From the sequence record HE978309: a stretch of 64,000 nt of DNA; one strand, given 5' to 3'. The number at the start of each line of letters is the position of its first letter. The stretch's first letter is position 1. The position numbers were made by a program, and so were the translations under genes. The stretch comes from Enterobacteria phage GEC-3S. Under the pieces are notes generated by a model. That model searched no databases and was not told where the DNA came from. It saw only the letters and a program-made list of their open reading frames with translations. This document shows, piece after piece, positions 1 through 64,000 of the stretch.

Positions 1-70
1 CTGCTTTGAATGCTTCGAACATTGCCTTTTTCATTGCTACGTGGTTTTTACGGAATTTCATAATTAGTCA
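1..70 (-). CDS. hypothetical protein, N-terminal part only (gene runs out of window start)
   Basis: ATG near 68-70 preceded by AGAGGTGA RBS; reads MKFRKNHVAMKKAMFEAFKA leftwards. Confidence 0.35.
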
Positions 71-107
71 CCTCTATTGATTAGTTATTCAGAATATTAA
101 TTACAAA

Positions 108-383
108 TCAGGACATTGCCCTTTTGAATGCGTCCATTATAACAGTGTTATTTGGCTTGTCAACACGTTTTTGAACTTTATTTTTAAATTTTTTGTTGAT
201 GTGGTGTTTACGATAAACAACCTTTTCACGGTTGGCGTAAGCCTCGCGTGCGTCTTTTACCATCAACCATGCCTTAGCCGCATCTTGTCCGCTGATCCCG
301 CCAATCTTCTTAGCAATATCAACAAAATTAAGACCGTGGTCTTCGCGTAGCATGTAAACCATTAACGCTGTTTTCTTGTCCAT
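108..383 (-). CDS. hypothetical protein (~91 aa)
   Basis: ORF track 108..491; probable start is the internal ATG at 381-383, overlapping the stop of the upstream ORF (TGATG coupling). Confidence 0.45.
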   Translation of the reverse strand: MDKKTALMVYMLREDHGLNFVDIAKKIGGISGQDAAKAWLMVKDAREAYANREKVVYRKHHINKKFKNKVQKRVDKPNNTVIMDAFKRAMS

Positions 384-580
384 CACTTCGCCCCATTGAC
401 GATTAACAGGATAGTGATTAGCACCGGAAACTGGATCATGATAGTGCCAATAAACCGGATAAATGCATTTTCTGACTTCCACACATGACATGCGACTAGC
501 TGATAGACCATTGTTGAAACCAGAACTAGGATATAAACCGAAAGCGGTGTAACTTCGATTAGTCGGGAAATCTCATTCAT
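383..580 (-). CDS. small hydrophobic membrane protein (65 aa)
   Basis: ORF track; GAGGTGA RBS before ATG; two hydrophobic segments. Confidence 0.45.
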   Translation of the reverse strand: MNEISRLIEVTPLSVYILVLVSTMVYQLVACHVWKSENAFIRFIGTIMIQFPVLITILLIVNGAK

Positions 581-738
581 ACTTCACCTCATACATTCAT
601 AAACACAACAACGAATAATACAGTAACAGTTATCAACGCCATTTTCAACCCCATATTCATAATATGTTCTTCGCCTCACTATGGACAGTAGCATGTCGAT
701 GCGTGCCATTATAGACATCTAAATCGCTCTGTCAAGCA

Positions 739-770
739 CAAAAACAAAAAAGCCACCCCGAAGGATGGCT
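739..770 (-). terminator. rho-independent terminator downstream of hoc
   Basis: minus-strand hairpin AGCCATCC-UUCG-GGGUGGCU followed by a U-run. Confidence 0.5.
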
Positions 771-781
771 GATAGATTTCA

Positions 782-1996
782 TTAAGCAGGATGCGTTTCA
801 CGAATGCGTAGAACTCGCTCTAACGTATCTCGGTCCAGTTTATGTAACTCTTTGGAATGATACATGAAACCATTGCGAGATTCCATGCAAGTGCAATCAC
901 TATATTTTTCTTCCGCTGCCGCGATTGTCTCCAGATCTTTGGCGTACTTGCTGGTTGAATAAACTTCTCGATCACGCCACTCTAACCCAGACTCATTGAA
1001 TTTAACAATCTCGTCAAATACCCACCATCCAATGTAGATAAATGAAGTTTTGCGCCACGGGATCGGATGTACGTAACGAAACATTTTAACAACTTCCATT
1101 GAACATTTTCGGCTTGTACTTGCTGCAACTTCTACTGTTTCATCTTCGATCTGTTGATATAGTTTAGCAACACACCAGAATTTGGCTGTGTCATCGTAAG
1201 TAGCACTCTCTTTGAACAGATGACCGTCTGGAGTGATAGAAAATCCTTCCAGTGCTTCGCCGACCTCACTACCGATCAGAGTCGGTGACATTTGCCCTTC
1301 GCGCTGCAAATACCAGTTATATTTGATCGTCAAATTAGGCATACCGCTAGAATCGCCTACAATGTTCTCTGACACAACATAATTAAGTAAGATCTCATTA
1401 CCTAGTGCCACGGTCTTTGATTCCACCACATCCTGATCTACGTTCATTGTTGCCAGCATTATTTTAGTCGATGCGCTAGCGGCTGAATCTTCCGACTCGC
1501 CCCACACTTTTACAGTATACACGCCGTTTTTATCTGCTGTAAATTCTTGGATCGTAATATCCTTTTTTGTGTCTATAACGTCATCGCCCTTACTCCAACT
1601 ATAATGTAGTTCATAGTTGTCTGCTGGAGTCTTCCCACCAGAAAAATTTACTGTTGCATGTAATTCTACGTCTTTTTGTGATGATACGTAGAAATGCTGC
1701 GGTTCGGTGATATTTACGATTAATTCAGCTTCTTCCATGAGGAAAACTTCAGATTCTACTGATGTCATCGTATCGGTATCTTGTACCGTTACTTTATAGC
1801 TACCCGCATTTTCACTTGTTGCGTCTGCTACAGTTAGCGTAGCTGTGCTATTTTCATGCGGTTGGTCGTCTTTTGTCCATGTATATGTCAAATTGCTGGG
1901 TAATGGTTCGTCACCCGCTACAGTCGCCGTTAAGGTGAAACCATCTCCAGCAAGAAAACATCTTTTGTTAGATTGTATTGATACTGTGAAAGCCAT
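782..1996 (-). CDS. hoc: Hoc, Ig-like-domain outer capsid decoration protein
   Basis: 404 aa; C-terminal YVHPIPWR...WWVFDEI...ESRNGFMYH matches my recollection of the T4 Hoc capsid-binding region; position upstream of inh/uvsW. Confidence 0.85.
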   Translation of the reverse strand: MAFTVSIQSNKRCFLAGDGFTLTATVAGDEPLPSNLTYTWTKDDQPHENSTATLTVADATSENAGSYKVTVQDTDTMTSVESEVFLMEEAELIVNITEPQHFYVSSQKDVELHATVNFSGGKTPADNYELHYSWSKGDDVIDTKKDITIQEFTADKNGVYTVKVWGESEDSAASASTKIMLATMNVDQDVVESKTVALGNEILLNYVVSENIVGDSSGMPNLTIKYNWYLQREGQMSPTLIGSEVGEALEGFSITPDGHLFKESATYDDTAKFWCVAKLYQQIEDETVEVAASTSRKCSMEVVKMFRYVHPIPWRKTSFIYIGWWVFDEIVKFNESGLEWRDREVYSTSKYAKDLETIAAAEEKYSDCTCMESRNGFMYHSKELHKLDRDTLERVLRIRETHPA

Positions 1997-2091
1997 ATAA
2001 AGCCACTCCCATCGAAAATCCGAATTTAATTAATTGAAATAGTTGATTGTCATCAACCAGATAACCATTGCGAGATTCCAATACATGAGTA

Positions 2092-2256
2092 TTAGAATAG
2101 TGATGCAACGAGGCCGAAATAGTATCGATCTCGTCTGGGTATTTGTTCTGCTATAAAGTCTGCTGTACTAACAACAATCTTTAACAGAAGTGGATGACCA
2201 ACGGAGCCATAAACCGGATCTTCTGTTTGATGTAATACATTGATTTTGTTAGACAT
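2092..2256 (-). CDS. hypothetical small protein (54 aa)
   Basis: ORF track 2092..2280; second ATG has AAAGAGGAT RBS, first does not. Confidence 0.35.
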   Translation of the reverse strand: MSNKINVLHQTEDPVYGSVGHPLLLKIVVSTADFIAEQIPRRDRYYFGLVASLF

Positions 2257-2336
2257 GTAGTATCCTCTTTTTAATTGCATAACGGAACTACAATTAAAAT
2301 TATAACAAATATTTCACAACTTTTATCACCCAAAAA

Positions 2337-3062
2337 TTACTTGAGTGTGTGGAATTGGCTATGTTTAGTCTCTCGCACCTTGACAGACCCATCGCGTTTG
2401 ATATAATAGATCAGTGACTTGAGGGTGTCGTGTACATACGCGTGCGGGAAACGCTCTGGATACTTCTTCCAATCTGGAGTATTAACGATCCAGTCGAAAA
2501 TCCACCACGGGCAGGAGTAGTAACCACGACCGCCACCGATCAAACAAATGGTCGGACGGAAACCAGTAAGATCGCAAAATGAATCAGTGTCATGTGCAGG
2601 AGAACGATGCTCTGCTTCGTCAGAGAAAATGTTTGCTACCGGAGATTTCACTTTAACTTCCGGTGCTTCTTCAACATCTGACTTAACTTCTTCGACCACT
2701 GGTTCAACTGCTGGAGATTCTTCTTTTGTTTCTTCAATGACGATCTCAGGTTCTTTCATTGCTTCAACCAGAGACGGATCAACTTCGTCGAATACTACTT
2801 TATCATCTGCGGTATCTGCTGCCAGAATAAGATCGTTAATACTGGTTCCTTCTGCCGGAGTTTCTTCTTCCATTTCGGAAGCCAGTTTAGTTAATTCGGT
2901 TTCTACGAACTCGATCATGTTCTCTAACGAGAGCGTCTTTTTGACCTTTATATCAAATTGTTTTGCGTAGTCCGCTAATTCTGTTTTAGCGGTTTTCTGT
3001 GCTTCTTTGTCGTCGGACGCCGCAATAGCGCGGAGTTCTTCGAAATATTCTTTATCAAACAT
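2337..3062 (-). CDS. acidic protein, possibly Inh (prohead protease inhibitor) by position
   Basis: 241 aa, Glu-rich centre, Cys-rich C-terminus; lies between hoc and uvsW as inh does in T4; no motif-level confirmation. Confidence 0.4.
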   Translation of the reverse strand: MFDKEYFEELRAIAASDDKEAQKTAKTELADYAKQFDIKVKKTLSLENMIEFVETELTKLASEMEEETPAEGTSINDLILAADTADDKVVFDEVDPSLVEAMKEPEIVIEETKEESPAVEPVVEEVKSDVEEAPEVKVKSPVANIFSDEAEHRSPAHDTDSFCDLTGFRPTICLIGGGRGYYSCPWWIFDWIVNTPDWKKYPERFPHAYVHDTLKSLIYYIKRDGSVKVRETKHSQFHTLK

Positions 3063-3088
3063 GTTATTCTCCTGATTGGGGGTGTTTG

Positions 3089-3096
3089 TATAAATA
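3089..3096 (+). promoter_or_regulatory. T4-type late promoter (TATAAATA) for uvsW
   Basis: exact TATAAATA about 35 nt upstream of the uvsW ATG. Confidence 0.5.
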
Positions 3097-3132
3097 TTTG
3101 TATACTGTATTTATTGAGTGAGGCTATTCGCT

Positions 3133-4635
3133 ATGCAAGATATTAAAATTCACTTTCTGAACTACTCCCATGTTCAAATTGAATGTAGCGATTCAATTTT
3201 ATTAGAAATGCGAGATTATTTTAGTTTTGAAGTCGAGGGAGCAAGATTTCAAAAAAGATTTAAGTATGGTGGATGGGATGGGCGTATTCGTCTTTTAGAT
3301 TACAACGGAAAGCTGCCAATCGGTCTAACTAAAACCGTGGGAATCTTCGCTAAAAATATGGGCTATAGCGTATGGGTAGATCCTCGCTTATTCGAAAAAG
3401 AACAAGTTACAGAAGAAGAAATTACAAAATGGTGTAATGACTTAGAATTATATTCCGGTGCTAACAGGATCACCCCTCATTGGTATCAATCAAAGGCCGT
3501 CTTTGAAGGTATTCATCATAAACGCCGTATGTTAGTTTTGCCTACGTCCGCTGGTAAATCTGCGATTGCTTGTATGTTGTCTCGTTGGTACTTAGAGAAT
3601 TACGAAGGGAAAGTGTTGATCATCGTTCCTACCACGTCGCTAGTGCTGCAAATGCGTGATGACTTTGTTGATTATCGCCAGTTTCCTTATGAAGCAATTC
3701 ATACTATCATGAGCGGTACTAGTAAACACGTAGGTGATCGCCTGATCGTTGTTAGTACGTGGCAATCTGCATGTAAACAACCTAGTGAGTGGTTCCAACA
3801 ATTCGGGATGGTTATTGTTGACGAATGTCACAAGGCTACTGCTAAAAACCTGCTAAACATCGTTACTGATATGGATCATTGCCAATTTAAGATCGGCATG
3901 ACTGGTTCCCCTCGTGACGGGAAAGCTAACATGATGCAGTATGTCGGGCTTTTTGGTGATATTTCTAAGATCGTGAGTATTGACCGCCTGATGGAAGAAG
4001 GTCAAGTGACAAAACTGAAAATTAACTGCCTTTTCCTTCGTTATACCGATGAGGAATGTAGCGCGGTTAAGGGGCGAGAATATGCGGAAGAGATCAAGTA
4101 TATTACATCTAACCCACGACGAAATAAGTTTGCTTGCAATTTGGCGCTAAAACTCGCTAAGAAGGGCGAAAACGTATTCCTGATGTTCCGCAATACTAAG
4201 CACGGAAAACTTATGTATGATGCGTTACAGAAGGTACACGACAAGGTTTATTATATTGACGGTGGAGTTAAGACAGAAGAACGTGATGAATTTAAGAAAA
4301 TGGCGGAGGGTGACACCGGGATCATTTGTGTTGCGTCTTATGGTGTGTTCTCTACTGGTGTTTCAATTAAGAATTTGCACCATGTTATTTTCGGTCATCC
4401 AGTGAAGGAATCAACTATCGTTCGTCAGAGTATCGGTCGTGCATTGCGTAAACATGGTTCGAAAGACATTGCAACGGTCTGGGATCTTATAGATCATCTG
4501 GCGGTGAAGACAAAGAGCAAGAATGCTAAGAAACAGTTTAGTCACCTTAATTATGCTCTTAAACATGCCCTTGAAAGAATAAAAATTTACAATACCGACC
4601 GATTCGAATATGTCACGAAAACCATCGAGATTTAA
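3133..4635 (+). CDS. uvsW: UvsW DNA/RNA helicase
   Basis: ORF track 3118..4635 starts at GTG; the ATG at 3133 gives MQDIKIHF..., matching T4 UvsW as I recall it; Walker A LPTSAGKS and helicase motifs. Confidence 0.93.
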   Translation: MQDIKIHFLNYSHVQIECSDSILLEMRDYFSFEVEGARFQKRFKYGGWDGRIRLLDYNGKLPIGLTKTVGIFAKNMGYSVWVDPRLFEKEQVTEEEITKWCNDLELYSGANRITPHWYQSKAVFEGIHHKRRMLVLPTSAGKSAIACMLSRWYLENYEGKVLIIVPTTSLVLQMRDDFVDYRQFPYEAIHTIMSGTSKHVGDRLIVVSTWQSACKQPSEWFQQFGMVIVDECHKATAKNLLNIVTDMDHCQFKIGMTGSPRDGKANMMQYVGLFGDISKIVSIDRLMEEGQVTKLKINCLFLRYTDEECSAVKGREYAEEIKYITSNPRRNKFACNLALKLAKKGENVFLMFRNTKHGKLMYDALQKVHDKVYYIDGGVKTEERDEFKKMAEGDTGIICVASYGVFSTGVSIKNLHHVIFGHPVKESTIVRQSIGRALRKHGSKDIATVWDLIDHLAVKTKSKNAKKQFSHLNYALKHALERIKIYNTDRFEYVTKTIEI

Positions 4636-4678
4636 TAAATAGGGGATTTAATGCCCCTTTATTCTACGGAGATTAAAA

Positions 4679-4915
4679 ATGATTAGCTTTAAACGTTTTT
4701 TGGTTGAGGCCGCTATTGACGGTTTCATGCGTAAGATTTATTCTTGTAATACTATCGAGGGATTAAATGAACTTGAGGCATATTATGAGAAGCGCAAGAA
4801 AGAAACAGAATTGAAACCTGCTGATGATATTTCGATCCGTGATGCCATCGCTGGACGCCGTAAGCAATTGGAAGCGGACAACGAGCCAGAAGAGGAGCCG
4901 GAAGAGGATTTTTAA
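4679..4915 (+). CDS. UvsW.1-like small protein
   Basis: 78-aa ORF directly downstream of uvsW, same size and position as T4 uvsW.1. Confidence 0.55.
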   Translation: MISFKRFLVEAAIDGFMRKIYSCNTIEGLNELEAYYEKRKKETELKPADDISIRDAIAGRRKQLEADNEPEEEPEEDF

Positions 4916-4916
4916 G

Positions 4917-4945
4917 ATATAAAAAAGCCCCATCAATGATGGGGC
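4917..4945 (-). terminator. rho-independent terminator (minus strand)
   Basis: hairpin GCCCCATC...GATGGGGC with a minus-strand U-run, between convergent genes. Confidence 0.45.
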
Positions 4946-4978
4946 AAAATAAACCAATTAAAATCGGTTATCAACAAA

Positions 4979-5155
4979 TTACATTAACAGCATTGTTTGC
5001 TCTACGAGTTGTTCTTGTTCTTCGCCGTTCGCATCTTCACTAATCGAACGTTCTGTTACTAGCTGTAAGCAGTAGCCAGTGTGAACAACGCCGTTTTCTG
5101 TCTGGACTGATAACGCATCCTCGACAGGTTGTTTACAACAAATACAGATTTTCAT
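4979..5155 (-). CDS. small Cys-rich protein downstream of uvsY (58 aa)
   Basis: sub-60-aa ORF MKICICCKQP...; AGGAGG RBS 6 nt before ATG. Confidence 0.4.
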   Translation of the reverse strand: MKICICCKQPVEDALSVQTENGVVHTGYCLQLVTERSISEDANGEEQEQLVEQTMLLM

Positions 5156-5176
5156 AAAAATTCCTCCTGCATGTAT

Positions 5177-5584
5177 TTAGCGACCAGATTCCAGCATACG
5201 CAATTCTATAGCATTCTTGATCGCAAATCCACGAGATTTAACGATATCAAGTGCGCGACCAGCAAAATCCATTACCATCTGGTAATATGCAATTTTCGTA
5301 TCAAGCGGTAAGATCTCGTCGTCTGCTGCCATGACAACTTTCAATTCTGATTTCTCATATTCAGCACGACACCAGTCATCACTACGGTTAGTGTAAAAGT
5401 CAAGACGATTTTTCATAGCCTTTTTCTTTTTAGCCTCAAGAGCAATCGTCTCTCTTTTCGCCTCGCTGTAAATCCTTAACCACTTTGAGTATACTACCGG
5501 ATTATTCAGCGCCTCCCATTGCAACTTAGTCGCATCGATCTTCATGTCAGCTTCTAATTGTTCTTTCAAATCGTTTAGGTCCAT
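5177..5584 (-). CDS. uvsY: UvsY recombination mediator
   Basis: 135 aa; LQWEALNNPVVYSKWL...KSRGFAIKN resembles T4 UvsY as I recall it. Confidence 0.9.
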   Translation of the reverse strand: MDLNDLKEQLEADMKIDATKLQWEALNNPVVYSKWLRIYSEAKRETIALEAKKKKAMKNRLDFYTNRSDDWCRAEYEKSELKVVMAADDEILPLDTKIAYYQMVMDFAGRALDIVKSRGFAIKNAIELRMLESGR

Positions 5585-5631
5585 AATATCCCCTTATTCA
5601 CACTAAGACCTATATCATATCACACACAAAA

Positions 5632-6030
5632 TCACTTTGCAAGTCTTATGCGTAGTTGTTCAAGATCATCTGGGTTATCTATTACTGAAAAGTAGATTGA
5701 TACTATGATTGAGTTATCGTCGTACTGCGGGGTTACTTCTACTGTCAGGTTTCGGACCCGTGGTTCATAGTTTCGGATCGCCTCATTGATGTTTTTTGAT
5801 AAGGTATCCACTGTCAGTGGGTTCATGTTCTCAAACAGTGATTTATTGAGATCGCATCCAAACAGTGGATCAAATGGACGAGATCCCTTGCGAGTAGTCA
5901 CGATCAGTAGAATAGAATCTTTAACCGCTTTAATCCCTATGTTCTTTTTAACGTCGTTATTCCACGATCTGGATATATTGAGATCCAAATCAGTATACAT
6001 CTGATTAATAGTTGCCATGTTATACCTCAA
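5632..6030 (-). CDS. 25: gp25 baseplate wedge protein
   Basis: 132 aa; TTRKGSRPFDPLFGCDL...NYEPRV...FSVIDNPDD matches T4 gp25. Confidence 0.9.
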   Translation of the reverse strand: MRYNMATINQMYTDLDLNISRSWNNDVKKNIGIKAVKDSILLIVTTRKGSRPFDPLFGCDLNKSLFENMNPLTVDTLSKNINEAIRNYEPRVRNLTVEVTPQYDDNSIIVSIYFSVIDNPDDLEQLRIRLAK

Positions 6031-6656
6031 AGAATTTTAAGGAAACTGGATAGACCTGATAATGAATATACACCAGATTCCCCGCATTCGCACTTGATCG
6101 GTACTGCCAGCGTGATTTGATTTCTTGTTAGCTCGTCGATCACTTCTTCCACTTTATCCGTGGTAAGCATATCCAGCACGCGGTCAAAGTCCTGTGCGTT
6201 CAGGTCGTCTATATTGAATTGCTGATCGCCGATCACGATATATTCGATACATGCAATTACCATCTGCATAATATCAACATCTTCTGTAAACTTAGGTTGA
6301 CGAAACTTGATTTTTACTTGTCCTAAGTCCAGAATATACGGTTCAACTTCTGGTATCTGTGTGCGTGAAACATCAAGAGAGTATACTTTCTCTTTATTGC
6401 ATACACCACACACCCAAGTAGCATCAATTTTCATCTTATTGAGGCTGTGACACCATAAGAGAAGAAAAATATATTCTGCTTCGCATTTCTCTAGCTCTAA
6501 TGCATTGACCCCCGTACATTCATGTATGATCTCTATAACAACCTCTGACAGCTTGCCAGTCTCTTTTGCTGCTACCAGTTTTTGAAATTCGCCGAAGGTG
6601 AAAGCACGGGCGTGTATCAACTTTTCGCCTAATTGGATCTTGAAAAAGTATTGCAT
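6027..6656 (-). CDS. 26: gp26 baseplate hub protein
   Basis: 209 aa; position between 25 and the divergent gene 51, start overlaps gene 25. Confidence 0.7.
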   Translation of the reverse strand: MQYFFKIQLGEKLIHARAFTFGEFQKLVAAKETGKLSEVVIEIIHECTGVNALELEKCEAEYIFLLLWCHSLNKMKIDATWVCGVCNKEKVYSLDVSRTQIPEVEPYILDLGQVKIKFRQPKFTEDVDIMQMVIACIEYIVIGDQQFNIDDLNAQDFDRVLDMLTTDKVEEVIDELTRNQITLAVPIKCECGESGVYSLSGLSSFLKIL

Positions 6657-6698
6657 AATAAAACACCCTTTATAAACACATAGAATTATTTAGTATTT

Positions 6699-6706
6699 TA
6701 TAAATA
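6699..6706 (+). promoter_or_regulatory. T4-type late promoter (TATAAATA) for the 51-27-28-29-48-54 block
   Basis: exact TATAAATA about 20 nt upstream of the gene 51 start. Confidence 0.55.
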
Positions 6707-6726
6707 CCCGAAAGGGGGATTATACC

Positions 6727-7497
6727 ATGAATATTATCAGAATAAAACTACCGGAAGGTGTGCAGAGATTTAAACCATTCACGGTAAAAGATTATAGAGA
6801 TTTCCTTCTGGTGTCAACTGAAATTAAGATGAATCCAGAAGAAGAACAAACGATTCTTGATGAGCTATTAGAAGAAATATATCCAGACGTAGATCCGGCA
6901 TTTCGTGAATATATTTTCCTGAATGTCTTTACTAGTTCAATTGGTAAAACTAAGATACCGCTTTGTTTTACTTGCCCGACTTGCAACAAAGAAAGAAAAA
7001 TGTTGCTTAACTTACAGATTGAAGCACTAAAACCAATCGTTCTAGAGGCCGCAGGGCTTAAAATAACTTTCCGGTATGTTAAACCATCAACCGACTATGC
7101 AAAAACGTTTCTGGATGCGATAGAGCGTGTATCTGATGGTATTAATGATTATCTATGGACTGAATTACCGGAAGAAGTTAGAGAACAGGTTATCGATTCA
7201 ATCTCATTTGCTGAATTTGAAGAAGTTGTCAAGCAGATGCACACAATCAAGATCGAACAAAAGATATCTTGTTGTGAAAGTCATGACCTGAAATACATAG
7301 GTCTTCTTCCATTATTCAAATTGTTGTTGAATCCAGATGAGTTATTCATCTTTTATCGAATAAACCATCTATTGGCAAAATCAAATTATTCTATCAGTGA
7401 TCTTATGGATATGTTACCGGTCGAGAGAAACATTGCACTGACACTGGTCGAGAAAGACGTAAAAGAGGCAAATAATGCAAAGAACGGGGTTTCCTAA
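6727..7497 (+). CDS. 51: gp51 baseplate hub assembly protein
   Basis: 256 aa; synteny, divergent from 26; CxxC...C motif. Confidence 0.7.
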   Translation: MNIIRIKLPEGVQRFKPFTVKDYRDFLLVSTEIKMNPEEEQTILDELLEEIYPDVDPAFREYIFLNVFTSSIGKTKIPLCFTCPTCNKERKMLLNLQIEALKPIVLEAAGLKITFRYVKPSTDYAKTFLDAIERVSDGINDYLWTELPEEVREQVIDSISFAEFEEVVKQMHTIKIEQKISCCESHDLKYIGLLPLFKLLLNPDELFIFYRINHLLAKSNYSISDLMDMLPVERNIALTLVEKDVKEANNAKNGVS

Positions 7498-8257
7498 TGT
7501 CTCAATAAAACTTTATGCTGTTAATAACGTAACTAGCATGATTGATGCCATCTATAAGGAAGTTCCTTTATGGAAACCTACTATAAAGGGTGATAACGTT
7601 GTTATTCCTCGTTGTCCGTGGGTTAGTACCATAAATGACTATATGGATTTTGTGAGGGCATACGGGCAAAGCGTAGAAACAGAGTCTTTCGTGTATTGCT
7701 GGGAAGATTTTGATGGTATAACGATAGCTGGACACGATACAATATTAAAAAATGAGCCAATACCAGCTATAATCTGTGAGCCTAGACTCATGGGGCAATT
7801 TATTGATATGTCGCCTAATCTGATGGTTTTTAATTTCGAGTGGCAGACTAAGAGCAATGCTAAAGTTAAAAATTCATTTAGCAATGTGACATACACAACT
7901 ATTGATTTTGTTACTAAGCAGTATAATAAAATTATTGTTGGTAATGGGGATAACATTGCACACTTTGTTCATGGTGGCGCTTATGGCGATTTAACTTATA
8001 AGAATGCGTTTTTGGAAGGTTCTAAACTTGCCACAATAGAACAATATGATTCATATGCTACCGCCGTGTGTCACGGTAATTTTTCGTTGCGCCCCGGTAT
8101 GGTTATTCGATTCTTTGATGAGAAGCAACAAGCACGCAATGATTTTATTGTTGACGAAGTGGTGCATGAAATTAGCCGAGAGCAATCATTAACTCACCTG
8201 TATATGATCGGTAACAGCGAAGAATTACAGGAAGTCAAATTTGAAGGTAAGATATAA
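7475..8257 (+). CDS. 27: gp27 baseplate hub protein (short form, 260 aa)
   Basis: N- and C-terminal similarity to T4 gp27 (PNVSIKL..., ...VDEVVHEIS...THLYM); synteny between 51 and 28. Confidence 0.7.
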   Translation: MQRTGFPNVSIKLYAVNNVTSMIDAIYKEVPLWKPTIKGDNVVIPRCPWVSTINDYMDFVRAYGQSVETESFVYCWEDFDGITIAGHDTILKNEPIPAIICEPRLMGQFIDMSPNLMVFNFEWQTKSNAKVKNSFSNVTYTTIDFVTKQYNKIIVGNGDNIAHFVHGGAYGDLTYKNAFLEGSKLATIEQYDSYATAVCHGNFSLRPGMVIRFFDEKQQARNDFIVDEVVHEISREQSLTHLYMIGNSEELQEVKFEGKI

Positions 8258-8775
8258 TGACAGAAACTAAACCTATGTTAAAATTTGTTGTTCCTGTAAA
8301 AAAATTAGATATAAACGGGAAACATATCAAGATCCCAAAAATGGGGATTAAGCAACATCGATTATTAAAAGATGTTCGTAGCTGTGATGAAACATTAAAG
8401 ATTCTTCTTGATTCAATCTGTCCTGGGTTAAACGCTGCCGAGTCTGAATTGGTTATGCTTAACCTTTGTGCGTTTAATGGTAAGTGTCTGGAAGAAAAGG
8501 ATGGTCTTAAGCTGTCTGATGTGTATATTTGTACAGAGACTGAATTTACTTTAAATGGTAAAGTCTTTAAATTTAAAAATCCAATGTATACTTCTGACCC
8601 CATTATCGATGACGCTGATTTCTTGAGTCATCATTATCACGATCCTAGTGTAGACTTCCATGATTTCCCAGCTTTTATTATGGATTGGGCTACAGGATTA
8701 AGAAAAACTATTGCACTGGATACACCGGAAGGTACTATCTATGGTGGAATTAACATATTGGATCGCCTATCATGA
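8257..8775 (+). CDS. 28: gp28 baseplate hub distal subunit
   Basis: 172 aa, synteny, translationally coupled to 27 and 29. Confidence 0.7.
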   Translation: MTETKPMLKFVVPVKKLDINGKHIKIPKMGIKQHRLLKDVRSCDETLKILLDSICPGLNAAESELVMLNLCAFNGKCLEEKDGLKLSDVYICTETEFTLNGKVFKFKNPMYTSDPIIDDADFLSHHYHDPSVDFHDFPAFIMDWATGLRKTIALDTPEGTIYGGINILDRLS

Positions 8776-10505
8776 ATGACGCATTAACATCATTTCGCGG
8801 GATGCGCAAGGAAGCGGAAGAAAACCCGATTGATAAACTTAACAAATTAGATAAACTTGATTCTATTGATAATTTGCAAGCCGCTACCGAATTGGTGGCG
8901 GAGACAGTAGAACAAAAATCTAATGAAGTTGTTGGTGCGGTAGAGGATAACACCGCAGCCAATGAATTGACGGCAGAAAATACACAATCTACCGCTGGCA
9001 ATACCAAAAAAACTTATGAAGAATTGCAAAAACTCAATAATTTCTCTTCTCAGATGAATGAGAAATTACGTGGTTTTGGTGTTATGATGGAACGTAGATT
9101 TGGTGTTGTCAGTAAAATGGCTAGCGGTATTGGTGCGATTGAAGAAGCACTGAAAAAACCGGAACAACCGCAAACAATGCCATCACCTCAGCCAGTTTTG
9201 CCTACTGTGCCGGAACAGCCTAATAATGACAACTATCAAGGTCTTCCAAAGAAAAAACCAGATGTTGAGGAACGGAAGAAAAAGAACGCCACAGATAAGC
9301 GTAATGCCGATTCTATGGAAAATCTTCTTAAAGTTGTTCGTGGAGGATTTAAAGAAACCATAGGTATCTCTAATAAGGTCTTAGGGATGTTATTTAAGAT
9401 CACCTTGACCGCTATGGCAGAAGCCGCAAAATGGGGCGCTATTTTGATGGGTATTGTTTTTGCCATTGATACCCTTATGATTCATTTCAGATATTGGAGT
9501 GATTTATTCGAAACAAAATTTGATGAATTTATGGATAAAGCCGGAGAATGGGCTGGACCAATTAGTGATATTCTAACAACTATTCGTCAAGTTCGAGATT
9601 ATTGGTCTAAAGGCGAATATGGAGAGTTAATTAAATCTCTTGTTATGGGTATTGGTGATGCATTCTATAAAACCTTTATCCAACTTGATCGAATTATCAC
9701 TACTGGTATTGCTAAAATTCTTCGCATGATCCCTGGTATGGGTGATTATGCCGATAAGTTAGAATACGGTGCTTTAAAGTCTGCTGTCGCTCAAGGCTAT
9801 ACTCCAAATGAAAGAGAACTCGAATTAATGGATAAGGTCGAGTCTGAACATGAAGAAGACAAATATGGAGAGCGTACTGGTTGGACCGGAAAAGCCCGTG
9901 ATATTGGCGAAGCTATTGGGGATTCTATTAAGGATAAAGTTAACGAAGGTCTTGTTAGTCTGGGCTGGCGAGATCAAAAGGATGTTGACGCAGAGAAACG
10001 ACAAGAAGAATTAAAACGCGGGGAATATAAGTCTGTTTCTGCTGAACAACGATCTGCTAGTCGTAAACTTAGAATTAAAAGCGAGGGCGCGATCAATAAT
10101 ATTAATGAAGTTATGGAGAATTTGAGCGGTGACTATGACAAAGAAAGAATGGGAGAGTTGAAAAAGGATATTGATGTTTACCGTGAGCAAGTTCAAGATC
10201 CTACATTAGTTGAAAGTGATCGTTCTCAGTTAGAGCGTCTTATTGAAAAATTTGATGAGATGTATGCTGATAAAACTAAGGGTGCGGTTCCAACTAATCC
10301 TGTTCCTGCAACTGAAACGGAAACAGCAAAACAAGCGGAACGTACTGAACAAATGCAGAAACAAGCTGCAATCCAGCAACAAACGACAAATCAGACCTCA
10401 AACGTAAATAATACACAAATTGTAACAAACAATAGAACTGTTAAACAGGGTGCACCAACAACTAGAATTGATGCCCCCGGTACAATTAATATGGGGAACT
10501 TTTAA
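8772..10505 (+). CDS. 29: gp29 baseplate hub / tail-length determinant
   Basis: 577 aa, synteny, size close to T4 gp29 (590 aa). Confidence 0.8.
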   Translation: MNDALTSFRGMRKEAEENPIDKLNKLDKLDSIDNLQAATELVAETVEQKSNEVVGAVEDNTAANELTAENTQSTAGNTKKTYEELQKLNNFSSQMNEKLRGFGVMMERRFGVVSKMASGIGAIEEALKKPEQPQTMPSPQPVLPTVPEQPNNDNYQGLPKKKPDVEERKKKNATDKRNADSMENLLKVVRGGFKETIGISNKVLGMLFKITLTAMAEAAKWGAILMGIVFAIDTLMIHFRYWSDLFETKFDEFMDKAGEWAGPISDILTTIRQVRDYWSKGEYGELIKSLVMGIGDAFYKTFIQLDRIITTGIAKILRMIPGMGDYADKLEYGALKSAVAQGYTPNERELELMDKVESEHEEDKYGERTGWTGKARDIGEAIGDSIKDKVNEGLVSLGWRDQKDVDAEKRQEELKRGEYKSVSAEQRSASRKLRIKSEGAINNINEVMENLSGDYDKERMGELKKDIDVYREQVQDPTLVESDRSQLERLIEKFDEMYADKTKGAVPTNPVPATETETAKQAERTEQMQKQAAIQQQTTNQTSNVNNTQIVTNNRTVKQGAPTTRIDAPGTINMGNF

Positions 10506-11563
10506 TGAAAATTAGTGTTATCAATGATGCCGTTGATAGCTTTAAAGCGGGGGTTAAAACCTCCGCTGGTTTTACCTCAAAAAATAAAGGAAAAACATTA
10601 ACCGCTCAATTCCCCGCTGAACGTGCTAGCGGTAATGATGCTAGCGGTTATTATATCAACGACTTATATAATAATGGTCTGTTATTCACTGCATACGATT
10701 ATACATCTCGTACTACTGGATCGTTGCGTGATTTCAGGAAAAAGAAAAATGTTGCTAGCGGTTTTGGCGGTAGCGTTAATATCGCTGGTTTTGATTTAAA
10801 TTTGGGAGGGAGAAATGCTGCATTTGACCGCGAGGCAATTGCTAATATTCTTCTTCCTCGTAGTCAATCTGACGTTGACGCTGCTAGCCATAAGTTTAAT
10901 GATGTTGGTGAATCTGTCATTTCTCGCGGCGGTGGTACTTTAGGCGGTGCTCTTTCTAATATGGCATCTACTGCCGTTTTTGGTGGTATCGAAAGTATTA
11001 CTGGTGGATACCTTGCCGATCACGGTGAACAGATTTATAATACTGCGCGAAGCATGTATGCGGGTGCTGACGCACGAACTAAAAACTACGTATGGCATTT
11101 AACCCCACGTAGTATTGAAGACCTTCGCAATATTCTGATCATATACGAAACGTTTTTAGAATTGTCTTATGGATCTAGTGGTATTTCCAGCACCGCAAAA
11201 GAATTAAAAGCGGAAGTTGATGCGTGGTATAAAAATACACTATTGAGAAAATCCACCCCAGAGGAAGCGAAGAGAAATGATACTCTGTTTGAAGGGATCA
11301 CCGATTTTCTATCAAACGCAATTACTGTATCTAACCCGACAATATGGATGATCTCTAACTTCGGTAAGCGTACATCGTTTGAAGGGCGTAGCGATGCATT
11401 TGGTCCCGCTCAGATCTCAAGTGTACGTCTGGACAAGTCGCCGGATGGTAAGTTTAATGGCCTTGCTATTTCTCCTAACTTGCCGAGTACCTTTGTTCTG
11501 GAAGTATCATTTAGAGAGATCTTGACACTTTCCCGTGGTACTATATTTGGGAGTGCGGTATAA
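10505..11563 (+). CDS. 48: gp48 baseplate tail-tube cap
   Basis: 352 aa, synteny. Confidence 0.8.
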   Translation: MKISVINDAVDSFKAGVKTSAGFTSKNKGKTLTAQFPAERASGNDASGYYINDLYNNGLLFTAYDYTSRTTGSLRDFRKKKNVASGFGGSVNIAGFDLNLGGRNAAFDREAIANILLPRSQSDVDAASHKFNDVGESVISRGGGTLGGALSNMASTAVFGGIESITGGYLADHGEQIYNTARSMYAGADARTKNYVWHLTPRSIEDLRNILIIYETFLELSYGSSGISSTAKELKAEVDAWYKNTLLRKSTPEEAKRNDTLFEGITDFLSNAITVSNPTIWMISNFGKRTSFEGRSDAFGPAQISSVRLDKSPDGKFNGLAISPNLPSTFVLEVSFREILTLSRGTIFGSAV

Positions 11564-12495
11564 TGTTTGATTTAAATGATTTTAACGAACAAGCCGCTAA
11601 CCTTGACTTTCAGCGATCCAACTTATTCAGCGTGGCATTTGCCACCACTCCAAGTAATAAGACACAAGCGATCCTAGAAAGTATGGGCGGTGCGGTATAT
11701 GATATTATACCAAATGCATTAAATGACTATTTCGGGATTACTCGTGGTGATTATACTGACGCATTAACAAATCTTGCTGTACAGGGTGTTAGGCGTGCTG
11801 TTGATTCATCCGGTGTCAAAAAGTATCTTTTAGGTGCAATGTCATCCCGCGTAGTTCAATCTCTTCTGGGGCAATTTGATGTTGGTACATATGCGCTTGA
11901 CTGGTTCAATATGGCATATAAGACAAGCGGTCTTCTGGTGTATGCTGTTAAGGTTCCAGAAAACAGATTGAATTATGAAATGGACCGTAACCACAATGCG
12001 CCAAACATTCGAATTACCGGACGTGATTTTGATCCGCTTGTGTTGAGCTTTAGAATGGACTCTAGCGCATCAAACTATAGAGCAATGCAGGATTGGGTTA
12101 ACTCAGTAGAAGACCCCGTCACAGGGCTTCGTGCGCTTCCTGTTGACGTTGAAGCGGATATTCAGGTCAACTTACATAACCGAATGGGAGTCCCTCACAC
12201 GATTATGATGTTTAATGGTTGTGTTCCTGTTGGTGTGAGTGCACCGGAATTAACCTATGAAAACAACAACGAAATTACAACATTCGATGTTACTTTCGCA
12301 TATCGTTCTATGCAAACTGGTGCTGTAGGAGAGCAAGCCGCGCGAGAATGGATTGAGGATAAGGCAATAAACGCAATAACAAACACTTTCGGCAATAATT
12401 TACTTGATAGTGGGTTATCTGCTGCTGGTAATGCTTTATCGCGTCTAAATGGCGTTGGTGGGCGTGTGGTGAATACTGTCACTAACTGGTTCTGA
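11563..12495 (+). CDS. 54: gp54 baseplate tail-tube initiator
   Basis: 310 aa, synteny. Confidence 0.8.
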   Translation: MFDLNDFNEQAANLDFQRSNLFSVAFATTPSNKTQAILESMGGAVYDIIPNALNDYFGITRGDYTDALTNLAVQGVRRAVDSSGVKKYLLGAMSSRVVQSLLGQFDVGTYALDWFNMAYKTSGLLVYAVKVPENRLNYEMDRNHNAPNIRITGRDFDPLVLSFRMDSSASNYRAMQDWVNSVEDPVTGLRALPVDVEADIQVNLHNRMGVPHTIMMFNGCVPVGVSAPELTYENNNEITTFDVTFAYRSMQTGAVGEQAAREWIEDKAINAITNTFGNNLLDSGLSAAGNALSRLNGVGGRVVNTVTNWF

Positions 12496-12504
12496 TAAGC
12501 GAAA

Positions 12505-12533
12505 GGCGGGGATTATCCCCGCCTTTTTATTTT
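12505..12533 (+). terminator. rho-independent terminator after gene 54
   Basis: hairpin GGCGGGGAT-TATCCCCGCC followed by TTTTTATTTT. Confidence 0.6.
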
Positions 12534-13012
12534 GCTAAATCATTGCAATATTTTAGTGCCTTAGTTTGAAATTCTGCGCTGTTAAGTTCTTCATAACGGT
12601 CATAATCACCGTTTAATGCTGCCTTTCTTGCTTCTTGCTCTATCTGCATGTCAGACATGATAATACAGCGATCCCGTGCTTTCATCTTCTCAAGTTGTTT
12701 AGACTCTTCTTTCTGCTTGCGCAATTCTTCTTGACGCTTCTTTTCTTCTTGTTCTTTCTCTTCCCGCGCTTCTTTGATTGCATCCTTGAACATCTGCGTT
12801 TGTGGTGCTAAACCAACTTTAACGCGATCCACGTCTCGACGTTCCATTTTAGAAATAAAGCATGATTCGATCTGGTCATCACTTGCATATGCTGCTTTAC
12901 ATTCACGAAGCAAGAAAACCGGATCTGATTTAGCATTCATCATAGCTTCCATGTTGGTACAACCAGTAAGCATGAATGCAGCCGCAAGACCAATCAGTTT
13001 AATCATTTTCAT
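12527..13012 (-). CDS. phage lipoprotein with coiled-coil region
   Basis: 161 aa; signal peptide ending in lipobox LTGC; Lys/Glu-rich repeat region. Confidence 0.6.
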   Translation of the reverse strand: MKMIKLIGLAAAFMLTGCTNMEAMMNAKSDPVFLLRECKAAYASDDQIESCFISKMERRDVDRVKVGLAPQTQMFKDAIKEAREEKEQEEKKRQEELRKQKEESKQLEKMKARDRCIIMSDMQIEQEARKAALNGDYDRYEELNSAEFQTKALKYCNDLAK

Positions 13013-13833
13013 TTAGTCACCTCACCGAAAATTGTAAATTGTCTACGATTCTCATCGCCGAAAGATTCTACTACGTCGTTTACCTTGACGCAAGTCCCGC
13101 GCGGTAAAATTACTTCACATTCGCAAGGGTTCCATGCAATTGATCCAACAACAAAACCTTTATGATCTTTTACGTCAATTACCCATGATACATTACAAGA
13201 ATGTTGCATCTTTCCGGTCATGGATTCATATCGATTCTCACAATAAAGGCTAGTGCTATTTGAAAGCCAGCCTCCAAAGATGATTGGTGTCATGCTGGTC
13301 GATACAAAGTTTTTAAAGGTAAACTCCTTATCTTCAATAATACGCTCTATTGTCTGAATGTCAAGATGTTGACCGCGATAAAGAGTACCGTTTAACTTTT
13401 CGGTTTTATCCATGACACAATCCATCAAATCAACAATCTCTGATATCTCATCGGTCATGTCTTCTTCCCCTAAGAGAGCACCATTTACCCATTCGTATTG
13501 TTCAGACACATAATCACAGATTGCATTATATTCTGCTGGGGTTATGTTGTTATGTTTGTAATGTTTGAATACATTATCTCCAAAGTCTTCGGAGTGTACT
13601 TCATACATCACATTAATGATTTTCTTGACAAATCCATAATCTTGTGTCTCGCGCTCAAGGAAGCGGATAACCTTCACATAATCATCAAAGTTAATCTGAT
13701 CGCTGATCATCTCAGTGATCATGTAACCATTAATCCCCTCAATGTCATATGTTTCGATGTAATTATCCATACGTTCCATCATTGATTCGCGTGATTCTTC
13801 TGAAAGACGAAAATCCTGTAATTTCTTGAACAT
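13009..13833 (-). CDS. ADP-ribosyltransferase, short Alt/Mod-like paralog
   Basis: 274 aa; R (LYRG), STS (FVSTSM) and ExE (CECEV) ART motifs aligned with the Alt C-terminus. Confidence 0.7.
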   Translation of the reverse strand: MFKKLQDFRLSEESRESMMERMDNYIETYDIEGINGYMITEMISDQINFDDYVKVIRFLERETQDYGFVKKIINVMYEVHSEDFGDNVFKHYKHNNITPAEYNAICDYVSEQYEWVNGALLGEEDMTDEISEIVDLMDCVMDKTEKLNGTLYRGQHLDIQTIERIIEDKEFTFKNFVSTSMTPIIFGGWLSNSTSLYCENRYESMTGKMQHSCNVSWVIDVKDHKGFVVGSIAWNPCECEVILPRGTCVKVNDVVESFGDENRRQFTIFGEVTK

Positions 13834-13862
13834 TTTAAACCTCCCATATAACAGAAAACGGG

Positions 13863-13904
13863 GCTAGTATAAAACTAGTCCCCGTTTGAGTCAACCATTA
13901 TTTC
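13863..13904 (-). promoter_or_regulatory. terminator-promoter cassette between alt and the alt-like gene
   Basis: minus strand TTGACT, 17-nt spacer, TATACT; 11-bp stem-loop spanning spacer and -10. Confidence 0.4.
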
Positions 13905-13911
13905 TTAAAAA

Positions 13912-15963
13912 TTACATTTTAAATTTATCTGGCATTGCGTCTACAGATACCAGATCAGCGATAAGCTGACGTAGAGTTGCCTTATCTGCTTTCTTACGTT
14001 CGGTTTTAGCTTCGCTAATGAAGCTGGAGAAAGACAGGTCAGAAGCAGGTTTAACAACACCCTCACGGATGAATGCATCACCGTCCGCGATCATCTCGCC
14101 AGATTCTTGTAATGCTGCCAGTTCACTTTTGTTCATAATATGTGCCTCAATGTAATAAGTTTCTTGTGAATCCGTAGATGCCGTAGCACGAGTTACCGTA
14201 TCAAAGGATAACACAACACCGCGAGGAAGTAAAATCTCGCATTCTTTGTAAGCAAATGCTTTGTTACCTACTGGCAATACAGGGATGTTTTCCGCGCCAG
14301 CAATGGAGAAAGCAACATTAGCGCCACCTTCACCGCGAGATCCAGCCATAGAATCTACCCCAGCAACGGCACTAGCCACGTTTGCATTCCAGCCGCCAAA
14401 AATGTTAGGTGCAAGGGAAGTGCTCACGTAGTTTTTAAAGTAAAACGCTTTTTGCTTACGTGCAGTTTCCCACATTTGAGACCGGAAGTCCATACCACGA
14501 TACAGAATAGTACCCGGATCAAGTTTAACGCCATAGTTAGAGAAGGCATTATCCAGTGCATCGCACATCTTGACCAATTCTTCTGGATCTGCGATTCCCT
14601 CAAACTCTTCCAGCTTGCGATCAGTTAGGAAGTTGTTCATATTGATGTATGCTGCATCGGCATATTCGCTCAACACAAAACCTTCCGCGCCCGGCAGATC
14701 AAGATCAATATCTGCCATCATTTCACCCATGTTGCTAGCAATTGCTTCAAACATACCGGAAGCAACATTACGAAGGGCATCGGTTTTAATCTGGGTGATA
14801 TGACTACGCAGCATTTCAGCTTTTACATCTGCTGGCATAGACTGGTCTACTCGATCCATTGCCAGGGCGGTGATCTTGTTTTCGAATACTTCCTCGCTCA
14901 TGATTTCTTTTAAGCGTTTGATTGATGCTGCGATAACTTCCGCAGACAACGGATCATATTGATCCTGAACTTTTACCAGTTCGCTTACTGCGTATTTTGC
15001 ATCGGCTTCGCTTTCAAAAATAGTACGCATGAAACCATAGCGAGTGATAATATCACTTGTCCAGTCATTCAGAGAACGGGCGGTTGAACGTTCTAAGGCT
15101 TGACGGTCAATCAGAGTATTAAACTGTTTCTTAGGTTCTGCTTCGGTGATATCTTCTTCCGGTTTAAGATTAATTTTTTCTGGATGATTCACATAGTCGC
15201 TGTTATAGGTCGCTTGAGTTTTCAGCATTTCTTCTTTAGTCAAACGAGATTTAGCCGCTACGCGTTGTTCTGCTTCCGCGTTTCGTTCTTCTTCTGACAC
15301 AAGACTAGCCGCATATGCCTCATCTTTAGTCAGAGATTCACCAGTAGCCTTAGATACCCAGCGATCACCTAAATCACTTTCTACTTTAGTGAACAAGGAT
15401 TCATCAAGTTTAATCCCTTTAATCTTATCAATCGCCATCCCGCGACGCTTGACAACAACTAAAGCGATCTTTTTGCTGGTCATTACTTCCTGCTGGAATA
15501 CTTCAAACTTCGGTGTACGACGCACCAAACGCTCTATAACGCGCTTAACCAGTTCGGTCTTACCTTTCATGCGGGATACGTTAAAACGGAACATAACAGC
15601 GTCTAATTGCGCTTTACGGGCTGTTTCCATAACCACATCAAACGCACTTGCCATAACTGCAATCGGGTTATCGCCTAGACCATTTTTAAGCTGTACAATA
15701 CGACCGCTTTTGTTCATTTCGCACAGTACAACATGTGCGGTCTTGTCGCCCATACGAATGATTTTAGGTGTTTTGTTGGTGAAGTTACAAAGACGGACAA
15801 TCACATCTTTATCGCGTGTCTGTACTGCAAAAAGCTGTTTAGGATTCTGCTTAGGCTTTAAGCACTGTACCGGAGCAATACTGCCAAAGTTTTCTTCCTC
15901 TTCCGTCAACAGCCATTTCTCGAAAGATTCAATCATTAGATCGTCGATTTCTAAGTTAAACAT
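13912..15963 (-). CDS. alt: Alt ADP-ribosyltransferase
   Basis: 683 aa (T4 Alt is 682 aa by my recollection); ART motifs ILYRG, YVSTSL, KECEIL; position after gene 54. Confidence 0.85.
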   Translation of the reverse strand: MFNLEIDDLMIESFEKWLLTEEEENFGSIAPVQCLKPKQNPKQLFAVQTRDKDVIVRLCNFTNKTPKIIRMGDKTAHVVLCEMNKSGRIVQLKNGLGDNPIAVMASAFDVVMETARKAQLDAVMFRFNVSRMKGKTELVKRVIERLVRRTPKFEVFQQEVMTSKKIALVVVKRRGMAIDKIKGIKLDESLFTKVESDLGDRWVSKATGESLTKDEAYAASLVSEEERNAEAEQRVAAKSRLTKEEMLKTQATYNSDYVNHPEKINLKPEEDITEAEPKKQFNTLIDRQALERSTARSLNDWTSDIITRYGFMRTIFESEADAKYAVSELVKVQDQYDPLSAEVIAASIKRLKEIMSEEVFENKITALAMDRVDQSMPADVKAEMLRSHITQIKTDALRNVASGMFEAIASNMGEMMADIDLDLPGAEGFVLSEYADAAYINMNNFLTDRKLEEFEGIADPEELVKMCDALDNAFSNYGVKLDPGTILYRGMDFRSQMWETARKQKAFYFKNYVSTSLAPNIFGGWNANVASAVAGVDSMAGSRGEGGANVAFSIAGAENIPVLPVGNKAFAYKECEILLPRGVVLSFDTVTRATASTDSQETYYIEAHIMNKSELAALQESGEMIADGDAFIREGVVKPASDLSFSSFISEAKTERKKADKATLRQLIADLVSVDAMPDKFKM

Positions 15964-16004
15964 TTTATATCCTCTAGTTGATAACCTATAAACCTATATT
16001 TATG

Positions 16005-16030
16005 AAAAAGGGGCTTAACGCCCCCTTTTA
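16005..16030 (-). terminator. rho-independent terminator
   Basis: hairpin GGGGC-GTTAAG-GCCCC(U) then U-run on minus strand. Confidence 0.45.
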
Positions 16031-16243
16031 TTATAATGCACCATCGAGCAATTGCTCTAAGGTGTATCCTGAATAGTCTTTTTCAATCAGGGTATATTTT
16101 CCTACTCGTTTAATACAACCGCGCATTTCCACGTATTCTGTGTAGTTGATGGTACGAGTTGTTCCATCTTCCAGTAATGCAGTACCGATTTCGTTAATGC
16201 GGTCATAAGTTACGTCGGTAATGATGATTTCGATGTTAGCCAT
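16031..16243 (-). CDS. hypothetical early protein (70 aa)
   Basis: ORF track; GGAGTATCAA RBS; promoter cassette upstream. Confidence 0.5.
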   Translation of the reverse strand: MANIEIIITDVTYDRINEIGTALLEDGTTRTINYTEYVEMRGCIKRVGKYTLIEKDYSGYTLEQLLDGAL

Positions 16244-16277
16244 TTGATACTCCTTAGTAGTTCGTTTCGGTATGGGT

Positions 16278-16318
16278 GTATTATGATATACACCCTCTGT
16301 TATGTCAACAACTTTTTA
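16278..16318 (-). promoter_or_regulatory. early promoter cassette (PeSL-like)
   Basis: minus strand TTGACA, 17 nt, CATAAT; stem-loop GGGTGTAT...ATACACCC. Confidence 0.55.
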
Positions 16319-16495
16319 GAACATTTTTGAAATTAATTTTGCTTTGATTTCGCAGAGAACACCTAAAGATTTCTCGTCACCCGCTTTTGCTGCTTCTGAT
16401 TGCATTTTTGAAATGGCTTCAATGTCAGTGCAATTATAAGCCGCTTGAACTTTAGCGATTGCGATGATTGCCGATTCGATGGTTAAGTGTTTCAT
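16316..16495 (-). CDS. hypothetical small protein (59 aa)
   Basis: sub-60-aa ORF MKHLTIESAIIAIAK...; GGAGAATCAAAC RBS; own promoter cassette. Confidence 0.45.
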   Translation of the reverse strand: MKHLTIESAIIAIAKVQAAYNCTDIEAISKMQSEAAKAGDEKSLGVLCEIKAKLISKMF

Positions 16496-16524
16496 GTTTG
16501 ATTCTCCTTTCGTTTCGGTATGTG

Positions 16525-16566
16525 TGCATTATAGGGGATCACCGATCCCCTGTCAACAACTTTTTA
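16525..16566 (-). promoter_or_regulatory. early promoter cassette (PeSL-like)
   Basis: TTGACA, spacer GGGGATCGGTGATCCCC (17-nt palindrome), TATAAT. Confidence 0.6.
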
Positions 16567-17082
16567 GTTATTTTTTAATTGCTCATCTTGCAATAGGGAA
16601 ATCACATGCTGGCGATGTTCTTCCGATTGAGGAACACCGAAAAAGTTTGTTTTGTAGAAATACTCTAATCGGTCTTCTCGTGTGCTCTCTTCCATCATGA
16701 TCGCGGGTAGTCCGAGATTTCGGAAACGTCGCTTTTCTGCTGGCGTAAAATCACTGTAATACAACATAGAATCATCATTACCCGCAATGCTAAATTCATC
16801 CTTCATAAAGGAGAATATTGCGTTTAAACGCTGTTTACCGTCCACGATTTCGATCTCATAGCGAGATCCATCATCAATCTTAGCCATTGCGATAGCACCA
16901 ACCGGAAAATCATTAATCAGGTTTTCGATAAACATACGTTTGTTTTCGGTGTCCCATACCAAAGGACGCTGATAATCTGGGTTCATGTTGATATAGCCAT
17001 CTTCTAACCACGCCTCATAAACAGAGATGACAAAGTTTTTAGTATTGGTATAGTAACGGCGTTTAGGCGTTAAACGGTTCAT
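16564..17082 (-). CDS. DUF262 (ParB/GmrS N-terminal-like) domain protein
   Basis: ORF track 16564..17118; start ATG coupled to upstream stop (TAACATG) with AGGAGA RBS; motifs PDYQRPLVWD and IVDGKQRL. Confidence 0.6.
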   Translation of the reverse strand: MNRLTPKRRYYTNTKNFVISVYEAWLEDGYINMNPDYQRPLVWDTENKRMFIENLINDFPVGAIAMAKIDDGSRYEIEIVDGKQRLNAIFSFMKDEFSIAGNDDSMLYYSDFTPAEKRRFRNLGLPAIMMEESTREDRLEYFYKTNFFGVPQSEEHRQHVISLLQDEQLKNN

Positions 17083-17083
17083 G

Positions 17084-17416
17084 TTATAGTCTCCTGAATG
17101 GATCATCACGTAAATCAATATCTTTTAAGAACTCATCCCATGAATGGCGGATATTGTTCTTAATTCTCCAGATAAGCGCAGGGATTGAACGCTCTCCCAT
17201 CTGGAAGTAGGGATCATATGATCCGTATGCCCAATATGCTACTACAATTCCACAATCAGCGCAATAGTATTCTATTTCACTTGCTGGCGACCAAATTCCA
17301 TCAATATGATCGGTGATCCTGCTTTCGATGTTATGGCTATGGCAATCAGGGCAACGGATGCAATGACCTTGTTTATCGTAATTTGACGTTAGCGAATACT
17401 TAAACAATCTCATCAT
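17084..17416 (-). CDS. zinc-ribbon protein (two CxxC pairs)
   Basis: 110 aa; CIRCPDC...CADCG. Confidence 0.5.
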   Translation of the reverse strand: MMRLFKYSLTSNYDKQGHCIRCPDCHSHNIESRITDHIDGIWSPASEIEYYCADCGIVVAYWAYGSYDPYFQMGERSIPALIWRIKNNIRHSWDEFLKDIDLRDDPFRRL

Positions 17417-18129
17417 AGATCCTTATTGGCTTCAAATACTGCCTTTGCGAATCCTCGCGGGGTAAGTGACCTGATAGTCTTTGTTCTGGTTCCTTTCCCG
17501 CCTAGCTTAGAATGCTGTTTACTGTACCCTTTATTAATATGCAACGGTTTCTTTTCTGGCATTATAAAGCCTTGTCCGGTCCATAAGCAAGTCTTTTTCG
17601 GGTACATATCACGGGCGGCGATATACTCAGGAAACGTAGGATGTTTATCATCTTCCGGCAAATAACCGCCATATTCCCACGGATGGAACATGTAATCAGG
17701 CTTACGCCACATACTAGAGATAACGCTTACAGGATTCTCTATCATGTAGGGAACTCCTAGCCATTCACCCAAATAAGCGGTTATTTTAGCTGCCCGTACA
17801 TCATGAACTTGAATCAACGGTCCTTGTTCTCGTTTCTTTCGTTCAAAGTGTGCAGCGCCACTAACAGCTAAATTGGTACACGGTGGGAATGCAAAGATAA
17901 TATCCGGTTTCCCCCATTCAAGGTCCATTGCTCTTTCCAGCCAGTTCAAATCAATCCAGGTGTTTACATAGGTAATGTTTGGATGTTCAAATCTGGTATT
18001 ATACTTTTTGTATGTACCGTGGTCGGCGTCATCCGCATTAAAGCAGACTACCTTATGACCTGCTTTAGCCCATTCTAGACCCATTATCCCCGATCCATCA
18101 AAGTTGCAGAATATTAATTTTTGTTTCAT
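17413..18129 (-). CDS. C5-cytosine methyltransferase-like SAM-dependent enzyme (compact, no obvious target-recognition domain)
   Basis: 238 aa; motif I-like FCNFDGSGIMG, PC motif FPPCTNLAVSG, ENV-like MIENPVS, C-terminal RSLTPRGFAKAV. Confidence 0.5.
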   Translation of the reverse strand: MKQKLIFCNFDGSGIMGLEWAKAGHKVVCFNADDADHGTYKKYNTRFEHPNITYVNTWIDLNWLERAMDLEWGKPDIIFAFPPCTNLAVSGAAHFERKKREQGPLIQVHDVRAAKITAYLGEWLGVPYMIENPVSVISSMWRKPDYMFHPWEYGGYLPEDDKHPTFPEYIAARDMYPKKTCLWTGQGFIMPEKKPLHINKGYSKQHSKLGGKGTRTKTIRSLTPRGFAKAVFEANKDL

Positions 18130-18371
18130 ATACGACCCTTTAACCCAGCACAGATTTTAGTCGGTTCTTTACCGTGCCACATTAAGTAAAGTCCGTTAAT
18201 GCGACCTTGTTTTGTGTGTGATTCTTTTCTGATCTTCTTATAGTGTCGTGCTTCCTCAACTGATTGTTTAGAATACCAATCATAAAGGAAGAGGCACAAA
18301 GGCCAACCATTAGCGGCCTTAATGCAGTTATTAAGAAATTCCTTATTGCGTTTAATTAATTTTCTTTTCAC
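18126..18371 (-). CDS. hypothetical early protein (81 aa)
   Basis: ORF track; overlapping start/stop with neighbours. Confidence 0.5.
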   Translation of the reverse strand: MKRKLIKRNKEFLNNCIKAANGWPLCLFLYDWYSKQSVEEARHYKKIRKESHTKQGRINGLYLMWHGKEPTKICAGLKGRI

Positions 18372-18619
18372 GCTGCCCCCGTTGGTTTGATAGTAACAGA
18401 ATCTAAAAGACCTTTGTTAGCCAGTTCGCGGCAAGTTTTCAGATCCGCAACTTCCCAGCCAGCCGCAATCAGGTTATCAATCAGGCTGTTAGCAACTTCT
18501 TCGCTCATGAAAGAGCACTGTTTGCCGATGGTGTAGCGTACACGCTGTAATTTCAGTTTACGGAAGCCTTTAACGTTCAGGTCTTTAGCGATTTTCTTTG
18601 CGGTTTCGATGTTAGCCAT
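18368..18619 (-). CDS. hypothetical early protein (83 aa)
   Basis: ORF track; first gene after a promoter cassette; GGAGAATCAAAC RBS. Confidence 0.5.
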   Translation of the reverse strand: MANIETAKKIAKDLNVKGFRKLKLQRVRYTIGKQCSFMSEEVANSLIDNLIAAGWEVADLKTCRELANKGLLDSVTIKPTGAA

Positions 18620-18656
18620 TGTTTGATTCTCCTAAGTGGTATCTCGTCTTGATGGT

Positions 18657-18698
18657 TGTATTGTAGGGGAGTTATCCTCCCCTGTCAACACTTTTTAT
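18657..18698 (-). promoter_or_regulatory. early promoter cassette (PeSL-like)
   Basis: TTGACA, spacer GGGGAGGATAACTCCCC palindrome, TACAAT. Confidence 0.55.
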
Positions 18699-18702
18699 AA
18701 AA

Positions 18703-18870
18703 TTATTTGTTAATTTCTGGTGCGTTGCTAGGATAGTAACCTTCTTTAACTCCGAGGTATTTCGCAACCATCCCTACAATCTTCTGTGCTACTACAATGT
18801 CAAATTTCAGATAATCTTCGCCGTAGGTTTCAATGATATATGCTTCACATGCTGCTTTAGTCTCGAACAT
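18703..18870 (-). CDS. small protein, copy A of a duplicated gene (55 aa)
   Basis: MFETKAACEAYIIETYGEDYLKFDIVVAQKIVGMVAKYLGVKEGYYPSNAPEINK; about 85% nt identity to 21979..22146. Confidence 0.5.
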   Translation of the reverse strand: MFETKAACEAYIIETYGEDYLKFDIVVAQKIVGMVAKYLGVKEGYYPSNAPEINK

Positions 18871-18902
18871 TTTGATTCTCCTATATTTCGTTTCGGTATG
18901 GG

Positions 18903-18944
18903 TGTATTATAGGGGATCTCCCGATCCCCGTCAACAACTTTTTT
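18903..18944 (-). promoter_or_regulatory. early promoter cassette (PeSL-like)
   Basis: TTGACG, spacer GGGATCGGGAGATCCCC, TATAAT, conserved leader. Confidence 0.6.
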
Positions 18945-18948
18945 AAAA

Positions 18949-19230
18949 TTATTCGTGATTAGTTTCGATGTTGTGCATTTTGCACCAGTTCAGCCAATCG
19001 ACCAGGTCTTGATAGTTGATGCTTTTATCTGCTGCCATCGTTTTTGTCTTGATACCCATATGTGCGTTATGAGTAAGCATTTTTACAGTGAACTCAATTT
19101 TATCGCCTTTAGCTTTAACATCAACCAGTTTGGTCCACTGGCTACCAGCGCCGCGAATGTTCATGCCAACGATGTTTCCGATGTATGCTTCTTTGTTTTT
19201 CAGGATTTCGGTTGCTTTGATGAATTTCAT
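18949..19230 (-). CDS. hypothetical early protein (93 aa)
   Basis: ORF track; GGAGAATCAAA RBS. Confidence 0.5.
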   Translation of the reverse strand: MKFIKATEILKNKEAYIGNIVGMNIRGAGSQWTKLVDVKAKGDKIEFTVKMLTHNAHMGIKTKTMAADKSINYQDLVDWLNWCKMHNIETNHE

Positions 19231-19261
19231 TTTTGATTCTCCAGTTCGTTTCGGTATGGGT

Positions 19262-19303
19262 GTATTATGCTATGTTCTTACTTTGGTGTCAACAACTTTT
19301 TTA
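19262..19303 (-). promoter_or_regulatory. early promoter cassette (PeSL-like)
   Basis: TTGACA, 17-18 nt, CATAAT, conserved leader ACACCCATACCGAAACGAAC. Confidence 0.55.
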
Positions 19304-19570
19304 GATATTTTCAGAAATAAATTTTAAAACTTGACGTAAATGTTTCTCATCTTTGATAGTCGCCGGAAGTTCTTCTTTTACTTCCTGTGCAAGATAGATA
19401 TTTCCGTTCCAAGTGAAAGATCCGTCTTCGTTTACGCGATAGCTGAACATCCACTCGCAATCATTTTCGATTTCATATACACATAGAAGAGTATAATCTT
19501 CAAAGCTATTGATTTCAAGGTCGAAGCCGTGACGTTTTGCAAAGTTGGTAGTGGTTTTAGTCAGTGCCAT
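19301..19570 (-). CDS. hypothetical early protein (89 aa)
   Basis: ORF track; GGAGAATCAAAC RBS. Confidence 0.5.
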   Translation of the reverse strand: MALTKTTTNFAKRHGFDLEINSFEDYTLLCVYEIENDCEWMFSYRVNEDGSFTWNGNIYLAQEVKEELPATIKDEKHLRQVLKFISENI

Positions 19571-19606
19571 TGTTTGATTCTCCTAAGTGGTATCTCGTTT
19601 CGATGG

Positions 19607-19648
19607 GTGTATTATGCTATAGGCGTGATCTGGTGTCAATTCTTTTTT
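19607..19648 (-). promoter_or_regulatory. early promoter cassette (PeSL-like)
   Basis: TTGACA then CATAAT-like -10, conserved leader variant. Confidence 0.5.
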
Positions 19649-19659
19649 TAAATTTTATG

Positions 19660-19687
19660 CAATAAAAAAGCCGACGCTATGGTCGGC
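19660..19687 (-). terminator. rho-independent terminator
   Basis: hairpin AGCCGACC-AUAGC-GUCGGCU then UUUUUUAUU. Confidence 0.5.
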
Positions 19688-19695
19688 TAATAAAA

Positions 19696-20004
19696 TCATT
19701 TAGACAAATAATCATTCAGTGCAATCCGGTCGGCGTATGCTGGTGTTACGTCAATCGCAATCACTTTAACGCGTGCTTTCTTGCGACCTGGGTTTTCACG
19801 TAACCAGTGCTCATGACCGTGAACATTTTTATACTGCGATGCTTCTTCGAAGGTACGGATCGGACCTGGGTAATCAGCGTAAAGGATCTCTAGATCTTCG
19901 GTGATGTAAAAATATACATCGTAATTGCTGTTCTCTAGCTTAAGCAGAGACTTTCGGAACATTGGGAGATTTTCGCGGGTAAATTCAAAGATATTATCTT
20001 TCAT
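19696..20004 (-). CDS. HxHW-family small protein, paralog 1
   Basis: 102 aa; YDVYFYITEDLEILY...HGHEHW...VIAIDV. Confidence 0.55.
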   Translation of the reverse strand: MKDNIFEFTRENLPMFRKSLLKLENSNYDVYFYITEDLEILYADYPGPIRTFEEASQYKNVHGHEHWLRENPGRKKARVKVIAIDVTPAYADRIALNDYLSK

Positions 20005-20026
20005 AGTATTATCCTCAATAGTTGGA

Positions 20027-20049
20027 TGAAAAGGGGCGTTAACGCCCCC
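20027..20049 (-). terminator. hairpin, weak terminator
   Basis: GGGGCG-TTAA-CGCCCC with a short U-run; near-copy of the 16005 hairpin. Confidence 0.3.
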
Positions 20050-20054
20050 ATATA

Positions 20055-20342
20055 TTAAAACAGTCCTTCCTGTACACCGTAGTAGAGTTCGTCGCTGATA
20101 ATTTCATTAATGCGACGGTGTGCATATTCCTGATTTGCGAAGTTGTCAGCAAGTTCTATTTTAGTTTCGCCGTCATGAGTCCATTTAGTGATAACTTTAC
20201 CATCTGCAAATTTGAAGTTGAACTCTTTAGCTACTGCATCGCGTACCAGACGTGCAAACTTATTGTTGCGGATTGCATTGTCGGTTTCGTGTGCAGCGTG
20301 AGCAAATTTGTTAACTTTCAGAGTGATAGTGATGTATGCCAT
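20055..20342 (-). CDS. hypothetical early protein (95 aa), related to 23382..23693
   Basis: ORF track; shared segment ...RNNKFARLVRDAVAKEFNFKF vs ...LIREVRKALAKEFNTKI. Confidence 0.5.
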   Translation of the reverse strand: MAYITITLKVNKFAHAAHETDNAIRNNKFARLVRDAVAKEFNFKFADGKVITKWTHDGETKIELADNFANQEYAHRRINEIISDELYYGVQEGLF

Positions 20343-20385
20343 AATTTGATTCTCCTAGTTAGAAAGTGTATCTCGTTTCGATGGG

Positions 20386-20427
20386 GATATTATGCTATAT
20401 CCCCGATCCGGTGTCAACACTTTTTAT
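20386..20427 (-). promoter_or_regulatory. early promoter cassette (PeSL-like)
   Basis: TTGACA; -10 CATAAT lies inside hairpin GGGGATAT...ATATCCCC. Confidence 0.5.
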
Positions 20428-20702
20428 AAAATAATTTTTTGATATTTTTCTATGATGTTCGTGTAAGTCACATCAACCGCTAGCACTGTTGCTTCGAATC
20501 CACCGTTTAGCCAATGGCTATGATCATGGTCGTGAAAGAAACCTAGACCAGTACGAAGACCTTCTTTATATTCTGCGCGTACATTCAGTTTGTCGTCGAT
20601 AAACAGATAAAACCATGAATTTTTACTAGGATTGATGATACAACCTTTCAGATTAGGGAGAATATCACGACTAAGAATAAACTTATCACCTACTTTGAAC
20701 AT
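20424..20702 (-). CDS. HxHW-family small protein, paralog 2
   Basis: ORF track 20424..20717; start ATG with GAGGA RBS; WFYLFIDDKLNV...HDHDHSHW...VLAVDV. Confidence 0.55.
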   Translation of the reverse strand: MFKVGDKFILSRDILPNLKGCIINPSKNSWFYLFIDDKLNVRAEYKEGLRTGLGFFHDHDHSHWLNGGFEATVLAVDVTYTNIIEKYQKIIL

Positions 20703-20706
20703 AATA

Positions 20707-21027
20707 TTAGTCCTCACTTATAAGGTCAAACCAATTGTTTTTCGCATAATGCTTAATGCGTGCTTGATCTGCTTCCGCTGGTGATAGATTCCATGCAACC
20801 ACTACAACTTCTGACGCATCGTCATCAGTTTCCGATACCCAATGATTGTGATTCATACAGTTATTTGCTATCGAGTGAGCAAATGATTTCATCACTGGAG
20901 ACGTATAATCATAGTAACGGATTTTCAGATTTTCATCAACATACAAATAGATCGTATAAGGTTTATATTCAGTAACAAGTAACAGACAGTTACGCAATTC
21001 TGGGAAAATCTTTTTAGTTAATTTCAT
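20707..21027 (-). CDS. HxHW-family small protein, paralog 3
   Basis: 106 aa; YTIYLYVDENLKIRY...NHNHW...VVVAWNL. Confidence 0.55.
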   Translation of the reverse strand: MKLTKKIFPELRNCLLLVTEYKPYTIYLYVDENLKIRYYDYTSPVMKSFAHSIANNCMNHNHWVSETDDDASEVVVVAWNLSPAEADQARIKHYAKNNWFDLISED

Positions 21028-21229
21028 ATTCTAGTTCTCCGTAATACACGGTAATCCATTTTTCTTCATATTTTGTATCTTTCCAGCACACAATACCGTT
21101 TACTGTGCAATCTTTGGAATTGACGAATGATTCATATTGTTCCGCATCTTCCATCATTTCATGAGCGGTCTTTTCATCGAATATATCGCAGATCGCTTTA
21201 TATGCTCGATAATCTTTAAATTTGCTCAT
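21014..21229 (-). CDS. small protein, tandem duplicate (copy 1)
   Basis: MSKFKDYRAYKAICDIFDEKTAHEMMEDAEQYESF..., paralog of the adjacent upstream gene. Confidence 0.5.
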   Translation of the reverse strand: MSKFKDYRAYKAICDIFDEKTAHEMMEDAEQYESFVNSKDCTVNGIVCWKDTKYEEKWITVYYGELEYEIN

Positions 21230-21231
21230 AA

Positions 21232-21441
21232 TTAACACCACTCAAGAGTTTTTGAAAACACATCTATCCATTGTTGAGTATATGCGGTTTCTTTCCATGA
21301 TACAATACCAGTCGAATAATGGTTTTTGTTTCCAGAAAAGGACGGGCATTTTGATGCATCTTCCATCATCTTTTCGGCGAACTCTGGTTCGTATACTCGC
21401 AAGATCTGTTGATATGCTTTATAATCTTTAAACTTACTCAT
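21232..21441 (-). CDS. small protein, tandem duplicate (copy 2)
   Basis: MSKFKDYKAYQQILRVYEPEFAEKMMEDASKCPSF... Confidence 0.5.
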   Translation of the reverse strand: MSKFKDYKAYQQILRVYEPEFAEKMMEDASKCPSFSGNKNHYSTGIVSWKETAYTQQWIDVFSKTLEWC

Positions 21442-21722
21442 AACAACACCACCGATACATCGTAATCATTCGCGACCTTATCGGCTTCTTCAACCGACAT
21501 AATACCTTCTGCGACAATTGGCATAGGGTGATCGTGATTCCACCAATGGTCATGTATATCAATTTCAGTTTTGCCGGAAAATGAATCATGTTTGACGTTT
21601 TTCACTTTATACCCGATGTGACCGTCGTGGTCAATAAAGATATAGTTTCCGAAAATCGGTGTCTGTAAAATCATACCGAAAAATTTTTCTTTGTTGTTCG
21701 GGTCGAGTGTAATCATTTTCAT
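21438..21722 (-). CDS. HxHW-family small protein, paralog 4
   Basis: 94 aa; NYIFIDHDGHIGY...HDHWWNHDH. Confidence 0.5.
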   Translation of the reverse strand: MKMITLDPNNKEKFFGMILQTPIFGNYIFIDHDGHIGYKVKNVKHDSFSGKTEIDIHDHWWNHDHPMPIVAEGIMSVEEADKVANDYDVSVVLL

Positions 21723-21734
21723 AATATATTCCTC

Positions 21735-21914
21735 TTAGAAAGGGATGGTCATTTCTTGAGCTTGTACATTCTCGTTAGGATTAAACTTCATCCAACCGAT
21801 ATTGTCTACCAGCATATGCACATTTTTATCATATCCTACGTGAGTAGTCAACACTAAATGTGCTTTACATTCAACGATGATTTCCATGTACTTCTGAACT
21901 TCGATAGCTTTCAT
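21735..21914 (-). CDS. hypothetical small protein (59 aa)
   Basis: sub-60-aa ORF MKAIEVQKYMEIIVECKAHL...; GGAGAATCAAA RBS; promoter cassette upstream. Confidence 0.4.
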   Translation of the reverse strand: MKAIEVQKYMEIIVECKAHLVLTTHVGYDKNVHMLVDNIGWMKFNPNENVQAQEMTIPF

Positions 21915-21943
21915 TTTGATTCTCCGTTTGTTGTCTTGATGGG

Positions 21944-21985
21944 AGTATCTTACTACTCCCTTTAATCATTGTCAACGATTATTTG
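21944..21985 (-). promoter_or_regulatory. early promoter cassette (PeSL-like)
   Basis: TTGACA, spacer containing GGGAGTAGTAAGATACTCCC hairpin, weak -10. Confidence 0.45.
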
Positions 21986-22146
21986 TTAATTTCTGGTGCG
22001 TTGCTCGGATAGTAACCTTCTTTAACACCCAGATATTTTGCAACCATTCCGGTGATCTTCTGTGCTACTACGATATCGAATTTCAGGTAGTCTTCACCGT
22101 GGTTTGCTACAATGTATGCTTCGCATTCTGCTTTAGTCTGGAACAT
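21979..22146 (-). CDS. small protein, copy B of a duplicated gene (55 aa)
   Basis: ORF track 21979..22212; start at MFQTKAECEAY... with GGAGAATCAAAA RBS; duplicate of 18703..18870. Confidence 0.5.
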   Translation of the reverse strand: MFQTKAECEAYIVANHGEDYLKFDIVVAQKITGMVAKYLGVKEGYYPSNAPEINK

Positions 22147-22177
22147 TTTTGATTCTCCTATATCTCGTTGGTATGTG

Positions 22178-22219
22178 TGTAGTATAGGGGATCGGTGATC
22201 CCCTGTCAACAACTTTTTT
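22178..22219 (-). promoter_or_regulatory. early promoter cassette (PeSL-like)
   Basis: TTGACA, spacer GGGGATCACCGATCCCC, TATACT. Confidence 0.55.
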
Positions 22220-22526
22220 ATTCTTCATCTTCATTTTTATCTTTATATGCGTACTTCATAAATTTGTCTGCTACTTTGTCCGCGTTTTCAGGTTCTACGT
22301 CTGACGCTAGGACAACAGCTAGTTCGGTTTTGTCGTTTCCGTCATACCAATGATTATGAGTGTCGTTTTCTTCGATATAAAACGAATCATTTGGAGTTGT
22401 TCGACAATATACGTCTAAATTCCCATCGATATAAAAGATCCAATCCGAATACAAAATGATTGCTTTAGCCAGATTTTTATTGTCTCTTACAAAAGGTTCC
22501 GCGACAAATAGCTTAGTTTGTTCCAT
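22218..22526 (-). CDS. HxHW-family small protein, paralog 5
   Basis: ORF track 22218..22583; start at MEQTKLF... with GAGGAAAA RBS; WIFYIDGNLDVY...HNHW...AVVLASDV. Confidence 0.55.
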   Translation of the reverse strand: MEQTKLFVAEPFVRDNKNLAKAIILYSDWIFYIDGNLDVYCRTTPNDSFYIEENDTHNHWYDGNDKTELAVVLASDVEPENADKVADKFMKYAYKDKNEDEE

Positions 22527-22542
22527 AATATTTTCCTCAAAA

Positions 22543-22734
22543 TTATACAGCTTCGTAAACTTCCCAATGTTCAGCGCCAACACGCTTAACGAAAAGGTTT
22601 TCTTTGATGTTATTCATAAACGTCTGGATAGATTTAATGCGGTTGGAAGGTTTCCAGTCTTCGTTGGCATTGCGGCGATACATAATAACATTACCAGTTC
22701 GCTTATATTCAGCAACCATTTTAAGATCACACAT
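22543..22734 (-). CDS. hypothetical early protein (63 aa)
   Basis: ORF track; GAGGATAAT RBS. Confidence 0.45.
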   Translation of the reverse strand: MCDLKMVAEYKRTGNVIMYRRNANEDWKPSNRIKSIQTFMNNIKENLFVKRVGAEHWEVYEAV

Positions 22735-22779
22735 AATATTATCCTCAATTTGTGGGAGAGTATTACCCCTCCCAATGAT

Positions 22780-22821
22780 TGTTATGTTATATCACACAAA
22801 ATGGCGTGTCAATGCTTCTTT
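22780..22821 (-). promoter_or_regulatory. early promoter (sigma70-like)
   Basis: TTGACA, 17 nt, TAACAT; overlaps the 3' end of the upstream ORF. Confidence 0.4.
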
Positions 22822-23112
22822 TGCGGTTCCGCTAAGACTTTCGATCTCGCCTGGCATAACATCAACCGCCAGAACTTCGACAACATCCTCGGACCCTAAC
22901 CAGTGAGTATGGCCTTTGTAGAACTTGATAACCAGACTACCTTCCTCATCCCATTTAACGCTATCGCTAGCCCACCACACATCACCGTCGATAAAGTTGA
23001 TGTAAAGCACACTACGCCACATTGAATTAATTACTTTCAATACTGCGCCTTTCATCTCTTCCACGGTATGGTCTTCCATTTTGAAGACCTCACCTACCTG
23101 AACTTTTGCCAT
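22792..23112 (-). CDS. HxHW-family small protein, paralog 6
   Basis: 106 aa; VLYINFIDGDVWW...HTHW...VLAVDV. Confidence 0.55.
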   Translation of the reverse strand: MAKVQVGEVFKMEDHTVEEMKGAVLKVINSMWRSVLYINFIDGDVWWASDSVKWDEEGSLVIKFYKGHTHWLGSEDVVEVLAVDVMPGEIESLSGTAKEALTRHFV

Positions 23113-23129
23113 TTAGTCACCTCTCTTTA

Positions 23130-23309
23130 TTACATAACAATCACGCCAGCCGTTGAAAGTTGATGTTTCAACTGAGCATTTTCTGCTACCGTCAAATCAA
23201 TGATTTCTTGTGACGCTGCAATCATATATCCATTGGTGATATTGTTTTGCATCAGTTCAATGGTTTCTTCGTTGTAGCGGATTTTAGCGATGATTTCGTT
23301 GAAGTTCAT
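23130..23309 (-). CDS. hypothetical small protein (59 aa)
   Basis: sub-60-aa ORF MNFNEIIAKIRYNEETIELMQ...; GGAGAATCAATC RBS. Confidence 0.4.
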   Translation of the reverse strand: MNFNEIIAKIRYNEETIELMQNNITNGYMIAASQEIIDLTVAENAQLKHQLSTAGVIVM

Positions 23310-23341
23310 GATTGATTCTCCTAGTTCGTTTCGGTATGTGT

Positions 23342-23383
23342 GTATTATAGGGGATCTCCCGATCCCCTGTCAACAACTTTTTT
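23342..23383 (-). promoter_or_regulatory. early promoter cassette (PeSL-like)
   Basis: TTGACA, spacer GGGGATCGGGAGATCCCC, TATAAT, conserved leader. Confidence 0.6.
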
Positions 23384-23693
23384 AAAGTTTTTCCATGATA
23401 ACGGTCATAATTACATCTTCTGCGCGAGCGGTCAGATTATCAGCGTCAGCATGTGGGCGGTTGGTTGTTACAGAGATAGCACCGTTGCGCACTGGTTTGA
23501 TATTGATATCAAGATGATCCGCGAAACGTTCGCCAGTTACAGAATGAATTTTGGTGTTAAATTCTTTTGCCAGTGCCTTGCGAACTTCACGAATCAGGGT
23601 AGCGTTTTTCAGTTGGTTCTCCGCGCTCATGGTCTTCTGGGTGTTCATGGTTCCGTCGAAGTCAATCATTGGCAGCGTTACGATGTATTTCAT
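23382..23693 (-). CDS. hypothetical early protein (103 aa), related to 20055..20342
   Basis: ORF track; GGAGAATCAAAA RBS. Confidence 0.5.
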   Translation of the reverse strand: MKYIVTLPMIDFDGTMNTQKTMSAENQLKNATLIREVRKALAKEFNTKIHSVTGERFADHLDINIKPVRNGAISVTTNRPHADADNLTARAEDVIMTVIMEKL

Positions 23694-23736
23694 TTTTGAT
23701 TCTCCGTTTAAGAAAGTGTGTTTCGTTTTGATGTGT

Positions 23737-23778
23737 GTATTATAAGGGGATCACCGATCCCCTGTCAACAACTTTTTG
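23737..23778 (-). promoter_or_regulatory. early promoter cassette (PeSL-like)
   Basis: TTGACA, spacer GGGGATCGGTGATCCCC, TATAAT. Confidence 0.6.
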
Positions 23779-23780
23779 AA

Positions 23781-24257
23781 TTATTTTTCTTGATGCTCGC
23801 GCTCGTACTTTTCGAAATAAAATTCTACTGGCTGATCGTGGATTGAAAGCAAGCCAAAGCGTTTAGCCGCTCGCAATCCCATATTGCGCTGAATGTACTT
23901 CTGGAAGTTCTCGCGTATACACTTACGCCAGTATTCTAAGCCCATACAGCTTTTATAAAGATTGCATTGCACACACGCCGGATTCATGTTATCAAGTATA
24001 TCATGTTCCGGTTTATGCATTCCTACAACCTTATACTTCCACGATCCATCATCATTACGGGCAATTCGTCCATTTTCATCATAGACTACCTTTGAGCGTC
24101 GCAATACTGGTTTGATATGGTCTGCGTGCCAGCGATCCCCTAGTTCCTCGCCACAATAGGCACAACGCCCACCGTATTTCATTTTCAGGATCTGGCGTTG
24201 CTCTTTCTTTGACAATTTTTTAGGTTTAGGGGCTTTCGCCCCTTCATTATCACACAT
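23781..24257 (-). CDS. HNH endonuclease (free-standing, homing-endonuclease-like)
   Basis: 158 aa; CAYCG...HADHIKP...N...ACVQCN HNH motif; start overlaps ligase stop. Confidence 0.65.
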   Translation of the reverse strand: MCDNEGAKAPKPKKLSKKEQRQILKMKYGGRCAYCGEELGDRWHADHIKPVLRRSKVVYDENGRIARNDDGSWKYKVVGMHKPEHDILDNMNPACVQCNLYKSCMGLEYWRKCIRENFQKYIQRNMGLRAAKRFGLLSIHDQPVEFYFEKYEREHQEK

Positions 24258-25752
24258 CGAATACCTCTTTTACTGTATTTGCCGTGGTCTTGTCGTAGCG
24301 AATACGTTTGATGATCGGGAGAAATAAAGAGAACTCCGGTTCATCTTCTTTACGTGATTTGCTGCGAATGTACCCGTTGCATGTCATCTCAATGACTTTT
24401 CCGACCAGGTTATGCCGTTCAGCCCATAACATTTCTCGGTCAAGTTCATTTCGACGATCGAACGGAATTACACGTTCAGTACCATCATCACCTTTTTCGG
24501 TTGTAGTGTCGGTTAATCCCGATCCGGTGTTAGTCATCATTCGTCCGCACGCACTACGGACAGTAAAACCGCCTACCTTATTGGGGTCTTTACTATGCGG
24601 ATATACATCAACAATTTCCGCGTCGAAGTCAATAACTTCTTTAAATTTAACCTGATCTTTACTGCGACGATCTTCAAATACACCATGTAAATTTTTAAGG
24701 ATAATACCTTCTAAGCCCATGTTTACATAGCGATGATATACTTCGCGAGCTTCATCGATATTGTTAACTACGGTATTTTCGATTATCTGAACACGAGGAT
24801 CGTTAAGTTCTTCAACAATCTGTTTTAGTTCTTCGAATCGATCTTTATATTGCTTCGTTGCTTTCTCGTTTCCGTAATACACATCACGGTCGATAACATC
24901 CCAGACAGTGTAAACAATACATTGGGCTTCTTCTTTTGGAATAGTTCCTTTCAGTGATTTGTTGAGGATACCATTTCCGGTCTGACGATCTGCAACAACG
25001 GATTCTTTCACCGCTTCCGCTACTGGCGTTAATGGCATTTCCTCTTCTTCAAATATCCATGACAGAGTACCATCATAAACGCTCTCAACGAAGTTCTGCG
25101 CTGGTGTTTGCGAAAGGGTAGGCATATATACCAATTCGCCATCTAGAACAATTCCACGGCCTCGTAGACGCTCTAAAACCGCAAACAAATCATCAAGCCC
25201 TTGATAGGTATTACCTGAGCGGGTATAGATTGCTAATGTTTCCCCGTCAATATCAGCCATACCACGAGCGCCATCGCTTTTAAGTTGTGCATACGCCGGA
25301 TACTTGATATTAGAAATAGTCTTATCAGAACATGACGATGCAAGGTGGCACGGTTGCTGAGGGATCAGTTTCTTCCATACCTTGTTTGCAGTGGTAGCGG
25401 AACAACCGCATTCCAGGTCACGATTCAGGACCATCATTGCAACTTTAGCATCATCCTCTGACAAGCAAGTCAGAGTATCGGTAACTAGCTGTAATGCTGC
25501 GTTGCCAGTTACTTGACGCGTGGCAAGTTTATTTTTAAAGACCTGTAATGCACCGGATAAAGACAATACAGACGAATAGCGAGATGGTTTATCGTATTTC
25601 TTTACGCCAAACGTAACCTGTTTGCAATATGCCAGATAAAAGCATTCTTTCAGCGTTTCATTGCTCGCGGATTCTTTCAGAATCTTTTCTTTCAGCGATG
25701 TTTTGTCTGTTGCTGCAAGCTGATTAATGATATTAAGAATTGACATTTTCAC
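24250..25752 (-). CDS. 30: ATP-dependent DNA ligase
   Basis: 500 aa; KSDGARG adenylation motif and flanking similarity to T4 gp30. Confidence 0.9.
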   Translation of the reverse strand: MKMSILNIINQLAATDKTSLKEKILKESASNETLKECFYLAYCKQVTFGVKKYDKPSRYSSVLSLSGALQVFKNKLATRQVTGNAALQLVTDTLTCLSEDDAKVAMMVLNRDLECGCSATTANKVWKKLIPQQPCHLASSCSDKTISNIKYPAYAQLKSDGARGMADIDGETLAIYTRSGNTYQGLDDLFAVLERLRGRGIVLDGELVYMPTLSQTPAQNFVESVYDGTLSWIFEEEEMPLTPVAEAVKESVVADRQTGNGILNKSLKGTIPKEEAQCIVYTVWDVIDRDVYYGNEKATKQYKDRFEELKQIVEELNDPRVQIIENTVVNNIDEAREVYHRYVNMGLEGIILKNLHGVFEDRRSKDQVKFKEVIDFDAEIVDVYPHSKDPNKVGGFTVRSACGRMMTNTGSGLTDTTTEKGDDGTERVIPFDRRNELDREMLWAERHNLVGKVIEMTCNGYIRSKSRKEDEPEFSLFLPIIKRIRYDKTTANTVKEVFDV

Positions 25753-26212
25753 CTCGTTTTGTTAAACGTTCACGAATATCATTGAGGATACTACAAAATT
25801 CCGATTCAGTCAATATAGTCTTTAACGGATCTGTTCCACCTATACTATGACGCAATTTCTTATTTCCGGTAGCGAGTAATGCTTTACAAAATTCTGGGTT
25901 ATTCCGTGCCATCGTAACAAATGCCAGATGTACCAGTCTGTAATAATGCTCACTCATTCGATGAATCGGGCGACCCTGAAAATATAGCATGTGATTCTCT
26001 ATCTTTTCAGTCCTTCCGGTTCTTTTTGCTTTGCCACCGTGCATCAAAAAGATTTCTCTTTGTCTCTGGGGGTTCTTGAATCTTAATCCCTGTAAAAATC
26101 CTTCTGTGCTGTTAATATCGCAACCAAATAGACGGAATGGTCTTTTATTGAAATTACTCAATTCACCCGATGGATAAGGTCCACCCGCATAGATATCAAT
26201 TTCATAAGTCAT
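25733..26212 (-). CDS. NADAR (DUF1768, YbiA-like) domain protein
   Basis: 159 aa; IDIYAGG...LSNF...F..G...STEGFLQGLRF...ALLATGNKKL pattern of NADAR proteins. Confidence 0.55.
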   Translation of the reverse strand: MTYEIDIYAGGPYPSGELSNFNKRPFRLFGCDINSTEGFLQGLRFKNPQRQREIFLMHGGKAKRTGRTEKIENHMLYFQGRPIHRMSEHYYRLVHLAFVTMARNNPEFCKALLATGNKKLRHSIGGTDPLKTILTESEFCSILNDIRERLTKRGENVNS

Positions 26213-26366
26213 TGAAACTAATCTCGCTAATCAGAGAGAACGGATCATAATCGTCATTAGGAATATCGATAGTAATCGAATGAGGATTTACCCATACACC
26301 AAACTGGTCTTCTTCGGTGAATACTTCGGTATGGATTTCGTGGATGTTTACATTCATAGTTTTCAT
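26202..26366 (-). CDS. hypothetical small protein (54 aa)
   Basis: sub-60-aa ORF MKTMNVNIHEIHTEVF...; AAGGAA RBS; stop overlaps the NADAR start. Confidence 0.35.
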   Translation of the reverse strand: MKTMNVNIHEIHTEVFTEEDQFGVWVNPHSITIDIPNDDYDPFSLISEISFNDL

Positions 26367-26408
26367 AATAAAATTCCTTAATAATCAATAACTTACAAAA
26401 TCATATAG

Positions 26409-26437
26409 CCAAAATATAGGCGGGATTATTTCCCGCC
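26409..26437 (-). terminator. rho-independent terminator after gene 31
   Basis: hairpin GGCGGGAAAUAAUCCCGCC then UAUAUUUUG. Confidence 0.45.
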
Positions 26438-26449
26438 GTTTAAAAATCA

Positions 26450-26773
26450 TTAACCGTAAACTACCACAATATTCTGTTTGTGCGTTACAGTCCATTTCAG
26501 GTCGATCTCTTCTTCCTTCTTAACGCCGTTAATAACGTCTGGATGAGGAACTTTATTCATCTTTCCGTGTGGCAGTAGAACAGTTTTACCCAGCAATTCT
26601 TTATCTACAGTTTCACCAATATCAATAATCTTACCTACCAGCGGAATCTCGCCCATAGTGCGCTTTTGCTCAATAATGATCCCCATAGAGCTTTTTACTT
26701 CGGTCCCTGCGCTTTCTGCTTTAGCTTCGATAATTACATAATCACCAAGTGCTTTAGGAGTTTTAACGGTCAT
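26450..26773 (-). CDS. 31: gp31 co-chaperonin (GroES-like)
   Basis: 107 aa; LGDYVIIEAKAESAGTEV...NKVPHP... similar to T4 gp31. Confidence 0.8.
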   Translation of the reverse strand: MTVKTPKALGDYVIIEAKAESAGTEVKSSMGIIIEQKRTMGEIPLVGKIIDIGETVDKELLGKTVLLPHGKMNKVPHPDVINGVKKEEEIDLKWTVTHKQNIVVVYG

Positions 26774-26814
26774 AATTTTATTACCTCTTCAAATCAATAC
26801 AGTTTAATGATGAA

Positions 26815-27135
26815 TTATTTATAAATTTCGACGATCTGTGCTGGAGTCAGCCCGTCTACATTAATCAGACTATCAAGCCCAAAACTACGGAAACCTTCAA
26901 CTGCAATTTCATATACGGGCAAAGATGTTTCTGATTCTTTACGCGGTTTTTCTACATTAGGAACTAACCACTTTTCGTATGTTTCAAACGGCATCAGTGC
27001 CGGATCTCGCGTGGCGATCATCTCGCGGACAGTACCATCTTTCTTAGTAAACTGCAAAGAGTGAGTACCGACCGAAAACATTTTCTTTAGTGCTTCACGA
27101 ATTGCGATATTATCAATTTGTTCAGTCATTATCAA
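26815..27135 (-). CDS. hypothetical protein (106 aa)
   Basis: ORF track; between cd and 31. Confidence 0.5.
   Translation of the reverse strand: MIMTEQIDNIAIREALKKMFSVGTHSLQFTKKDGTVREMIATRDPALMPFETYEKWLVPNVEKPRKESETSLPVYEIAVEGFRSFGLDSLINVDGLTPAQIVEIYK
26816..26823 (-). promoter_or_regulatory. T4-type late promoter (TATAAATA on minus strand) upstream of gene 31
   Basis: plus-strand TATTTATA about 43 nt upstream of the gp31 ATG, overlapping the stop region of the preceding ORF. Confidence 0.4.
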
Positions 27136-27628
27136 TACCCTTCAAATCAGTCAATAATGCTTTTGGAATACGCGTAACCGTAATGTCGGCTTTATCCAAA
27201 ATATCAGCCCAATCACGCCCACCATTTCGATCATATGTGTCGCAATAATATAGATGTTTAATTCCACTGTTTGCAATTGCTTTAGCGCAATCTGGACATG
27301 GTGAAGCAGTACACCACATACTAGCGCCTTCAATCGATACACCGCTACGGGCAGCAAACAAAATAGCATTTAATTCAGCGTGGATCTCGTTTTTCTGTGA
27401 CCATGCACTATGCTCTGACCGTTTTTCAGGGATCATTTTACCTTCATCATCCAGCCAACCGCTTTTATGTGCATGACAGCTACAATTTACTTGCCCTGCT
27501 GGAGTTCCATTAAATCCAGTAGAAATGATTCGCCCGTCTTTTTCAATTAGTGCGCCTACCTTCCACGAAACGCATTTAGAGTTCTTTGCGATTAGATAGG
27601 CGATCTGCATGTAAGTTTGTGACAACAT
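27122..27628 (-). CDS. cd: dCMP deaminase
   Basis: 168 aa; HAELNAI and CTASPCPDCAKAI zinc-binding CDA motifs. Confidence 0.9.
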   Translation of the reverse strand: MLSQTYMQIAYLIAKNSKCVSWKVGALIEKDGRIISTGFNGTPAGQVNCSCHAHKSGWLDDEGKMIPEKRSEHSAWSQKNEIHAELNAILFAARSGVSIEGASMWCTASPCPDCAKAIANSGIKHLYYCDTYDRNGGRDWADILDKADITVTRIPKALLTDLKGIDND

Positions 27629-27649
27629 AATATAATCCTCACATATTAA

Positions 27650-27853
27650 TTAACCGTATACGCGAAAGTATTCTACTGATCCGTCGCTATACTGTTTTAC
27701 ATTGAATGTATTCACACCATGATTATTGCTCATAATGACATATACACTACGACGCTCATCGCTAAACGGGTTAACTGGTGCGGGTTCAATTTCAACATTA
27801 AAACCACGTTTAGCAAGTGCTTCGCCTAATTGCTTGAGTTTATCGGTAAACAT
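27650..27853 (-). CDS. hypothetical protein (67 aa)
   Basis: ORF track. Confidence 0.45.
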   Translation of the reverse strand: MFTDKLKQLGEALAKRGFNVEIEPAPVNPFSDERRSVYVIMSNNHGVNTFNVKQYSDGSVEYFRVYG

Positions 27854-28731
27854 TAAAAGTCTCCGTAGTTAACCTGAAAACATTCTACACCAATTGCGCG
27901 GTACATGTCAACCACTTGATCACGGTCATCTACTGCCAACACAACATGATAACGCGGTGCAATTTCAGAGAAGAAAATCTCTTTCTTCACTTCATGGTCA
28001 GGACGACGATCATTAGTTTCACGTTGAAAGTGATCACTAGGTTCAATACCCTGTTCACGCAGCCATTGCAGAGTATCTTCTTCGCAAACATCCTCACGCC
28101 CTGAGCATGTAATGATACGATAACCATTATCACGATACAGTTTAAGCATTTCGATCACTTGCGGACGCGGTTTATCTTCTTTGACCTTTGTCCAGTCAAA
28201 CGGATGACGACCGCCCTTATCCGCTAATGTCCCATCAATATCAAAGATCACTGCTTTCGGCAGCATGGTATTCGGTTTGTATACTTCTTGACCCATATAT
28301 TCCTGCATCAGATAAAATTGGTTGCGCAAATGAGAAAGTGGAATTGCTTTCTCTCCGCGATAGAAATTACGTTTCTTTAGTGTCTCAAATGATTCATTGA
28401 ACACTTGTTCAGTATACACCGCGTTAAATTCTTTTGCAAGTTTTTTGTAGAATACACGATGTTTTTCTTTCAGGTTAGTATCAGAGATAATGATACTTAA
28501 TCCGCGTGATAGAGTCTCACGAGCAATCATTCTCTGAATAGACTCTACCAGCTTTTCTTTTTCCTTAGTATACTTGTATTTCAAATGTGAGTCAACACCA
28601 AACAACATAAGACGAAGGTCATCACGATTCACATTACGATAATTACTAAACCGTTTACATGTCTCCATAGCCCATGTAGTTTTACCGGACCCAGAACAAC
28701 CAACGGTTAAAATCACTTCACATTTCGGCAT
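27853..28731 (-). CDS. pseT: polynucleotide 5'-kinase/3'-phosphatase
   Basis: ORF track 27853..28752; P-loop GCSGSGKTT near N-terminus and HAD motif FDIDGT in C-terminal half. Confidence 0.85.
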   Translation of the reverse strand: MPKCEVILTVGCSGSGKTTWAMETCKRFSNYRNVNRDDLRLMLFGVDSHLKYKYTKEKEKLVESIQRMIARETLSRGLSIIISDTNLKEKHRVFYKKLAKEFNAVYTEQVFNESFETLKKRNFYRGEKAIPLSHLRNQFYLMQEYMGQEVYKPNTMLPKAVIFDIDGTLADKGGRHPFDWTKVKEDKPRPQVIEMLKLYRDNGYRIITCSGREDVCEEDTLQWLREQGIEPSDHFQRETNDRRPDHEVKKEIFFSEIAPRYHVVLAVDDRDQVVDMYRAIGVECFQVNYGDF

Positions 28732-29183
28732 TATTTCTCCTTCGGTTTGCACCGTTCCTCATTAAGTTCTTTGCGATAATAACACATGATCAACTTACTT
28801 TCAAGTGTATATCTCTTAATATCCGCAAGCCAGACTCTGAATTTTTGGGAGTCCTCCCACGACATAGAAACTCTAGGTTTACCGTCTATTGTATCCACTT
28901 TCAGGTCAATGTCAACTTTTTCTATTGGTGCTGGTAGTGGAGGATGTAATTTCGGTTCTTGTGAATAATGGTCCATTGTACACGAAGAAAGCACAAATAC
29001 AATAGGCACAGCGAAGACATGGATTATGGAGGTCTGAAAATTCTTGTGTACTTTCTTAAACATCCAGTGTATCACGAAAATTGAAAACACCATCAGAATA
29101 ATAATGCTTGCACCTATCCACAAATAATCAACCAGATTAAAATTGCTTATCTGCTCTTGCGTAGGCAATATTTCTATGCTCAT
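28731..29183 (-). CDS. o-spanin (outer-membrane lipoprotein), start uncertain
   Basis: lipobox VFVLSSC after a hydrophobic segment, Pro-rich mature region; probable start near 29063 (MFKKVHK...); adjacent to pseT as T4 pseT.2. Confidence 0.55.
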   Translation of the reverse strand: MSIEILPTQEQISNFNLVDYLWIGASIIILMVFSIFVIHWMFKKVHKNFQTSIIHVFAVPIVFVLSSCTMDHYSQEPKLHPPLPAPIEKVDIDLKVDTIDGKPRVSMSWEDSQKFRVWLADIKRYTLESKLIMCYYRKELNEERCKPKEK

Positions 29184-29503
29184 TTAGTAGCCTCCTTTAA
29201 TTCTTCGGTAAACTCCTTAAATGAGTCATTAAGCTGTTTCTCTACCAACTTGGGTTTTTGTGCTACTACATAGCCTCGTGTAGCGTCTTTCATTGCTTTG
29301 TTTTGTTCTTCTGCAAACTTAGTTCTTATTCCGTACATCTCCTTTTGCAGCGAGTCTACAATCTTCATCTTTTCATCTGTCTTTTTCTTATACTCTGTAA
29401 ATTCCTGATTCAGTCGATCTACCTCCTTTTTATTTTCCCACCACATATTTCCACCTACCCCCAGCAACACAGAGATGATAACAATGTATATCAGCTTTGA
29501 CAT
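29180..29503 (-). CDS. i-spanin (N-terminal TM plus coiled coil)
   Basis: ORF track 29180..29554; start MSKLIYIVIISVLLGV with GGGGGT RBS; position as T4 pseT.3. Confidence 0.55.
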   Translation of the reverse strand: MSKLIYIVIISVLLGVGGNMWWENKKEVDRLNQEFTEYKKKTDEKMKIVDSLQKEMYGIRTKFAEEQNKAMKDATRGYVVAQKPKLVEKQLNDSFKEFTEELKEATK

Positions 29504-29513
29504 ATTACCCCCA

Positions 29514-29541
29514 ACGACAAAAGGCGGGGAACTAGCCCCGC
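29514..29541 (-). terminator. rho-independent terminator after rnlA
   Basis: hairpin GCGGGGCUAGUUCCCCGC then CUUUUGUCG. Confidence 0.4.
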
Positions 29542-29547
29542 TTATTA

Positions 29548-30717
29548 TTACCAATCAATCTTATCTGCCGGAATCAGTTTCTTATAATTCCGTAGATAGT
29601 AAGTTTTCATTGAATCCAGAATACGGTCATAATCAAGACCATCGAATGCAATCATCAGACACATGAAAATATATGCTTGTGCATCACCATGTTTACGCGA
29701 TTCGATAGTCGCATTGGATGCATATGTCTTTCTGTCTTCTCCCGCGTGTTCGTTATAAAACTCTGTTGCTGTCGTAAAGGCATTGCGAAGAATAGACCTG
29801 AATGCTTCCTCGAATAACTCGATTCGTTCCAGTGCTTCCGGTTCGCCTTCATATGCAGCACGCAAATCATCGGTTTCGCTTTCTACGACATAGTAGATCA
29901 GGTTATTAGGAAACATCGATGTGTTTTTAATGTTATGCACACCAATATACCATTCACTCTTCACTTTGAACAGTTGACCGTCTTTAGTGCGTGCAACAAT
30001 TCCTTCGATACCTTCTGCGGTCCGAACTTCATCAAGAATATTGCTAAAACGCGCTGAATCAACCTGTAACGCATTTACCAGATGAGGACGTAGGATTGAA
30101 TCGGCGAATAGCATTTGATGCGGTACATACTCTCCTGTGACGTTATGGCGTACATTCAGAAGTGTTAGCGACGGTTCAGAATATTCTACAACAATTCGGT
30201 TGCTGGGTGCTGTATATTCAAAGTTGAAAGTATAATCAGACCCAATATCGGCGATCTTAGCGCGTAGATCCGCATACTTCTCGGAATACAGAAGACCGTT
30301 TGCTCTCTCTGCCTGGCTTGAGTATAAGGCCGCTTTAGACTTCAACTGAACATAGCCGTTATCAATGTATGTGCTTACTAGACTACCGTCCATTTTGTCC
30401 ATGACCATTTCCACATCTTCCGGCTTAAAGCGAGCGCGATCATTCTCACCTAAATTAAAAAACTTCTCCATAGGACGAGATGCAATGCGGACCGGACTAC
30501 CTTTATCGTCAATTTCAAACATGATCCCGCGACACTCTAACGCATCTGGTTTATTCCACATTTCCGGTTTGCTCAAGTACAGATAACTAAAAATGCGCAT
30601 ACGGGTTTGCATCGCCGTAATTTCATCTTTGTAATAGAACGTATCAGATCCGTCACATAGTGCCATCAGATTTTTGAACAATGCTAAAACTTTTTTGTTG
30701 TTTTCTTTTGTTGACAT
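29548..30717 (-). CDS. rnlA: RNA ligase 1
   Basis: 389 aa; LECRGIMFE...VRIASRPMEKFFNL matches T4 gp63/Rnl1. Confidence 0.9.
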   Translation of the reverse strand: MSTKENNKKVLALFKNLMALCDGSDTFYYKDEITAMQTRMRIFSYLYLSKPEMWNKPDALECRGIMFEIDDKGSPVRIASRPMEKFFNLGENDRARFKPEDVEMVMDKMDGSLVSTYIDNGYVQLKSKAALYSSQAERANGLLYSEKYADLRAKIADIGSDYTFNFEYTAPSNRIVVEYSEPSLTLLNVRHNVTGEYVPHQMLFADSILRPHLVNALQVDSARFSNILDEVRTAEGIEGIVARTKDGQLFKVKSEWYIGVHNIKNTSMFPNNLIYYVVESETDDLRAAYEGEPEALERIELFEEAFRSILRNAFTTATEFYNEHAGEDRKTYASNATIESRKHGDAQAYIFMCLMIAFDGLDYDRILDSMKTYYLRNYKKLIPADKIDW

Positions 30718-31114
30718 AATTTGTGTTCCATTCTGGTTTAAATTTGGTGATCAAAACAGGTTCTTCGATATCGGCAGTGCTTATAATATCCTTACCCGTT
30801 GGATTCTCAATATATAACTCAAAGCACTGGCGGTAATAGAATGTTACTGTCTTACCTTCCTCTAGCGCCTTATGAATATTCTTACTCTTGCGAGTATCCG
30901 CTGTTGGTGTTTGTCTGTTAATGCTAGTCCGGTAATAATTGATCCGCTTTCTGAGATTGACAGTCTGACCAATGTATACCAGTTCATTATCAACCGCAAT
31001 AGCGTAAAGAACATTTAAACGGTTCTTCTGAGGCGGTAGAATAACGTCACCATCTTTACACTCTAAACATGAATATTTAACGAATCCATAGTTTTCTATT
31101 AGCTCATTAATCAT
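30653..31114 (-). CDS. denA: endonuclease II (GIY-YIG)
   Basis: 153 aa; VLYAIAVDNELVYIGQTVNLRKRINYYR matches T4 DenA. Confidence 0.85.
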   Translation of the reverse strand: MINELIENYGFVKYSCLECKDGDVILPPQKNRLNVLYAIAVDNELVYIGQTVNLRKRINYYRTSINRQTPTADTRKSKNIHKALEEGKTVTFYYRQCFELYIENPTGKDIISTADIEEPVLITKFKPEWNTNYVNKRKQQKSFSIVQKSDGTM

Positions 31115-31129
31115 TATCCTTTCCTCACG

Positions 31130-31157
31130 TCACAACAAAGGCGGGATTTCTCCCGCC
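31130..31157 (-). terminator. rho-independent terminator
   Basis: hairpin GGCGGGA-GAAA-UCCCGCC (GNRA loop) then UUUGUUGU. Confidence 0.45.
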
Positions 31158-31164
31158 CACCTTA

Positions 31165-31563
31165 TTAACTTTCCAGAATATCGCGAGCTTCGTTACGCTC
31201 CTTGATGATTTTCAGGACAAATTCCAGTTTTTCTTTGTTTAGTGTTCCGTTTTCCATTGCTTCTTTGACGGTAAACACTCCGCCACCTTGCCCGTATACA
31301 GTGACAGTGATTTCACCTAACATCGTGGTATGAAAACCGCCAATTTTCGGTGATTCGAAAGAAACAATTACCTCGCGGACAGTATTACCGTCGTTGATTT
31401 CTGAGAGGGTAATGTCGTTTTTGTAGGCGGTTGCTTTAACCATACGGATCAGCATAGTCTGATCTGGGGAGATGGTCATTTTGTCCATTGCATGTTGCAA
31501 TGCAGCGTAACCGAAAACTTTAACGAAGTCCAGAACGTCTTTGCGAGTTTGAAATTTAATCAT
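31165..31563 (-). CDS. hypothetical protein (132 aa)
   Basis: ORF track; own promoter cassette. Confidence 0.5.
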   Translation of the reverse strand: MIKFQTRKDVLDFVKVFGYAALQHAMDKMTISPDQTMLIRMVKATAYKNDITLSEINDGNTVREVIVSFESPKIGGFHTTMLGEITVTVYGQGGGVFTVKEAMENGTLNKEKLEFVLKIIKERNEARDILES

Positions 31564-31593
31564 CTTGATACTCCTTAGTTGTTTTAGTATTGG

Positions 31594-31635
31594 AGTATCT
31601 TACTACTCCCGTGATATGCTGTCAACTGCTTTTTT
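31594..31635 (-). promoter_or_regulatory. early promoter cassette (PeSL-like)
   Basis: TTGACA, spacer with GGGAGTAGTAAGATACTCC hairpin. Confidence 0.5.
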
Positions 31636-31783
31636 ATGCAACCGCAAACATCAACATTTGAACATTCTTGGCTGTCTGGCTTTCAAAGTTCTGACATTCT
31701 TTGATAATGTCCTCTACTTTCTCTCCGGAGATCTCCGCGTAAGTTTCGATTGCCATTTTCAGTACCGCGTCAAAGTTGTTCAT
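31634..31783 (-). CDS. hypothetical small protein (49 aa)
   Basis: sub-60-aa ORF MNNFDAVLKMAIETYAEISGEK...; AAGGAGAATCAA RBS. Confidence 0.4.
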   Translation of the reverse strand: MNNFDAVLKMAIETYAEISGEKVEDIIKECQNFESQTAKNVQMLMFAVA

Positions 31784-31818
31784 TTGATTCTCCTTAAAGT
31801 GTATTTCGTTTCGATGGG

Positions 31819-31860
31819 GGTATATTAATACCCCCGTTATTCAGTGTCAACTACTTTTTA
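31819..31860 (-). promoter_or_regulatory. early promoter cassette (PeSL-like)
   Basis: TTGACA; hairpin GGGGGTAT-TAAT-ATACCCCC over the -10 region. Confidence 0.5.
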
Positions 31861-32069
31861 ATGACAAGTTCGAATTTTGCTACCTTGCGTCCGCGTTTAT
31901 TGAAAGCAACCCACGGACGGTTTTCAATGTAGAACAATTCTTCGCCAATAATGAATACTGGCTGATTGTAAAGTCGACCCATCAGGTCACGTTGACGAAT
32001 AGTAGTAGATTCGTATACTTCGCCCACTACAAAGTGTTTGTTGATAGAGTCGGTGCAAATAAATTTCAT
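31851..32069 (-). CDS. hypothetical protein (72 aa)
   Basis: ORF track; AGGAGAATCAAA RBS. Confidence 0.5.
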   Translation of the reverse strand: MKFICTDSINKHFVVGEVYESTTIRQRDLMGRLYNQPVFIIGEELFYIENRPWVAFNKRGRKVAKFELVIKK

Positions 32070-32096
32070 TTTGATTCTCCTTTGTTTCTTGGTGGG

Positions 32097-32138
32097 GTAT
32101 ATTACTACCCCCGTTATTCAGTGTAAACTACTTTTTAC
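32097..32138 (-). promoter_or_regulatory. early promoter cassette (PeSL-like)
   Basis: GTTTACA -35 (T4-type), hairpin GGGGGTAGTAATATACCCC. Confidence 0.5.
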
Positions 32139-32353
32139 TTGTTGTATTCATTCCACCATTGGGTGAGCTTATCAATTATTTTTGTGTTTCTATCCAACTT
32201 ATCCCACCGTTTTCGAGGGTTTATCAACCGGAATAGGTAAGGTGTACTTGTTAAGTGAACTCGGTCAATATAGTGATTGATGTACTGCTTTTCGATTCTA
32301 AGTTTCATCTTTTTACGATGAAAATATGCAATAACTTGTTCTTCTGTTTCCAT
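32135..32353 (-). CDS. hypothetical protein (72 aa)
   Basis: ORF track; GGAGGAACAT RBS. Confidence 0.5.
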   Translation of the reverse strand: METEEQVIAYFHRKKMKLRIEKQYINHYIDRVHLTSTPYLFRLINPRKRWDKLDRNTKIIDKLTQWWNEYNK

Positions 32354-32374
32354 ATGTTCCTCCGTCTCGATGTG

Positions 32375-32416
32375 CGTATTATGCTATGGTAAGATCCGAT
32401 TGTCAACACCCAATAA
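32375..32416 (-). promoter_or_regulatory. early promoter (sigma70-like)
   Basis: TTGACA, about 17 nt, CATAAT; immediately follows a terminator hairpin. Confidence 0.5.
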
Positions 32417-32442
32417 CAAAAAAGTCGCCACTATGGGCGACT
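32412..32442 (-). terminator. rho-independent terminator
   Basis: hairpin AGUCGCCC-AUAGU-GGCGACU then UUUUUUGUUAUU. Confidence 0.5.
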
Positions 32443-32453
32443 TTGAACAAACA

Positions 32454-32930
32454 TTAATCATGACCGTGATTTGCAATATCCGCTCGCGTCTTATCTTTGT
32501 GATTTCCTACGTCAAAAACACGATAACCATTTTCACGCAAAACTTTAATCACTTCTGGGTTATCCTCAAAGACTCCGACAACTTCATCTTTATCAAAGGA
32601 TTTAATTACCTCTAATTTGATGTGATAGTCTTTACGGGAGTCTGTGCGGCCTCTCATAAAGATTTTATCAAAACACACCCCGTTAGAAATTAACCAATCA
32701 ATTGTTTCCATGTAAGCATGTGAACTTCGTCCGGTGAGGATGTAAATCAAATGCCCGTTATCGGAAAGAGCATTAATAACACGAATTACATCGTAAATGG
32801 GGGAATCTCCCCCACATGCCTTGTTATATTCGATCCATGACTCAACTTTATCAAGATTTTCGGTTGGCATCTTTGTTAGTCGATGTGTTGGATCTGTGAT
32901 CGTAAAATCTAAATCGACAAAATATATCAT
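32454..32930 (-). CDS. HAD-superfamily phosphatase (possible deoxynucleotidase)
   Basis: 158 aa; motif I FVDLDFT, motif II ILTGR, acidic motif FEDNPE. Confidence 0.5.
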   Translation of the reverse strand: MIYFVDLDFTITDPTHRLTKMPTENLDKVESWIEYNKACGGDSPIYDVIRVINALSDNGHLIYILTGRSSHAYMETIDWLISNGVCFDKIFMRGRTDSRKDYHIKLEVIKSFDKDEVVGVFEDNPEVIKVLRENGYRVFDVGNHKDKTRADIANHGHD

Positions 32931-34087
32931 AGATATTTCCCGAATCGGTTGTAGTCATCGTCTGTTAAATCGGTATTAACCTGAGATACCAGATACATAA
33001 TCTCTACTTCCTGCGCTGCATTCTGTACTTCGTCAGAGTTCAACCATTTACGCATCCACGGTAACGGATGACGACGAACACTAAACGGGCTTTTCAGTCC
33101 GGCAGCACGCATACGGGAATCTGCCAGGTATTCTACATAGGTTTTCAGAATTTCCGGTGACAGGTTAGGAATTGCCCCCATTGCGAATAGGTGGTCTACC
33201 CATTCTTTTTCTTGCTCGACAACATCCAGAAAGATTTTCGTTGCTTCGCCTTCAAGTTCTTCCGCAATCTGTTTCCACTCATCACCATCAACCCCCGTTT
33301 GCCATTGACGAATAATGTATTGTGTGCCTTTTAAGTGAAGTTGTTCATCACGCGCAATAAATTTCATGATCTTCGCGTTACCTTCCAGTAAACCACGTTC
33401 GGCAAAGCTGAAAGTACATGCAAAGGACACATAAAAACGAATTGCTTCCAGTGCATTGACGCAGTGTGCACACAGATAAATCGAAGCCATCAGATCTCGT
33501 TTTGTATCTTCAAAAAATCTTCTTGCATCATCTAATGCTGTCTGGTCGTCTCGTTCTTCCCAATAGCGGAGATCTTCTTTTGCATTCTCATACTTACGAA
33601 TCCAATAAAGAACATCATCATAATATTTCCCGATAGATTCCGCTCGCTTCATGATAGCAGGGTTATCGATGATCTGGTCGAACTCACTAGCCGGATCAAT
33701 GAAACAGTTACGCATAATGTGTGTATAGCTTCGGCTATGAATCGTTTCGCTGAATGTCCATGTTTGCAACCATGTATCGAGAGTTGGATCAGATACAATT
33801 GGACCAAATGCTGCGGACGGTGCGCGTCCTTGAATAGAATCAAGTAATGTCTGATACTTCAAATTTTCGGTAAAGAAACGCTTTTCAACGTCACCCATAT
33901 TAAGATATTGAATGCGGTCGGTTGCAAGTGAAATTTCTTCGGGGCGCCAAAAAAATGACAATTGCTTTTCGATCAGTTCTTCAAATACTTGATGACGCTG
34001 AATATCATAGCGAGCGATACCCAACCCACTACCCAGAAACATTGGTTCGTTCATAATATCAACATGTTCGCGGTTAAATACGCTCAT
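32927..34087 (-). CDS. nrdB: ribonucleotide reductase small subunit
   Basis: 386 aa; ferritin-like di-iron motifs; uninterrupted ORF. Confidence 0.9.
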   Translation of the reverse strand: MSVFNREHVDIMNEPMFLGSGLGIARYDIQRHQVFEELIEKQLSFFWRPEEISLATDRIQYLNMGDVEKRFFTENLKYQTLLDSIQGRAPSAAFGPIVSDPTLDTWLQTWTFSETIHSRSYTHIMRNCFIDPASEFDQIIDNPAIMKRAESIGKYYDDVLYWIRKYENAKEDLRYWEERDDQTALDDARRFFEDTKRDLMASIYLCAHCVNALEAIRFYVSFACTFSFAERGLLEGNAKIMKFIARDEQLHLKGTQYIIRQWQTGVDGDEWKQIAEELEGEATKIFLDVVEQEKEWVDHLFAMGAIPNLSPEILKTYVEYLADSRMRAAGLKSPFSVRRHPLPWMRKWLNSDEVQNAAQEVEIMYLVSQVNTDLTDDDYNRFGKYL

Positions 34088-34102
34088 TAATTCACCTCAC
34101 TA

Positions 34103-34270
34103 TCACTTTTTAACACAAAAGAACTTAGTATTTCTGTTAACTTCGCTATCCTGCTGCAATTCCTGCACAGCTTCAAAACAATTTTGATATGATGAAAACT
34201 CTACGCTGGTAACAGTTCCTTTATTATATACGCCTACGCTAACGGAAAGCAATAACCATAATGTAGCCAT
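34103..34270 (-). CDS. small hydrophobic N-terminus protein, tandem paralog 1 (55 aa)
   Basis: MATLWLLLSVSVGVYNKG...; AAGGTGA RBS; TAATG stop-start overlap with paralog 2. Confidence 0.4.
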   Translation of the reverse strand: MATLWLLLSVSVGVYNKGTVTSVEFSSYQNCFEAVQELQQDSEVNRNTKFFCVKK

Positions 34271-34443
34271 TAGTTCACCTTTTGTTTTTCAACGCAATAT
34301 AGATTCATAAAGCGTTTATTGTCTTCGCGGATAATCTCGCGAGCTTTAACGCAATCCTGCTTTGTTGCAAATTCAATGCTTGACATATTTCCGTAATTAT
34401 ACATTGAATTGCTGATTGCAATCAATAACCATACAGTAGCCAT
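34270..34443 (-). CDS. small hydrophobic N-terminus protein, tandem paralog 2 (57 aa)
   Basis: MATVWLLIAISNSMYNYG...; TAATG stop-start overlap with upstream ORF. Confidence 0.4.
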   Translation of the reverse strand: MATVWLLIAISNSMYNYGNMSSIEFATKQDCVKAREIIREDNKRFMNLYCVEKQKVN

Positions 34444-34631
34444 TATTCGACAACCTCAAAGCATTTATCATCAGGAAGAATAGCCCATTCTATGCCGTAT
34501 TCATCCTCAACGTAGTAGCAAGCCCCATCATGTCGAGCATCATATTCATCACGTCGAGCATCATATACATCACCGACAACAAAGCTATCAGCTAGCTCAA
34601 AATCTACAGCAACACATTTTAATTTGGTCAT
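34443..34631 (-). CDS. hypothetical acidic protein (62 aa)
   Basis: ORF track 34443..34694; start MTKLKCVAV with GTGAGGAT RBS. Confidence 0.45.
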   Translation of the reverse strand: MTKLKCVAVDFELADSFVVGDVYDARRDEYDARHDGACYYVEDEYGIEWAILPDDKCFEVVE

Positions 34632-34659
34632 AATAAAATCCTCACTTGTTTTTGATGGT

Positions 34660-34701
34660 TGAATTATAGCGGGGATTTCTCCCCGCGTCAACACTTATTT
34701 T
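34660..34701 (-). promoter_or_regulatory. promoter with palindromic spacer, just downstream of nrdA
   Basis: TTGACG, spacer CGGGGAGAAATCCCCGC, TATAAT. Confidence 0.5.
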
Positions 34702-36943
34702 ACAGCTTGCAAGATGAGCACTCGCTAGAGTCTTCCGTACCATCTGCACCGTCGCGAACGTTCGCATAATACAGGGTTTTCAGACCGTAATATTGAGCAA
34801 ACAACATATCATCTAAAACATCAGCAATATCGACTTTACCCGTCTTATAAGTGCTTGGGTCGTAGGATGTATTGGAACTAATCGCCTGGTCTACAAACTT
34901 CTGCATGATCGCTGCCAGTGTCAGATAAGGCTTGTTACCTTTCTTGATCAGTGTCCAAAGCAGGTCAATAACATCAGCATTATTCTCTACGTTCGGAATA
35001 ACCTGATTAAATTGCCCTTCTTTCGATCCTTTAACCGATACAATCCCGCGAGGCGGTTCAATACCGTTTGTGCTGTTAGACACCTGAGAAGACGACTCAC
35101 AAGGCATCAGCGCCGAAAGCGTACTGTTACGAATGCCATATTTTTTCAGGTCTTCGCGCAGTTCTTCCCAATCCATCTCATACACCGGATCAACCAGTTC
35201 ATCTACTGTCTTTTTGTACCAGTCGATAGGAAGTTCACCGCGACCATAGCGTGTTTCGTGCATCAGTTCGCAAGCACCCTTCTCTTTTGCTAGCTGCACA
35301 CTAGCTTTAATCAGAGCATATTGCAAGCGTTCAAACGTTTTATGCGTAAACTCGTTAGCGTCTTCATATGTGAAGAAATTATCTGCTAGATATGATGCAA
35401 AGTTAGTCACACCAACACCCAGAGAGCGACGTTTTTTGGCTGTCAGAGCTTGTTCTACAGGATAATCCTGGTAATCTAACAGGTTGTCAAGTGCACGCAC
35501 CATAACCATAGCAATGCGTTCTACTTCTTCCATATTTTCGATATCAAAGTTTCCTAAAACATATGCTGCCAAAGTGCATAGGCTGATCTCTGAATCATCA
35601 CGACCCATCGGTTTTGTAGGCAGAGCAATTTCACAACACAGGTTGGATTGTTTAATCGGTGCTACATTACGAATAAACGCCCCGTGATTGTTCATGTTGT
35701 CTGTGAACGTTGGGTAGATTCGACCAGTGTTAAAACGTTCAATTGCCACCGCTAAAAACAGGTCTTCGGCTTTAACACGAGTTTTACGAACACTCGGATC
35801 TTTTTCCAGTTTTTCGTAAAGCTGGCGGAAACCTTCCTCATCTCGGAAGTATAGATCCCACAACAAGCCACCTGCAACATCTGGACTAAACAGAGTAATG
35901 TAATCCCGTTTAAGGAATCGCTCTACCATCAGGTTATTAATCTGTACGCCGTAGTCAAGATGGCGAATGCGGTTATCTTCCACGCCCTTATTGTTCTTTA
36001 ACACAATCAGACTTTCAAACTCTAAATGCCACATTGGGTAATAGAGAGTCGCCGCCCCGCCACGAATACCGCCTTGTGAGCATGACTTAACGGCAGTCTG
36101 AAAATGTTTCCAGAATGGGATAACGCCAGTATGACGAACTTCACCATGCCCGATCTTAGATCCTTCCGCGCGAATCATGCCAGCGTTGATACCGATACCC
36201 GCACGCTTGCTAATATACTTGATGATTGCATTTGCTGTTTCGTTGATGCCCTGCAATGAGTCATCACTTTCAATCACCACACACGAACTAAATTGGCGTG
36301 TTGGGGTACGCACACCAGCCATAATCGGAGTAGGCAGAGAGATTTGCTTATTCGAAACAGCATTATAAAAATCAATCACATGTTCAAGTCGATTTTCTGT
36401 CTCTTCTTGATGCAAGCACATACCGATCAGCATATACGCAAATTGCGGTGTTTCGATGATTTTCTTAGTGCTGCGATCCTGAACAAGATATTTCTCTTTT
36501 AACTGCATCGCACCAGCATAGGTCATTTTAAAATCAAGTTTATGGTCGATGAATTTCTCCAGATATTCCACTTCTTCACGGGAATACTTTTGCAGAATTT
36601 CACGATCATATTTTCCGGTTGCAATATTACGCTCAATATGGCTGTAAAAATCAATCGGTTGGAATTGACCGTATACTGATTTGCGAAGCGCGAACATTGC
36701 AAGGTTACTTGCTACATATTGATAATCGGGTGTTTCTACAGTAATGTTATCTGCTGCGACCTTAATCAATACTTTCTGGATATCATTGGTAGACATACCT
36801 TCTGTCAGAAGTGGTTCAACCATATCAAACAATTCATATGGATCAACGTTATGACCTTCGGCTGCCGCTTCCAGAATTTTCATTACTTTTTCTTTTTCAA
36901 ACGGAACAGTCAGACCGGAAGACTTAACAACATTTTTAATCAT
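34700..36943 (-). CDS. nrdA: ribonucleotide reductase large subunit
   Basis: 747 aa; class Ia RNR alpha features, synteny with nrdB. Confidence 0.9.
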   Translation of the reverse strand: MIKNVVKSSGLTVPFEKEKVMKILEAAAEGHNVDPYELFDMVEPLLTEGMSTNDIQKVLIKVAADNITVETPDYQYVASNLAMFALRKSVYGQFQPIDFYSHIERNIATGKYDREILQKYSREEVEYLEKFIDHKLDFKMTYAGAMQLKEKYLVQDRSTKKIIETPQFAYMLIGMCLHQEETENRLEHVIDFYNAVSNKQISLPTPIMAGVRTPTRQFSSCVVIESDDSLQGINETANAIIKYISKRAGIGINAGMIRAEGSKIGHGEVRHTGVIPFWKHFQTAVKSCSQGGIRGGAATLYYPMWHLEFESLIVLKNNKGVEDNRIRHLDYGVQINNLMVERFLKRDYITLFSPDVAGGLLWDLYFRDEEGFRQLYEKLEKDPSVRKTRVKAEDLFLAVAIERFNTGRIYPTFTDNMNNHGAFIRNVAPIKQSNLCCEIALPTKPMGRDDSEISLCTLAAYVLGNFDIENMEEVERIAMVMVRALDNLLDYQDYPVEQALTAKKRRSLGVGVTNFASYLADNFFTYEDANEFTHKTFERLQYALIKASVQLAKEKGACELMHETRYGRGELPIDWYKKTVDELVDPVYEMDWEELREDLKKYGIRNSTLSALMPCESSSQVSNSTNGIEPPRGIVSVKGSKEGQFNQVIPNVENNADVIDLLWTLIKKGNKPYLTLAAIMQKFVDQAISSNTSYDPSTYKTGKVDIADVLDDMLFAQYYGLKTLYYANVRDGADGTEDSSECSSCKL

Positions 36944-37011
36944 ATTACCTCACTTCATATTTTAGCAGGAACAAGTTTATCCTCCATATTGGGGGCTTTC
37001 GCCCCCTTTGT

Positions 37012-38235
37012 TTATACTGCCATTTGAGCGGTGATCGCTGGATGGCTTTGATAGTTGTGAATTTTAAAATCTTTCGGAGTCTTTGTCAATACCTCATCTA
37101 AAGATTTAAATTCCGGCAACTCAATTGTTGGTTTATCAAACGGAACACGGCTTAACTGTTCCATAACTTGATCAAAATGGTTTTTGTAAATGTGGCAATC
37201 CCCACACTGATAAACCAGTTCGCCAACTTCTAACCCGCAAATCTTCGCGATGATATGCGTTAACAGTGCATAGCTCGCTACGTTGAACGGATTCCCTAAA
37301 AAGAGATCATTCGAACGCATGAAAAATAAACAACTCAATTTGTTGTCGTTGGAAACATAAAACTGTACCATCGGATGACATACACCTAACACAGCATTAT
37401 GCGTTTCCTGTACGTTCCATGAATCAATGATAATACGACGACTATACGGATCATTCTTGATCATGTCAATAACTTTTTGTAACTGGTCTTCCCAAATCTT
37501 CGGGCGATAGACATATTCTTCATCGTCTTTAGTGCTTGATGTGTCTACGTCCATACTAACAAACATCGTGGTATCCGGTGCTATAATATCCCCACCCAGA
37601 TAATCACTATCAAGCAGATAACCGAAATAACCATCATCTACCCATTCCTGGAATCCCCACAAGCAATATGCATCATTAACAAAATTAGATTGAGTCTTCC
37701 AGTGGTCTGCTACCAGAATATAATCAAACTCTTCATAACGCATACCACGCCAGATAGCACATAAACGGTCTTCTGTGTCATTGGTTGGCGTAAAGTCTTC
37801 TACCCACGGGTGCTTAAATGTATGTGTATATTTGCTCTTAACGCGCTTAATTTTGATTTCACCATGTGGATGAATCGGTTTGCGTCGCCACGCCATACCA
37901 TACATATTGCCGACATTATAACCATTGAATCGCAAGGGATTCTTTTCTTTCATATCAAGACAGTTGCCGCGCCAAATATCAAAGGCTTCCTCGTCAAACT
38001 TGCCGCGTGTAATTTCCTGTAAGCGACGGCGGTCAAGTGATCCCTCCATAAACCATAGCAATTCGCCAATCACAGAGGCTGTAGCCATCTTTTTAGTGGT
38101 CAGTAATGGGAAACCCTTGCTTAAATCAATTCGCATCTCTGCGCCGAATTTAGAGAGCGTACCTACCCCCGTGCGGTCTTCACGAGGACAGCCATTATCA
38201 AGAACATCACGCAACAGTTTCAAATATTCTTTCAT
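37012..38235 (-). CDS. td: thymidylate synthase with a large internal insertion
   Basis: 407 aa; conserved DRTGVGT, catalytic CHPMVQFYV, SNDLFLGNPFNVASYALL; roughly 120 extra residues between YGMAWRR and DPYSRRII; no intron. Confidence 0.85.
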   Translation of the reverse strand: MKEYLKLLRDVLDNGCPREDRTGVGTLSKFGAEMRIDLSKGFPLLTTKKMATASVIGELLWFMEGSLDRRRLQEITRGKFDEEAFDIWRGNCLDMKEKNPLRFNGYNVGNMYGMAWRRKPIHPHGEIKIKRVKSKYTHTFKHPWVEDFTPTNDTEDRLCAIWRGMRYEEFDYILVADHWKTQSNFVNDAYCLWGFQEWVDDGYFGYLLDSDYLGGDIIAPDTTMFVSMDVDTSSTKDDEEYVYRPKIWEDQLQKVIDMIKNDPYSRRIIIDSWNVQETHNAVLGVCHPMVQFYVSNDNKLSCLFFMRSNDLFLGNPFNVASYALLTHIIAKICGLEVGELVYQCGDCHIYKNHFDQVMEQLSRVPFDKPTIELPEFKSLDEVLTKTPKDFKIHNYQSHPAITAQMAV

Positions 38236-38476
38236 CCCACATCACCTTTTTCTTGTTGATTGCTTTCTTACGCAGTTTTGCTACTGTCTCGTCAATATCG
38301 ATAAAGACAACGCCACGGTCGAATATAGTAGCAGGTCTTGAGATATCGCTATTTTCTTGCACAGGAAGCCATGATGCGCTCGCTTCATCATAGAGATATT
38401 GTAAACCGTAATAATCTACGGCTACTGCGTAGTTTTCACTGGTAGCCGTCCATAATTGAATAATACCGACTTTCAT
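38207..38476 (-). CDS. hypothetical protein (89 aa)
   Basis: ORF track 38207..38503; start MKVGIIQLW coupled (TAATG) to the upstream mini-ORF. Confidence 0.45.
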   Translation of the reverse strand: MKVGIIQLWTATSENYAVAVDYYGLQYLYDEASASWLPVQENSDISRPATIFDRGVVFIDIDETVAKLRKKAINKKKVMWDERIFETVA

Positions 38477-38568
38477 TATTGTTCCCGTCCGCAATGTAAG
38501 CACCGACTACCAGCAAACATCAAAGATTCACCACAATGTTTGCACTCATAATCTGTAAGAATTTTCAT
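38476..38568 (-). CDS. zinc-ribbon mini-protein (30 aa)
   Basis: MKILTDYECKHCGESLMFAGSRCLHCGREQ; AAGAAGGCG RBS; coupled to the frd stop. Confidence 0.35.
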   Translation of the reverse strand: MKILTDYECKHCGESLMFAGSRCLHCGREQ

Positions 38569-38569
38569 G

Positions 38570-39139
38570 TTACGCCTTCTTACGTTCTAAAATTTGTTCG
38601 CTGATCAGGTAATTATCAAGGAAGTAATTATGTTCTTCTTTGGTTACAAAGTCAAAATACAATTCCTGAATCATTTCCTTAGAGATACCAACATCATATT
38701 CAAATGGATCGTTGATCCCTGAACGTTGAACATACGTTAACACAATACGGTCCGCAAAGTCAACCGCTTTTTCAATCAGGGAAGGTCCGCCGATAACACT
38801 TACCAAACCTTGCGTTTTCTCCAGGACTTTTAACAGATCCTTTAATTCAATTCCAGTATACACATTAGGCTGGTCGCCGTTTTTGGCTTTCGGTGTCGGC
38901 TTGCTGGCATCGGTACTAATAACCACATTAAGACGACCTTCCAGTGCTTTAGGGAGACTTTCAAAGGTATTACGTCCCATTACAACCGCCGCAAGATCAA
39001 CATCTCCCATAGTGCGCATTTTAAAGTTTTCCATGTCCTTTTTAATTGGACGCCCCCACGGTAAACCGCCTTTAAAACCAAAAGACCATTTTTCATCTGA
39101 CATTTTAGTGTCACCAATAGCAAATACACATTGAATCAT
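38570..39139 (-). CDS. frd: dihydrofolate reductase
   Basis: 189 aa; GLPWGRPIKKDMENF...VVMGRNTFESLP DHFR motifs. Confidence 0.85.
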   Translation of the reverse strand: MIQCVFAIGDTKMSDEKWSFGFKGGLPWGRPIKKDMENFKMRTMGDVDLAAVVMGRNTFESLPKALEGRLNVVISTDASKPTPKAKNGDQPNVYTGIELKDLLKVLEKTQGLVSVIGGPSLIEKAVDFADRIVLTYVQRSGINDPFEYDVGISKEMIQELYFDFVTKEEHNYFLDNYLISEQILERKKA

Positions 39140-39154
39140 AATATAAATCTCCCA

Positions 39155-39484
39155 TCAAATCAGTTTGAAATAGTTTTCGTTTACATTTTCTTCTGTGATT
39201 GCTGTCTTAAATTCTTGACCGTTATCCGGTGTGATGAAATAACGGTCAGAATAATCACGAAAACGTTTTAAGTGAGATACCCCAACATTAACACCATTTT
39301 CCCAAAAACGAAAGGTAATCATTTTTGGTTCATATCGATAGTCGCTGGTTAACACAGTACCATCACCGCGACGGGCTTCATAAACCGTAATACATTCACG
39401 ATTAGCGGCTTTAAGGCATTCTTCAATAGTGCCGCATGAGATAATACTTACTTTTTCATCTACGATTTGTTCTACAGTCCACAT
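39155..39484 (-). CDS. hypothetical protein (~109 aa)
   Basis: ORF track 39155..39517; the first ATG lies inside the promoter -10; second ATG has GAGAGGAT RBS. Confidence 0.45.
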   Translation of the reverse strand: MWTVEQIVDEKVSIISCGTIEECLKAANRECITVYEARRGDGTVLTSDYRYEPKMITFRFWENGVNVGVSHLKRFRDYSDRYFITPDNGQEFKTAITEENVNENYFKLI

Positions 39485-39512
39485 AATATAATCCTCTCTT
39501 TGTTTCGATATG

Positions 39513-39554
39513 TGCATTATACACTATTGCGTTACGCTGTCAACTCTTTTTCAA
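39513..39554 (-). promoter_or_regulatory. early promoter (sigma70-like)
   Basis: TTGACA, about 16 nt, TATAAT. Confidence 0.5.
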
Positions 39555-40710
39555 AAGATTTTACGATATACATGATGGTGCTCAATTCGGACGGCGCTAC
39601 TGTCTCTGTGTAGCCATCCGGCATATCTTCTTTCGAGATATAGGAAGTTTTACCTTTCATTGCTTCCTTGATTTTGTTCTCTAATTCTAAGATCTTTTGA
39701 CCGTCTTGTAAAGTCAATTCATAAAAGATCTCATGATCGAACTTTGAAACACGAGATTGGTTTCTCATGCGCTCATGTGTTTCTTTGTTTGTTATTCCAA
39801 ATTTCACGCCAACAAAGGAATCATTGTTGGTTAATTTCTGTATATAAAGAGTTCCTGTCTTTAATGCCTGATAACCATGCTTAGAACACAACGGGCAGCG
39901 TGTTCCGCGATTAACAAAATTATCAATAGTTACATCCCATTCATGGTTACGTTCGCATGTCAGAAGTATTCTTGTTAATGCACCTTTCCACTTTCCTGAA
40001 ATCCCAATAAATTTTAGTCTGTTGGTTTCGCATATTTTTTCAATTTGTTTTAATCGGTCACTTTTTGTTATTGGTGCTGTTCCGCTACATTTGCGACACC
40101 GACGACCTAGTTTGAACTTATCATAACTTTGTTCGTAAATGTGATTATTAGGACACTCAAATTTAAGTTTAGTTTTTGTTCCTCTCCATTCCCCAATTAT
40201 ACCCAAAAATTTATAATCTCCTTTATTTTCATTTATATAAGATAAGGAATCTTCTTTATCATGCATCTTGCCCCCGTTACATAAAGGACATCTTGTTTTT
40301 TGATGAATGAAATCTGTATATGTTGGTTGGTATGTGTGTCCGTTTGTACAGTTCATAATGAGTCTTGTTCTGCTATTTTTATACTCCCCACCAACAAAAC
40401 CAACAAATACATCGTTTGTTTCTTGTTTTATTCTTTCTATCACATTGTTTGGGTTTAATCTTTGAGAATCAACCACACATTTCTTACACGAAACTTTTTT
40501 CCTGATATTTGCTAGAGTTGATGTGTATTCATGCTTGTTATTACATAATATAAGAGCTTTTGTTTTGAGACCAGACCATTCTCCAACAAACCCCATGAAA
40601 GAATAACCAACTTCCAAACATGATTTTTTTACAACATTTTCCCAATAGAAGGGAGTTTTCGTGTTTCCTTTTATTTCTATACGAATCTCATGTGCTTGAC
40701 GTACTAACAT
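39532..40710 (-). CDS. protein with four zinc-ribbon repeats and a C-terminal T5orf172/GIY-YIG-like domain
   Basis: ORF track 39532..40755; start MLVRQAHEIR with GGAGGA RBS; four repeats of G..G.W.G..TK....C...H.Y...(F)....RC..C; C-terminal GTLYIQKL...VGVKFGITN. Confidence 0.55.
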   Translation of the reverse strand: MLVRQAHEIRIEIKGNTKTPFYWENVVKKSCLEVGYSFMGFVGEWSGLKTKALILCNNKHEYTSTLANIRKKVSCKKCVVDSQRLNPNNVIERIKQETNDVFVGFVGGEYKNSRTRLIMNCTNGHTYQPTYTDFIHQKTRCPLCNGGKMHDKEDSLSYINENKGDYKFLGIIGEWRGTKTKLKFECPNNHIYEQSYDKFKLGRRCRKCSGTAPITKSDRLKQIEKICETNRLKFIGISGKWKGALTRILLTCERNHEWDVTIDNFVNRGTRCPLCSKHGYQALKTGTLYIQKLTNNDSFVGVKFGITNKETHERMRNQSRVSKFDHEIFYELTLQDGQKILELENKIKEAMKGKTSYISKEDMPDGYTETVAPSELSTIMYIVKSFEKELTA

Positions 40711-40737
40711 ATTTTTATCCTCCGTTGTTTCGATGAT

Positions 40738-40779
40738 TGTATTATACATTACCACATCAGCATGTCAATACATTTTCAT
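40738..40779 (-). promoter_or_regulatory. early promoter (sigma70-like)
   Basis: TTGACA, 16-17 nt, TATAAT, directly after the gp32 terminator. Confidence 0.5.
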
Positions 40780-40789
40780 AAAATTTTAG

Positions 40790-40820
40790 GCAATAAAAAA
40801 GCCTTCCCGAAGGAAGGCTT
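40790..40820 (-). terminator. rho-independent terminator after gene 32
   Basis: hairpin AAGCCUUCC-UUCG-GGAAGGCUU then UUUUUUAU. Confidence 0.55.
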
Positions 40821-40829
40821 TAAAATTCA

Positions 40830-41804
40830 TTACATCGCTAACAGAGAGTCAAGGTCATCCAGATCAGAAGCGGAGGAAGTACCGCCACCCAGGTCCAGAG
40901 ATGCCATCAGGTCATCAGCGGAAGAATCTAACGCCGTGCTAGCTGCGTTAATACCAACTACAGTGCTAGCTGCGGTAATACCAGAGTCGAATGCATTCAT
41001 CTGTGCGTCAAAATCGTCAAGCTGACTGTTAATCGCTGCCGCAGCACTGGAAGCCGCAGCACCCGCTACCATAGAAACGCCCATAGTTTTCTTAAATTTG
41101 GTTTCCAGTTCATCGAACGGTTTAAACTGGCTAGGCGCTACAATCTCACTCAGATCAACCATGTTTTCCATCAGATATTTCTGATATGCTTCGTCTTCAA
41201 TCTTCGGAAGCTGTGATTGCTGCATGAAACGAGAATCATCATAGTTCTGGTGTTTATCAACCTTCTTAGCTTTCAGGAGGAAGTTAGCACCGGAGAACAC
41301 ACAAGTTACATCTACCGGAACTTCGCCCATGTCGGTATTCACGTTCACCATTGCAACGATCTTATCATAAATTTTCTGACCGAATCGGAATTTGAATACT
41401 TTACCTTCATTTTCTGGTGCTTGAGGATCTTTCAGTACAAGAATGTTTGCGTAGTAAGACGCTTTACGCTTAATCAGTTGCCATTCGGTTTTATCGGTAT
41501 TGTATAGGTCTTTTTCGTTAATATATTTGCACACAGGGCAAGAATCAAAATCACCGTGGGTGCTGGAGCAGTTTTCCCAATACCATTTACCATTAACTTT
41601 GAAGGAATGGTTTACCAGTTTCACAATCGGCAGACCGTCTTCTGTCTTAGACGGCAGGAAGCGAATCAGGGCTTCACCGTTACCTGCTGCATCAGTCTTA
41701 ATCTTCCACTCTTTCGGATCTTCTTTTGAGAAACCGTTGCCACCTTTCAGTGCGGCCAGTTGAGCTTGCAGTTTGGAAGAATCTTGGCGTTTAAACATAT
41801 TCAC
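40830..41804 (-). CDS. 32: gp32 single-stranded DNA-binding protein
   Basis: 324 aa; zinc-binding C/H cluster and acidic Ser/Asp-rich C-terminal tail as in T4 gp32; synteny. Confidence 0.9.
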
Positions 41805-41858
41805 TATTCCTTCTTTTGATTAATTTACTAGACTATTATACAGATTTAAATTTACTTG

Positions 41859-42539
41859 TCAACTATTTGTTTCGGCTTTTAATTGAGATATTTCTTTACA
41901 CTCTTTAACTACTTTAACAAATAATGCTCTTGCTTTTGCGGCGTCAATAACAAGTAGTTTCTTGTACGCCTTCATTTTAACACTATAAGTTTGCCAAATC
42001 AAGTCTTTGGCTACCTTGTCGTGTTCGTCGATTATATTTAGAAAGCTATCTAACAACATAAACGACTCAAACGATATAATCCGATTTTGCAGTAGTTTAA
42101 AGATACCGCTAGTTTCGGTTGCGGGATTGTATGTAATTAGCTCTTTAAGAGTAACCCCGCGTTTCTCGGAGAAGTATACCAGACTTTTAATGTCATCGTC
42201 AAATCTTGTTGCTGCATCGGTTATCTTTCCTATGTATTCCATATAAAAGCCGTATGCGTCAACATCAGTGATTTCACCTACCCATGCATCGGTATTAGCT
42301 ACCAGATTGCTTAGGAATAAGAAGTATAATTCTCTTAGATTGTACTTTTCCGCTAATTTTGCGAAATAATACTTATCTCTGCGTTTATTGAATGCGGCAT
42401 CAGACAACCGCATCCTCCAATTGTATTTTACGCAATCATAACGCCCGTTCATATGAGCTTTCATCATGCAATATAACATATACACAGATTTAGCATTAAT
42501 TCGCATATCTGGATCTGGAGGAAGACGGTTTCTGATCAT
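41859..42539 (-). CDS. 59: gp59 helicase loader
   Basis: 226 aa; KSVYMLYCMMKAHMNGRYD...YNWRMRLSDAAFNKRRDKYYF matches T4 gp59. Confidence 0.9.
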   Translation of the reverse strand: MIRNRLPPDPDMRINAKSVYMLYCMMKAHMNGRYDCVKYNWRMRLSDAAFNKRRDKYYFAKLAEKYNLRELYFLFLSNLVANTDAWVGEITDVDAYGFYMEYIGKITDAATRFDDDIKSLVYFSEKRGVTLKELITYNPATETSGIFKLLQNRIISFESFMLLDSFLNIIDEHDKVAKDLIWQTYSVKMKAYKKLLVIDAAKARALFVKVVKECKEISQLKAETNS

Positions 42540-42548
42540 ACATACCCC

Positions 42549-42803
42549 TTAAATATCGAGAGTGTTGGTCGGTTCGTCGATCACTCCCTTCCTGAGCGTT
42601 CTATTTACTATACATTCTTGTGTGATCTTGTCAATAATGGACACCGGAATATACTTCTGATAGTGACCATATTCTATAGAGTTTTCCTCGACAAACTGAG
42701 TTGTCGCTTCAAGATAAGTCAATCCCTCTTCAACAACCAGTTTTTCGATTGCAAGACCGTTTGCTGTTTTATTCGCGGCTTTTACCGCATGTTCATTAAG
42801 CAT
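42549..42803 (-). CDS. 33: gp33 late transcription co-activator
   Basis: ORF track 42549..42818; IEKLVVEEGLTYLEATTQFVEENSI...PTNTLD matches T4 gp33. Confidence 0.8.
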   Translation of the reverse strand: MLNEHAVKAANKTANGLAIEKLVVEEGLTYLEATTQFVEENSIEYGHYQKYIPVSIIDKITQECIVNRTLRKGVIDEPTNTLDI

Positions 42804-43071
42804 TGAACACCCGATCATAGAGTTCTACCGCTTCATCGCGTTCTGCTTCGAAGGTTTCGCGCTGTTGCTGGTGATACAGTTTAAACAGAATGCCCCACAT
42901 TTTACCATCTACACCTAATTCTTCTTTAGCACGCTGTTTGATCTCTTTGATCTTATCGCCATATGCTTCTTGAATGGTTTTCTGATCGCTGGCTTCTTTA
43001 ATCAGTTGTGCCAGGGTATTTCCGTGCGCTGCTTCGTCAAATACTACTTTTTCTTTTTTCTGTTCAGTCAT
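42796..43071 (-). CDS. small protein in the DsbA (dsDNA-binding) position
   Basis: 91 aa, size and position as T4 dsbA; no motif confirmation. Confidence 0.4.
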   Translation of the reverse strand: MTEQKKEKVVFDEAAHGNTLAQLIKEASDQKTIQEAYGDKIKEIKQRAKEELGVDGKMWGILFKLYHQQQRETFEAERDEAVELYDRVFNA

Positions 43072-43075
43072 AATA

Positions 43076-43672
43076 TTAACCCTCTTTCGTCATTAATTGA
43101 AAACCACGTTCAGCTTTTGAAATTTCGCTAGGACTTAAATCGTCACCCACATATTCTAGCATCATTTCTCGGATAATGTCAAGTGCTTTTTCATCGCCTG
43201 ATTTTAACTCAAACTCAAGTTCATAGTGAGCATCTCCCATTACTTCGCCGACTTTGCAATAATAGAAAGTGTCTCTGCACATTTCCACTATACCACAACC
43301 CATATCTAGAGTCAATGACTTGCGGTATGTCATTACTTGAAGTAAAGGAACGATAAGGTCGGAGTTTACGCCTAGACTATCAACATAGTGATAGAAATCA
43401 TCCATTGTTGAAAAAGTAATTTCTTCTCGGTTGAATAGTCCAGATTCACCATCACCTATTTTGACCATGATCAATGATCTATTAACGTCAAGTCGTGCAT
43501 AAATTCCTTTTTGACGTAGAGCATGATCTTTGGTATCATAATAAAATTCGTGTTTTATAATGTTATCTCGGTCTACGAGATTGTACCCGTCATACATTGC
43601 TACCCACAAATCACAGATTGTTTCGACGCCAATTTGTGAGTGTGCATAGTATTTTAATTCAAGTTCTTTCAT
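43076..43672 (-). CDS. CYTH-domain (triphosphate tunnel metalloenzyme-like) protein
   Basis: 198 aa; N-terminal ELELKYY (ExExK), EFYYDTKDHALRQKGIYARLD, YELEFELK. Confidence 0.5.
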   Translation of the reverse strand: MKELELKYYAHSQIGVETICDLWVAMYDGYNLVDRDNIIKHEFYYDTKDHALRQKGIYARLDVNRSLIMVKIGDGESGLFNREEITFSTMDDFYHYVDSLGVNSDLIVPLLQVMTYRKSLTLDMGCGIVEMCRDTFYYCKVGEVMGDAHYELEFELKSGDEKALDIIREMMLEYVGDDLSPSEISKAERGFQLMTKEG

Positions 43673-43682
43673 GTGTCAACCC

Positions 43683-44630
43683 TTAGAACTCACCAATTTT
43701 CTGCAACATTTTAACTAACGCATTTGTTACAAAATAGTTATAAATTTTACCGCGTGGTGCTGGTTTAGATTTTTCCCATGACTCCAGAATCTGAGTCTTA
43801 ATATTGTCTGGGATGTAATCGAAATCAATAAGTTCGCGGTTTTCGTCAAAGCGTCGTGCTTCTTCCTCTGTCATTAAAGACTTTGGATCTTCGGCATCGA
43901 AAATTTGCTCTAACCATTTGGTTGCAACCGGTTTAGCTCGTTCCCCTTCCAGTCGAGAGATAATGAAATCACTACGACACTTGACAGAAGCCACACCGTC
44001 TTTTGCGTCACCCTTAACACATTTTACCATAAGGTCTTTGTAAGGGCTACCATATTTGCATTTCTTCCATGCTTTCTGTACTGGCGCCCACTGTTTCACG
44101 TTTTTGTATTTGTGCAACTGCGTGTAGTCACCATCACCGGAGTTGATCAGCACCTGGCGACCTTCTACAGAAAACTTTTTAGTTAATACAGCGATTATAT
44201 CATCCGCTTCAACTTTGTCAACCTTAATAACGTGATAAGGCATATTCTCTTTAAACTCTTCGGTGATCTTATTGATCGCAGCAAAGATCATCTCCCAATC
44301 ACGCGGATCTGCGTCTCGCTTTTCCTTACGGTTGCGTTTATAGTAAGGGGCGATATCACGTCGCCAGTAACCTTTGCTTGAATCAAAAGCAAGTACCGTA
44401 ATAGGGTATTGCTCTTTGAATTTTGTCATATTATAACGCATGGTGTCAAGAATAAGATGACGGATCATGCCTTCATTAATAGGATCTTCCGGTTTAAATG
44501 TATGCGAGATAGTAGCAATCATAAGCTGTGACATATCAATCAAATGCACACCTTCCGGCAGTTTATCTTCTGGATCATCGAAGAAATCATTAAGTGTAGC
44601 GGTAGTTTTTGTAAACGGGTTATATGTCAT
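43683..44630 (-). CDS. rnh: RNase H (5'-3' exonuclease / flap endonuclease)
   Basis: 315 aa; SKGYWRRDIAPYYKRNR, INSGDGDYTQLHKY, DFDYIPDNI match T4 RNase H. Confidence 0.9.
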   Translation of the reverse strand: MTYNPFTKTTATLNDFFDDPEDKLPEGVHLIDMSQLMIATISHTFKPEDPINEGMIRHLILDTMRYNMTKFKEQYPITVLAFDSSKGYWRRDIAPYYKRNRKEKRDADPRDWEMIFAAINKITEEFKENMPYHVIKVDKVEADDIIAVLTKKFSVEGRQVLINSGDGDYTQLHKYKNVKQWAPVQKAWKKCKYGSPYKDLMVKCVKGDAKDGVASVKCRSDFIISRLEGERAKPVATKWLEQIFDAEDPKSLMTEEEARRFDENRELIDFDYIPDNIKTQILESWEKSKPAPRGKIYNYFVTNALVKMLQKIGEF

Positions 44631-44632
44631 AA

Positions 44633-44818
44633 TTAAGTTCTCTCCACTCTCACAACAACATATTCGCCAAACGAGTTAGATACTTCACGATCATAACCGT
44701 ACTTCTCCATAACTCGCAGAATTGCATTGTTTAATTCGGCGCGGAAATAATTGTAATCCTTATCAGGGATTCTGTCAACTACCCATTTTGCACCGTCTGA
44801 CAAATCAACTTTAACCAT
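44633..44818 (-). CDS. hypothetical protein (61 aa)
   Basis: ORF track; coupled to rnh. Confidence 0.45.
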   Translation of the reverse strand: MVKVDLSDGAKWVVDRIPDKDYNYFRAELNNAILRVMEKYGYDREVSNSFGEYVVVRVERT

Positions 44819-44856
44819 AATATATCATCCTCTTTTGTTTCTATCAAGCCTTATTT

Positions 44857-44864
44857 TATAAATA
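44857..44864 (+). promoter_or_regulatory. T4-type late promoter (TATAAATA) for gene 34
   Basis: exact TATAAATA about 29 nt upstream of the gp34 ATG; AAAGGAGA RBS. Confidence 0.6.
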
Positions 44865-44892
44865 TGATCATACTATAAAAGGAGACCCAATA

Positions 44893-47800
44893 ATGGCAGA
44901 TTTTTCTCAACATTTCAAGGCCACATTTGGCTTTGACGCTGGTAATGAAAAGGTCGTCAATGTAGCATTGGCTGATAAGAATGTCAACACCGATGCGGTC
45001 AACGTTGAATTTTTCAATTACCATAATGGTATTACTCAGTATGACACAACTCGCGGTTATGATCAATACGGAACTACAATCTATCAAAACCGTCCGTATT
45101 ATGCAAAAGAAGATATCACAAAACCAGCAGGTGATTTTGACCCGACTAAATGGCAAGCACTGCGCACGGACCCACGTTGGGATTATATTGCAGCAACTTC
45201 CGGTGATACTCCTTTACAGTCTGGTGATTATATCGCAGCAGATGGTCAATTTGCAAACTTGACTTTCTCTATGCCAACTAAACCAGCAGAGGGAGACACT
45301 ATAACAGTAAAAGATATCGGTGGCAAGTGTGGTGTTAACGAATTATCGTTCTTGAGTTCAGGACATGAGTTTTACCATAACGGTAATGTGTATAACCGAA
45401 AATGGTATTGCACTACCCCGTATGCAATGAACTATTTCATCTTTGTTCGTAATCGTTGGCATGTTTATCAGACAGGAACAGAGCCACGCGGTGTGTACGC
45501 ACAGCCAGCGATTGATGCTATTCAAATGCAGAATGGTGATCAGGTCTTTCGTCGTAGTTCGTTGGGTAATATTACCTTAGTGCTTCCTAAGTTTGCCAAC
45601 AATGGCGACATGATCCAGACTACAGACCTTGACGGATTAACCGCAACCAACCACGTTACGGTTAAAGTTCATGAGCACGCAGAAGAACAATCAATTGGCA
45701 CGTCCGGTCTAAAAGAGATTATCGGTAAGCGTAGCGGTCATGGTGTATTCATCTTTGACAAGACGGAAAACTTATGGCGTTTGTGGGATGGTGATCAGTC
45801 TGTTCGTCTTAAACCGATCATCGATGACACTCGCTTGCAACCTAATAGCTATGTTGCCGTATTTGGTGATCGTGATGTTACTCTGACGCTGCCGACCAAT
45901 GTCGAGCCGGGTGATCGTATTCAAGTTTCTATGCAGTATATGCACGGAAACCAGAATTGCCGTATTATCACCGCCACAGAGGATACAAAAATCCTTATGC
46001 AGAAAAACATGGTTCAGTTTCCTAAGCGTAGCGAGTACCCATTCAATGGGACCGATACATGGACGGGAGTTTCTGAATTGTCTTTCAACGCTGCAAATGA
46101 TTATGTACCTTATCTGGAGTTCTCTTATTCAGAAGGTGATGATGGTAAGAAATACTGGTTGGTGGCACATGCTCACCCGATTGTAGAACGAGTAGATCCG
46201 ACTCGTAAAGACCGTGTTGGTGTAATTGCACTGGCTACCCAGGATGAAACAAACAAAAACCATGAAGATAATCCTAGCGACGAAGTTGCGGTGACTCCAA
46301 AGGTTCTGGCTAATAAAACAGCCAACGAAACTCGACGCGGTATTGCTCGCATTGCGACTCAAGCGGAAACGCATCAAGATACTGGTTCTAACTTCCTGGA
46401 TGATGTTATCGTTACGCCTAAAAAGTTAAATGACTGTGTTGCTACCGAAGCCCGTCGTGGTGTGATGGAAATTGCAACCCAGCACGAAACCAATGAAGGT
46501 TTAGACGATACCCGCGCTATTACTCCTAAGAAATTAGAAGAACGTCGCGCTTCCGAAGATCTCGCTGGTATTGCTGAAATTGTTCAGGTTGGCGGTAGTG
46601 CTGCCGCTCGACGTGGCGAAGCTGGTACAGGGATCTATAACATCAATGACCATGCTAAAATTGTTACGCCAAAAAACATCAACGAAGTCAAGGCGACCGA
46701 AACTTCCCGTGGTGTTGGCTATCTGGCAACTGACGCGGAAGTGCAAGGGGCTACAGAATCAACCCCGCAAGATGCTTTACTAATCACTACTCGCACGCTA
46801 ACTAAACGTACTGCTACCGAATCGCGCACTGGTATCGCTGAAATTGCAACTCAGGAAGAAACAAACTTAGGTCAAAGTGATAACCATATCATCACGCCTA
46901 AAAAGCTGCATACTCGCCGCGCAACGGAAACTTTACATGGTTTAGCAGAAATTGCAACTCAACCGGAGTTTGACGCAGGTCTTGACGATGCTCGCATTTC
47001 TACCCCATTGAAGATTAAAACCTTCTTTGAGAATGCACAGCGTTTGAAAGTAGATCCGACTCAGGGGCTTAACCTTACTGGTGATTTGTGGCAAGGTATC
47101 ATGATCAGCGGTCTGGATGCAACCGAAGACACAAAAGGTGTCGCTAAAGTTGCTACTACTCAGCTTACGGATGCTGGTCAAGATGATACTACAATCATCA
47201 CGCCTAAAAAGCTGCAAGGCAAAAAAGCCACCGAAGGTAAAGAAGGTATTATCCGCGTTGGTACTCAAGCCGAAACCGTGGCTGGTACACTGGCTAATGT
47301 AGCAATTTCTCCGAAGAACTTCAAATATGTTGTTCAGACAGAGGATACATGGAAAGCAACCGAAGCGCGTCGTGGATTCTTGAAAGTTGCTACTCAGGAA
47401 AACTGTTTTGTTGGTGACAATCTGCAAGGTTCTACTCAAGAACTAGGAAACTACCAGCATGACGGAATTGCTGTTACCCCGAAAGGATTAAACTATGCAC
47501 TTGCTAATTTCTTACCTAAGATGGCAACCGCTCAGAATAGTTTGAAATTGGGTAACGTAGAGGCCGCTAAATGGGCGCGTAGAGACATTGACCAGACCAT
47601 AGAGAGCAATTACACGTTTAATAAAAACGTTAACGTGAAGGGCGATTTAGGGTGCTTAAAATCTGGTTCCTTTGAAACTCTTTCTGTGACTAAGAACTCT
47701 ACTGATGTTCCGAGTAATGGTCATCTGGTGTTGGGTAAGCGTGGAGTTGACGGTCACACCGGAATTACTCTGCATGGTACAACCGCATCGGAAGGCATGA

Positions 47801-48633
47801 AAAACTCGTGGTCTATTATCGTTGGTGGTACTGGAACAGCGCAAGTTGTTGATAGTGATGCTATCGCTTTCGGTCAAATCAATGATGGTGGAGTCGTCGA
47901 GCATTACGCCTTTGCTGTGGAACACAATGGCGACGCGACAGCATATAGAGACTTTATTGCAGGTCGTAACCTGTATGCGAAACAAGGCGGTTTATACATT
48001 GTTGACCAGTCTAATCCGGCAATGACTCGTTCCCAAGATGGTATGCTGAATATCGGTCACGGTGGAAGTGTTAACATCAAGGCAGGTTCTCAAAAGTTAA
48101 CTACAGAGATCGCCGGACAGAAATATCAGATCGTACACGCAGGAAACGCCGACGAAGTTCTTAACCGTCAGTTTGTTAAGAATGCTGGCGATACAATGGT
48201 CGGTAAGCTGACTATGGATAATGCGCCTATTGTTTCTGTTAAGCATGAAGCTAGCGCGGCAACCGCTCCGGCAATCGGTAACATCGGTTTCTGGAATATG
48301 CGAGTTACTACCCAGAACATCAAAGAAACTTATCCAGAGAAGAAAAACGGTACTCTGATGCAATGGGGTACTGACGCGGACGGGCTTACCCAGCTTTGGT
48401 CCCCTGATGGTACTCATAAACATTATATCCGTTCCGGTACTGGTGGTCAATGGACCGCATGGGGTGAAATTTACACCAAACAGAATAAGCCTACCGCTCA
48501 GGAAATCGGGGCAGTAGTTGCAGAAGGTGGTTTAATGAACTCTATGACGGTTCGTGATTGGATCAAAGTTGGTAATGTTAAAATCATCGCCAATAATCTG
48601 ACTCGTACCGTAGACTTTATCTGGGAAGACTAA
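44893..48633 (+). CDS. 34: gp34 long tail fibre proximal subunit
   Basis: 1246 aa; N-terminus similar to T4 gp34; synteny after rnh. Confidence 0.9.
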   Translation: MADFSQHFKATFGFDAGNEKVVNVALADKNVNTDAVNVEFFNYHNGITQYDTTRGYDQYGTTIYQNRPYYAKEDITKPAGDFDPTKWQALRTDPRWDYIAATSGDTPLQSGDYIAADGQFANLTFSMPTKPAEGDTITVKDIGGKCGVNELSFLSSGHEFYHNGNVYNRKWYCTTPYAMNYFIFVRNRWHVYQTGTEPRGVYAQPAIDAIQMQNGDQVFRRSSLGNITLVLPKFANNGDMIQTTDLDGLTATNHVTVKVHEHAEEQSIGTSGLKEIIGKRSGHGVFIFDKTENLWRLWDGDQSVRLKPIIDDTRLQPNSYVAVFGDRDVTLTLPTNVEPGDRIQVSMQYMHGNQNCRIITATEDTKILMQKNMVQFPKRSEYPFNGTDTWTGVSELSFNAANDYVPYLEFSYSEGDDGKKYWLVAHAHPIVERVDPTRKDRVGVIALATQDETNKNHEDNPSDEVAVTPKVLANKTANETRRGIARIATQAETHQDTGSNFLDDVIVTPKKLNDCVATEARRGVMEIATQHETNEGLDDTRAITPKKLEERRASEDLAGIAEIVQVGGSAAARRGEAGTGIYNINDHAKIVTPKNINEVKATETSRGVGYLATDAEVQGATESTPQDALLITTRTLTKRTATESRTGIAEIATQEETNLGQSDNHIITPKKLHTRRATETLHGLAEIATQPEFDAGLDDARISTPLKIKTFFENAQRLKVDPTQGLNLTGDLWQGIMISGLDATEDTKGVAKVATTQLTDAGQDDTTIITPKKLQGKKATEGKEGIIRVGTQAETVAGTLANVAISPKNFKYVVQTEDTWKATEARRGFLKVATQENCFVGDNLQGSTQELGNYQHDGIAVTPKGLNYALANFLPKMATAQNSLKLGNVEAAKWARRDIDQTIESNYTFNKNVNVKGDLGCLKSGSFETLSVTKNSTDVPSNGHLVLGKRGVDGHTGITLHGTTASEGMKNSWSIIVGGTGTAQVVDSDAIAFGQINDGGVVEHYAFAVEHNGDATAYRDFIAGRNLYAKQGGLYIVDQSNPAMTRSQDGMLNIGHGGSVNIKAGSQKLTTEIAGQKYQIVHAGNADEVLNRQFVKNAGDTMVGKLTMDNAPIVSVKHEASAATAPAIGNIGFWNMRVTTQNIKETYPEKKNGTLMQWGTDADGLTQLWSPDGTHKHYIRSGTGGQWTAWGEIYTKQNKPTAQEIGAVVAEGGLMNSMTVRDWIKVGNVKIIANNLTRTVDFIWED

Positions 48634-48666
48634 TTAAAGGGGGCGAAAGCCCCCTATGGGGTTATT

Positions 48667-49806
48667 ATGACACAAGAGATAGAATTACGCAACACTGGAA
48701 TTAGGTTTGCGCATTTCGACGAAGACTCTGCGACATTTACCAGCATTTCAGAAAATAACTCTGTGATGTATAAGCTGGAAGTGCGCGGATCTAATGCGGA
48801 TTCTACCAAACCAGCAAGGATTAGATTTAATGGAGTGGAGATCGTTGGCACTGGCTATGAAAATGGCCTAAATTTTAAAGTTCTTACTCCAACTGGACAA
48901 TTACACGAAGAAAAGGTATTCTATGGTCGCGGTGCTGTTTTGGCAATGCGTGATTATCTTTCTTTGCTGAAAGGTGACTATATCATTGCGATGGCAACGC
49001 ATGGAGAATTGTTTGCAGATCCGGTAAGTGATGTTGTATTTTCTAAGCTGGGATCTGTATCATTCCCGAATCACATTTTGTTACAGCAAATGCCTCGTGT
49101 ATCATATGCAGCAATTTATTCTACGAAAATGGGTAAAATTGTGTGCGAAGGGATGCAAGCAACTCACGGGGAAGGACAAGATTCATCTATACAAATTGAG
49201 AAAGTCTATGATACTATAGATGATCTTGCTATAACAGGAACACCGCAACGATTTTTAGATTATCCGGTTGAGTATGTTAGCGAAGATGCCGAACATTTCG
49301 AGCTAATACAATGGCCTCACGATGAGATCAGCGCCCCACTTGAGGATTTTAACATAAAGGCAGGTGACAAACTATCAATATCCTTTGAATTGTTCCGTGA
49401 TAGTGCCGCAGCCGCAGCCAACGTAACAGCGCGTTTCTATCACAACTACTTCACCGATGGACAATATCAAACTGGTGTTCGATACAATGCCAGCAAAAAA
49501 GATCAATGGGAAAAGTTTGAAGCAGTCTATACCGTACCGGAAGGTGTCGATAGTGTAGTAACTGGTTGTATCAGATATCCAACCAACTCAAGTGAAGGTA
49601 TTGTTAAAATTAGAAACATACTAATAACGCCGATCAGTGGAGTCGTCAAAACTACTGGTCCTACTTCATTTGGTGTTAATGGTGTTAGAACAACTCATAT
49701 TCAGGATAACGGTGATTTTACTAACCCTGTAATGAGTCTTCTTAAGCTGCCTAGAGACAATAAACATATCACATCCAACAACTTTAAAGAGTTCGATGTT
49801 GATTAA
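48667..49806 (+). CDS. 35: gp35 long tail fibre hinge
   Basis: 379 aa (T4 gp35 is 372 aa by my recollection), synteny. Confidence 0.8.
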   Translation: MTQEIELRNTGIRFAHFDEDSATFTSISENNSVMYKLEVRGSNADSTKPARIRFNGVEIVGTGYENGLNFKVLTPTGQLHEEKVFYGRGAVLAMRDYLSLLKGDYIIAMATHGELFADPVSDVVFSKLGSVSFPNHILLQQMPRVSYAAIYSTKMGKIVCEGMQATHGEGQDSSIQIEKVYDTIDDLAITGTPQRFLDYPVEYVSEDAEHFELIQWPHDEISAPLEDFNIKAGDKLSISFELFRDSAAAAANVTARFYHNYFTDGQYQTGVRYNASKKDQWEKFEAVYTVPEGVDSVVTGCIRYPTNSSEGIVKIRNILITPISGVVKTTGPTSFGVNGVRTTHIQDNGDFTNPVMSLLKLPRDNKHITSNNFKEFDVD

Positions 49807-49816
49807 CATTTTTAAC

Positions 49817-49848
49817 AAGCCGATCCATGTGGTCGGCTTTATTTTTAT
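49817..49848 (+). terminator. rho-independent terminator after gene 35
   Basis: hairpin AAGCCGA...UCGGCUU then UAUUUUUAU. Confidence 0.55.
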
Positions 49849-49968
49849 ACAGTTGGTTAAAATGTAACCAAAACGAAGAAAGATCTTTAGAATAATAGAA
49901 AATTTGTTTCGGTTAAAAATTAGTCAGTGCCTCCGGCACGTCGCGAAGCGATATTTTTGTTAACATTC

Positions 49969-49976
49969 TATAAATA
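49969..49976 (+). promoter_or_regulatory. T4-type late promoter (TATAAATA) for gene 36
   Basis: exact TATAAATA about 34 nt upstream of the gp36 ATG. Confidence 0.6.
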
Positions 49977-50009
49977 CTCGGAACTATAACTAATTTTTGA
50001 GGTTACTTT

Positions 50010-51500
50010 ATGGCAGATTTGAAATATGGATCTACTGTAGGTGGATCTCCCATTTGGACGCAAGGAAACTTGACGATCCAGCCAGCGGGGGATCAGCTTT
50101 TCTACAAAGGTCATAAAATCTATACCGCTTTTGATAGACCTTCGGCTACCGATTTTGATGCTGTTAGTGCATCCGAAGGTGGCACATTTCAAAAGCAAGT
50201 TCATTTCGAGGAAGGTTTAAGCGTAGGTAGCGCATCGGCTGGAGAAACTAAAAAGAATGGTATCTTTAAAGGTCAGAGTGACGCTGCTAATTTTGACGGT
50301 GTAAGCTGGGGTTTGCATTCATGGAAGTCAATCGGCTTTGTTAATGCCCGTGATGGCGTTATTATGGCGTATATTGACACCACAACTGGCGAATTTAAGT
50401 CTAAAGGGACTATCGAAGGGACAACCATTAAAGACACAGGTCAACGCGTCTATAGCCCTGTTAATAAACCAACGAATAATGATTTAGATTTGGTGTCTCG
50501 TCGCGGTGATACTCTCACAGGAACATATAATTTAAACACCGTCACTGTTAAACTATCGGTTGATTCGAAATTAATTGCAAGGGAACGTGATTTAATTAAT
50601 TTTGATGCGACTAAGATCTATTATGGTAACGTTCTTGATACGTTGGTCTTCCGAAGTAAAGATGAGCCTACCATTTTTGTTAATGGCAAAGAAGGTCGTT
50701 TTTATCACACCAACAATAAACCAACTAAAGCCGATGTTGGACTAGGCAATGTCACCAATGATGCACAGGTTAAACGTGCTGGTGATATTATGGAAGGTAA
50801 CTTGCAAGCGCCTAGAATGTTGGCGACAAACGATCCTGCTGGTCCTAATGAATTGGTTCGTTTGAGCTACTTTGAGAGAAAATCAATGGTAGCAAATCCA
50901 ACCATCATTGGAAACGTTGATTGGAACACTCTTATTAATCGCGGTATCTATCGTGTGGAAAATGCTGGATCAGGTACTAATAAACCGTCTGATAGCTATT
51001 ATAACGGCGTTTTGATGGTATATCGCCCAGAAGATGCGGTCGGTACTCGTCGAATTGTTCAGGTGTATTATCCTGAATCTATTGACCATCCGATGTGCTG
51101 GCGTTCTTGTTCTAATGAATCATGGACTGCATGGAACTATGTAGATCACCGTAAATTAGCCGATATTCGCTATGTTAACGTAACTGGCGATACCATGACA
51201 GGACCGTTAACTGTTCCGGCTGCAAACGGTGTTAGAACAGCTAAAACTAACTATAACGGGGATAACTGTTATGCGGCGTTAAGCGGTGCTGATGGTACTG
51301 CTATGATTCACCGCATTAGTGATATTAAAGGGACCGAAAAGCTGGGGATCACCCACGACTCAAAGGTCGTGTTTTTCCGTTCTAGAAACAATACTCAAAC
51401 CGTGGATCGCTATCAGCTTTATCATGAAGGTAATAAACCTACTCCGGCTGATGTTGGAGCGGTTCCACTTAATGCGGTGATTGATTTTGGTACTTTCTAA
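50010..51500 (+). CDS. 36: gp36 long tail fibre distal connector (expanded, 496 aa)
   Basis: N-terminus MADLKYGSTVGGSPIWTQGN similar to T4 gp36; more than twice the T4 length. Confidence 0.8.
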   Translation: MADLKYGSTVGGSPIWTQGNLTIQPAGDQLFYKGHKIYTAFDRPSATDFDAVSASEGGTFQKQVHFEEGLSVGSASAGETKKNGIFKGQSDAANFDGVSWGLHSWKSIGFVNARDGVIMAYIDTTTGEFKSKGTIEGTTIKDTGQRVYSPVNKPTNNDLDLVSRRGDTLTGTYNLNTVTVKLSVDSKLIARERDLINFDATKIYYGNVLDTLVFRSKDEPTIFVNGKEGRFYHTNNKPTKADVGLGNVTNDAQVKRAGDIMEGNLQAPRMLATNDPAGPNELVRLSYFERKSMVANPTIIGNVDWNTLINRGIYRVENAGSGTNKPSDSYYNGVLMVYRPEDAVGTRRIVQVYYPESIDHPMCWRSCSNESWTAWNYVDHRKLADIRYVNVTGDTMTGPLTVPAANGVRTAKTNYNGDNCYAALSGADGTAMIHRISDIKGTEKLGITHDSKVVFFRSRNNTQTVDRYQLYHEGNKPTPADVGAVPLNAVIDFGTF

Positions 51501-51504
51501 TTTT

Positions 51505-51529
51505 AGCGGGGATTATCTCCCCGCTTTTC
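51505..51529 (+). terminator. hairpin, weak terminator after gene 36
   Basis: AGCGGGGA-UUAUC-UCCCCGCU then UUUC. Confidence 0.4.
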
Positions 51530-51570
51530 TAAATAATATTATTCTAATAACCGTTTAAGGATTTTATAAA

Positions 51571-54339
51571 ATGGCAGATTTAAGCAGAATCCAATTTAAA
51601 CGCACTAGCACTAAAGGTCGTAAACCTGATGCTAGTACGATGAATCCGGGGGAATTGGCAATCAACCTTGCGGATCAATATCTTCTTACTAAAAATGATT
51701 CCGGTGCTATTATCAATTTAAGTTGCCCTCCGGTGTATGACCGTGATGTTACAATGGCGGGTAAGGTTAAAGGTAATAATTATATCTTAGGTAAAACCGC
51801 CAACTATCTGGAAGATCAGACAGCGCGAGATCTTAACTACTTTGGTGCTTTCCGTACCAATGGTCTTGATGGTTTTCTCGAACTCACGCTAAACGTTCCT
51901 CATTCTTCTGGTGTTCAGCATGGTCGAGGATTTACTTTCCAGTATGGACACACAGGAAACCGTGTAGAAACTTATGGTTATAATAAAGAAGGACAAAAAG
52001 CATTTAGCTATAAAATGTATCACGAAGGTGATAAACCAACACCCTCAGAATTGAACGTTTACAGCAAACAAGAAGTTGACCGTATGTTTGTTAAAAACGT
52101 TAAACTTGCTACAGTTCCTGGTGATATAGTTGACGGTTATTTTAAATTAGCAACTGCAATGATTCCGCAAAGCGGTCGTAGTGTATTTTTCCGTATTCAT
52201 GGTGGTAACGGATATAACGTTACTGCATACGATCAAGTTGATATTGTAGAAATTGTTATTCGCAGTGGAAATAATCGTCCTAAAGGTGTTAACGTTATTG
52301 CATATCGCCGAAATACAAACAAAGCATTTGATGTTTTGGCTGTTAATACTTCTGGTGATAACTATGATATCTACGTGAAATATCAGCGTTATACTGATAA
52401 CGTTATTGTTGAATTTGGTAAAAGTGTTGATGTTAATCTGGTAGTCCATGACGTTCCAGACTTTGTTGTTGATCGTCCTGCTGGCGATAATGTTATTGGC
52501 GGTCGCGCGGTAACTCTTTTTAACACCGAAAACAAACGAGGTGTGTTGAGTTTTGACGATAACACACAAAATAGTTATGATATTGTTCACTTGAGTAATG
52601 ATAGGGGTACTGGACGAAAATATATTCGTAAATTCCGTAGTAACTATAATGAAATGATCTGGCACGAGACGGTTCAAGGCGCCAGCTATCGTCTGGCTAC
52701 TGGTGCAACTGATGTTCAGGAGATTCTAACCGTTGAATCTGTTAGCTCAATTGCTGGAACTCATAAAGGTAATATTACTTCTGGCCGTATGCTGTTAAAT
52801 GGTGGTAGTAATGTTATTACCTTGCGGCGTCCTGCTGGTCAATCCAACCATATTGCGTTTCAAGATAATCGTACTGGAGATATTACCCGTCAAGGATGGA
52901 TCGGTTATGCCAATGCTGATACTAACGTTTTTGAATGGTATAGTGATGTAGGTGGCAGTTCTATTCGTCAACATATCGACGGACAGATCGAATTTCAGAC
53001 AGGTAGCATGAAGCGAGTTTATACTAACGGACAATTCATTTCATTATATGCCGATGGCTTCCGTACAGTATATGGAAACTATGGTTCATGGTGGCGAAAT
53101 GACGGTAGTAACGTTTATCTGATGAGCACAAAATCAGGCGACACTATGGGTCCGTGGAATACCTTTAGGCCGTTCATATACAGTCTCGCCAATGGAAACG
53201 TTACTCTAGGTGGTAGCGATGCTGGCAACCATTTAATGCGTCTCAATAATGAAAATCGTCAAGTAGAAATAAATGCAACAACACATTTAGGGTCTCGATT
53301 ATATTGGGAACGTAGCGAAGGATCGGCATCTAGATTTTTTATTAAGAATTGGGGTAATGGATCTTCTCGCGCTCAAGTGTGGGAACTTGCTGACGAGACA
53401 GGTTATCATGTATATTCTCAGCGAAACGACGCGGGTGTTCTTCAATTCCGTACTGCTGGTAATTTTGAGACTGGTGGTGATGCTCAAGTAAACGGGACTT
53501 TACGTGTCACCAATGTTCTTCGAACAGATAACCAAATTCAGATTTATCGCGATAACAACAAAGAACTCTGGTTTAAGGATGCTAATGGTACTAACCGTGG
53601 TGTTATCTGGGGTGATAGCACAGGTCAAATGCGCATTCGAAACTATAACAGCGGAGAATTTGACCATGTTTTCCAGACTGGTATGATTCGCTTAGAACGT
53701 GGGTATGCAAACGGTAGCGACCGTGGTTTGATTCGCGGAGAAGTACAAGGTGGTGCTTGGTCAGAATGGAAAACTCGCGCTGCTGGCTTATTGGTTGACT
53801 GTCCAGCTGCTCAAACTTCCGCATATAACGTATGGAAAGCGACCAAATGGGGTTTAGACCACATCGCGGCAATGGGCGTTCATGTTCCTAGTGGCGTTAT
53901 TACTAATGCTATGGCACGTCTTCATATTCATACCACAAACTTTGACTTTAACGCCTCCGGTGATTTCCAAGCAGGTCGTAACGGTAATTTTAACGATGTG
54001 TATATTCGTTCTGATGCTCGCCTTAAAATCAATAAGGAAGAGTATAAGGAGAATGCCACCGATAAAGTTAATCGCTTGACGGTATACACCTATGACAAGG
54101 TTAAATCTTTAACCGACCGTACTGTCATTGCTCATGAAGTTGGTATTATTGCTCAGGATCTTGAGAAAGAATTGCCGGAAGCCGTAACAACTTCTAAGGT
54201 CGGCGATCCTGATAAGCCAGAAGAGATCTTAACAATTTCTAACTCTGCTGTCAACGCTCTTTTAATTAAGGCGTTTCAGGAAATGAGCGAAGAACTTAAA
54301 GCCGTTAAAGCTGAACTAGCGGAACTTAAAAAGAATTAA
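51571..54339 (+). CDS. 37: gp37 long tail fibre distal subunit with C-terminal intramolecular chaperone (peptidase S74-like) domain
   Basis: 922 aa; N-terminus MADLSRIQFKRTSTKGRKP similar to T4 gp37; C-terminal about 110 aa begins SDARLKINKE. Confidence 0.8.
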   Translation: MADLSRIQFKRTSTKGRKPDASTMNPGELAINLADQYLLTKNDSGAIINLSCPPVYDRDVTMAGKVKGNNYILGKTANYLEDQTARDLNYFGAFRTNGLDGFLELTLNVPHSSGVQHGRGFTFQYGHTGNRVETYGYNKEGQKAFSYKMYHEGDKPTPSELNVYSKQEVDRMFVKNVKLATVPGDIVDGYFKLATAMIPQSGRSVFFRIHGGNGYNVTAYDQVDIVEIVIRSGNNRPKGVNVIAYRRNTNKAFDVLAVNTSGDNYDIYVKYQRYTDNVIVEFGKSVDVNLVVHDVPDFVVDRPAGDNVIGGRAVTLFNTENKRGVLSFDDNTQNSYDIVHLSNDRGTGRKYIRKFRSNYNEMIWHETVQGASYRLATGATDVQEILTVESVSSIAGTHKGNITSGRMLLNGGSNVITLRRPAGQSNHIAFQDNRTGDITRQGWIGYANADTNVFEWYSDVGGSSIRQHIDGQIEFQTGSMKRVYTNGQFISLYADGFRTVYGNYGSWWRNDGSNVYLMSTKSGDTMGPWNTFRPFIYSLANGNVTLGGSDAGNHLMRLNNENRQVEINATTHLGSRLYWERSEGSASRFFIKNWGNGSSRAQVWELADETGYHVYSQRNDAGVLQFRTAGNFETGGDAQVNGTLRVTNVLRTDNQIQIYRDNNKELWFKDANGTNRGVIWGDSTGQMRIRNYNSGEFDHVFQTGMIRLERGYANGSDRGLIRGEVQGGAWSEWKTRAAGLLVDCPAAQTSAYNVWKATKWGLDHIAAMGVHVPSGVITNAMARLHIHTTNFDFNASGDFQAGRNGNFNDVYIRSDARLKINKEEYKENATDKVNRLTVYTYDKVKSLTDRTVIAHEVGIIAQDLEKELPEAVTTSKVGDPDKPEEILTISNSAVNALLIKAFQEMSEELKAVKAELAELKKN

Positions 54340-54381
54340 GGAAAACTCCCAGGGAAGGGAAACTACTAAGGAGAAACGGCT

Positions 54382-54621
54382 ATGGTCTATAATATCGTCA
54401 TTGGTGCTTTGTCTAGTTTCGGAATGAAATTATTGTCAAAGTTAATTAGTGAAAAGATGCTCACTAAAATTTTCTTCTATTGCGCTCGTCGTCTTGCGGC
54501 TTATACCAATACGCCAATTGATGATCGTTTTGTGGAAGAACTTTATAAGGAGTTTAATAAAGATCAGTCAGAAGATAGTAACGAGCAAGAGAAACCTAGT
54601 GATAGTCAACTACCTAAATAA
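54382..54621 (+). CDS. small protein with N-terminal hydrophobic helix (79 aa)
   Basis: ORF track; AAGGAGAAACGGCT RBS; sits where gp38 lies in T4 but shows no resemblance. Confidence 0.45.
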   Translation: MVYNIVIGALSSFGMKLLSKLISEKMLTKIFFYCARRLAAYTNTPIDDRFVEELYKEFNKDQSEDSNEQEKPSDSQLPK

Positions 54622-54654
54622 GAGTACACTGTCATAGTTATCTTAGGGCATTAT

Positions 54655-55311
54655 ATGCAAGTTTCTGAAAAAGGGAAAGACTTTGCTATCTCAAATGTCC
54701 TGCGCGCTATTTTCACAACTAAAAGCACGGAGTTGCTCGTACTTCGTGTTTTTGCTGCCGTCGTGTTGTCCATATTGGCATTTGTCGTTTATAGTAAAAA
54801 CGAGTTGTTTGCGCTTTATAAAGAGACTCGTTATGAGACTTATGCTCACATTCTCCAGGTAGAGAAAGACCGCAATTTTGATAATGCAGCACAGGAGCAG
54901 TTACAGATAGTTCATGTGTCGGCTGATGCCGATTTTTCTGCTGTTTTTAGTTTTCGTCCGAAAAACCTAAACTATTTTGTTGATTTGGTGGCATATGAAG
55001 GAAAGTTGCCGCATACAATCGATGAAAAAAATTTAGGCGGATTCCCTATCAATAAAACGAGTGAAGAATATCGTAGGCATCTTTTAGGTAAATCATATTT
55101 TACCGATAAAGATTTCCAGTATATTCCATCAAGAGAAAAGAAATTAGAGAATATCGATATAGGTTTCATGTATTCTTGTCCTATATTCAATCTCGATAAT
55201 GTCTATTCTGGTAGTATCGCCATTTCATGGAAGAATAAACCGGATATTGACATTGAGAATTTAGATACTCTTTGCAATCAATCTGCCAGAATCCTCGGAA
55301 GGATTAGATAA
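54655..55311 (+). CDS. t: holin
   Basis: 218 aa; ETRYETYAHILQVEKDR...LQIVHVSADADFSAVFSFRPKNLNYFVDLVAYEGKLP...SARILGR matches T4 holin T. Confidence 0.9.
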   Translation: MQVSEKGKDFAISNVLRAIFTTKSTELLVLRVFAAVVLSILAFVVYSKNELFALYKETRYETYAHILQVEKDRNFDNAAQEQLQIVHVSADADFSAVFSFRPKNLNYFVDLVAYEGKLPHTIDEKNLGGFPINKTSEEYRRHLLGKSYFTDKDFQYIPSREKKLENIDIGFMYSCPIFNLDNVYSGSIAISWKNKPDIDIENLDTLCNQSARILGRIR

Positions 55312-55315
55312 CTTA

Positions 55316-55347
55316 AAGGGGAAGCCTTTCGGCCTCCCCTTCTTTTT
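55316..55347. terminator. terminator between convergent genes
   Basis: hairpin with UUUC/GAAA loop followed by TTCTTTTTATT. Confidence 0.55.
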
Positions 55348-55594
55348 ATTGGCGCATAGAAGCCCCTGAATCACATTTTGACGCTGTATGATGAAAACAG
55401 GTAGCGTACCAGTCATCGGCTTGTTTGTCTTCGTCAGAAAACGCGTAATTGCGTTGTATGCCGTTTTCTACTTTGACCAGTGCAATAGCTGTTTCTGGAA
55501 GATCAATCAATCGGACAAAATCACCATCTTCCCACTCTACACGAGCAATATCATAGCCCATCTCAAAGTATACAATCGCTTGTTCTAATTTCAT
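55346..55594 (-). CDS. DUF2829-like small protein, candidate Tad2-type anti-defence sponge
   Basis: 82 aa; pattern ...YDIARVEW...DKQADDWY resembles DUF2829/Tad2 as I recall it. Confidence 0.4.
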   Translation of the reverse strand: MKLEQAIVYFEMGYDIARVEWEDGDFVRLIDLPETAIALVKVENGIQRNYAFSDEDKQADDWYATCFHHTASKCDSGASMRQ

Positions 55595-55914
55595 TCTGGA
55601 AACTTCCCGTAAACATTCTCTGCCAGCTTACGTGCATCTTTTACAATATCTTTCATGTAGTGACTATAATTTTTAGCTAGATCAATGATGCAATCAACAA
55701 AGAAGTAATAGCGTCGCAGTGCTACCAGCTCAACATCTTCAAGATGACCATTTTCTCCAATCGCTGAAATATGTTTAAATTCCTTTCGGATCGCATCCAT
55801 CGCTACATTAACTTCTTTTATAATATCTTTCGTATTATATGCACCTCGACTAATCAAAATTTTGGTTAGGTCTTCTGCTTTTTCGTGAAAGTTGTCAATT
55901 TCAAACTCGATCAT
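55591..55914 (-). CDS. hypothetical protein, paralog pair member 1
   Basis: ORF track 55591..55920 starts at GTG; ATG with GAGAGGTGA RBS; C-terminus ...ENVYGKF. Confidence 0.45.
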   Translation of the reverse strand: MIEFEIDNFHEKAEDLTKILISRGAYNTKDIIKEVNVAMDAIRKEFKHISAIGENGHLEDVELVALRRYYFFVDCIIDLAKNYSHYMKDIVKDARKLAENVYGKFPE

Positions 55915-56028
55915 AATCACCTCTCATAATTTCACGCTGTTGTTTCAACATTTTTTCGTGGTTTGCTAATTCTATACCTTGTAATAGCATAACCAGTGCA
56001 ATTTTCAATGATTCATCATCTTTCATAA

Positions 56029-56361
56029 TCAAAATTTACCGAAAATATTCTCTGTCATAATTCTTGCTTCGTCGATTATTTTCGTCATGTTCATGGTGTA
56101 GTTATGATCATTTAATGCCTTAATGACAACGAGCAAGGAATCTAAAAACACTCGATACCGGGTATATTCTACGCTATTTGTGAATACCGATGTTTTCTCT
56201 ACTTTATCGATCAGATAGCCTAAAACCGATAGCGCCTCGTTTACTTCCCTTGTTACTTTATCGGCGCTAAACAACACCGGATAAAGACGCGGTGTGATTA
56301 ACCGCGCTGCCTCTTTCAATTCGGTCGCTTTCCATGATTCATATTTGTCATAGTTAAACAA
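56029..56361 (-). CDS. hypothetical protein, paralog pair member 2
   Basis: 110 aa; C-terminus ...ENIFGKF. Confidence 0.45.
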   Translation of the reverse strand: MFNYDKYESWKATELKEAARLITPRLYPVLFSADKVTREVNEALSVLGYLIDKVEKTSVFTNSVEYTRYRVFLDSLLVVIKALNDHNYTMNMTKIIDEARIMTENIFGKF

Positions 56362-56373
56362 TGTATAATCTCC

Positions 56374-56706
56374 TTACAGATGAAAACCTGTTACAATCAC
56401 CGCATCGATCATACCGCTAGGAATAAACGGTTCGCCCTCTTTTATTTCAACTTTGAATTGATGCCATTTCGCTAATACTTCTTCCGGTACACCCAGCGAT
56501 TCGGCGTCTGCTTTAGTTTCATCCATAATCCAACTAGGCTGCATGAGAGCATAGTTTACATAGTCCATTTCTGGGGTCATGTCATCAATGTTAATATATT
56601 TGCAGTTGACGCGTTTCAGAATTTCAAATTCTTTATTGTCAACCTGTACCATGTATAATTCAGTAGTTTCTGGAATCAGTTCCCACACAATCAGTACATT
56701 TTTCAT
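56374..56706 (-). CDS. hypothetical protein (110 aa)
   Basis: ORF track. Confidence 0.45.
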   Translation of the reverse strand: MKNVLIVWELIPETTELYMVQVDNKEFEILKRVNCKYINIDDMTPEMDYVNYALMQPSWIMDETKADAESLGVPEEVLAKWHQFKVEIKEGEPFIPSGMIDAVIVTGFHL

Positions 56707-56714
56707 AGTTCACC

Positions 56715-57083
56715 TCACTTAACAAAGATTTTCTTTAATGCTTTCAGGATCGTTGCTTCCGGCGCTTCTTCCGGTGGAGGAAGCAATTCTACCACTTCCT
56801 CTTCCAACTCGATATAGTCTACCAGATATTCTACATAGAATGCAAGTGCTTCCATGAAATTAGATGCTACATCCGATTCGCCACACGCGCCCACATGCAT
56901 TGTATAAACATCACTGCGATCAAGTTTGTGGATGCTCCCCAGATAGTTTCGGTTATACCAGACTTCCCACACTTTCAACTTTCCGGTTTTGGTTGCTGTT
57001 TTATAATCGGTTTCGTAATGATGCAATTGACGTTGCAGATCATTGATAATAACACATTTTTCGTAATTGTTTTGAATTTCCAT
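56715..57083 (-). CDS. hypothetical protein (122 aa)
   Basis: ORF track. Confidence 0.45.
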   Translation of the reverse strand: MEIQNNYEKCVIINDLQRQLHHYETDYKTATKTGKLKVWEVWYNRNYLGSIHKLDRSDVYTMHVGACGESDVASNFMEALAFYVEYLVDYIELEEEVVELLPPPEEAPEATILKALKKIFVK

Positions 57084-57093
57084 GATGTAATCC

Positions 57094-57285
57094 TCACTTA
57101 TCGTTAAGAAGTTCTAAAACTTTCTGTCGTACTTTGTCAATATTAGTTGATTCAAAAACTGTACGGTATCCCCAACCTTGACCGTATGATCGCGAGCAAT
57201 CCCCATATCCCCATTGTTCAACCTGATAGTATTCAAGGAATTGGTGCTGCCGAACTATGATACCATCGCGATTAAAAATTACCAT
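57094..57285 (-). CDS. hypothetical protein (63 aa)
   Basis: ORF track. Confidence 0.4.
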   Translation of the reverse strand: MVIFNRDGIIVRQHQFLEYYQVEQWGYGDCSRSYGQGWGYRTVFESTNIDKVRQKVLELLNDK

Positions 57286-57308
57286 AATATAATCCTCACG
57301 TCAACAAC

Positions 57309-57590
57309 TTATTTTCGGTTGTAATTCTGCCACTTTCGGTAATACTGCTTGTAATATTGTTTAATGTTTGGTGGTTCGTCACTATACATGTTATCAACCA
57401 TCATGTCAATAAGACCTTCCGGTGTTTGATAGTTACCCGCTCGAATGAGTTCCTTAATCAAAAGATCTTGTGTCGCTTTATACTTGACAATAACAACTGT
57501 CTTTTCTGCCTTTCCAATTCCGATCCGGTCGTTAGCTCTCATAGCATCCCACCAATCTTTTTTAAACTTCATGTTGTTAAATTTCATCAT
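57309..57590 (-). CDS. hypothetical protein (93 aa)
   Basis: ORF track. Confidence 0.4.
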   Translation of the reverse strand: MMKFNNMKFKKDWWDAMRANDRIGIGKAEKTVVIVKYKATQDLLIKELIRAGNYQTPEGLIDMMVDNMYSDEPPNIKQYYKQYYRKWQNYNRK

Positions 57591-58391
57591 TTAACCCTTC
57601 TTATATTCGCAAACATATTGAGTACCATAATCATAGCTAATGCGACCTTTCTCGATGACTTCAAAGCGGATTTCATCGTTTTCCCCTACCCACATTTTGT
57701 ACTCGTTGAAGTATCCTGCTACATCCGGTTTGCTCATACCAACAACCATATTTTTATATTGTTTGCTGCGTGTCAGATTTGATTTAAACACTTCGCGCTC
57801 ATCAACATATACGAAAGAAGACAATTCACCTTCGGTCATGGTCATTTTCAGCTTGCCGCCCTTGTTGCCATAAGTAGAGTTGCCATACAATGGATCTTTG
57901 CGGCTGTCTGTTTCAATACCATCAATGATTTTCCATGTAAATTTTGCAATGCACTGATAAGTGATAGATCCAGAGATTTTCTCTTCTTTCTTCTGTTCTT
58001 CCACCACTTTTTCTTCCTGTTTCGGCTGTTCTTCTTCAACCTTCACGGAAGTCTCTGAATCGATTTCTGACGCGGTTTCTTCTTTAGGTAATACATTCAT
58101 CAAGTTTTGGATTTGAGCGTTATATACAGCCTCCAGTGGCTGGATCTGCCCGATATTGATCATTGTATCACGAACAGTTTTATTCCAGTTGCGTTGCTCT
58201 TGTTTAAGAGACGGATCAATCTTAACAGCCTTAACATATACTTCATGAAGTTTCGAATCCAGTGCGGAGATTGACTCATTAGCACAAATAAACTTCTCTG
58301 ATTTGGTAGTAGCTTTAGCGCAATCAAAGGACGCAGCATTAGCACCGAAAGCAGTAGCAGAAAGAACGATAGCAGCGATAATGTTTTTCAT
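57591..58391 (-). CDS. secreted protein with DUF1311 (LprI-like) N-terminal domain
   Basis: 266 aa; signal peptide MKNIIAAIVLSATAFGANA; FDCAKATTKSEKFIC...LDSKLHEVY. Confidence 0.5.
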   Translation of the reverse strand: MKNIIAAIVLSATAFGANAASFDCAKATTKSEKFICANESISALDSKLHEVYVKAVKIDPSLKQEQRNWNKTVRDTMINIGQIQPLEAVYNAQIQNLMNVLPKEETASEIDSETSVKVEEEQPKQEEKVVEEQKKEEKISGSITYQCIAKFTWKIIDGIETDSRKDPLYGNSTYGNKGGKLKMTMTEGELSSFVYVDEREVFKSNLTRSKQYKNMVVGMSKPDVAGYFNEYKMWVGENDEIRFEVIEKGRISYDYGTQYVCEYKKG

Positions 58392-58421
58392 AATATATTC
58401 CTCAATGTTTTTCTTGATGGG

Positions 58422-58463
58422 AGTATCTTACTACTCCCTTAATCCGGTGTCAACTACTTTTTA
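58422..58463 (-). promoter_or_regulatory. early promoter cassette (PeSL-like)
   Basis: TTGACA with GGGAGTAGTAAGATACTCCC hairpin. Confidence 0.5.
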
Positions 58464-58673
58464 ATTTTTACCCACTCGTGCATTAATGCGCATTTTCTGC
58501 ATAGCCATGATCTGGTTTACTGCTTCTTCTTTACGTTCTTGCGTGATAACGTGACCAGATTCCGCAAACTCTCCAGCAACTTCTTCTACGATCTCGCGAA
58601 CTTGAGAACGTCCAAAGATGCGGTTTCCTTCGTAGCTCATAAATTCAGTCACTACTTGCTCAATAGATTTCAT
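58461..58673 (-). CDS. hypothetical protein (70 aa)
   Basis: ORF track; GGAGAATCACATG RBS. Confidence 0.5.
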   Translation of the reverse strand: MKSIEQVVTEFMSYEGNRIFGRSQVREIVEEVAGEFAESGHVITQERKEEAVNQIMAMQKMRINARVGKN

Positions 58674-58703
58674 GTGATTCTCCTTCTTTCGTTTCGGTGT
58701 GGT

Positions 58704-58745
58704 AGTATGTTAATACTCCCATTTCTTTACGTCAACCAGTTTTTA
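58704..58745 (-). promoter_or_regulatory. early promoter cassette (PeSL-like)
   Basis: TTGACG then TAACAT-like -10, conserved leader. Confidence 0.45.
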
Positions 58746-58985
58746 GAAATTTTTCGCTTCTTCTTCGGTCATCATCACCGCGCATTCGTGCATAACTTTG
58801 AAAACCGGGTCAATCATATCGAATGCTTCGCGGGACAGTTTACGAGAAGCGATTTTGACTGCTTCAACGTCTTCTACTACAGGAACAAAAACAGTTTTCA
58901 GTTCGTCGAGCATGGCAGCTTCTTTTTCATTCAGGAAGATTCCAGCGTCGTACAATGCAACTTCGATAACATTAACTTTAACCAT
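58743..58985 (-). CDS. hypothetical protein (~80 aa)
   Basis: ORF track 58743..59048; start MVKVNVIE with GGAGGAAATAAAA RBS. Confidence 0.45.
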   Translation of the reverse strand: MVKVNVIEVALYDAGIFLNEKEAAMLDELKTVFVPVVEDVEAVKIASRKLSREAFDMIDPVFKVMHECAVMMTEEEAKNF

Positions 58986-59016
58986 TTTTATTTCCTCCAG
59001 TTCGTTTCGGTATGGG

Positions 59017-59058
59017 AGTATAATACTACCGATGACCTTTGGCGTCAACTAGTTTTTG
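59017..59058 (-). promoter_or_regulatory. early promoter cassette (PeSL-like)
   Basis: TTGACG, 17 nt, TATTAT-like, conserved leader ACTCCCATACCGAAACGAAC. Confidence 0.5.
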
Positions 59059-59249
59059 TTATTTTCGTGAAAATTTTTCGTCGCCTCATGTGCTTTTCTC
59101 TGGGCTTCTTGTTGTGCTTGCTGGCGTGCTGCCTCTTGCGATGTCATAACGGAAGCATTTGCAGCAGTTACAGCCGCGACCATCGCTGCGGTATTAGCAT
59201 TTACAGTACATGCACTAGCCAGCAAAGCAATTGCAATCATTTTCTTCAT
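59049..59249 (-). CDS. small secreted/periplasmic protein (66 aa)
   Basis: signal peptide MKKMIAIALLASACTVNA; Gln/Ala-rich mature part. Confidence 0.45.
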   Translation of the reverse strand: MKKMIAIALLASACTVNANTAAMVAAVTAANASVMTSQEAARQQAQQEAQRKAHEATKNFHENNKN

Positions 59250-59416
59250 AGTTTCCCCTTTAGGTTATCTTCGACCTTCATCCATTCCGCGTATTCTTGC
59301 GCGGCTACTTTCGGATTTAGTCCGTCTTCGTACATTGCTTCAAGTAATTCTTCGTCGGTGGGCTTATACCCTAGATAAGCCTCCACCTGATTTTTCCAAA
59401 TTTTATACCAGTTCAT
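59246..59416 (-). CDS. hypothetical small protein (56 aa)
   Basis: ORF track 59246..59485; start MNWYKIWKNQ with GGTGATAAT RBS. Confidence 0.4.
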   Translation of the reverse strand: MNWYKIWKNQVEAYLGYKPTDEELLEAMYEDGLNPKVAAQEYAEWMKVEDNLKGKL

Positions 59417-59420
59417 ATTA

Positions 59421-59693
59421 TCACCAGTCAAGAGCGCGTGTCTCTGCGTCTTCCCATGCTTGATCCATAACAGCCTTGAAAACATATTCTAAAGTATCAT
59501 CTTTAGAGAATCCGAAGACCTTAGACGGGATATCTTCAATTGCTACTCCCGCAACTTCTGCATTACGCGCTTGGCAATAATGCAACTCTAAGTTATCGAG
59601 ATAGCGACCGCCTAATTTCTCCATATCATCCCAGCATTTCCAGTAACCTACTTTATCTGCAATTGCTAACACTTTGCTGTTTTTGTTGCTCAT
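59421..59693 (-). CDS. hypothetical protein (90 aa)
   Basis: ORF track 59421..59783; start MSNKNSK with AAAAGGAGAATCAAAG RBS. Confidence 0.45.
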   Translation of the reverse strand: MSNKNSKVLAIADKVGYWKCWDDMEKLGGRYLDNLELHYCQARNAEVAGVAIEDIPSKVFGFSKDDTLEYVFKAVMDQAWEDAETRALDW

Positions 59694-59721
59694 CTTTGAT
59701 TCTCCTTTTGTTTGGTATGGG

Positions 59722-59763
59722 TGTATTATGCAATGCTGGATTTGTGAAGTCAACAACTTTTTA
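59722..59763 (-). promoter_or_regulatory. early promoter cassette (PeSL-like)
   Basis: TTGACT, 17 nt, CATAAT, conserved leader ACACCCATACCAAACAAAAGGAGAATCAAAG. Confidence 0.55.
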
Positions 59764-59793
59764 AAATAAAAAAAGCCGACCACAAGGATCGGC
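59764..59793 (-). terminator. rho-independent terminator
   Basis: hairpin AGCCGAUCC-UUGU-GGUCGGCU then UUUUUUUAUUUU. Confidence 0.55.
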
Positions 59794-59804
59794 TTAATAA
59801 TCAG

Positions 59805-60200
59805 TTACTTACTAAATTTCTTTTTGGCTTCGTCTACTGCATGAGATGCCAGTACCGCAGCCGCATGTGCACTTTTATCTGTGTTGCAGAGAACACCCAG
59901 ATAAACATCACGCCAAAGTTTAATCATCTCGTAGATCATATCAATATCATTTTCTTGTTTGTTGGCGATGCTATTCGTCGTTATCTGGTAAGGCAACGGC
60001 TTGATCTGTACTGGTTCCGCCATCGGGCTAATCGGTTTCGGATCAGTCATAATAGGTGCTGTTGTGGGCGGTGTTTTCCATACGCCATTATTCCACGGTT
60101 TAATTGTTGTATCGTAAAGTTTATAAGGGTTTTTGTCTGGGTCAACCATCCATGCATGATGAGTACCCAAACCATTTGAAGTGATGCGTCGTTCAGTCAT
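59805..60200 (-). CDS. hypothetical Pro-rich protein (131 aa)
   Basis: ORF track. Confidence 0.45.
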   Translation of the reverse strand: MTERRITSNGLGTHHAWMVDPDKNPYKLYDTTIKPWNNGVWKTPPTTAPIMTDPKPISPMAEPVQIKPLPYQITTNSIANKQENDIDMIYEMIKLWRDVYLGVLCNTDKSAHAAAVLASHAVDEAKKKFSK

Positions 60201-60215
60201 AATTTATTTCCCCTC

Positions 60216-60407
60216 TTAAAATTCTTTCATCAAGCTATCGATCTTTGCTCTGTGTTCTGGCGTGTTTGTCATCTCTGCTAATTTGCTCAGAGATTCACTG
60301 GTGATCCGGTTGGATTCTTCCAGTGTTTCAACGACCATTGGCACAATCTTTTTATTGTTGTACAGAAATGCAATATAACCGCCTTCTGGATATTCTTTCA
60401 TAATCAA
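60216..60407 (-). CDS. hypothetical protein (63 aa)
   Basis: ORF track; overlaps gene 52 stop. Confidence 0.45.
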   Translation of the reverse strand: MIMKEYPEGGYIAFLYNNKKIVPMVVETLEESNRITSESLSKLAEMTNTPEHRAKIDSLMKEF

Positions 60408-61765
60408 CCCTTCTTAAGTTCTTTAAGATCTTTCTTATATTCCTTCATTGCGGTCGTCTTTGTCCAATACTCATATTCACTATGATGTTTATCGGCATCT
60501 TTGACCAGTCGATCATACTCTTCTTGAGTAACGCTATACAATGGCATAGAAACTAGCTTATCGGCGTATGAACGTAGTTTTTCATGTCCATTGATGGATT
60601 GCATTACCTCGGCCTTTTTCTTGCCCTGTAGCTCGATTTCGCCCTTAATTACGCGATCGATAAATTCGGCTTTAGCCATTGCATAATTGTATGCTTCCAG
60701 CGTTTCCGCTTGCATCAATTCAATGCGTTTATCGACATACCCTAATCGGATTTCGACGAATCGACGGATCAGATCGCTCGCTTTCTCGAATACTTCTACT
60801 AAACCACGTTCGTTAACTACCACGATATTCTGGGCTACTAACTGCGTTAGTTTAAAATCCTTCATGATTTGCTCGTGTCGAGCGGATTCATCTTCGCTTT
60901 TGAAATAATCGCGTTTCAGTGTTACTTCAAATCTGAATCCGTCCTTAGAGCAACGGTCATTATATGAGACAATCAGATCTTTTTCTTCCAGTGCATCCAG
61001 TACCGCTACATATTCTTCACGATCGAACTTATAAGGAACTTCTGATATTGTTAGTTTAGTCTTGCCGTTTAGTTCATATGTACCCTCAAGGATCACCCCA
61101 TCGCGATCATCTCGCGGGATAACTTTACCCGTGAATTTCGGGAATTGAACACTAGGTTCTTTATCCAGTTTTCCGGCAAGTGCTAGCTCTGTGCATTCAA
61201 TGAGGCTTTCCAGTGAATGCGGTAAAATGTCAGTTTTATACCCTGTAGCAATACCACTAATACCATTAGCCAATACCATCGGCACAACTGGCAAGTAGAA
61301 CGCTGGCGGGATGTGTTCCAGATCTTCGTGCTTAGGTGCGCAATTCATATCTTTATAGATTTTAAAGAAGTTTTCATGCACACGAGCAAAAATATAACGT
61401 GCTGCACCTGCTTTCTGGACTAAACGCGATCCGAAGTTACCTTGACCGTCAAGCAGTGGAGTATTATTGCTCCATGTATTCGCCATGAGTGATCCGGCTT
61501 CTACGGCATTAGTTTCGCCGTGGTGATACCCCAACTCAGCAACACCAGATCCAATATCTGCCATCTTACGGAATTTCTTACGGTCGCCTTTACTCTTTTG
61601 CAAAGCACATTCCATAACAAAGCGTTGCACTGGTTTAAGCCCATCCACTAATTGAGGAATCCCGCGTTCCTCGGCAGAATAGATCGCATATTCCTTAGCT
61701 TCATTATGTACAATGCTTTCAAGGCTACGGTAAGTAACTGATTTATTCATCTTCACCTCATACAC
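60404..61765 (-). CDS. 52: gp52 DNA topoisomerase II medium subunit
   Basis: 453 aa; GyrA-like N-terminus LVDGLKPVQRFV, active-site region AARYIFAR. Confidence 0.9.
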   Translation of the reverse strand: MYEVKMNKSVTYRSLESIVHNEAKEYAIYSAEERGIPQLVDGLKPVQRFVMECALQKSKGDRKKFRKMADIGSGVAELGYHHGETNAVEAGSLMANTWSNNTPLLDGQGNFGSRLVQKAGAARYIFARVHENFFKIYKDMNCAPKHEDLEHIPPAFYLPVVPMVLANGISGIATGYKTDILPHSLESLIECTELALAGKLDKEPSVQFPKFTGKVIPRDDRDGVILEGTYELNGKTKLTISEVPYKFDREEYVAVLDALEEKDLIVSYNDRCSKDGFRFEVTLKRDYFKSEDESARHEQIMKDFKLTQLVAQNIVVVNERGLVEVFEKASDLIRRFVEIRLGYVDKRIELMQAETLEAYNYAMAKAEFIDRVIKGEIELQGKKKAEVMQSINGHEKLRSYADKLVSMPLYSVTQEEYDRLVKDADKHHSEYEYWTKTTAMKEYKKDLKELKKG

Positions 61766-62120
61766 GCTTACAAATCACATTCTTTACTTTATCAGATTTA
61801 TCAGCCCAATCCAATAGCCATTTTAACGGAAGGATTGAAACAATAAACGGGGCAGCAATCAAAGCAAACATGATACATCGGATAATCAGGAAAGCGCAAG
61901 TAACAAAGCTAGCGATAGCGATCCCGACAAAACAAAATACCATAGAAAACAGAGTAATGATATAGAAAGGCCAGAATACCCACTCCCGCATCTTAACGCC
62001 TTTGTATTCTCTGAATTGCTTAAAATCTACAAACAACTCTCGGATAGACGCGTACAGGACCGAAAAATCATCTTTCATTGCTCTGAATGAGCAATCTTCT
62101 ATTTTAGAATGACCTAGCAT
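61758..62120 (-). CDS. membrane protein (120 aa)
   Basis: ORF track; two to three hydrophobic helices. Confidence 0.45.
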   Translation of the reverse strand: MLGHSKIEDCSFRAMKDDFSVLYASIRELFVDFKQFREYKGVKMREWVFWPFYIITLFSMVFCFVGIAIASFVTCAFLIIRCIMFALIAAPFIVSILPLKWLLDWADKSDKVKNVICKRV

Positions 62121-62122
62121 TA

Positions 62123-62416
62123 TTAACCGCCTTTCATCATTGATACTGGAATTGTTTTCTGATTTGTGTATAATTGGCCTACTTCAATTTTTTCTTGAAT
62201 CACCACGACGTTACAATATCCACTGTCTTTAAGTTTTCTGATAATAACTCGCTTTTGTTCGTCGGTGATAGGATTGACTGTTCTCACCAATTCACCACAA
62301 ATAATAGCACCATCTTTACAATTACCAGTAACTTTCATGCTACGACCGTGAACAACAACCACATCACCGCAAATCACATTTTCGTCGTCGTATTTGGTAA
62401 TAACCGTGACCGTCAT
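62123..62416 (-). CDS. hypothetical protein (97 aa)
   Basis: ORF track. Confidence 0.4.
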   Translation of the reverse strand: MTVTVITKYDDENVICGDVVVVHGRSMKVTGNCKDGAIICGELVRTVNPITDEQKRVIIRKLKDSGYCNVVVIQEKIEVGQLYTNQKTIPVSMMKGG

Positions 62417-62461
62417 AATGTATTCCCTCTAAGAAAGGCCGCGCAAAGCGGCCTATGTTGA

Positions 62462-62788
62462 TTATTGTTCTACAGTATAACCGTTGTTTTCAAGCCATGC
62501 AATAACAATCTTCTCACCAATTTCATCGAGCATTTCATCAGCGCCATATTCTTTGATGAAAATCGATGGATCATTATTGCTTACTACGTGCTGGATCACA
62601 ACATGTTCAGGAATTGCGTCTAGCAGTTCGCTATGATCATACTCATTAACGATATCTTCAACACTAACATTATTAACCAAATCAACATCATCCATAGTCA
62701 CAGTAACGCGACCGGACGGACGCAATGAATATTGGCTACTTTCAACTTCAACATGTGCACTTTCGCAAGTAACTTTCATATCAACCAT
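62462..62788 (-). CDS. hypothetical acidic protein (108 aa)
   Basis: ORF track. Confidence 0.4.
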   Translation of the reverse strand: MVDMKVTCESAHVEVESSQYSLRPSGRVTVTMDDVDLVNNVSVEDIVNEYDHSELLDAIPEHVVIQHVVSNNDPSIFIKEYGADEMLDEIGEKIVIAWLENNGYTVEQ

Positions 62789-62802
62789 AATTAATTCCTC
62801 TG

Positions 62803-63804
62803 TTAGTAATGGCTAAAACCTTCGGTTACATCTTCAACCACATAGTAACGATGACAGCGCATTTTGGCATTCGCATAATCTTTCGGGATACTTACAACGT
62901 GACGCGGATCAACTTTGCATTTAATGATTCGGCCTCGCCCACCGCCATAGTGCGGAATATAGTGTTTCGCTGCAACATGGAGGCCATTAGAGCAAGTGCG
63001 ATCATCATCTGGGTCCACGTCTTTACGCTTCATTTTAACCGTGCGCCCTGGGCTATTATCAAACGTATGCGTAAAGAAATCTTTATAATCAACATCAACA
63101 CGTTTCCATGCATAGAAACAACCATCTTCCCCGATCTCAATGTCGTTGTGTTCTAAGAAGTCAAACAGACGATCTACGGCCTTACGGCTAGGGTTTTTCT
63201 TGCACTTCTCAAAGAAGTTCAGATAGTGCGTATATGGCTTATTCTCTTTAATAGACTCAACAACTCGACGAGTCAGATTATTATCAAGAACAATATTATG
63301 ATAATACACAATACCATTTTCGATACGGAAAGCGCCGTGATAATATACTTCAACCGCTTTCTTAATGTCAATCAGCGTAATTGCTTTAATAAAATCATTC
63401 TGCTTAACTGCTTCCAGTGCTTCATTAAAGTTGACATGTGATGGATCAGCAGTATAAACAATGTCACCACATGTAATAGTAATAAACTTAGTTGAGGCTA
63501 TGGCTACGATTTTTGAGGAAGTAGTCACGGGCTTTTTTGCGCGTTCACCGCCTTTTCCTTTACTGGTTTTACGGCGTGCTTTACGTTTTTCTAGTGCCTT
63601 GCGGCCTTCCGCTACTGCGTCTTTCTGGATCAGTAATACACGGGAGGCAGTACGACGAGATACCCCAAATGCTGCCGCAAGTGCTTCGCGGGTAGTAAAC
63701 TTACCTTCGCCCCACTGTTTAGCCAGTTTGATTTGTTTTTCAGAATCCAGGCATTGAACGTTACGGTCAGAGACGGTGATTTTTGCTTTAGTCATAGTAT
63801 TCAT
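62803..63804 (-). CDS. hypothetical protein with N-terminal helix-turn-helix-like segment (333 aa)
   Basis: ORF track; TTREALAAAFGVSRRTASRVL HTH-like; basic linker. Confidence 0.45.
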   Translation of the reverse strand: MNTMTKAKITVSDRNVQCLDSEKQIKLAKQWGEGKFTTREALAAAFGVSRRTASRVLLIQKDAVAEGRKALEKRKARRKTSKGKGGERAKKPVTTSSKIVAIASTKFITITCGDIVYTADPSHVNFNEALEAVKQNDFIKAITLIDIKKAVEVYYHGAFRIENGIVYYHNIVLDNNLTRRVVESIKENKPYTHYLNFFEKCKKNPSRKAVDRLFDFLEHNDIEIGEDGCFYAWKRVDVDYKDFFTHTFDNSPGRTVKMKRKDVDPDDDRTCSNGLHVAAKHYIPHYGGGRGRIIKCKVDPRHVVSIPKDYANAKMRCHRYYVVEDVTEGFSHY

Positions 63805-63857
63805 TCCTCTATTAGTTGGGCGACTATCGCCGCCCGATTCACATCATTATACCAGAA

Positions 63858-63989
63858 TTATTTTGCTTCGACAACCTTGCGGATTGTGCGGTCTGATACA
63901 TTATAGATTCGTGCCAGTTCGCCTTTAGTCAAGCCGCGAGCGTATTGTTTACGGATGGTTTCTTTCTGGATAGCGGTCAGTTTAGTCAT
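63858..63989 (-). CDS. small HTH protein (~43 aa), coordinates approximate
   Basis: MTKLTAIQKETIRKQYARGLTKGELARIYNVSDRTIRKVVEAK read from the reverse complement; lies at the window edge. Confidence 0.3.
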   Translation of the reverse strand: MTKLTAIQKETIRKQYARGLTKGELARIYNVSDRTIRKVVEAK

Positions 63990-64000
63990 AATATCACCTC

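Follow-up and report, generated by a model that had tools for sequence, protein, structure and literature searches.

Two small genes lie head to tail on the minus strand of the window, by which we mean the whole stretch of 64,000 nucleotides of Enterobacteria phage GEC-3S DNA that was analysed (sequence record HE978309). The original prediction had placed them at 21014..21229 and 21232..21441, and these coordinates were exact. It had left the strand unmentioned; since both are minus-strand genes, 21232..21441 is the upstream copy, here called B, and 21014..21229 the downstream one, called A (Table 1). The minus-strand sequence at the B/A junction reads ...TGG TGT TAA TT ATG AGC..., and the coupled stop-start spacing that had been proposed takes the form of a 2-nt gap between the two genes. 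A GGTG-type Shine-Dalgarno-like sequence, GAGTGGTG, is located inside the 3' end of B, ahead of A. The junction TGGTGTTAATTATG was kept at every Krischvirus locus examined, including those of JSE and KMB43, in which another gene lies downstream. The ATGA overlap between ORF203 and B suggests translational coupling of these two genes.

Table 1. Coordinates of the A/B pair, its neighbours and the flanking promoter elements in the window
Feature	Position	Strand	Description or basis
Sigma-70-type early promoter with stem-loop in spacer (PeSL-type)	21947..21975	minus	TTGACA-17-TAAGAT, 10/12 matches
ORF204	21735..21914	minus	59 aa, first gene of unit; ORF list, Phi1 annotation
ORF203	21438..21722	minus	94 aa, 'H-x-H-W' family, coupled to B (putative)
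5' 88 nt of B	21356..21443	.	Direct repeat of 21144..21231; repeat family D6, 72% identity, spacing 212 nt
ATGA overlap, ORF203 stop/B start	21438..21441	minus	Sequence read
Copy B (upstream paralog, Phi1 ORF202)	21232..21441	minus	69 aa, ATG...TAA; begins MSKFKDYKAYQQ
B-stop/A-start junction	21227..21234	minus	TAA-TT-ATG, 2-nt spacer; direct sequence read
5' 88 nt of A	21144..21231	.	Direct repeat of 21356..21443; putative unequal-crossover substrate for L025/L026
Copy A (downstream paralog, Phi1 ORF201)	21014..21229	minus	71 aa, ATG...TAA; begins MSKFKDYRAYKA
14-nt overlap, A end/ORF200 start	21014..21027	minus	ORF coordinates, Phi1 annotation
ORF200	20707..21027	minus	106 aa, 'H-x-H-W' family, overlaps A end
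ORF199	20424..20702	minus	92 aa, 'H-x-H-W' family, last gene of unit
PeSL cassette closing the unit and starting the next	20367..20436	minus	Repeat families D1, D2; TTGACA-17-CATAAT, 11/12

Source locus and transcription context

Window positions 20000-23000 are 97.9% identical to Escherichia phage Phi1 and match 57 records at 88-98% identity, all of them from Krischvirus, the RB49/Phi1/JSE group of T4-like coliphages. The B protein is 100% identical to Phi1 ORF202 and the A protein to Phi1 ORF201 (YP_001469547 and YP_001469546), both annotated as 'hypothetical protein'; this is the same locus as in the window, with no difference. The public records of the Phi1 and RB49 genes give no function and leave the paralogy unremarked. 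The sequences, and implicitly the relatedness of A and B, are nevertheless already in public resources. Paralogous small ORFans are common in the accessory and variable regions of T4-like phages, and a pair such as A and B is nothing unusual where the early genes of these phages vary. Other sets of paralogs also occur within the same 6-kb stretch. A literature search for peptide motifs, which included the supplements of the accessory-gene screen of Silas et al., retrieved no paper with these sequences.

PeSLs, in each of which a stem-loop accompanies a consensus sigma-70 promoter, are dense, together with ORFans, in the hyperplastic regions of Phi1 and RB49, and were found experimentally to be strong early promoters and terminators that mediate modular shuffling (Arbiol et al. 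2010, PMC2839356). The region of the window that contains A and B adjoins the gene 30 ligase and an HNH endonuclease and is rich in ORFans and PeSLs, as is characteristic of a hyperplastic region; eight PeSL copies lie between 18.6 and 23.8 kb. A scan for minus-strand consensus promoters returned 22209-22181, 21975-21947 and 20417-20389. The second of these is the nearest one upstream of the unit with B and A, and it carries GGGAGTA...TACTCCC in and overlapping its spacer. Between 21947 and 20436 no terminator-like site was found, and the only minus-strand promoter-like matches were weak ones (9/12, at 21851-21822, 21752-21723 and 20936-20908). In the order ORF204-ORF203-B-A-ORF200-ORF199, successive genes are joined by a 12-nt gap, the ATGA, the 2-nt gap, the 14-nt overlap and a 4-nt gap. 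On the basis of the promoter and repeat scans, the gene spacing and the published PeSL work, the simplest reading is that these six genes form one early polycistronic unit that is translationally coupled. The same scans located no PeSL between or next to A and B: the nearest ones lie two genes away on either side, upstream of B and downstream of A, and neither copy has a PeSL of its own.

Members of the 'H-x-H-W' family adjoin members of the A/B family in the window, in JSE and in L013. A functional link between the two families was considered and set aside, as the 'H-x-H-W' family is absent from the podovirus loci described below and very abundant here, and the adjacency may be due to chance. 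An AF2 model of the 'H-x-H-W' family (pLDDT 79.8) gave no match in a search of the PDB.

Homology, predicted fold and distribution of the family

Alignment of A with B by BLASTP gave 31/68 identities (46%), 68% positives and no gaps, with an E value of 2e-21. The Smith-Waterman score was 165, compared to 26.4 +/- 5.2 for 2000 shuffles with a maximum of 53 (z = 27). When the identical first 10 residues were omitted, the score was 114 against a shuffle maximum of 49. Overall nucleotide identity was 57%. The adjacent ORFs are therefore paralogs, as had been proposed, and the pairwise alignment that the original prediction offered as a check found significant similarity, the lack of which it had named as grounds for refutation. 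Both proteins matched the PHROGs profile phrog_8471, a family with no functional annotation, over its full length, A with an E value of 3.5e-36 (residues 1-69 aligned to positions 3-71 of the 71 in the profile) and B with an E value of 6.4e-37. No third copy was detected in the 64-kb window by tblastn or with the family HMM. These comparisons indicate that A and B are diverged homologs within one small phage-specific family, phrog_8471.

An AF2 model of B, built from seven aligned sequences, had a pLDDT of 94.3 and a pTM of 0.82, with four of the five models above 91. Helices span residues 8-14, 19-30, 43-46 and 55-68, and residues 31-42 form a long loop, so that B is confidently predicted to be a compact four-helix domain. 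Foldseek searches with this model returned no match in the PDB (best E 6.9). Against BFVD they returned only uncharacterised phage proteins, which included a Krischvirus ortholog as well as H6UK22 of Aeromonas phage phiAS7 and A0A1L7DQE0 of Yersinia phage fHe-Yen3-01 (each TM 0.78). Sequence searches of Pfam, NCBIfam and the PDB, whether queried with a single sequence or a profile, brought up nothing above threshold, the best E value of the PDB profile search being 0.04; weak matches to HNF_C, HslJ, an RxLR effector and the TBP-like domain of AfAlkA were far below the cut-offs and were discarded. An exhaustive search with an HMM, covering 1.84 billion representatives, yielded 10 matches. All were short unannotated proteins except P0010 (1862 aa, 9 matched stretches), which was rejected as a spurious match to a low-complexity K/E-rich coiled-coil repeat. 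Two further profile iterations enlarged the family to ~35 sequence clusters of 61-96 aa, all without annotation, and a third iteration with a 23-sequence profile extended it neither to more distant members nor to larger multidomain proteins.

The conserved positions of the family are [FW]4, [YW]7, [YF]10, A22, M25, M26, (E)D28, A29, S34-F35, I46-V47, W49, T52, Y54 and W58. In the podovirus subfamily, mean column entropy was 0.28 over approximately residues 1-30 and 1.78 in the loop 31-45. Residues 1-31 are almost invariant in this subfamily and positions 48, 50, 51, 53, 55 and 56 show high variability, in contrast to F35, I46, V47, W49, Y54 and W58, which stay fixed. The Krischvirus A and B alleles follow the same trend of a conserved scaffold and a variable loop. 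A conserved scaffold with a hypervariable surface would be expected if the protein bound a partner that changes rapidly; the variable surface loop could also simply be an unconstrained one. Net charge is not conserved (about -7 for A, about 0 for B and about +3 for the podovirus homologs), which means that no single simple mode of action, such as DNA mimicry, is indicated, and DNA mimicry was dropped on this ground.

Remote homologs were located in several genomic settings. One (P0009) comes from a further T4-like phage, L014, where its gene falls between those for DNA ligase (gene 30) and the alt ADP-ribosyltransferase, which is the region occupied by the pair in the window. Enterobacter phage SDFMU_Pec (Autographiviridae, Koutsourovirus) encodes another (P0028), at 3.76 kb from its left end, with the primase/helicase downstream. 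Two more (P0013 and P0029) are among the first genes after the genome end of ~42-kb T7-like contigs, with an S-AdoMet lyase gene a few genes downstream (three genes in one ~42-kb contig), and a further one (P0012) adjoins genes for a pentapeptide-repeat protein and an S-AdoMet lyase. No tandem pair was found outside Krischvirus, and all sampled homologs are single copy. By gene position, the family consistently appears to be an accessory gene of the early region, in virulent phages of three lineages, and the tandem pair appears to be specific to Krischvirus.

Variation, selection and origin of the pair

The original prediction had suggested that related phages be checked for single versus double copies. 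By tblastn, the family was detected in 55 phage records, all Krischvirus, with two copies in 52 and one copy in the remaining 3, which are the two JSE records and vB-Eco-KMB43 (KMB43). Searches of IMG/VR yielded only two further Krischvirus loci. B was found in 55/55 records with an identity of 90% or more everywhere. In JSE and KMB43, B is intact and A is absent: the segment corresponding to window positions 21222-20460, which contains A, ORF200 and ORF199, is swapped for two other 'H-x-H-W' family genes, and the left breakpoint falls exactly at the conserved TAATTATG junction. A occurs as at least two classes of allele, the Phi1 type and an RB49 type that is 62% identical and starts with M(G/S)IQSQFKDY. 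Metagenome sequences contain intermediate A alleles as well as an A1/A2 chimera (P0018). G37-3 pairs a Phi1-type B end with an RB49-type A, and this mixed combination indicates that A and B are exchanged independently. In RB49-type phages an indel deletes the stop codon of B, and the ORF extends to 85 aa and overlaps A; ORF202 and ORF201 of RB49 itself thus differ from the genes of the window, in that B has no stop at its usual position and A starts with MGIQSQFKDY.

In L025 and L026, metagenome contigs that come from different samples, the B position is occupied by a single gene that is B-like over codons 1-13 and A-like thereafter. In BLAST, the hybrid contig aligned to both the B and the A 5' ends of two-copy relatives. 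We interpret the hybrid as the footprint of an unequal crossover that would have deleted one 212-nt repeat unit. Single-copy relatives at the same position are therefore of two kinds, with B only (JSE and KMB43) or with the hybrid (L025 and L026), and in all four the single-copy state is a secondary loss and not ancestral. The 5' ends of the two genes are unusually alike. In the window, A and B are 82% identical over their first 39 nt compared to 50% for nt 91-204; in every genome the corresponding values are 79-90% and about 50%. Third codon positions agree at 21/30 sites in the 5' tract and at 15/38 in the remainder. This pattern suggests either gene conversion or a constraint that both 5' ends share. 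Overall, the locus turns over by recombination, through replacement of the A allele, swaps of a whole module and apparent collapse to one hybrid gene.

Selection on the two genes was assessed over 13 Krischvirus loci: the window, Phi1, JSE, KMB43, RB49, GoldenSnicker, ELT3, SSG23, G37-3, JEP8, Brandy and two IMG/VR contigs. The median dN/dS (Nei-Gojobori) was 0.07 for B (12 distinct alleles, dS up to 0.89) and likewise 0.07 for the Phi1-type A, from which it follows that both are under strong purifying selection. Full-length ORFs were present at all loci examined. Their very small size and lack of a known domain, the loss of the B stop codon in RB49-type phages with its 85-aa product running into A, and a frameshift in the L025 hybrid could suggest that either ORF, or both, might be a pseudogene in decay or a reading frame that occurs by chance. 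The low dN/dS of each gene, the intact ORFs and the confident fold prediction refute this for the copies in the window, and unrelated phages hold remote homologs with the same conserved residues; we give this reading a negligible probability. A recent dosage amplification, or 'genomic accordion', is scarcely more credible. It has a documented precedent, as T4 amplifies its small counter-defence gene tifA in tandem under toxIN selection (Srikant, Guegler and Laub 2022), and A and B do recombine with each other. Between A and B, however, dS is about 1.9 (saturated) and dN is 0.49, which makes the split old and argues against any recent dosage amplification. The modest protein and DNA identity is in line with this, and near-identical or high-copy repeats were not what we found: copy number in the Krischvirus records is 1 or 2 and never higher, and each copy is conserved as an ortholog across the genus. 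We consider recent amplification refuted by this divergence.

How the second copy came to lie beside the first is less settled, and of the term 'duplicated' used in the original prediction, the homology, adjacency and same orientation stand, whereas duplication in place is plausible only. The second copy could instead have come from another phage by modular shuffling and landed beside its homolog. In keeping with such an acquisition, the distance between B and A1 (0.89) is about equal to the distances of B and of A1 to P0008, a homolog from another T4-like contig (0.94 for both), and a neighbour-joining tree of only 61 columns gave 11% bootstrap for the monophyly of A and B. The region is also a documented recombination hot-spot with module swaps (PMC2839356), of which the JSE swap is an example, and the A slot takes very different alleles. 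Against it, A and B share the N-terminus MSKFKDY, which is found in no homolog outside the genus, as well as the Shine-Dalgarno-like GTGGTGTT upstream of both starts, and the exact head-to-tail position at a gene junction is what tandem duplication predicts. The common 5' tract may be a later conversion, which tempers its support for local duplication. We regard acquisition as unlikely, and the pair probably arose by duplication in place. As for why two copies are kept, one possibility is that A and B are subunits of an obligate heterodimer in which the 2-nt spacer equalises the amounts and neither protein works alone. The adjacent, apparently coupled translation, the shared fold and the retention of both copies in 52/55 records fit this arrangement. 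It is improbable nonetheless, given that JSE and KMB43 have B without A, that every sampled homolog outside the genus is single copy, and that A alleles of only 62% identity swap freely next to a B that is conserved at 90% or above, which is hard to fit to a co-evolving interface. This evidence does not argue against homodimers or optional heterodimers.

Proposed role and comparison with known systems

The reading that we favour on balance as the best overall explanation is an old, selected pair with an early accessory role in binding a host or host-defence protein. A and B would be made immediately after infection as compact four-helix domains, each of which would bind such a protein. The helical scaffold, carrying the motifs A-x-x-M-M-E-D-A, S-F, I-V-x-W and T-x-Y-x-x-x-W, would present a hypervariable loop, and residues of this loop (about 31-45), together with positions 48-56, would set target specificity. 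The two copies would persist through divergence toward different targets or target variants. Such a model is consistent with a B that is fixed and conserved and an A that is exchangeable and, in some phages, dispensable. The evolutionary and structural description of A and B is one in which we have high confidence; the binding and specificity mechanism is a tentative proposal. We are more doubtful still of the specific notion that the family is an unrecognised four-helix fold with no relative in the PDB with which T4-like and T7-like phages would inhibit a host factor or host defence at the immediate-early stage, its loop being engaged in an arms race.

If that notion is true, Krischvirus keeps A and B as a set of two specificities that is reshuffled by allele exchange, gene conversion and collapse. 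The predicted fold, the early position in three lineages and the variable loop make the family a reasonable, unproven candidate for host-takeover and counter-defence screens. As it stands, the pair matters little, being identical to annotated Phi1 genes that both fall in one PHROG. It does illustrate neatly, on a small scale, how phages keep and reshape a tandem pair among their accessory genes, as natural isolates display purifying selection on both copies, replacement of A, a 5' tract that is kept similar, hybrid collapse and module swaps.

The closest published setting is that of the PeSL-flanked ORFan cassettes of Arbiol et al., which come from the same genomes and region; like them, the unit described here is bounded by PeSLs and its gene content varies by recombination. 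Unlike those cassettes, in which a PeSL accompanies the ORFan, A and B are internal genes of a six-gene unit, and the breakpoints at their locus fall at gene junctions and at the shared 5' ends of the paralogs and not at PeSLs.

The family also resembles the small early host-takeover and anti-defence proteins of virulent phages. It shares the 60-90 aa size of T7 gp2, gp0.4 and the neighbours of the T3 SAMase. Like the takeover proteins of T7-like and T4-like phages, it is encoded in what appears to be the earliest-expressed region and occurs sporadically across unrelated virulent phages, and like the T3 SAMase neighbours, its podovirus members have an S-AdoMet lyase gene nearby. The likeness is one of context only: the family matched none of the characterised takeover proteins in sequence or structure.

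A comparison with tifA was also made. A link to TifA and the anti-toxin-antitoxin island of T4 was rejected, since the family had no T4 homolog in any search and lies in another region (gene 30 to alt), and no sequence relationship to tifA was found. The likeness lies in the type of gene and its dynamics, as tifA too is a small early accessory gene whose tandem copies are generated and removed by homologous recombination. In T4 the tifA amplicons consist of multiple identical copies of recent origin, whose effect is one of dosage, whereas A and B are ancient, 46% identical, fixed at two copies and separately conserved.

A paralog family surrounding A and B

The small tandem genes A and B are flanked by, and coupled to, members of a larger gene family on the minus strand of the window. 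This family has six paralogs encoding proteins of 92-106 aa, which share the motif Y-x-[YF]-[IV]-D...H-x-H-W...V-[VL]-A-x-D-V-x-P-x-E-A-D. BLASTP comparison among the six detected only one pair (E 3e-13), whereas all six matched the family HMM. Further members were found in other genomes, adjoining the A/B homolog P0008 in the T4-like contig L013 and twice in L014, another T4-like phage. No members were found in the podovirus loci of A/B homologs. The AF2 model of one member, ORF200 (pLDDT 79.8), has four strands and a C-terminal helix, and searches with the family against PDB, Pfam and NCBIfam found no match.

Coordinates of the features in the window and in related sequences
Feature	Source	Position	Strand	Remark
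H-x-H-W family member	window	19696-20004	-	family HMM match
H-x-H-W family member	window	20424-20702	-	family HMM match
H-x-H-W family member	window	20707-21027	-	family HMM match
H-x-H-W family member	window	21438-21722	-	family HMM match
H-x-H-W family member	window	22218-22526	-	family HMM match
H-x-H-W family member	window	22792-23112	-	family HMM match
Phi1 ORF191 and ORF205 counterparts	window	18703-18870 and 21979-22146	-	duplicated gene pair
Phi1 ORF212	window	23781-24257	-	free-standing HNH endonuclease gene
PeSL cassette	window	18638-18707
PeSL cassette	window	18884-18953
PeSL cassette	window	19242-19311
PeSL cassette	window	19590-19652
PeSL cassette	window	20367-20436
PeSL cassette	window	22159-22228
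PeSL cassette	window	23322-23391
PeSL cassette	window	23731-23794
PeSL cassette	window	21947-21975		weaker example
Read-through B	L004 (RB49)	2001-2258		85 aa
Read-through B	L007 (GoldenSnicker)	1501-1758		85 aa
Single hybrid B/A gene	L025 (metagenome contig)	524-721
Single hybrid B/A gene	L026 (metagenome contig)	478-675
Koutsourovirus-type A/B homologs	P0020-P0030; L020	3760-3960 (L020)

Variant forms of B and homologs in podoviruses

In RB49-type phages, the stop codon of B has been lost through an indel ahead of the B/A junction. The resulting ORF and the A-type gene overlap, in different frames, over the latter's first 13 codons. This read-through form is common, as P0004 demonstrates with its 97 member sequences. 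The single hybrid B/A gene was found in two independent samples, where an A-run near its 3' end carries a 1-nt deletion, so that the final 9 residues differ and the C-terminal helix is cut short. The deletion reflects either gene decay or a homopolymer error.

The podovirus homologs P0020-P0030 have an invariant N-terminal half, MRNKWKDWVAFQELE.QYGTFTAIAMMEDA, followed by a hypervariable middle. Their C-terminal tail, [RKH]KCSG, is conserved, and the Krischvirus proteins have no counterpart of it. P0010, a 1862-aa protein with perfect K- and E-rich repeats of ~190 aa each, matched the A/B profile in nine stretches (E 4e-9) and was rejected as a compositional artefact. It shows that coiled-coil repeats can match a profile as short and charged as this one.

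A second duplication and intergenic cassettes

Another small gene, of 55 aa, is also duplicated in the window. The two copies, counterparts of Phi1 ORF191 and ORF205, lie 3.3 kb apart, with 87% protein and 85% DNA identity. This duplication is much younger than the A/B pair. Separately, the HNH gene ORF212 lies directly downstream of the gene 30 DNA ligase, whose end it overlaps, and borders the hyperplastic region.

Intergenic repeats of ~70 nt in the window contain TTGACA, a G/C-rich hairpin within the spacer, and TATAAT, and such a cassette lies directly upstream of both the ORF191 and ORF205 copies. The repeats are PeSLs, the combined promoter and stem-loop elements known from Phi1 and RB49 (PMC2839356).

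What the first reader, a model, noticed from the sequence alone, without database searches (positions are those of the whole stretch)
23781..24257. Free-standing HNH endonuclease overlapping the 3' end of the DNA ligase gene
A 158-aa HNH protein starts 8 nt before the ligase stop. Its first codons contain a GNRA hairpin (AGGGGCGAAAGCCCCT) about 4 nt after the ligase stop. The gene may be a mobile homing-endonuclease insertion using ligase as its target neighbourhood.
Basis: partly seen in the sequence, partly recalled or inferred. Interest (0 to 1): 0.3.

Follow-up and report, generated by a model that had tools for sequence, protein, structure and literature searches.

The report
Resident HNH nuclease gene behind ligase
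A small HNH nuclease gene sits directly after the DNA ligase gene of this RB49-like (Krischvirus) coliphage, but it is already annotated, is present in every relative found, and has co-diverged with the ligase, so it is not a currently jumping homing element.

Summary
On the minus strand, a 158-aa HNH ORF (24257..23781) overlaps the stop of DNA ligase gene 30 by 8 nt (ATGTGTGA). A GGGGC-GAAA-GCCCC hairpin lies 6 nt after the ligase stop.

The window is a Krischvirus (98% identical to phage Phi1). The ORF corresponds to RB49p212, already annotated as an HNH endonuclease.

The 'mobile homing insertion' reading is supported only as an ancient event.
- No other T4-like genus examined has this gene behind its ligase.
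- The nearest outside homologues are 40-51% identical and lie in siphoviruses and prophages.
- All 57 Krischvirus records carry the gene at the same junction.
- So do four deeper metagenomic lineages, whose ligases are 51-72% identical.
- The HNH is as conserved as the ligase or more (58-87% identity). dN/dS is 0.04, synonymous sites are saturated, and there is no co-conversion gradient.

The hairpin belongs to a window-wide class of GC-rich stem-loops placed just after stop codons (6 found, 0.29 expected). One sister lineage keeps it through two compensatory pair changes; three other lineages lack it. It most likely attenuates expression running from the ligase into the nuclease.

Verdict: an ordinary, already annotated gene with a modest new evolutionary detail.

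The parts
23781..24257 (-). HNH nuclease CDS (158 aa; corresponds to RB49p212 / NP_891783.1, 98.7% amino-acid identity)
   Evidence: ORF. Pfam PF01844 at 27 bits. PHROG 2118 at 7.9e-55. 97.5-100% amino-acid identity in 57 Krischvirus records. RB49 annotation.
23952..24164 (-). Zn-finger HNH (beta-beta-alpha-Me) catalytic core, residues C32-K102: C32xxC35, D46-H47, N90, C95xxC98-N99, with a roughly 30-aa beta-hairpin insert
   Evidence: C32, C35, D46, H47, C95, C98, N99 and K102 are invariant in a 69-sequence family alignment, and N90 is conserved in at least 90%. They are also invariant in the 5 ligase-linked lineages. AlphaFold2 model with pLDDT 93.7. Best PDB matches are Cas9 HNH domains and Gme HNH 4h9d, and these are weak.
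23790..23939 (-). Conserved C-terminal helical region (residues 107-156: WRKxIRENFQKYIQRNMGLRAAKRFGLL..PVEFYFEKYERE)
   Evidence: This is the most conserved block between lineages: 92% identity window vs L015 and 69-76% vs L017 and L018. Helices 107-124, 126-133 and 147-156 in the model. Its role in DNA binding or dimerisation is inferred only.
24250..25752 (-). DNA ligase gene 30 (498-500 aa)
   Evidence: Pfam PF01068 at 2.8e-22. RB49 gene 30 annotation.
24250..24257 (-). 8-nt overlap ATGTGTGA (HNH start / ligase stop)
   Evidence: Read directly from the sequence. The junction differs in the sister lineages: TAATG in L005 and L015, a 16-nt gap in L017 and a 23-nt overlap in L018.
24264..24269 (-). 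Shine-Dalgarno AAGAGG for the HNH gene, 6 nt before its ATG, inside the last ligase codons
   Evidence: Read directly from the sequence. Its function is inferred.
24228..24243 (-). GNRA hairpin AGGGGC-GAAA-GCCCCT inside HNH codons 5-10, 6 nt after the ligase stop
   Evidence: -11.6 kcal/mol. Member of an over-represented class of post-stop GC-rich hairpins. Kept in L015 as GGGGAC-GAAA-GTCCCC through two compensatory pair changes. Absent in L005, L017 and L018. The identical 16-mer is the stem-loop of a PeSL in L018.
23739..23768 (-). PeSL (TTGACA, 18-nt spacer holding the GGGGATC..GATCCCC stem-loop, TATAAT) directly after the HNH stop. It marks the end of the ligase-HNH unit and the start of the variable cassette array.
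   Evidence: 12 of 12 promoter match. Repeat family D4. Breakpoints of similarity among Krischvirus genomes fall at 23722 and 23797. PeSLs are described in PMC2839356.
23788..23797 (-). Indel/recombination breakpoint inside the last HNH codons. RB49-type genomes carry an extra ~357-bp cassette (RB49p211) here and a different HNH C-terminal tail.
   Evidence: blastn of window vs RB49. RB49 annotation. Records with 2-piece matches.

Best explanation
This is a small zinc-finger HNH (beta-beta-alpha-Me) nuclease gene. The ancestor of the Krischvirus-like clade acquired it once, from the family of roughly 120-190-aa HNH genes scattered in siphoviruses and prophages. Since then it has been a fixed, vertically inherited resident at the 3' end of DNA ligase gene 30, kept by purifying selection. 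It is not a currently homing element.

It has no promoter of its own. It is expressed as the last cistron of the ligase transcription unit, from its own Shine-Dalgarno sequence embedded in the final ligase codons.

The GGGGC-GAAA-GCCCC hairpin belongs to a class of stem-loops that this phage places about 5 nt after stop codons. In this lineage the HNH reading frame has extended upstream over it. The hairpin most likely attenuates transcription and/or translation running from the ligase into the nuclease, and may protect the 3' end of ligase mRNA, keeping nuclease expression low.

Shown here: anatomy, distribution, co-divergence, selection, and over-representation and compensatory conservation of the hairpin. 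Inferred: nuclease activity, its substrate, and the attenuator role.
For: Identity and annotation
- The window is 98.3% identical to phage Phi1.
- The ORF corresponds to RB49p212, annotated 'HNH endonuclease'.
- It passes Pfam HNH and PHROG 2118.
- The catalytic and Zn residues are conserved: most are invariant and N90 is nearly so.
- The structure model is confident, pLDDT 93.7.

Fixation
- 57 of 57 Krischvirus records carry it at the same junction.
- Four deeper lineages carry it directly behind the ligase in the same 31 / 30.3 / 30 synteny. Their ligases are 72, 71, 60 and 51% identical to the window's.

Co-divergence and selection
- HNH identity is 87, 70, 58 and 60% in those same lineages.
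- Synonymous sites are saturated in both genes, pS 0.75-0.95.
- dN of the HNH is about equal to dN of the ligase.
- Window vs RB49 gives dN/dS of 0.040 for the HNH and 0.035 for the ligase.
- Between the window and L015, the HNH is more conserved than ligase, cd, 30.3 and gp31.

Single old acquisition
- It is absent behind the ligase in all other T4-like lineages examined.
- There is a clear identity gap between the clade (58% or more) and everything else (51% or less) in a 5.8-billion-protein search.

Expression
- No sigma-70 or late promoter lies between the ligase and the HNH.
- An SD is in place.
- A PeSL terminator/promoter follows the HNH stop.

Hairpin
- 6 GC-rich hairpins against 0.29 expected. 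All the others are intergenic: four follow a stop codon by 5-6 nt and the fifth lies within a PeSL.
- Two compensatory pair changes in L015: one made of two synonymous changes, the other of two nonsynonymous changes (A to T and A to V).
- The same 16-mer is a PeSL stem-loop in L018.
- PolyG/polyC stem-loops of RB49/phi1 terminated transcription in a lacZ assay (PMC2839356).
Against: - No biochemical or genetic data exist for this protein or any close homologue, so activity and substrate are inferred from motifs.
- The hairpin lacks a U-tract and is not called by the terminator scan.
- It is missing in three of the five lineages, so it is not essential to the gene.
- Its covariation rests on only two distinct sequences.
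- One metagenomic Krischvirus has an amber codon at W110. Either the gene can be lost without immediate death or this is a sequencing error.
- Fixation in sampled genomes does not prove that unsampled HNH-less relatives are absent.
- The four deep lineages are known from only 7 contigs.
Confidence: 0.6

Rival explanations
1. It is an active free-standing homing endonuclease. The HNH would cut the ligase region of related phages that lack it, and double-strand-break repair would copy it in. Its uniform presence would then simply reflect a completed sweep, maintained by continuing competition with unsampled HNH-less relatives.
For: - It is a free-standing HNH next to a conserved DNA-metabolism gene, as for T4 mob and seg genes.
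- It is lineage-specific among Straboviridae, with its nearest homologues in unrelated phages.
- The family sits in many different modules in siphoviruses.
- Petrov et al. 2010 count one 'other HNH' as a putative homing endonuclease gene in RB49 and in phi-1, presumably this ORF.
- RB16 carries a different putative homing endonuclease gene abutting the 5' end of its ligase gene.
- Window-L015 HNH identity (87%) exceeds ligase identity (72%).
Against: - There is no presence/absence polymorphism in 57 genomes or in four deeper lineages.
- Synonymous sites are as saturated as in the ligase, so there has been no recent transfer.
- There is no co-conversion gradient. The last 100 ligase residues are the least conserved part (52-60% identity) next to an 82-92% identical HNH.
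- The junction has been remodelled independently in each lineage.
- It shares no family with Mob, Seg or I-Tev proteins, and at 158 aa it has no recognisable long-target DNA-binding module.
Confidence: 0.2
2. It is a functional partner of the ligase: a nicking or structure-specific nuclease whose product is sealed or processed by gp30 in replication, recombination or repair. That would explain the conserved adjacency and co-expression.
For: - Adjacency and co-orientation with the ligase are kept across lineages down to 51% ligase identity, despite remodelled junctions.
- Conservation is equal to or above that of the ligase.
- Homologues in eiAU, Sasha and HK225 lie in replication or recombination modules.
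- There are weak similarities to endonuclease VII and NinG families.
Against: - Gene order is generally conserved in T4-like core regions, so adjacency alone is weak evidence.
- All other T4-like phages manage without this gene.
- Krischvirus already has its own gp49 endonuclease VII.
- Endonuclease_7 and NinG Pfam scores are far below threshold.
Confidence: 0.12
3. The hairpin is incidental: a chance palindrome, or a leftover of a PeSL, with no function. The N-terminal extension would then be neutral coding sequence.
For: - It is absent from L005, L017 and L018.
- It has no U-tract and no promoter boxes around it.
- Perfect 6-bp/4-nt hairpins in general occur at chance frequency.
- Within Krischvirus its conservation is uninformative, because the genomes are 96-100% identical.
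Against: - The GC-rich class is about 20-fold over-represented. The other five members are all intergenic; four follow a stop codon by 5-6 nt.
- Two compensatory base-pair changes, one pair of them nonsynonymous, keep a -12.9 kcal/mol hairpin in L015, although synonymous sites elsewhere are saturated.
Confidence: 0.08

Closest known systems
Free-standing HNH homing endonuclease genes of T4-like phages (MobA-E; mobE of T4 and Aeh1)
   Same: An HNH nuclease ORF lodged between or next to conserved DNA-metabolism genes, without its own early promoter. An RNA hairpin lies near its translation start. For comparison, Gibb and Edgell 2009 describe a hairpin that sequesters the mobE ribosome binding site; that paper is cited in PMC2993671.
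   Different: Mob and seg genes are patchily distributed even among close relatives (PMC2993671), whereas this gene is in every genome of the clade. It shares no sequence family with Mob proteins (PHROG 2118). It is smaller. Here the hairpin lies downstream of the start codon and leaves the SD free.
PHROG 2118 small Zn-finger HNH genes of siphoviruses and prophages (e.g. HK225_056, Sasha gp76, eiAU-183 gp20, Bas78_0001)
   Same: Same protein family: 38-51% identity over residues ~19-155, the same CxxC..DH..N..CxxCN core, and the same C-terminal helices.
   Different: Those genes sit in varied modules (nin region, between polymerase and helicase, near Dam/ParB, near terminase) and are sporadic. 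This one is locked behind the ligase of a T4-like clade and, in Krischvirus, L005 and L015, has an added 6-18-aa N-terminal extension. None of the family has been characterised experimentally, as far as I could find.
Terminase-associated HNH nickases (HK97 gp74; Geobacter Gme HNH, PDB 4h9d)
   Same: A similar small single-domain Zn-HNH. 4h9d is the best PDB sequence match (E = 1.8e-4) and a top fold match (probability 0.96).
   Different: There is no terminase adjacency here. T4-type phages package by headful with gp16/gp17. The matches are weak (Foldseek E above 0.03). This protein has an extra beta-hairpin insert and a C-terminal helical region.
T4 endonuclease VII (gp49)
   Same: Same length class (157 aa), the same order of CxxC / DH / CxxCN motifs, and a helical C-terminus. 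Some structural neighbours are named 'recombination endonuclease VII'.
   Different: Pfam Endonuclease_7 scores only 13 bits against a 23.6 cut-off. Krischvirus encodes its own gp49 orthologue elsewhere, 44% identical to T4 gp49.
PeSL stem-loops / polyG-polyC terminators of RB49 and phi1 (Arbiol et al. 2010, PMC2839356; Comeau et al. 2014, PMC4122927)
   Same: A G(n)-loop-C(n) hairpin of the type described for RB49/phi1. The identical 16-mer is the stem-loop of a PeSL in lineage L018. Such stem-loops reduced downstream lacZ expression like a strong terminator.
   Different: No -35 or -10 boxes flank it, and it lies inside a coding sequence rather than in an intergenic cassette boundary.

Membership tests
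HNH / beta-beta-alpha-Me nuclease superfamily (Pfam PF01844) | Profile match above the curated threshold | tested here: met
   27 bits against a 21.4 cut-off, E = 5e-06. All 5 ligase-linked lineage proteins match.
HNH / beta-beta-alpha-Me nuclease superfamily (Pfam PF01844) | Catalytic His (DH), Asn, and terminal Asn/His, plus two CxxC zinc ligand pairs | tested here: met
   D46, H47, N99, C32, C35, C95 and C98 are invariant in 69 sequences, and N90 is conserved in at least 90%. All are invariant in the 5 lineages.
HNH / beta-beta-alpha-Me nuclease superfamily (Pfam PF01844) | Beta-beta-alpha-metal fold | tested here: inconclusive
   The model is confident (pLDDT 93.7) and its top PDB neighbours are HNH domains (Cas9, Gme HNH; probability 0.96-0.99). 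However, Foldseek E values are above 0.03 and TM-scores are at most 0.45.
HNH / beta-beta-alpha-Me nuclease superfamily (Pfam PF01844) | Metal-dependent DNA cleavage | not testable with these tools
   Requires purified protein.
Free-standing homing endonuclease gene (HEG) | Presence/absence polymorphism among closely related genomes | tested here: not met
   57 of 57 Krischvirus records carry it, as do 4 of 4 deeper lineages.
Free-standing homing endonuclease gene (HEG) | Foreign origin relative to the host genome lineage | tested here: met
   Absent behind the ligase in the other T4-like lineages examined. Nearest homologues are siphovirus and prophage genes at 51% identity or less. The acquisition is old.
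Free-standing homing endonuclease gene (HEG) | Recent lateral spread: HEG less diverged than its flanks, with a co-conversion gradient | tested here: not met
   Synonymous sites are saturated as in the ligase. The ligase 3' end is 52-60% identical next to an 82-92% identical HNH, with no gradient.
Free-standing homing endonuclease gene (HEG) | Site-specific cleavage of the HEG-less allele, and unidirectional gene conversion in crosses | not testable with these tools
   No HEG-less allele is known in the clade. This needs a deletion mutant and crosses.
Terminase-associated HNH (HK97 gp74 type) | Gene adjacent to terminase/portal genes of a cos-type packaging module | tested here: not met
   Its neighbours are the ligase and small early ORFs. 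Of four siphovirus homologues checked, only Bas78 lies near a terminase.
T4 endonuclease VII (PF02945) | Profile match above threshold, and being the sole gp49-type gene of the genome | tested here: not met
   13.3 bits against a 23.6 cut-off. Krischvirus genomes have a separate gp49 orthologue.
PeSL (promoter-early stem-loop) | Sigma-70 -35 and -10 boxes flanking or overlapping the stem-loop, in an intergenic position | tested here: not met
   There are no promoter boxes at 24228-24243 and the hairpin is inside the CDS. For comparison, the element at 23739-23768 does meet the definition with a 12 of 12 match.
Intrinsic (Rho-independent) terminator | GC-rich hairpin followed by a U-tract | tested here: not met
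   The hairpin is followed by AAACCUAAAAAA and is not called by the scan. Published RB49 stem-loops nevertheless attenuate transcription.

The most novel reading that the evidence does not exclude
The hairpin would be a regulatory RNA element whose structure takes precedence over the protein it encodes. The evidence is that it is maintained through nonsynonymous compensatory changes. It would gate expression of a domesticated, formerly selfish HNH nuclease. That nuclease would have become a selected function linked to the ligase in a whole clade of T4-like phages, for example nicking paired with sealing, or exclusion of co-infecting relatives.
Probability: 0.15. Interest if true: 0.45.

Novelty: already known. 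Interest (0 to 1): 0.2.

Why it matters
The significance is small. The gene is already annotated as an HNH endonuclease in RB49 and its relatives. A 2010 review of T4-related genomes counts an 'other HNH' putative homing endonuclease in RB49 and phi-1, presumably this ORF.

What this analysis adds is that the gene does not behave like a mobile element. It has been fixed behind the ligase for as long as the ligase itself has diverged to about 50% identity, and it is at least as constrained. That makes it a reasonable example of a homing-type nuclease retained under selection after fixation.

It also makes a convenient test case for the GC-rich post-stop stem-loops of RB49-type phages, because this one sits inside a coding sequence and still shows compensatory change.

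Tried and rejected
- **Replacement of endonuclease VII: rejected.** T4 gp49 finds a full-length orthologue elsewhere in Krischvirus genomes at 44% identity. The Endonuclease_7 profile is below threshold.
- **Terminase-associated HNH: rejected on context**.
- **Own late or early promoter for the HNH: none found**.
- **Co-conversion gradient, or an HNH younger than its flanks: not seen**.
- **Defence-system HNH:** only weak PtuB and Cas9 domain-level matches (TIGR02646 at 16 bits against 52).
- **Metagenome and IMG/VR scans with the 5-lineage HNH alignment:** these returned only Krischvirus copies above 50% identity. L107 is a frameshifted, low-quality Krischvirus contig.
- **L007/P0004:** here the HNH switches to unrelated sequence after residue 75. 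It looks like a chimeric scaffold or a rearrangement, and I did not pursue it.
- **PDB sequence and fold searches:** no informative characterised relative.
- **Window-L015 HNH identity above ligase identity:** I considered this as a possible sign of lateral exchange. gp31 is similarly conserved (80%) and synonymous sites are saturated, so stronger constraint is the simpler explanation.

Full report
**1. Observation**

All genes in this part of the window are on the minus strand.

- The 158-aa ORF runs 24257..23781.
- The ligase ORF ends with TGA at 24252..24250, so the two overlap by the 8 nt ATGTGTGA (24250-24257).
- A GAGG Shine-Dalgarno core (24267..24264) lies 6 nt upstream of the HNH ATG, within the last ligase codons.
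- The hairpin AGGGGC-GAAA-GCCCCT occupies 24243..24228. It lies at +15 from the ATG and encodes E5-P10.
- The hairpin folds at -11.6 kcal/mol.
- The ORF passes Pfam HNH (27 bits against 21.4) and PHROG 2118 'HNH endonuclease' (7.9e-55).
- The upstream ORF is an ATP-dependent DNA ligase (PF01068), preceded by gp30.3 (PF08010).

**2. Where the window comes from**

- Megablast gives 58 phage records at 95-99% identity, led by Escherichia phage Phi1 at 98.3%, along with RB49, JSE and others of the genus Krischvirus.
- In RB49 the ORF is RB49p212 / NP_891783.1, annotated 'HNH endonuclease', next to gene 30.
- Petrov et al. 2010 list one 'other HNH' putative homing endonuclease for both RB49 and phi-1, presumably this ORF (PMC2993671).
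- The gene is therefore already annotated.

**3. Test of mobility: close relatives**

- tblastn finds the protein at 97.5-100% identity in 57 records, always under or next to the ligase annotation.
- An 801-nt probe and an 81-nt probe across the junction each match all 57 records.
- Variation starts only downstream of the gene. Similarity breaks at window 23722 or 23797.
- RB49-type genomes carry an extra ~357-bp cassette (RB49p211) inserted at 23788/23797, and this also changes the last HNH residues.
- That downstream region is a series of PeSL-flanked cassettes. Perfect TTGACA-18-TATAAT elements with G4..C4 stem-loops lie at 23768..23739 and 23373..23344, and there are related repeats further down.
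- Arbiol et al. 2010 and Comeau et al. 2014 describe such cassettes for RB49/phi1.

**4. Test of mobility: distant relatives**

The Krischvirus ligase is isolated among sequenced phages. The next best is Erwinia phage Cronus at 47%. The following have no homologue of this HNH behind their ligase:

- Cronus, RB16 and a Klebsiella phage.
- Four Aeromonas-type T4-like genomes of about 220-233 kb.
- Two metagenomic lineages with 48-49% ligase identity.

RB16 has a different putative homing endonuclease abutting the 5' end of its ligase gene.

A search of the large protein collection with the ligase gave three intermediate lineages at 72%, 60% and 51% identity. The HNH search gave a fourth, P0003 at 70%. 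The contigs are:

- L015/L016 for the 72% lineage.
- L017 for the 60% lineage.
- L018/L019 for the 51% lineage, from a 169-kb contig.
- L005/L006 for the P0003 lineage.

All of them encode a 149-166-aa homologue immediately after the ligase on the same strand, in the same gp31 / small ORF / 30.3 / 30 synteny. All five proteins pass Pfam HNH.

The junction differs in each lineage:

| Lineage | Ligase-HNH junction |
|---|---|
| Window | 8-nt overlap |
| L005, L015 | TAATG |
| L017 | 16-nt gap with its own GAGG |
| L018 | 23-nt overlap |

**5. Divergence and selection**

| Compared with window | HNH identity | Ligase identity |
|---|---|---|
| L015 | 87% | 72% |
| L005 | 70% | 71% |
| L017 | 58% | 60% |
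| L018 | 60% | 51% |

(Figures.)

- Nei-Gojobori estimates show synonymous sites saturated in both genes between lineages, pS 0.75-0.95.
- Nonsynonymous distances are similar in the two genes.
- Between the window and RB49, dN/dS is 0.040 for the HNH and 0.035 for the ligase.
- A 50-residue sliding comparison shows no rise in ligase similarity towards the HNH. The last 100 ligase residues are 52-60% identical between the window and L015, while the HNH is 82-92% identical.
- In that pair the HNH is more conserved than gp31 (80%), ligase (72%), cd (60%) and 30.3 (60%).

Together these results show long co-divergence under purifying selection and no sign of recent transfer.

One metagenomic Krischvirus has TGG changed to TAG at W110 in an otherwise intact frame. 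I note this as a single possible loss or an error.

**6. Origin of the gene**

- A profile search with the five proteins shows a gap between the ligase-linked clade (58% or more) and all other homologues (51% or less).
- The other homologues are proteins of roughly 120-190 aa from siphoviruses, prophages and enterobacterial or other proteobacterial genomes.
- In annotated phages they sit in different modules:
  - between Dam methylase and ParB in Sasha;
  - between DNA polymerase and helicase in eiAU-183;
  - in the nin region of HK225;
  - near the terminase in Bas78.
- I infer a single old capture by the ancestor of the clade.

**7. The protein**

- A 69-sequence alignment shows these residues invariant or nearly so: C32, C35, W43, H44, D46, H47, N90, P93, C95, C98, N99 and K102, and R111, R133, F146 and E149 in the C-terminal part.
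- The AlphaFold2 model is confident, pLDDT 93.7.
- It has the HNH core, a beta-hairpin insert (residues ~53-80) and three C-terminal helices.
- Fold and sequence searches of the PDB give only weak matches, to Cas9 HNH domains and to the Geobacter Gme HNH nickase 4h9d.
- Viral predicted structures give family members, some of them named endonuclease VII.
- The protein is not a gp49 substitute, because Krischvirus has its own gp49.
- It matches defence-system HNH proteins only at domain level.
- Nuclease activity and substrate remain inferred.

**8. The hairpin**

*Frequency.* Perfect 6-bp/4-nt hairpins occur at chance frequency in the window. GC-rich ones do not: 6 observed against 0.29 expected. 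On the minus strand, four with GNRA loops are seen against 0.06 expected.

*The other members.* All five others are intergenic; four of them follow a stop codon by 5-6 nt:

- GGGGGCGAAAGCCCCC at 37006..36991.
- The same 16-mer on the plus strand at 48639-48654.
- GCGGGAGAAATCCCGC at 31156..31141, followed by a T-rich tail.
- CGGGGAGAAATCCCCG inside a PeSL at 34685..34670.
- GGGGCGTTAACGCCCC followed by TTTT at 20033-20048.

The finding's hairpin, 6 nt after the ligase stop, fits this class.

*Conservation in L015.* The same codons read GGGGAC-GAAA-GTCCCC (-12.9 kcal/mol). Relative to the window:

- The outer pair changes from A-T to G-C through two synonymous changes.
- The fifth pair changes from G-C to A-T through two nonsynonymous changes, Ala to Thr and Ala to Val.

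The structure is kept while the peptide changes.

*Absence elsewhere.* L005 lacks these eight codons. L017 and L018 lack the whole N-terminal extension.

*Link to PeSLs.* L018 uses the identical 16-mer AGGGGCGAAAGCCCCT as the stem-loop of a PeSL two genes downstream.

*Published function.* Arbiol et al. showed that RB49/phi1 polyG/polyC stem-loops reduce downstream reporter expression about as much as a strong terminator.

*Interpretation.* I infer that the hairpin is the stem-loop belonging to the ligase 3' end. The HNH frame in Krischvirus and L015 has extended over it. It probably attenuates expression into the nuclease and/or protects the ligase mRNA 3' end.

*Caveats.*
- It has no U-tract, and no promoter boxes flank it.
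- The covariation rests on two lineages only.

**9. Expression context**

- No strong sigma-70-like promoter (the best match has 9 of 12 positions) and no late promoter TATAAATA lies between the terminator-like site after gene 31 (26437..26419) and the HNH.
- The gene must therefore be transcribed with the ligase.
- The unit ends at the PeSL right after the HNH stop.
- In L005 a canonical terminator and a TTGACA promoter occupy that place.

**10. Verdict**

The sequence features are real. The gene is an already annotated HNH endonuclease. The homing-insertion interpretation holds only as an ancient acquisition.

The most likely description is a fixed, selected nuclease gene, possibly of homing-endonuclease origin, co-expressed with the ligase and throttled by a post-stop stem-loop.

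Interest is low. The modest new points are the deep ligase-HNH linkage and the compensatory conservation of a stem-loop inside coding sequence.

Noticed in passing
window 19243-23768 (minus strand): An array of small early-gene cassettes, each preceded by a PeSL (TTGACA, G4..C4 stem-loop, TATAAT). Perfect copies lie at 23768..23739 and 23373..23344, and related repeats at about 22160-22222, 20368-20430, 19590-19652 and 19243-19305. This is the hyperplastic region described for RB49/phi1. Indels between Krischvirus genomes have breakpoints at these elements.
   Followed up: partly
window 19696-20004, 20424-20717, 20707-21027, 21438-21722, 22218-22583, 22792-23112 (all minus): Six paralogous ORFs of about 95-120 aa in the cassette array. 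They are 21-32% identical to the first of them and share an invariant H-x-H-W motif and a conserved V..DV..P.EAD tail. The one tested matches only a PHROG of unknown function. It is an expanded ORFan family of unknown role.
   Followed up: partly
window 20033-20048, 31141-31156, 34670-34685, 36991-37006, 48639-48654: GC-rich perfect hairpins with 4-nt loops, mostly GAAA on the coding strand. [quoted passage not shown] Counting the one in the finding, there are 6 against 0.29 expected by chance. Two are the identical 16-mer GGGGGCGAAAGCCCCC, on opposite strands.
   Followed up: partly
window 23788-23797; L001 (RB49) 4617-4973: RB49-type genomes carry an extra ~357-bp cassette (RB49p211, reported as a homologue of a Vibrio superintegron ORF) inserted exactly at the end of the HNH gene. 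It changes the HNH C-terminal tail from ...EREHQEK to ...ERENKE.
   Followed up: partly
L186 3001-3477 (Logan ERR14656784): A metagenomic Krischvirus contig in which the HNH gene has an amber codon at W110 (TGG to TAG), with the rest of the frame intact. It is either a natural knock-out or a sequencing error.
   Followed up: partly
L007 6001-6504 (ENA ERZ16268176 scaffold_8678): A Krischvirus scaffold in which the HNH ORF is identical for 75 residues and then continues into unrelated sequence. It is probably a chimeric assembly, possibly a rearrangement.
   Followed up: no
L002 (RB16) 1969-2520: Phage RB16 has a different 'putative homing endonuclease RB16 4' overlapping the 5' end of its ligase gene. 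So ligase flanks have been colonised independently by nuclease genes in another T4-like genus.
   Followed up: no
L018 (169-kb contig ERZ27275846), L015 (ERZ27235406), L017 (ERZ27260015), L005/L006 (SRR8048111/SRR8048117): Four metagenomic lineages of T4-like phages share Krischvirus-type synteny (31 / 30.3 / 30 / HNH / small ORFs). Their ligases are only 51-72% identical to the Krischvirus ligase. They are apparently unsampled sister groups of Krischvirus, with no counterpart among the phage GenBank records searched.
   Followed up: partly
window 25746-25752: The mechanical ORF call starts the ligase at GTG 25752 (500 aa). The RB49 annotation uses the ATG 6 nt downstream (498 aa). Either way the start overlaps the end of gene 30.3.
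   Followed up: no

Follow-up and report, generated by a model that had tools for sequence, protein, structure and literature searches.

Three GAAA-capped hairpins without a U-tract at gene ends of a Krischvirus phage

The window analyzed here, 64,000 nucleotides of Enterobacteria phage GEC-3S (HE978309), belongs to a Krischvirus, an RB49-like phage of the T4 type. The 14-mer GGGGCGAAAGCCCC occurs exactly three times in this 64-kb window where 0 occurrences are expected, and 100 dinucleotide-preserving shuffles gave no match to it, even with one mismatch allowed. The copies lie where the gp30 ligase gene meets an HNH endonuclease gene, where td meets nrdA, and between genes 34 and 35; all of these genes match annotated relatives at 97–99% identity. 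The initial annotation had recognized the same three loci and named the junctions properly, but its coordinates were partly off and it did not see that the HNH reading frame contains Copy 1. It also overlooked the known feature class to which the hairpins belong in this phage group, the generic nature of the 16-mer, and the signs that the td copy is a degenerate terminator and a cassette junction.

Copy 1 (AGGGGC-GAAA-GCCCCU, −11.6 kcal/mol) occupies 24228-24243 on the minus strand rather than 24231-24246, as first placed, and begins 6 nt past the stop of the gp30 DNA ligase gene (24250-25746, minus strand). Its core 14-mer, with a GGGGC stem, is found at 24229-24242 (minus strand), and an extra A-U pair extends it to the full span. 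The TGA stop of the ligase gene overlaps the start of a free-standing HNH endonuclease ORF of 158 aa (23781-24257, minus strand) within ATGTGTGA, and Copy 1 encodes codons 5-10 (E-G-A-K-A-P) of this ORF. The Pfam HNH match (E=5e-6) starts at residue 32, and Copy 1 therefore falls within the N-terminal leader.

Copy 2 (GGGGGC-GAAA-GCCCCC, GGGGGCGAAAGCCCCC, −13.3 kcal/mol) lies at 36991-37006 on the minus strand, 12 nt away from the 36979-36994 given at first. The stop codon of td, which encodes thymidylate synthase (37012-38235, minus strand; ending M-A-V-stop), is 5 nt upstream, and the ATG of nrdA (34700-36943, minus strand) is 47 nt downstream, across a spacer at 36944-36990 (minus strand). 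Copy 3 (AGGGGGC-GAAA-GCCCCCU) lies on the plus strand at 48638-48655, or at 48639-48654 without its extra A-U pair, exactly as originally located. The stop of gp34 is 4-5 nt upstream and the ATG of gp35 11-12 nt downstream. Gene 34, for the proximal subunit of the long tail fibre (44893-48633, plus strand), has the late promoter TATAAATA at 44857-44864; gene 35, for the hinge connector (48667-49806, plus strand), is followed by a terminator-like hairpin with a T-run (49817-49839, plus strand). Late promoters here precede genes 34 and 36 only, with none between 34 and 35, and Copy 3 sits within the late 34-35 operon. Copies 2 and 3 also have AAAGGGGGCGAAAGCCCCC plus TATGG(A)GG in common.

All three copies combine a G/C stem of 5-7 bp, a closing C-G pair and a GAAA cap, and they follow the stop codons of gp30, Td and gp34 at a distance of about 5-7 nt. 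In every copy the GNRA tetraloop C(GAAA)G lies on the strand that is sense for the flanking genes, in agreement with the initial annotation, which had put the GAAA loop on the transcribed strand. RNA folding, proposed there as a check, recovers the hairpin in both the MFE and the centroid structures of the 100-120 nt native contexts, with an energy for the hairpin alone of −10 to −13.3 kcal/mol. No curated Rfam family matched anywhere in the window at the gathering score.

The U-run had been reported missing from two copies; it is missing on the sense strand after all three, whose tails read UAAACCUAAAAAA, AAUAUGGAGGAU, and UAUGGGGUUAUU. The GC stem, the short loop and the gene-end position on the sense strand of an intrinsic terminator are present and the U-rich tract is not. 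Each copy corresponds to the stem-loop portion of an intrinsic terminator, minus its U-tract. A consensus terminator scan made no sense-strand call at any of the three and called Copy 2 only, on the antisense (plus) strand only. Because they lack a U-tract, the three copies are not canonical intrinsic terminators, and the earlier view that they are not classical terminators stands. Neither a sigma-70 nor a late promoter was found at any of the three, and the TTGAC/TATAAT flanks seen at 16525, 18658, 18905, 22179, 23343, 23738, and 34658 are absent at them.

The copies have much company in the window, where hairpins of −10 kcal/mol or below are about 5-fold denser in the non-coding 8%, and nearly all other intergenic hairpins likewise closely follow a stop codon. 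Where an intergenic tetraloop hairpin could be assigned a sense strand without ambiguity, the GNRA or UUCG loop is sense in nine cases and antisense in none, which bears out the observation that other terminators in the window use UUCG or GAAA loops. The 16-mer form was also found at no fewer than 120 loci (≥120) in unrelated viral contigs (IMG/VR). Among the matches listed, 78 contexts had GAAA on the same strand as an ORF that ended ≤40 nt upstream, and 8 had it on the opposite strand; the median gap from stop to hairpin was ∼8 nt in the IMG/VR contexts listed, and a T-run followed only 43 of the 121 16-mer occurrences listed. For the AGAA control, the loop in sense orientation was its complement, UUCU (48 versus 9). 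Judged by this distribution, the 16-mer is a generic hairpin.

The td site can be followed across genera. In Pseudotevenvirus, GGGGCGAAAGCCCC is followed by TTTCTTAAC (tail UUUCUU), whereas Slopekvirus has GGGGC-TTCG-GTCCC and then TTTCTTAAC, so that the stem and the U-tract are retained and the loop is UUCG; both are annotated as terminators. A second Krischvirus type, type B, carries (T)GCGGGGA-GAAA/GGAA-TCCCCGC(A) and then the nrdA.1 gene. A PeSL-type stem-loop follows nrdA in the window between TTGACG and TATAAT (GCGGGGA-GAAA-UCCCCGC, 34669-34686, minus strand), and in LF73P4, E26, SSG23, and the Makalu phages the same stem stands downstream of td in place of Copy 2, at the 3′ end of the gene. 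The variants at the td site retain a GAAA, GGAA or UUCG loop. Across nine of them, 90% of cells are paired versus ≤60% with the partners slid, and the covariation score is 0.385 versus ≤0.089. This shows a td-site hairpin conserved through stem covariation or replacement, together with a swap between two extra-stable loop types. As the sister genera keep hairpin plus UUUCUU, the td copy resembles a terminator that has degenerated. The 47-nt spacer behind it is probably the remnant of a deleted nrdA.1 (DUF4326) gene: GGAGGAUAAAC within it resembles the nrdA.1 Shine–Dalgarno region, and ...AUAUGAAGUGAGGUAAUAUG matches the nrdA.1 3′ end in Makalu_003, E26, and LF73P4.

Copy 1 is unchanged in the seven of seven Krischvirus genomes read, and its region was found in 57 of 57 Krischvirus records. 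Copy 3 is an insertion of ∼25 nt between genes 34 and 35 that is confined to Krischvirus. The 34-35 hairpin is absent from T4 (8-nt gap), RB43 (6-nt gap), and Slopekvirus (overlap), and T4 has no hairpin after td or gene 30 either. The conserved operon design can therefore do without the element.

The bias of 9:0 in the window and of 78:8 among the IMG/VR matches listed, the conservation and the stem covariation support a reading of the copies as RNA-level elements of the sense strand. We infer, as the moderately probable explanation, that they are gene-end hairpins of sense mRNAs that act as 3′ exonuclease barriers or weak attenuators and set upstream relative to downstream expression. RNA polymerase would mostly transcribe through the hairpin; after endonucleolytic cleavage or distal termination, 3′-to-5′ exonucleases would stall at it, perhaps with a contribution from weak pausing or attenuation, and the message of the upstream cistron would outlive the downstream one. 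The predicted outcome is an excess of ligase over HNH endonuclease and of gp34 (three per fibre) over gp35 (one per fibre), with td uncoupled from nrdA. The identity of the copies would be due mainly to GGGGGC-GAAA-GCCCCC being a generic optimum reused throughout phages, and recombination may in addition have carried copies of the linker of ∼30 nt, from stop through hairpin to Shine–Dalgarno sequence, from one locus to another. RNase R is able to unwind such stems, and 5-6 bp at −10 to −13 kcal/mol are only a moderate obstacle, which weighs against a barrier. A ribosome terminating at the nearby stop codon must also melt the stem, another point that a barrier has to contend with, as is the dispensability of the element seen in T4, RB43, and Slopekvirus.

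It is possible, although we hold this only tentatively, that the copies are genuine but leaky terminators or attenuators, in which the hairpin alone frees a fraction of the RNA polymerase and lowers transcription of the HNH gene, nrdA, and gene 35. Efficient release at E. coli intrinsic terminators needs a U-tract, and the sense-strand U-run is missing at all three copies. Moreover, the essential nrdA and gene 35 would have to be reached with no promoter between hairpin and start; a promoter-like site lies inside td, upstream of Copy 2. On the other side, homologous td hairpins with UUUCUU are annotated as terminators in both sister genera, ARNOLD-based annotation labels Copies 2 and 3 terminators in G37-3 and G2248, and a hairpin followed by a weak poly(U) within T4 mobE stops ∼30% of transcripts, as measured (PMC2988022). 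In addition, a PeSL stem-loop placed before lacZ was as effective as the rrnB T1 terminator in lowering expression, behaving like a strong terminator (PMC2839356). The PeSL-type promoter stem-loops of this window also have no U-run, so that, taken with the lacZ result, real termination at the copies could occur.

By genome comparison, the td copy marks a spot of gene gain and loss, and it is here that a more doubtful reading finds its evidence: the hairpin, the stop codon and a Shine–Dalgarno-like sequence may form a promoter-less DNA linker of PeSL type, a short homology patch for the insertion, deletion and copying of cassettes. In 011D4, the td site has taken up a foreign methylase gene of 800 bp, for which the phage collection contains no close relative; the gene is flanked by a 35-nt direct repeat that contains the hairpin (TAA(A)CAAAGGGGG(G)CGAAAGCCCCCA(T/A)TATG(A/G)AGGA). 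The presence or absence of nrdA.1 begins directly 3′ of the hairpin, and homology between the window and HMGUkp1, from another genus, is limited to a 32-nt island at 100% identity that ends in the hairpin, amid DNA with 66% identity in nrdA and undetectable similarity in td. The stretch common to Copies 2 and 3 and the Krischvirus-only insertion of Copy 3, where T4 and RB43 have gaps of 6-8 nt, fit the same idea, as does the PeSL-mediated shuffling documented in this phage group (PMC2839356, PMC4122927). However, the methylase is the one clear flanked insertion, 57 genomes revealed no indel polymorphism at Copies 1 and 3, and other insertions lie away from hairpins, such as the HNH gene adjoining nrdB in G5211. 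The 16-mer turns up so often in unrelated viruses that convergence accounts for the identity with no copying involved, and a linker would in any case be compatible with an RNA role. A further step, which we consider unlikely, is that a module of ∼30-35 nt (stop codon, A-rich spacer, GGGGGCGAAAGCCCCC, and a TATG-purine-rich Shine–Dalgarno sequence) is a portable, promoter-less counterpart of the PeSL, copied by recombination and serving as a docking site for foreign cassettes in core-gene blocks of pseudo-T-even phages. If true, it would account for the 34-35 insertion, the repeat-flanked methylase of 011D4, and the 32-nt intergeneric identity island.

Copy 1 invites an explanation of its own, in which the hairpin at +15 to +30 and the start/stop overlap mainly limit HNH translation and keep a potentially toxic nuclease low. 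The overlap in ATGTGTGA and a hairpin that occupies codons 5-10, before the HNH domain begins, suggest as much, and T4 homing endonucleases are restrained by overlapping starts, internal terminators and hairpins (PMC2988022). This explanation covers Copy 1 alone and leaves Copies 2 and 3 unexplained, and we regard it as improbable as the main role. Termination of antisense transcription is very improbable: Copy 2 reads GGGGGCUUUCGCCCCC-UUUGUUUAU on the plus strand, the sole orientation called by the consensus scan, Copy 3 carries UUUAAUUAG in antisense and the td-site hairpin is labelled an antisense-strand terminator in the Makalu records, but the opposite strand has no T-run at Copy 1 and a weak one at Copy 3, the stable GNRA loop is sense in all three copies and by 78:8 among the unrelated-virus matches listed, the U-tract is on the sense side in the sister genera, and transcription of the entire 23-44 kb block runs on the minus strand, so that there is nothing obvious to stop.

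The three copies belong to a familiar class of gene-end hairpins and are nothing out of the ordinary; little follows from them in practice, and a T4 specialist will find no surprise. Several GenBank records say "terminator" at these hairpins, in one case for the wrong strand, and the sequence does not support efficient termination. The td site offers a tidy case of a terminator that appears to have decayed to a U-less hairpin yet stayed under selection, and it suggests that short hairpin linkers, not full PeSLs alone, can bound gene gain and loss in core regions of T4-type phages. The hairpin is also a candidate compact intercistronic insulator or stabilizer for engineering.

Among known systems, C(UUCG)G hairpins were reportedly described in T4 intercistronic regions by Tuerk et al. 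in 1988, the REP elements of malEFG are said by Newbury et al. (1987) to be 3′ stabilizer hairpins, and Dar and Sorek (2018) reportedly saw trimmed 3′ ends at U-less hairpins. Stabilizer hairpins of this kind hold up 3′ exonucleases and make expression unequal within an operon. Like REP elements and 3′ stabilizers, the copies are stable U-less hairpins between cistrons whose upstream product is expected in excess, as with gp34 over gp35; unlike REP, they are far shorter and have no protein-binding motif, and their stabilizer role is putative. With the T4 intercistronic tetraloop hairpins they have in common a short GC-rich stem, an extra-stable 4-nt loop and a sense-strand gene-end position (PMC2988022). 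The Copy 2 homologues in Pseudotevenvirus (GAAA) and Slopekvirus (UUCG) look like canonical T4-type terminators, whereas the three copies have no poly(U) and two of them are intra-operon, directly before an essential gene. In T4 mobE and segF, terminators lie in the 5′ end of the ORF, and the mobE AUG overlaps the nrdA stop (PMC2988022). Copy 1, alone among the three, shares this arrangement, with the start of an HNH-family ORF over the stop of an essential upstream gene and a hairpin in the first codons, but no poly(U) follows it. A further known setting is that of the PeSLs, intergenic polyG/polyC stem-loops for which, along with tetraloop terminators, the Krischvirus group is known (PMC2839356, PMC2988022), and whose cassettes were described in RB49 and phi1 (Arbiol et al. 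2010, PMC2839356; Comeau et al. 2014, PMC4122927). The copies differ from PeSLs in that no −35/−10 boxes adjoin them and in that they lie in conserved core-gene blocks instead of hyperplastic regions, Copy 3 in a late operon. They resemble PeSLs as polyG/polyC stem-loops of the same phage group whose sequence is reused at many loci. Copies 2 and 3 likewise stand between an upstream stop and a downstream Shine–Dalgarno sequence or start, with Copy 1 instead within the downstream ORF, and the td copy lies at indel junctions with a repeat-flanked insertion; the type B stem at the td site is identical to that of the PeSL-type hairpin after nrdA.

The window belongs to a Krischvirus, a T4-type coliphage resembling RB49, phi1 and JSE, and is 97–99% identical to many records. 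It contains the 14-mer GGGGCGAAAGCCCC at exactly three places, against no match in 100 dinucleotide-preserving shuffles of the window; this bears out the initial annotation's claim that one hairpin is reused at three unrelated loci. Copy 1 (AGGGGC-GAAA-GCCCCU) lies on the minus strand at 24229–24242 (24228–24243 including an A-U pair), where the gp30 ligase gene meets an HNH endonuclease gene. Copy 2 (GGGGGC-GAAA-GCCCCC) lies on the minus strand at 36991–37006, between td and nrdA, and copy 3 (AGGGGGC-GAAA-GCCCCCU) lies on the plus strand at 48639–48654 (48638–48655 including an A-U pair), between genes 34 and 35. Copy 3 had been placed exactly in the initial annotation; copy 1 (given as 24231–24246) and copy 2 (36979–36994, 12 nt off) have been repositioned here. 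In all three copies the GAAA loop shares its strand with the flanking genes, confirming the proposed transcribed strand, and the hairpin (predicted −10 to −13.3 kcal/mol) is present in both the minimum free energy and the centroid structures of native contexts of 100–120 nt, in agreement with the expected folding. A complete RB49 assembly has the element once at each of these three junctions and nowhere else, and the window therefore holds the whole set. A sense-strand U-run is absent after all three copies, not only after two as had been thought, and a consensus terminator scan made no sense-strand call, so the view that these are not classical terminators holds. No −35 or −10 boxes were found at the three copies, and an Rfam gathering scan of the whole window matched no family.

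We read the three copies as gene-end hairpins of sense mRNA that are not efficient terminators. Their main action would be to impede 3′ exonucleases, perhaps together with weak attenuation, and the upstream segment of each message would thereby outlive the downstream segment. From this we infer that ligase would be favored over the HNH endonuclease and gp34 over gp35, and that td would be uncoupled from nrdA. The 16-mer GGGGGCGAAAGCCCCC was present at at least 120 loci in unrelated contigs in an exact IMG/VR scan. The matches listed gave 117 distinct contexts, which were inspected for ORFs of at least 70 codons ending no more than 40 nt upstream: GAAA was on the strand of the ORF only in 78, on the opposite strand only in 8, with ORFs on both strands in 17, and with an ORF on neither strand in 14. 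Among the matches listed, the stop codon preceded the hairpin by a median of about 8 nt, and a T-run was present at 43 of 121 occurrences. The loop-permuted control AAGA was rarer (37 loci); the control AGAA was also abundant because its complement UUCU is used as the sense loop (48 versus 9 among the matches listed), and the GAAA and AGAA counts, both lower bounds, give no figure for GAAA-specific enrichment. Rather than being special to this phage, the element is a generic gene-end hairpin of sense RNA in phages, so three identical copies need no explanation beyond convergence.

Copy 2 is located 5 nt past the td stop and 47 nt ahead of the nrdA ATG. Among 80 T4-like loci from IMG/VR, only the two Krischvirus contigs have this hairpin upstream of nrdA, other lineages having unrelated hairpins or none, and the T4 td/nrdA.2 junction has no hairpin after td. 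At the td 3′ end, Krischvirus records of the window's type contain GGGGGC-GAAA-GCCCCC followed by AAUAUGG; the last pair is broken in ECD7 (GGGGGCGAAAGCCCCG), and the G and C runs are expanded in KFS-EC, ELT4, and RB49. A second Krischvirus type (LF73P4, E26, SSG23, and Makalu) has (T)GCGGGGA-GAAA or GGAA-TCCCCGC(A), then AGGAG and nrdA.1. Pseudotevenviruses (HMGUkp1, Miller, Margaery, and others) have GGGGCGAAAGCCCC followed by TTTCTTAAC, and the Slopekvirus KP27 has GGGGC-TTCG-GTCCC with a U-tract as in Pseudotevenvirus. The nrdA.1 product of the second type has 100–105 aa and a DUF4326 match (E = 7.5e-23); the gene is a present/absent polymorphism between td and nrdA within Krischvirus, and T4 has it at this same position. 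Judged by its sequence, the 47-nt spacer of the window (36944–36990, minus strand) looks like a relic of the Shine-Dalgarno region and 3′ end of nrdA.1. A RegB site at the GGAG 7 nt past copy 2 was considered and rejected, a relic nrdA.1 Shine-Dalgarno sequence fitting better.

In an alignment of nine td-site variants, 90% of cells were standard pairs versus at most 60% with slid partners, and the covariation score was 0.385 versus at most 0.089, amounting to a single replacement or a handful of events, since the signal comes from only about two lineages. The sole strong DNA similarity between the window and HMGUkp1 is a 32-nt island, ATGGCAGTATAAACAAAGGGGGCGAAAGCCCC, that is 100% identical; around it, nrdA is 66% identical and td similarity is undetectable at the DNA level, and part of the island encodes the conserved Td C terminus M-A-V-stop. 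Most simply, an ancestral td terminator would have lost its U-tract in the Krischvirus lineage as nrdA.1 came or went immediately after it, with selection probably maintaining the hairpin. The Makalu_003 and Makalu_001 annotations show the td 3′-end hairpin as a terminator on the strand opposite to td. The td ORF (37012–38235, minus strand) encodes 407 aa, versus 284 aa in Pseudotevenvirus and 286 aa in T4. Its product matches Pfam Thymidylat_synt in two stretches, which together with its length implies an internal insertion of about 120 aa; no intron is evident in the window td. A near-consensus sigma-70 promoter-like sequence (TTGACA-17-TAAAAT, 11/12) lies in the 3′ end of td at 37061–37089 (minus strand), some 55 nt before copy 2, and its transcripts would have the hairpin in their leader.

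Copies 1 and 3 were found by blastn in 57/57 Krischvirus records and nowhere else. Copy 3 begins 4–5 nt past the gp34 stop and 11–12 nt ahead of the gp35 ATG. It is intra-operonic, as late promoters (TATAAATA) precede genes 34 and 36 alone in this region and gene 35 is followed by a hairpin with a T-run. No hairpin separates genes 34 and 35 in T4 (8-nt gap), RB43 (6-nt gap), or one Slopekvirus (overlap). Among the Krischvirus genomes read, copy 3 varies in G-run and C-run length only, for which sequencing error is also possible, and has no compensatory substitutions. Across six relatives' records, the arms of copies 2 and 3 range over 5–8 G and 5–6 C (CCCCCACCCCCC in ELT4) with a stem of at least 5 bp always; this length polymorphism is homopolymer slippage or sequencing error. 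An insertion at copy 3 in Shigella phage Sf20 was rejected, the extra ~330 bp lying within gene 34 and the gp34-end/hairpin/gp35 junction being unchanged. In this part of Sf20 (1–1550 of the locus), which is about 330 bp longer than in the window, the gp34 annotation stops about 450 nt short of gene 35. This suggests a duplication, insertion, or frameshift inside the gene and not at the hairpin. A near-consensus antisense promoter-like site (TTGACC-17-TATAAT) is present in the 3′ part of gene 34 at 48422–48450 (minus strand). In T4, oriG lies inside gene 34, and its primer RNA runs opposite to the gene.

Leaky transcription termination at the copies is possible, if doubtful. In several public records, copies 2 and 3 already bear the label of putative terminator, which the missing U-tract renders doubtful. 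T4 provides a direct precedent for copy 1, with its hairpin early in an endonuclease ORF: mobE and segF each carry a terminator within the 5′ part of the ORF, and for mobE, whose AUG overlaps the nrdA stop, measured termination was about 30% (PMC2988022). In addition, the stem-loop of a PeSL (promoter-early stem-loop, a cassette type of RB49 and phi1) lowered expression of a downstream lacZ reporter (PMC2839356).

A linker role at the DNA level, which is compatible with a role in RNA, appears somewhat unlikely. The td site does have a gene-junction role: in phage 011D4 (MT478991; 100–934), td and nrdA are separated by an 800-bp N6/N4 DNA methylase gene, which the record splits into two overlapping ORFs and which may be frameshifted. 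No close relative of this gene was found among 50,697 phage records. On each side of the gene lies a copy of a 35-nt direct repeat that includes a stop codon, the hairpin, and a tail resembling a Shine-Dalgarno sequence. PeSLs mediate cassette shuffling (PMC2839356, PMC4122927), and the repeat-flanked insertion matches the integration signature in those papers; unlike PeSL cassettes, its site is without a promoter. Copies 2 and 3 both have AAAGGGGGCGAAAGCCCCC and then TATGG(A)GG, which may hint at a trace of copying or may merely be the Shine-Dalgarno sequence of the next gene. It is rather unlikely that a promoter-less, PeSL-like stop-hairpin-Shine-Dalgarno linker was copied between loci by recombination and docks foreign cassettes in core regions.

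Copy 1 begins 6 nt past the TGA of gp30, and the ATG of the 158-aa HNH ORF overlaps the gp30 stop (ATGTGTGA). The hairpin therefore lies inside this ORF, coding residues 5–10, with the Pfam HNH domain starting at residue 32. Translational damping of the endonuclease, which would concern copy 1 only, is improbable. The sequence of copy 1 did not vary among the Krischvirus genomes read, which also had no compensatory substitutions there, and the T4 30/alt.1 junction has no hairpin after gene 30. Insertions at copy 1 in ECD7 and Delraymugoa were rejected, both being downstream of the HNH gene, with 40 nt on each side of the hairpin identical. Antisense termination is very unlikely. The terminator scan called copy 2 alone, on the antisense strand alone. 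Intergenic tetraloop hairpins of the window with an unambiguous sense strand have GNRA or UUCG on that strand in 9/9 and on the antisense strand in none. An RNase III substrate was rejected, the stems being far too short.

As gene-end hairpins, the copies have much company in the window, where about 40 stable hairpin loci are concentrated in the non-coding 8% at about 5 times the density of coding sequence. Nearly all begin 1–12 nt past a stop codon. They comprise PeSL-type hairpins with TTGAC on one side and TATAAT on the other, hairpins with a T-run after them (some bidirectional), and a few bare hairpins, including copies 1–3. An array of PeSL-type elements at 16250–23800 (minus strand; e.g., 16525–16558, 18658–18691, 18905–18936, 22179–22213, 23343–23375, and 23738–23770) matches Arbiol et al. 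2010 (PMC2839356), and another element lies outside it at 34658–34692. The PeSL-type stem GGGGATC-N3/4-GATCCCC recurs five times or more; in variants at 16274, 20380, 21937, 31816, and 58419, the loop contains the −10 box. Strong bidirectional terminator-like hairpins (down to −22 kcal/mol) separate convergent genes at 4927–4945, 12501–12527, and 55315–55342, the last with a GAAA loop on the minus strand. Another bare hairpin, AGGCCGC-UUUGC-GCGGCCU at 62423–62441 (minus strand), lacks a U-run and promoter boxes; it separates two minus-strand genes and immediately precedes a Shine-Dalgarno sequence. PolyG/polyC stem-loops joined to early promoters, the PeSLs, abound in RB49 and phi1 (PMC2839356); a GC stem, a 4-nt loop, and poly(U) characterize the terminators of T4 (PMC2988022). 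Overall, the three hairpins are a real but ordinary feature of a known kind, and the hairpin landscape of the window agrees with the published PeSLs of RB49 and phi1 and the terminators of T4.
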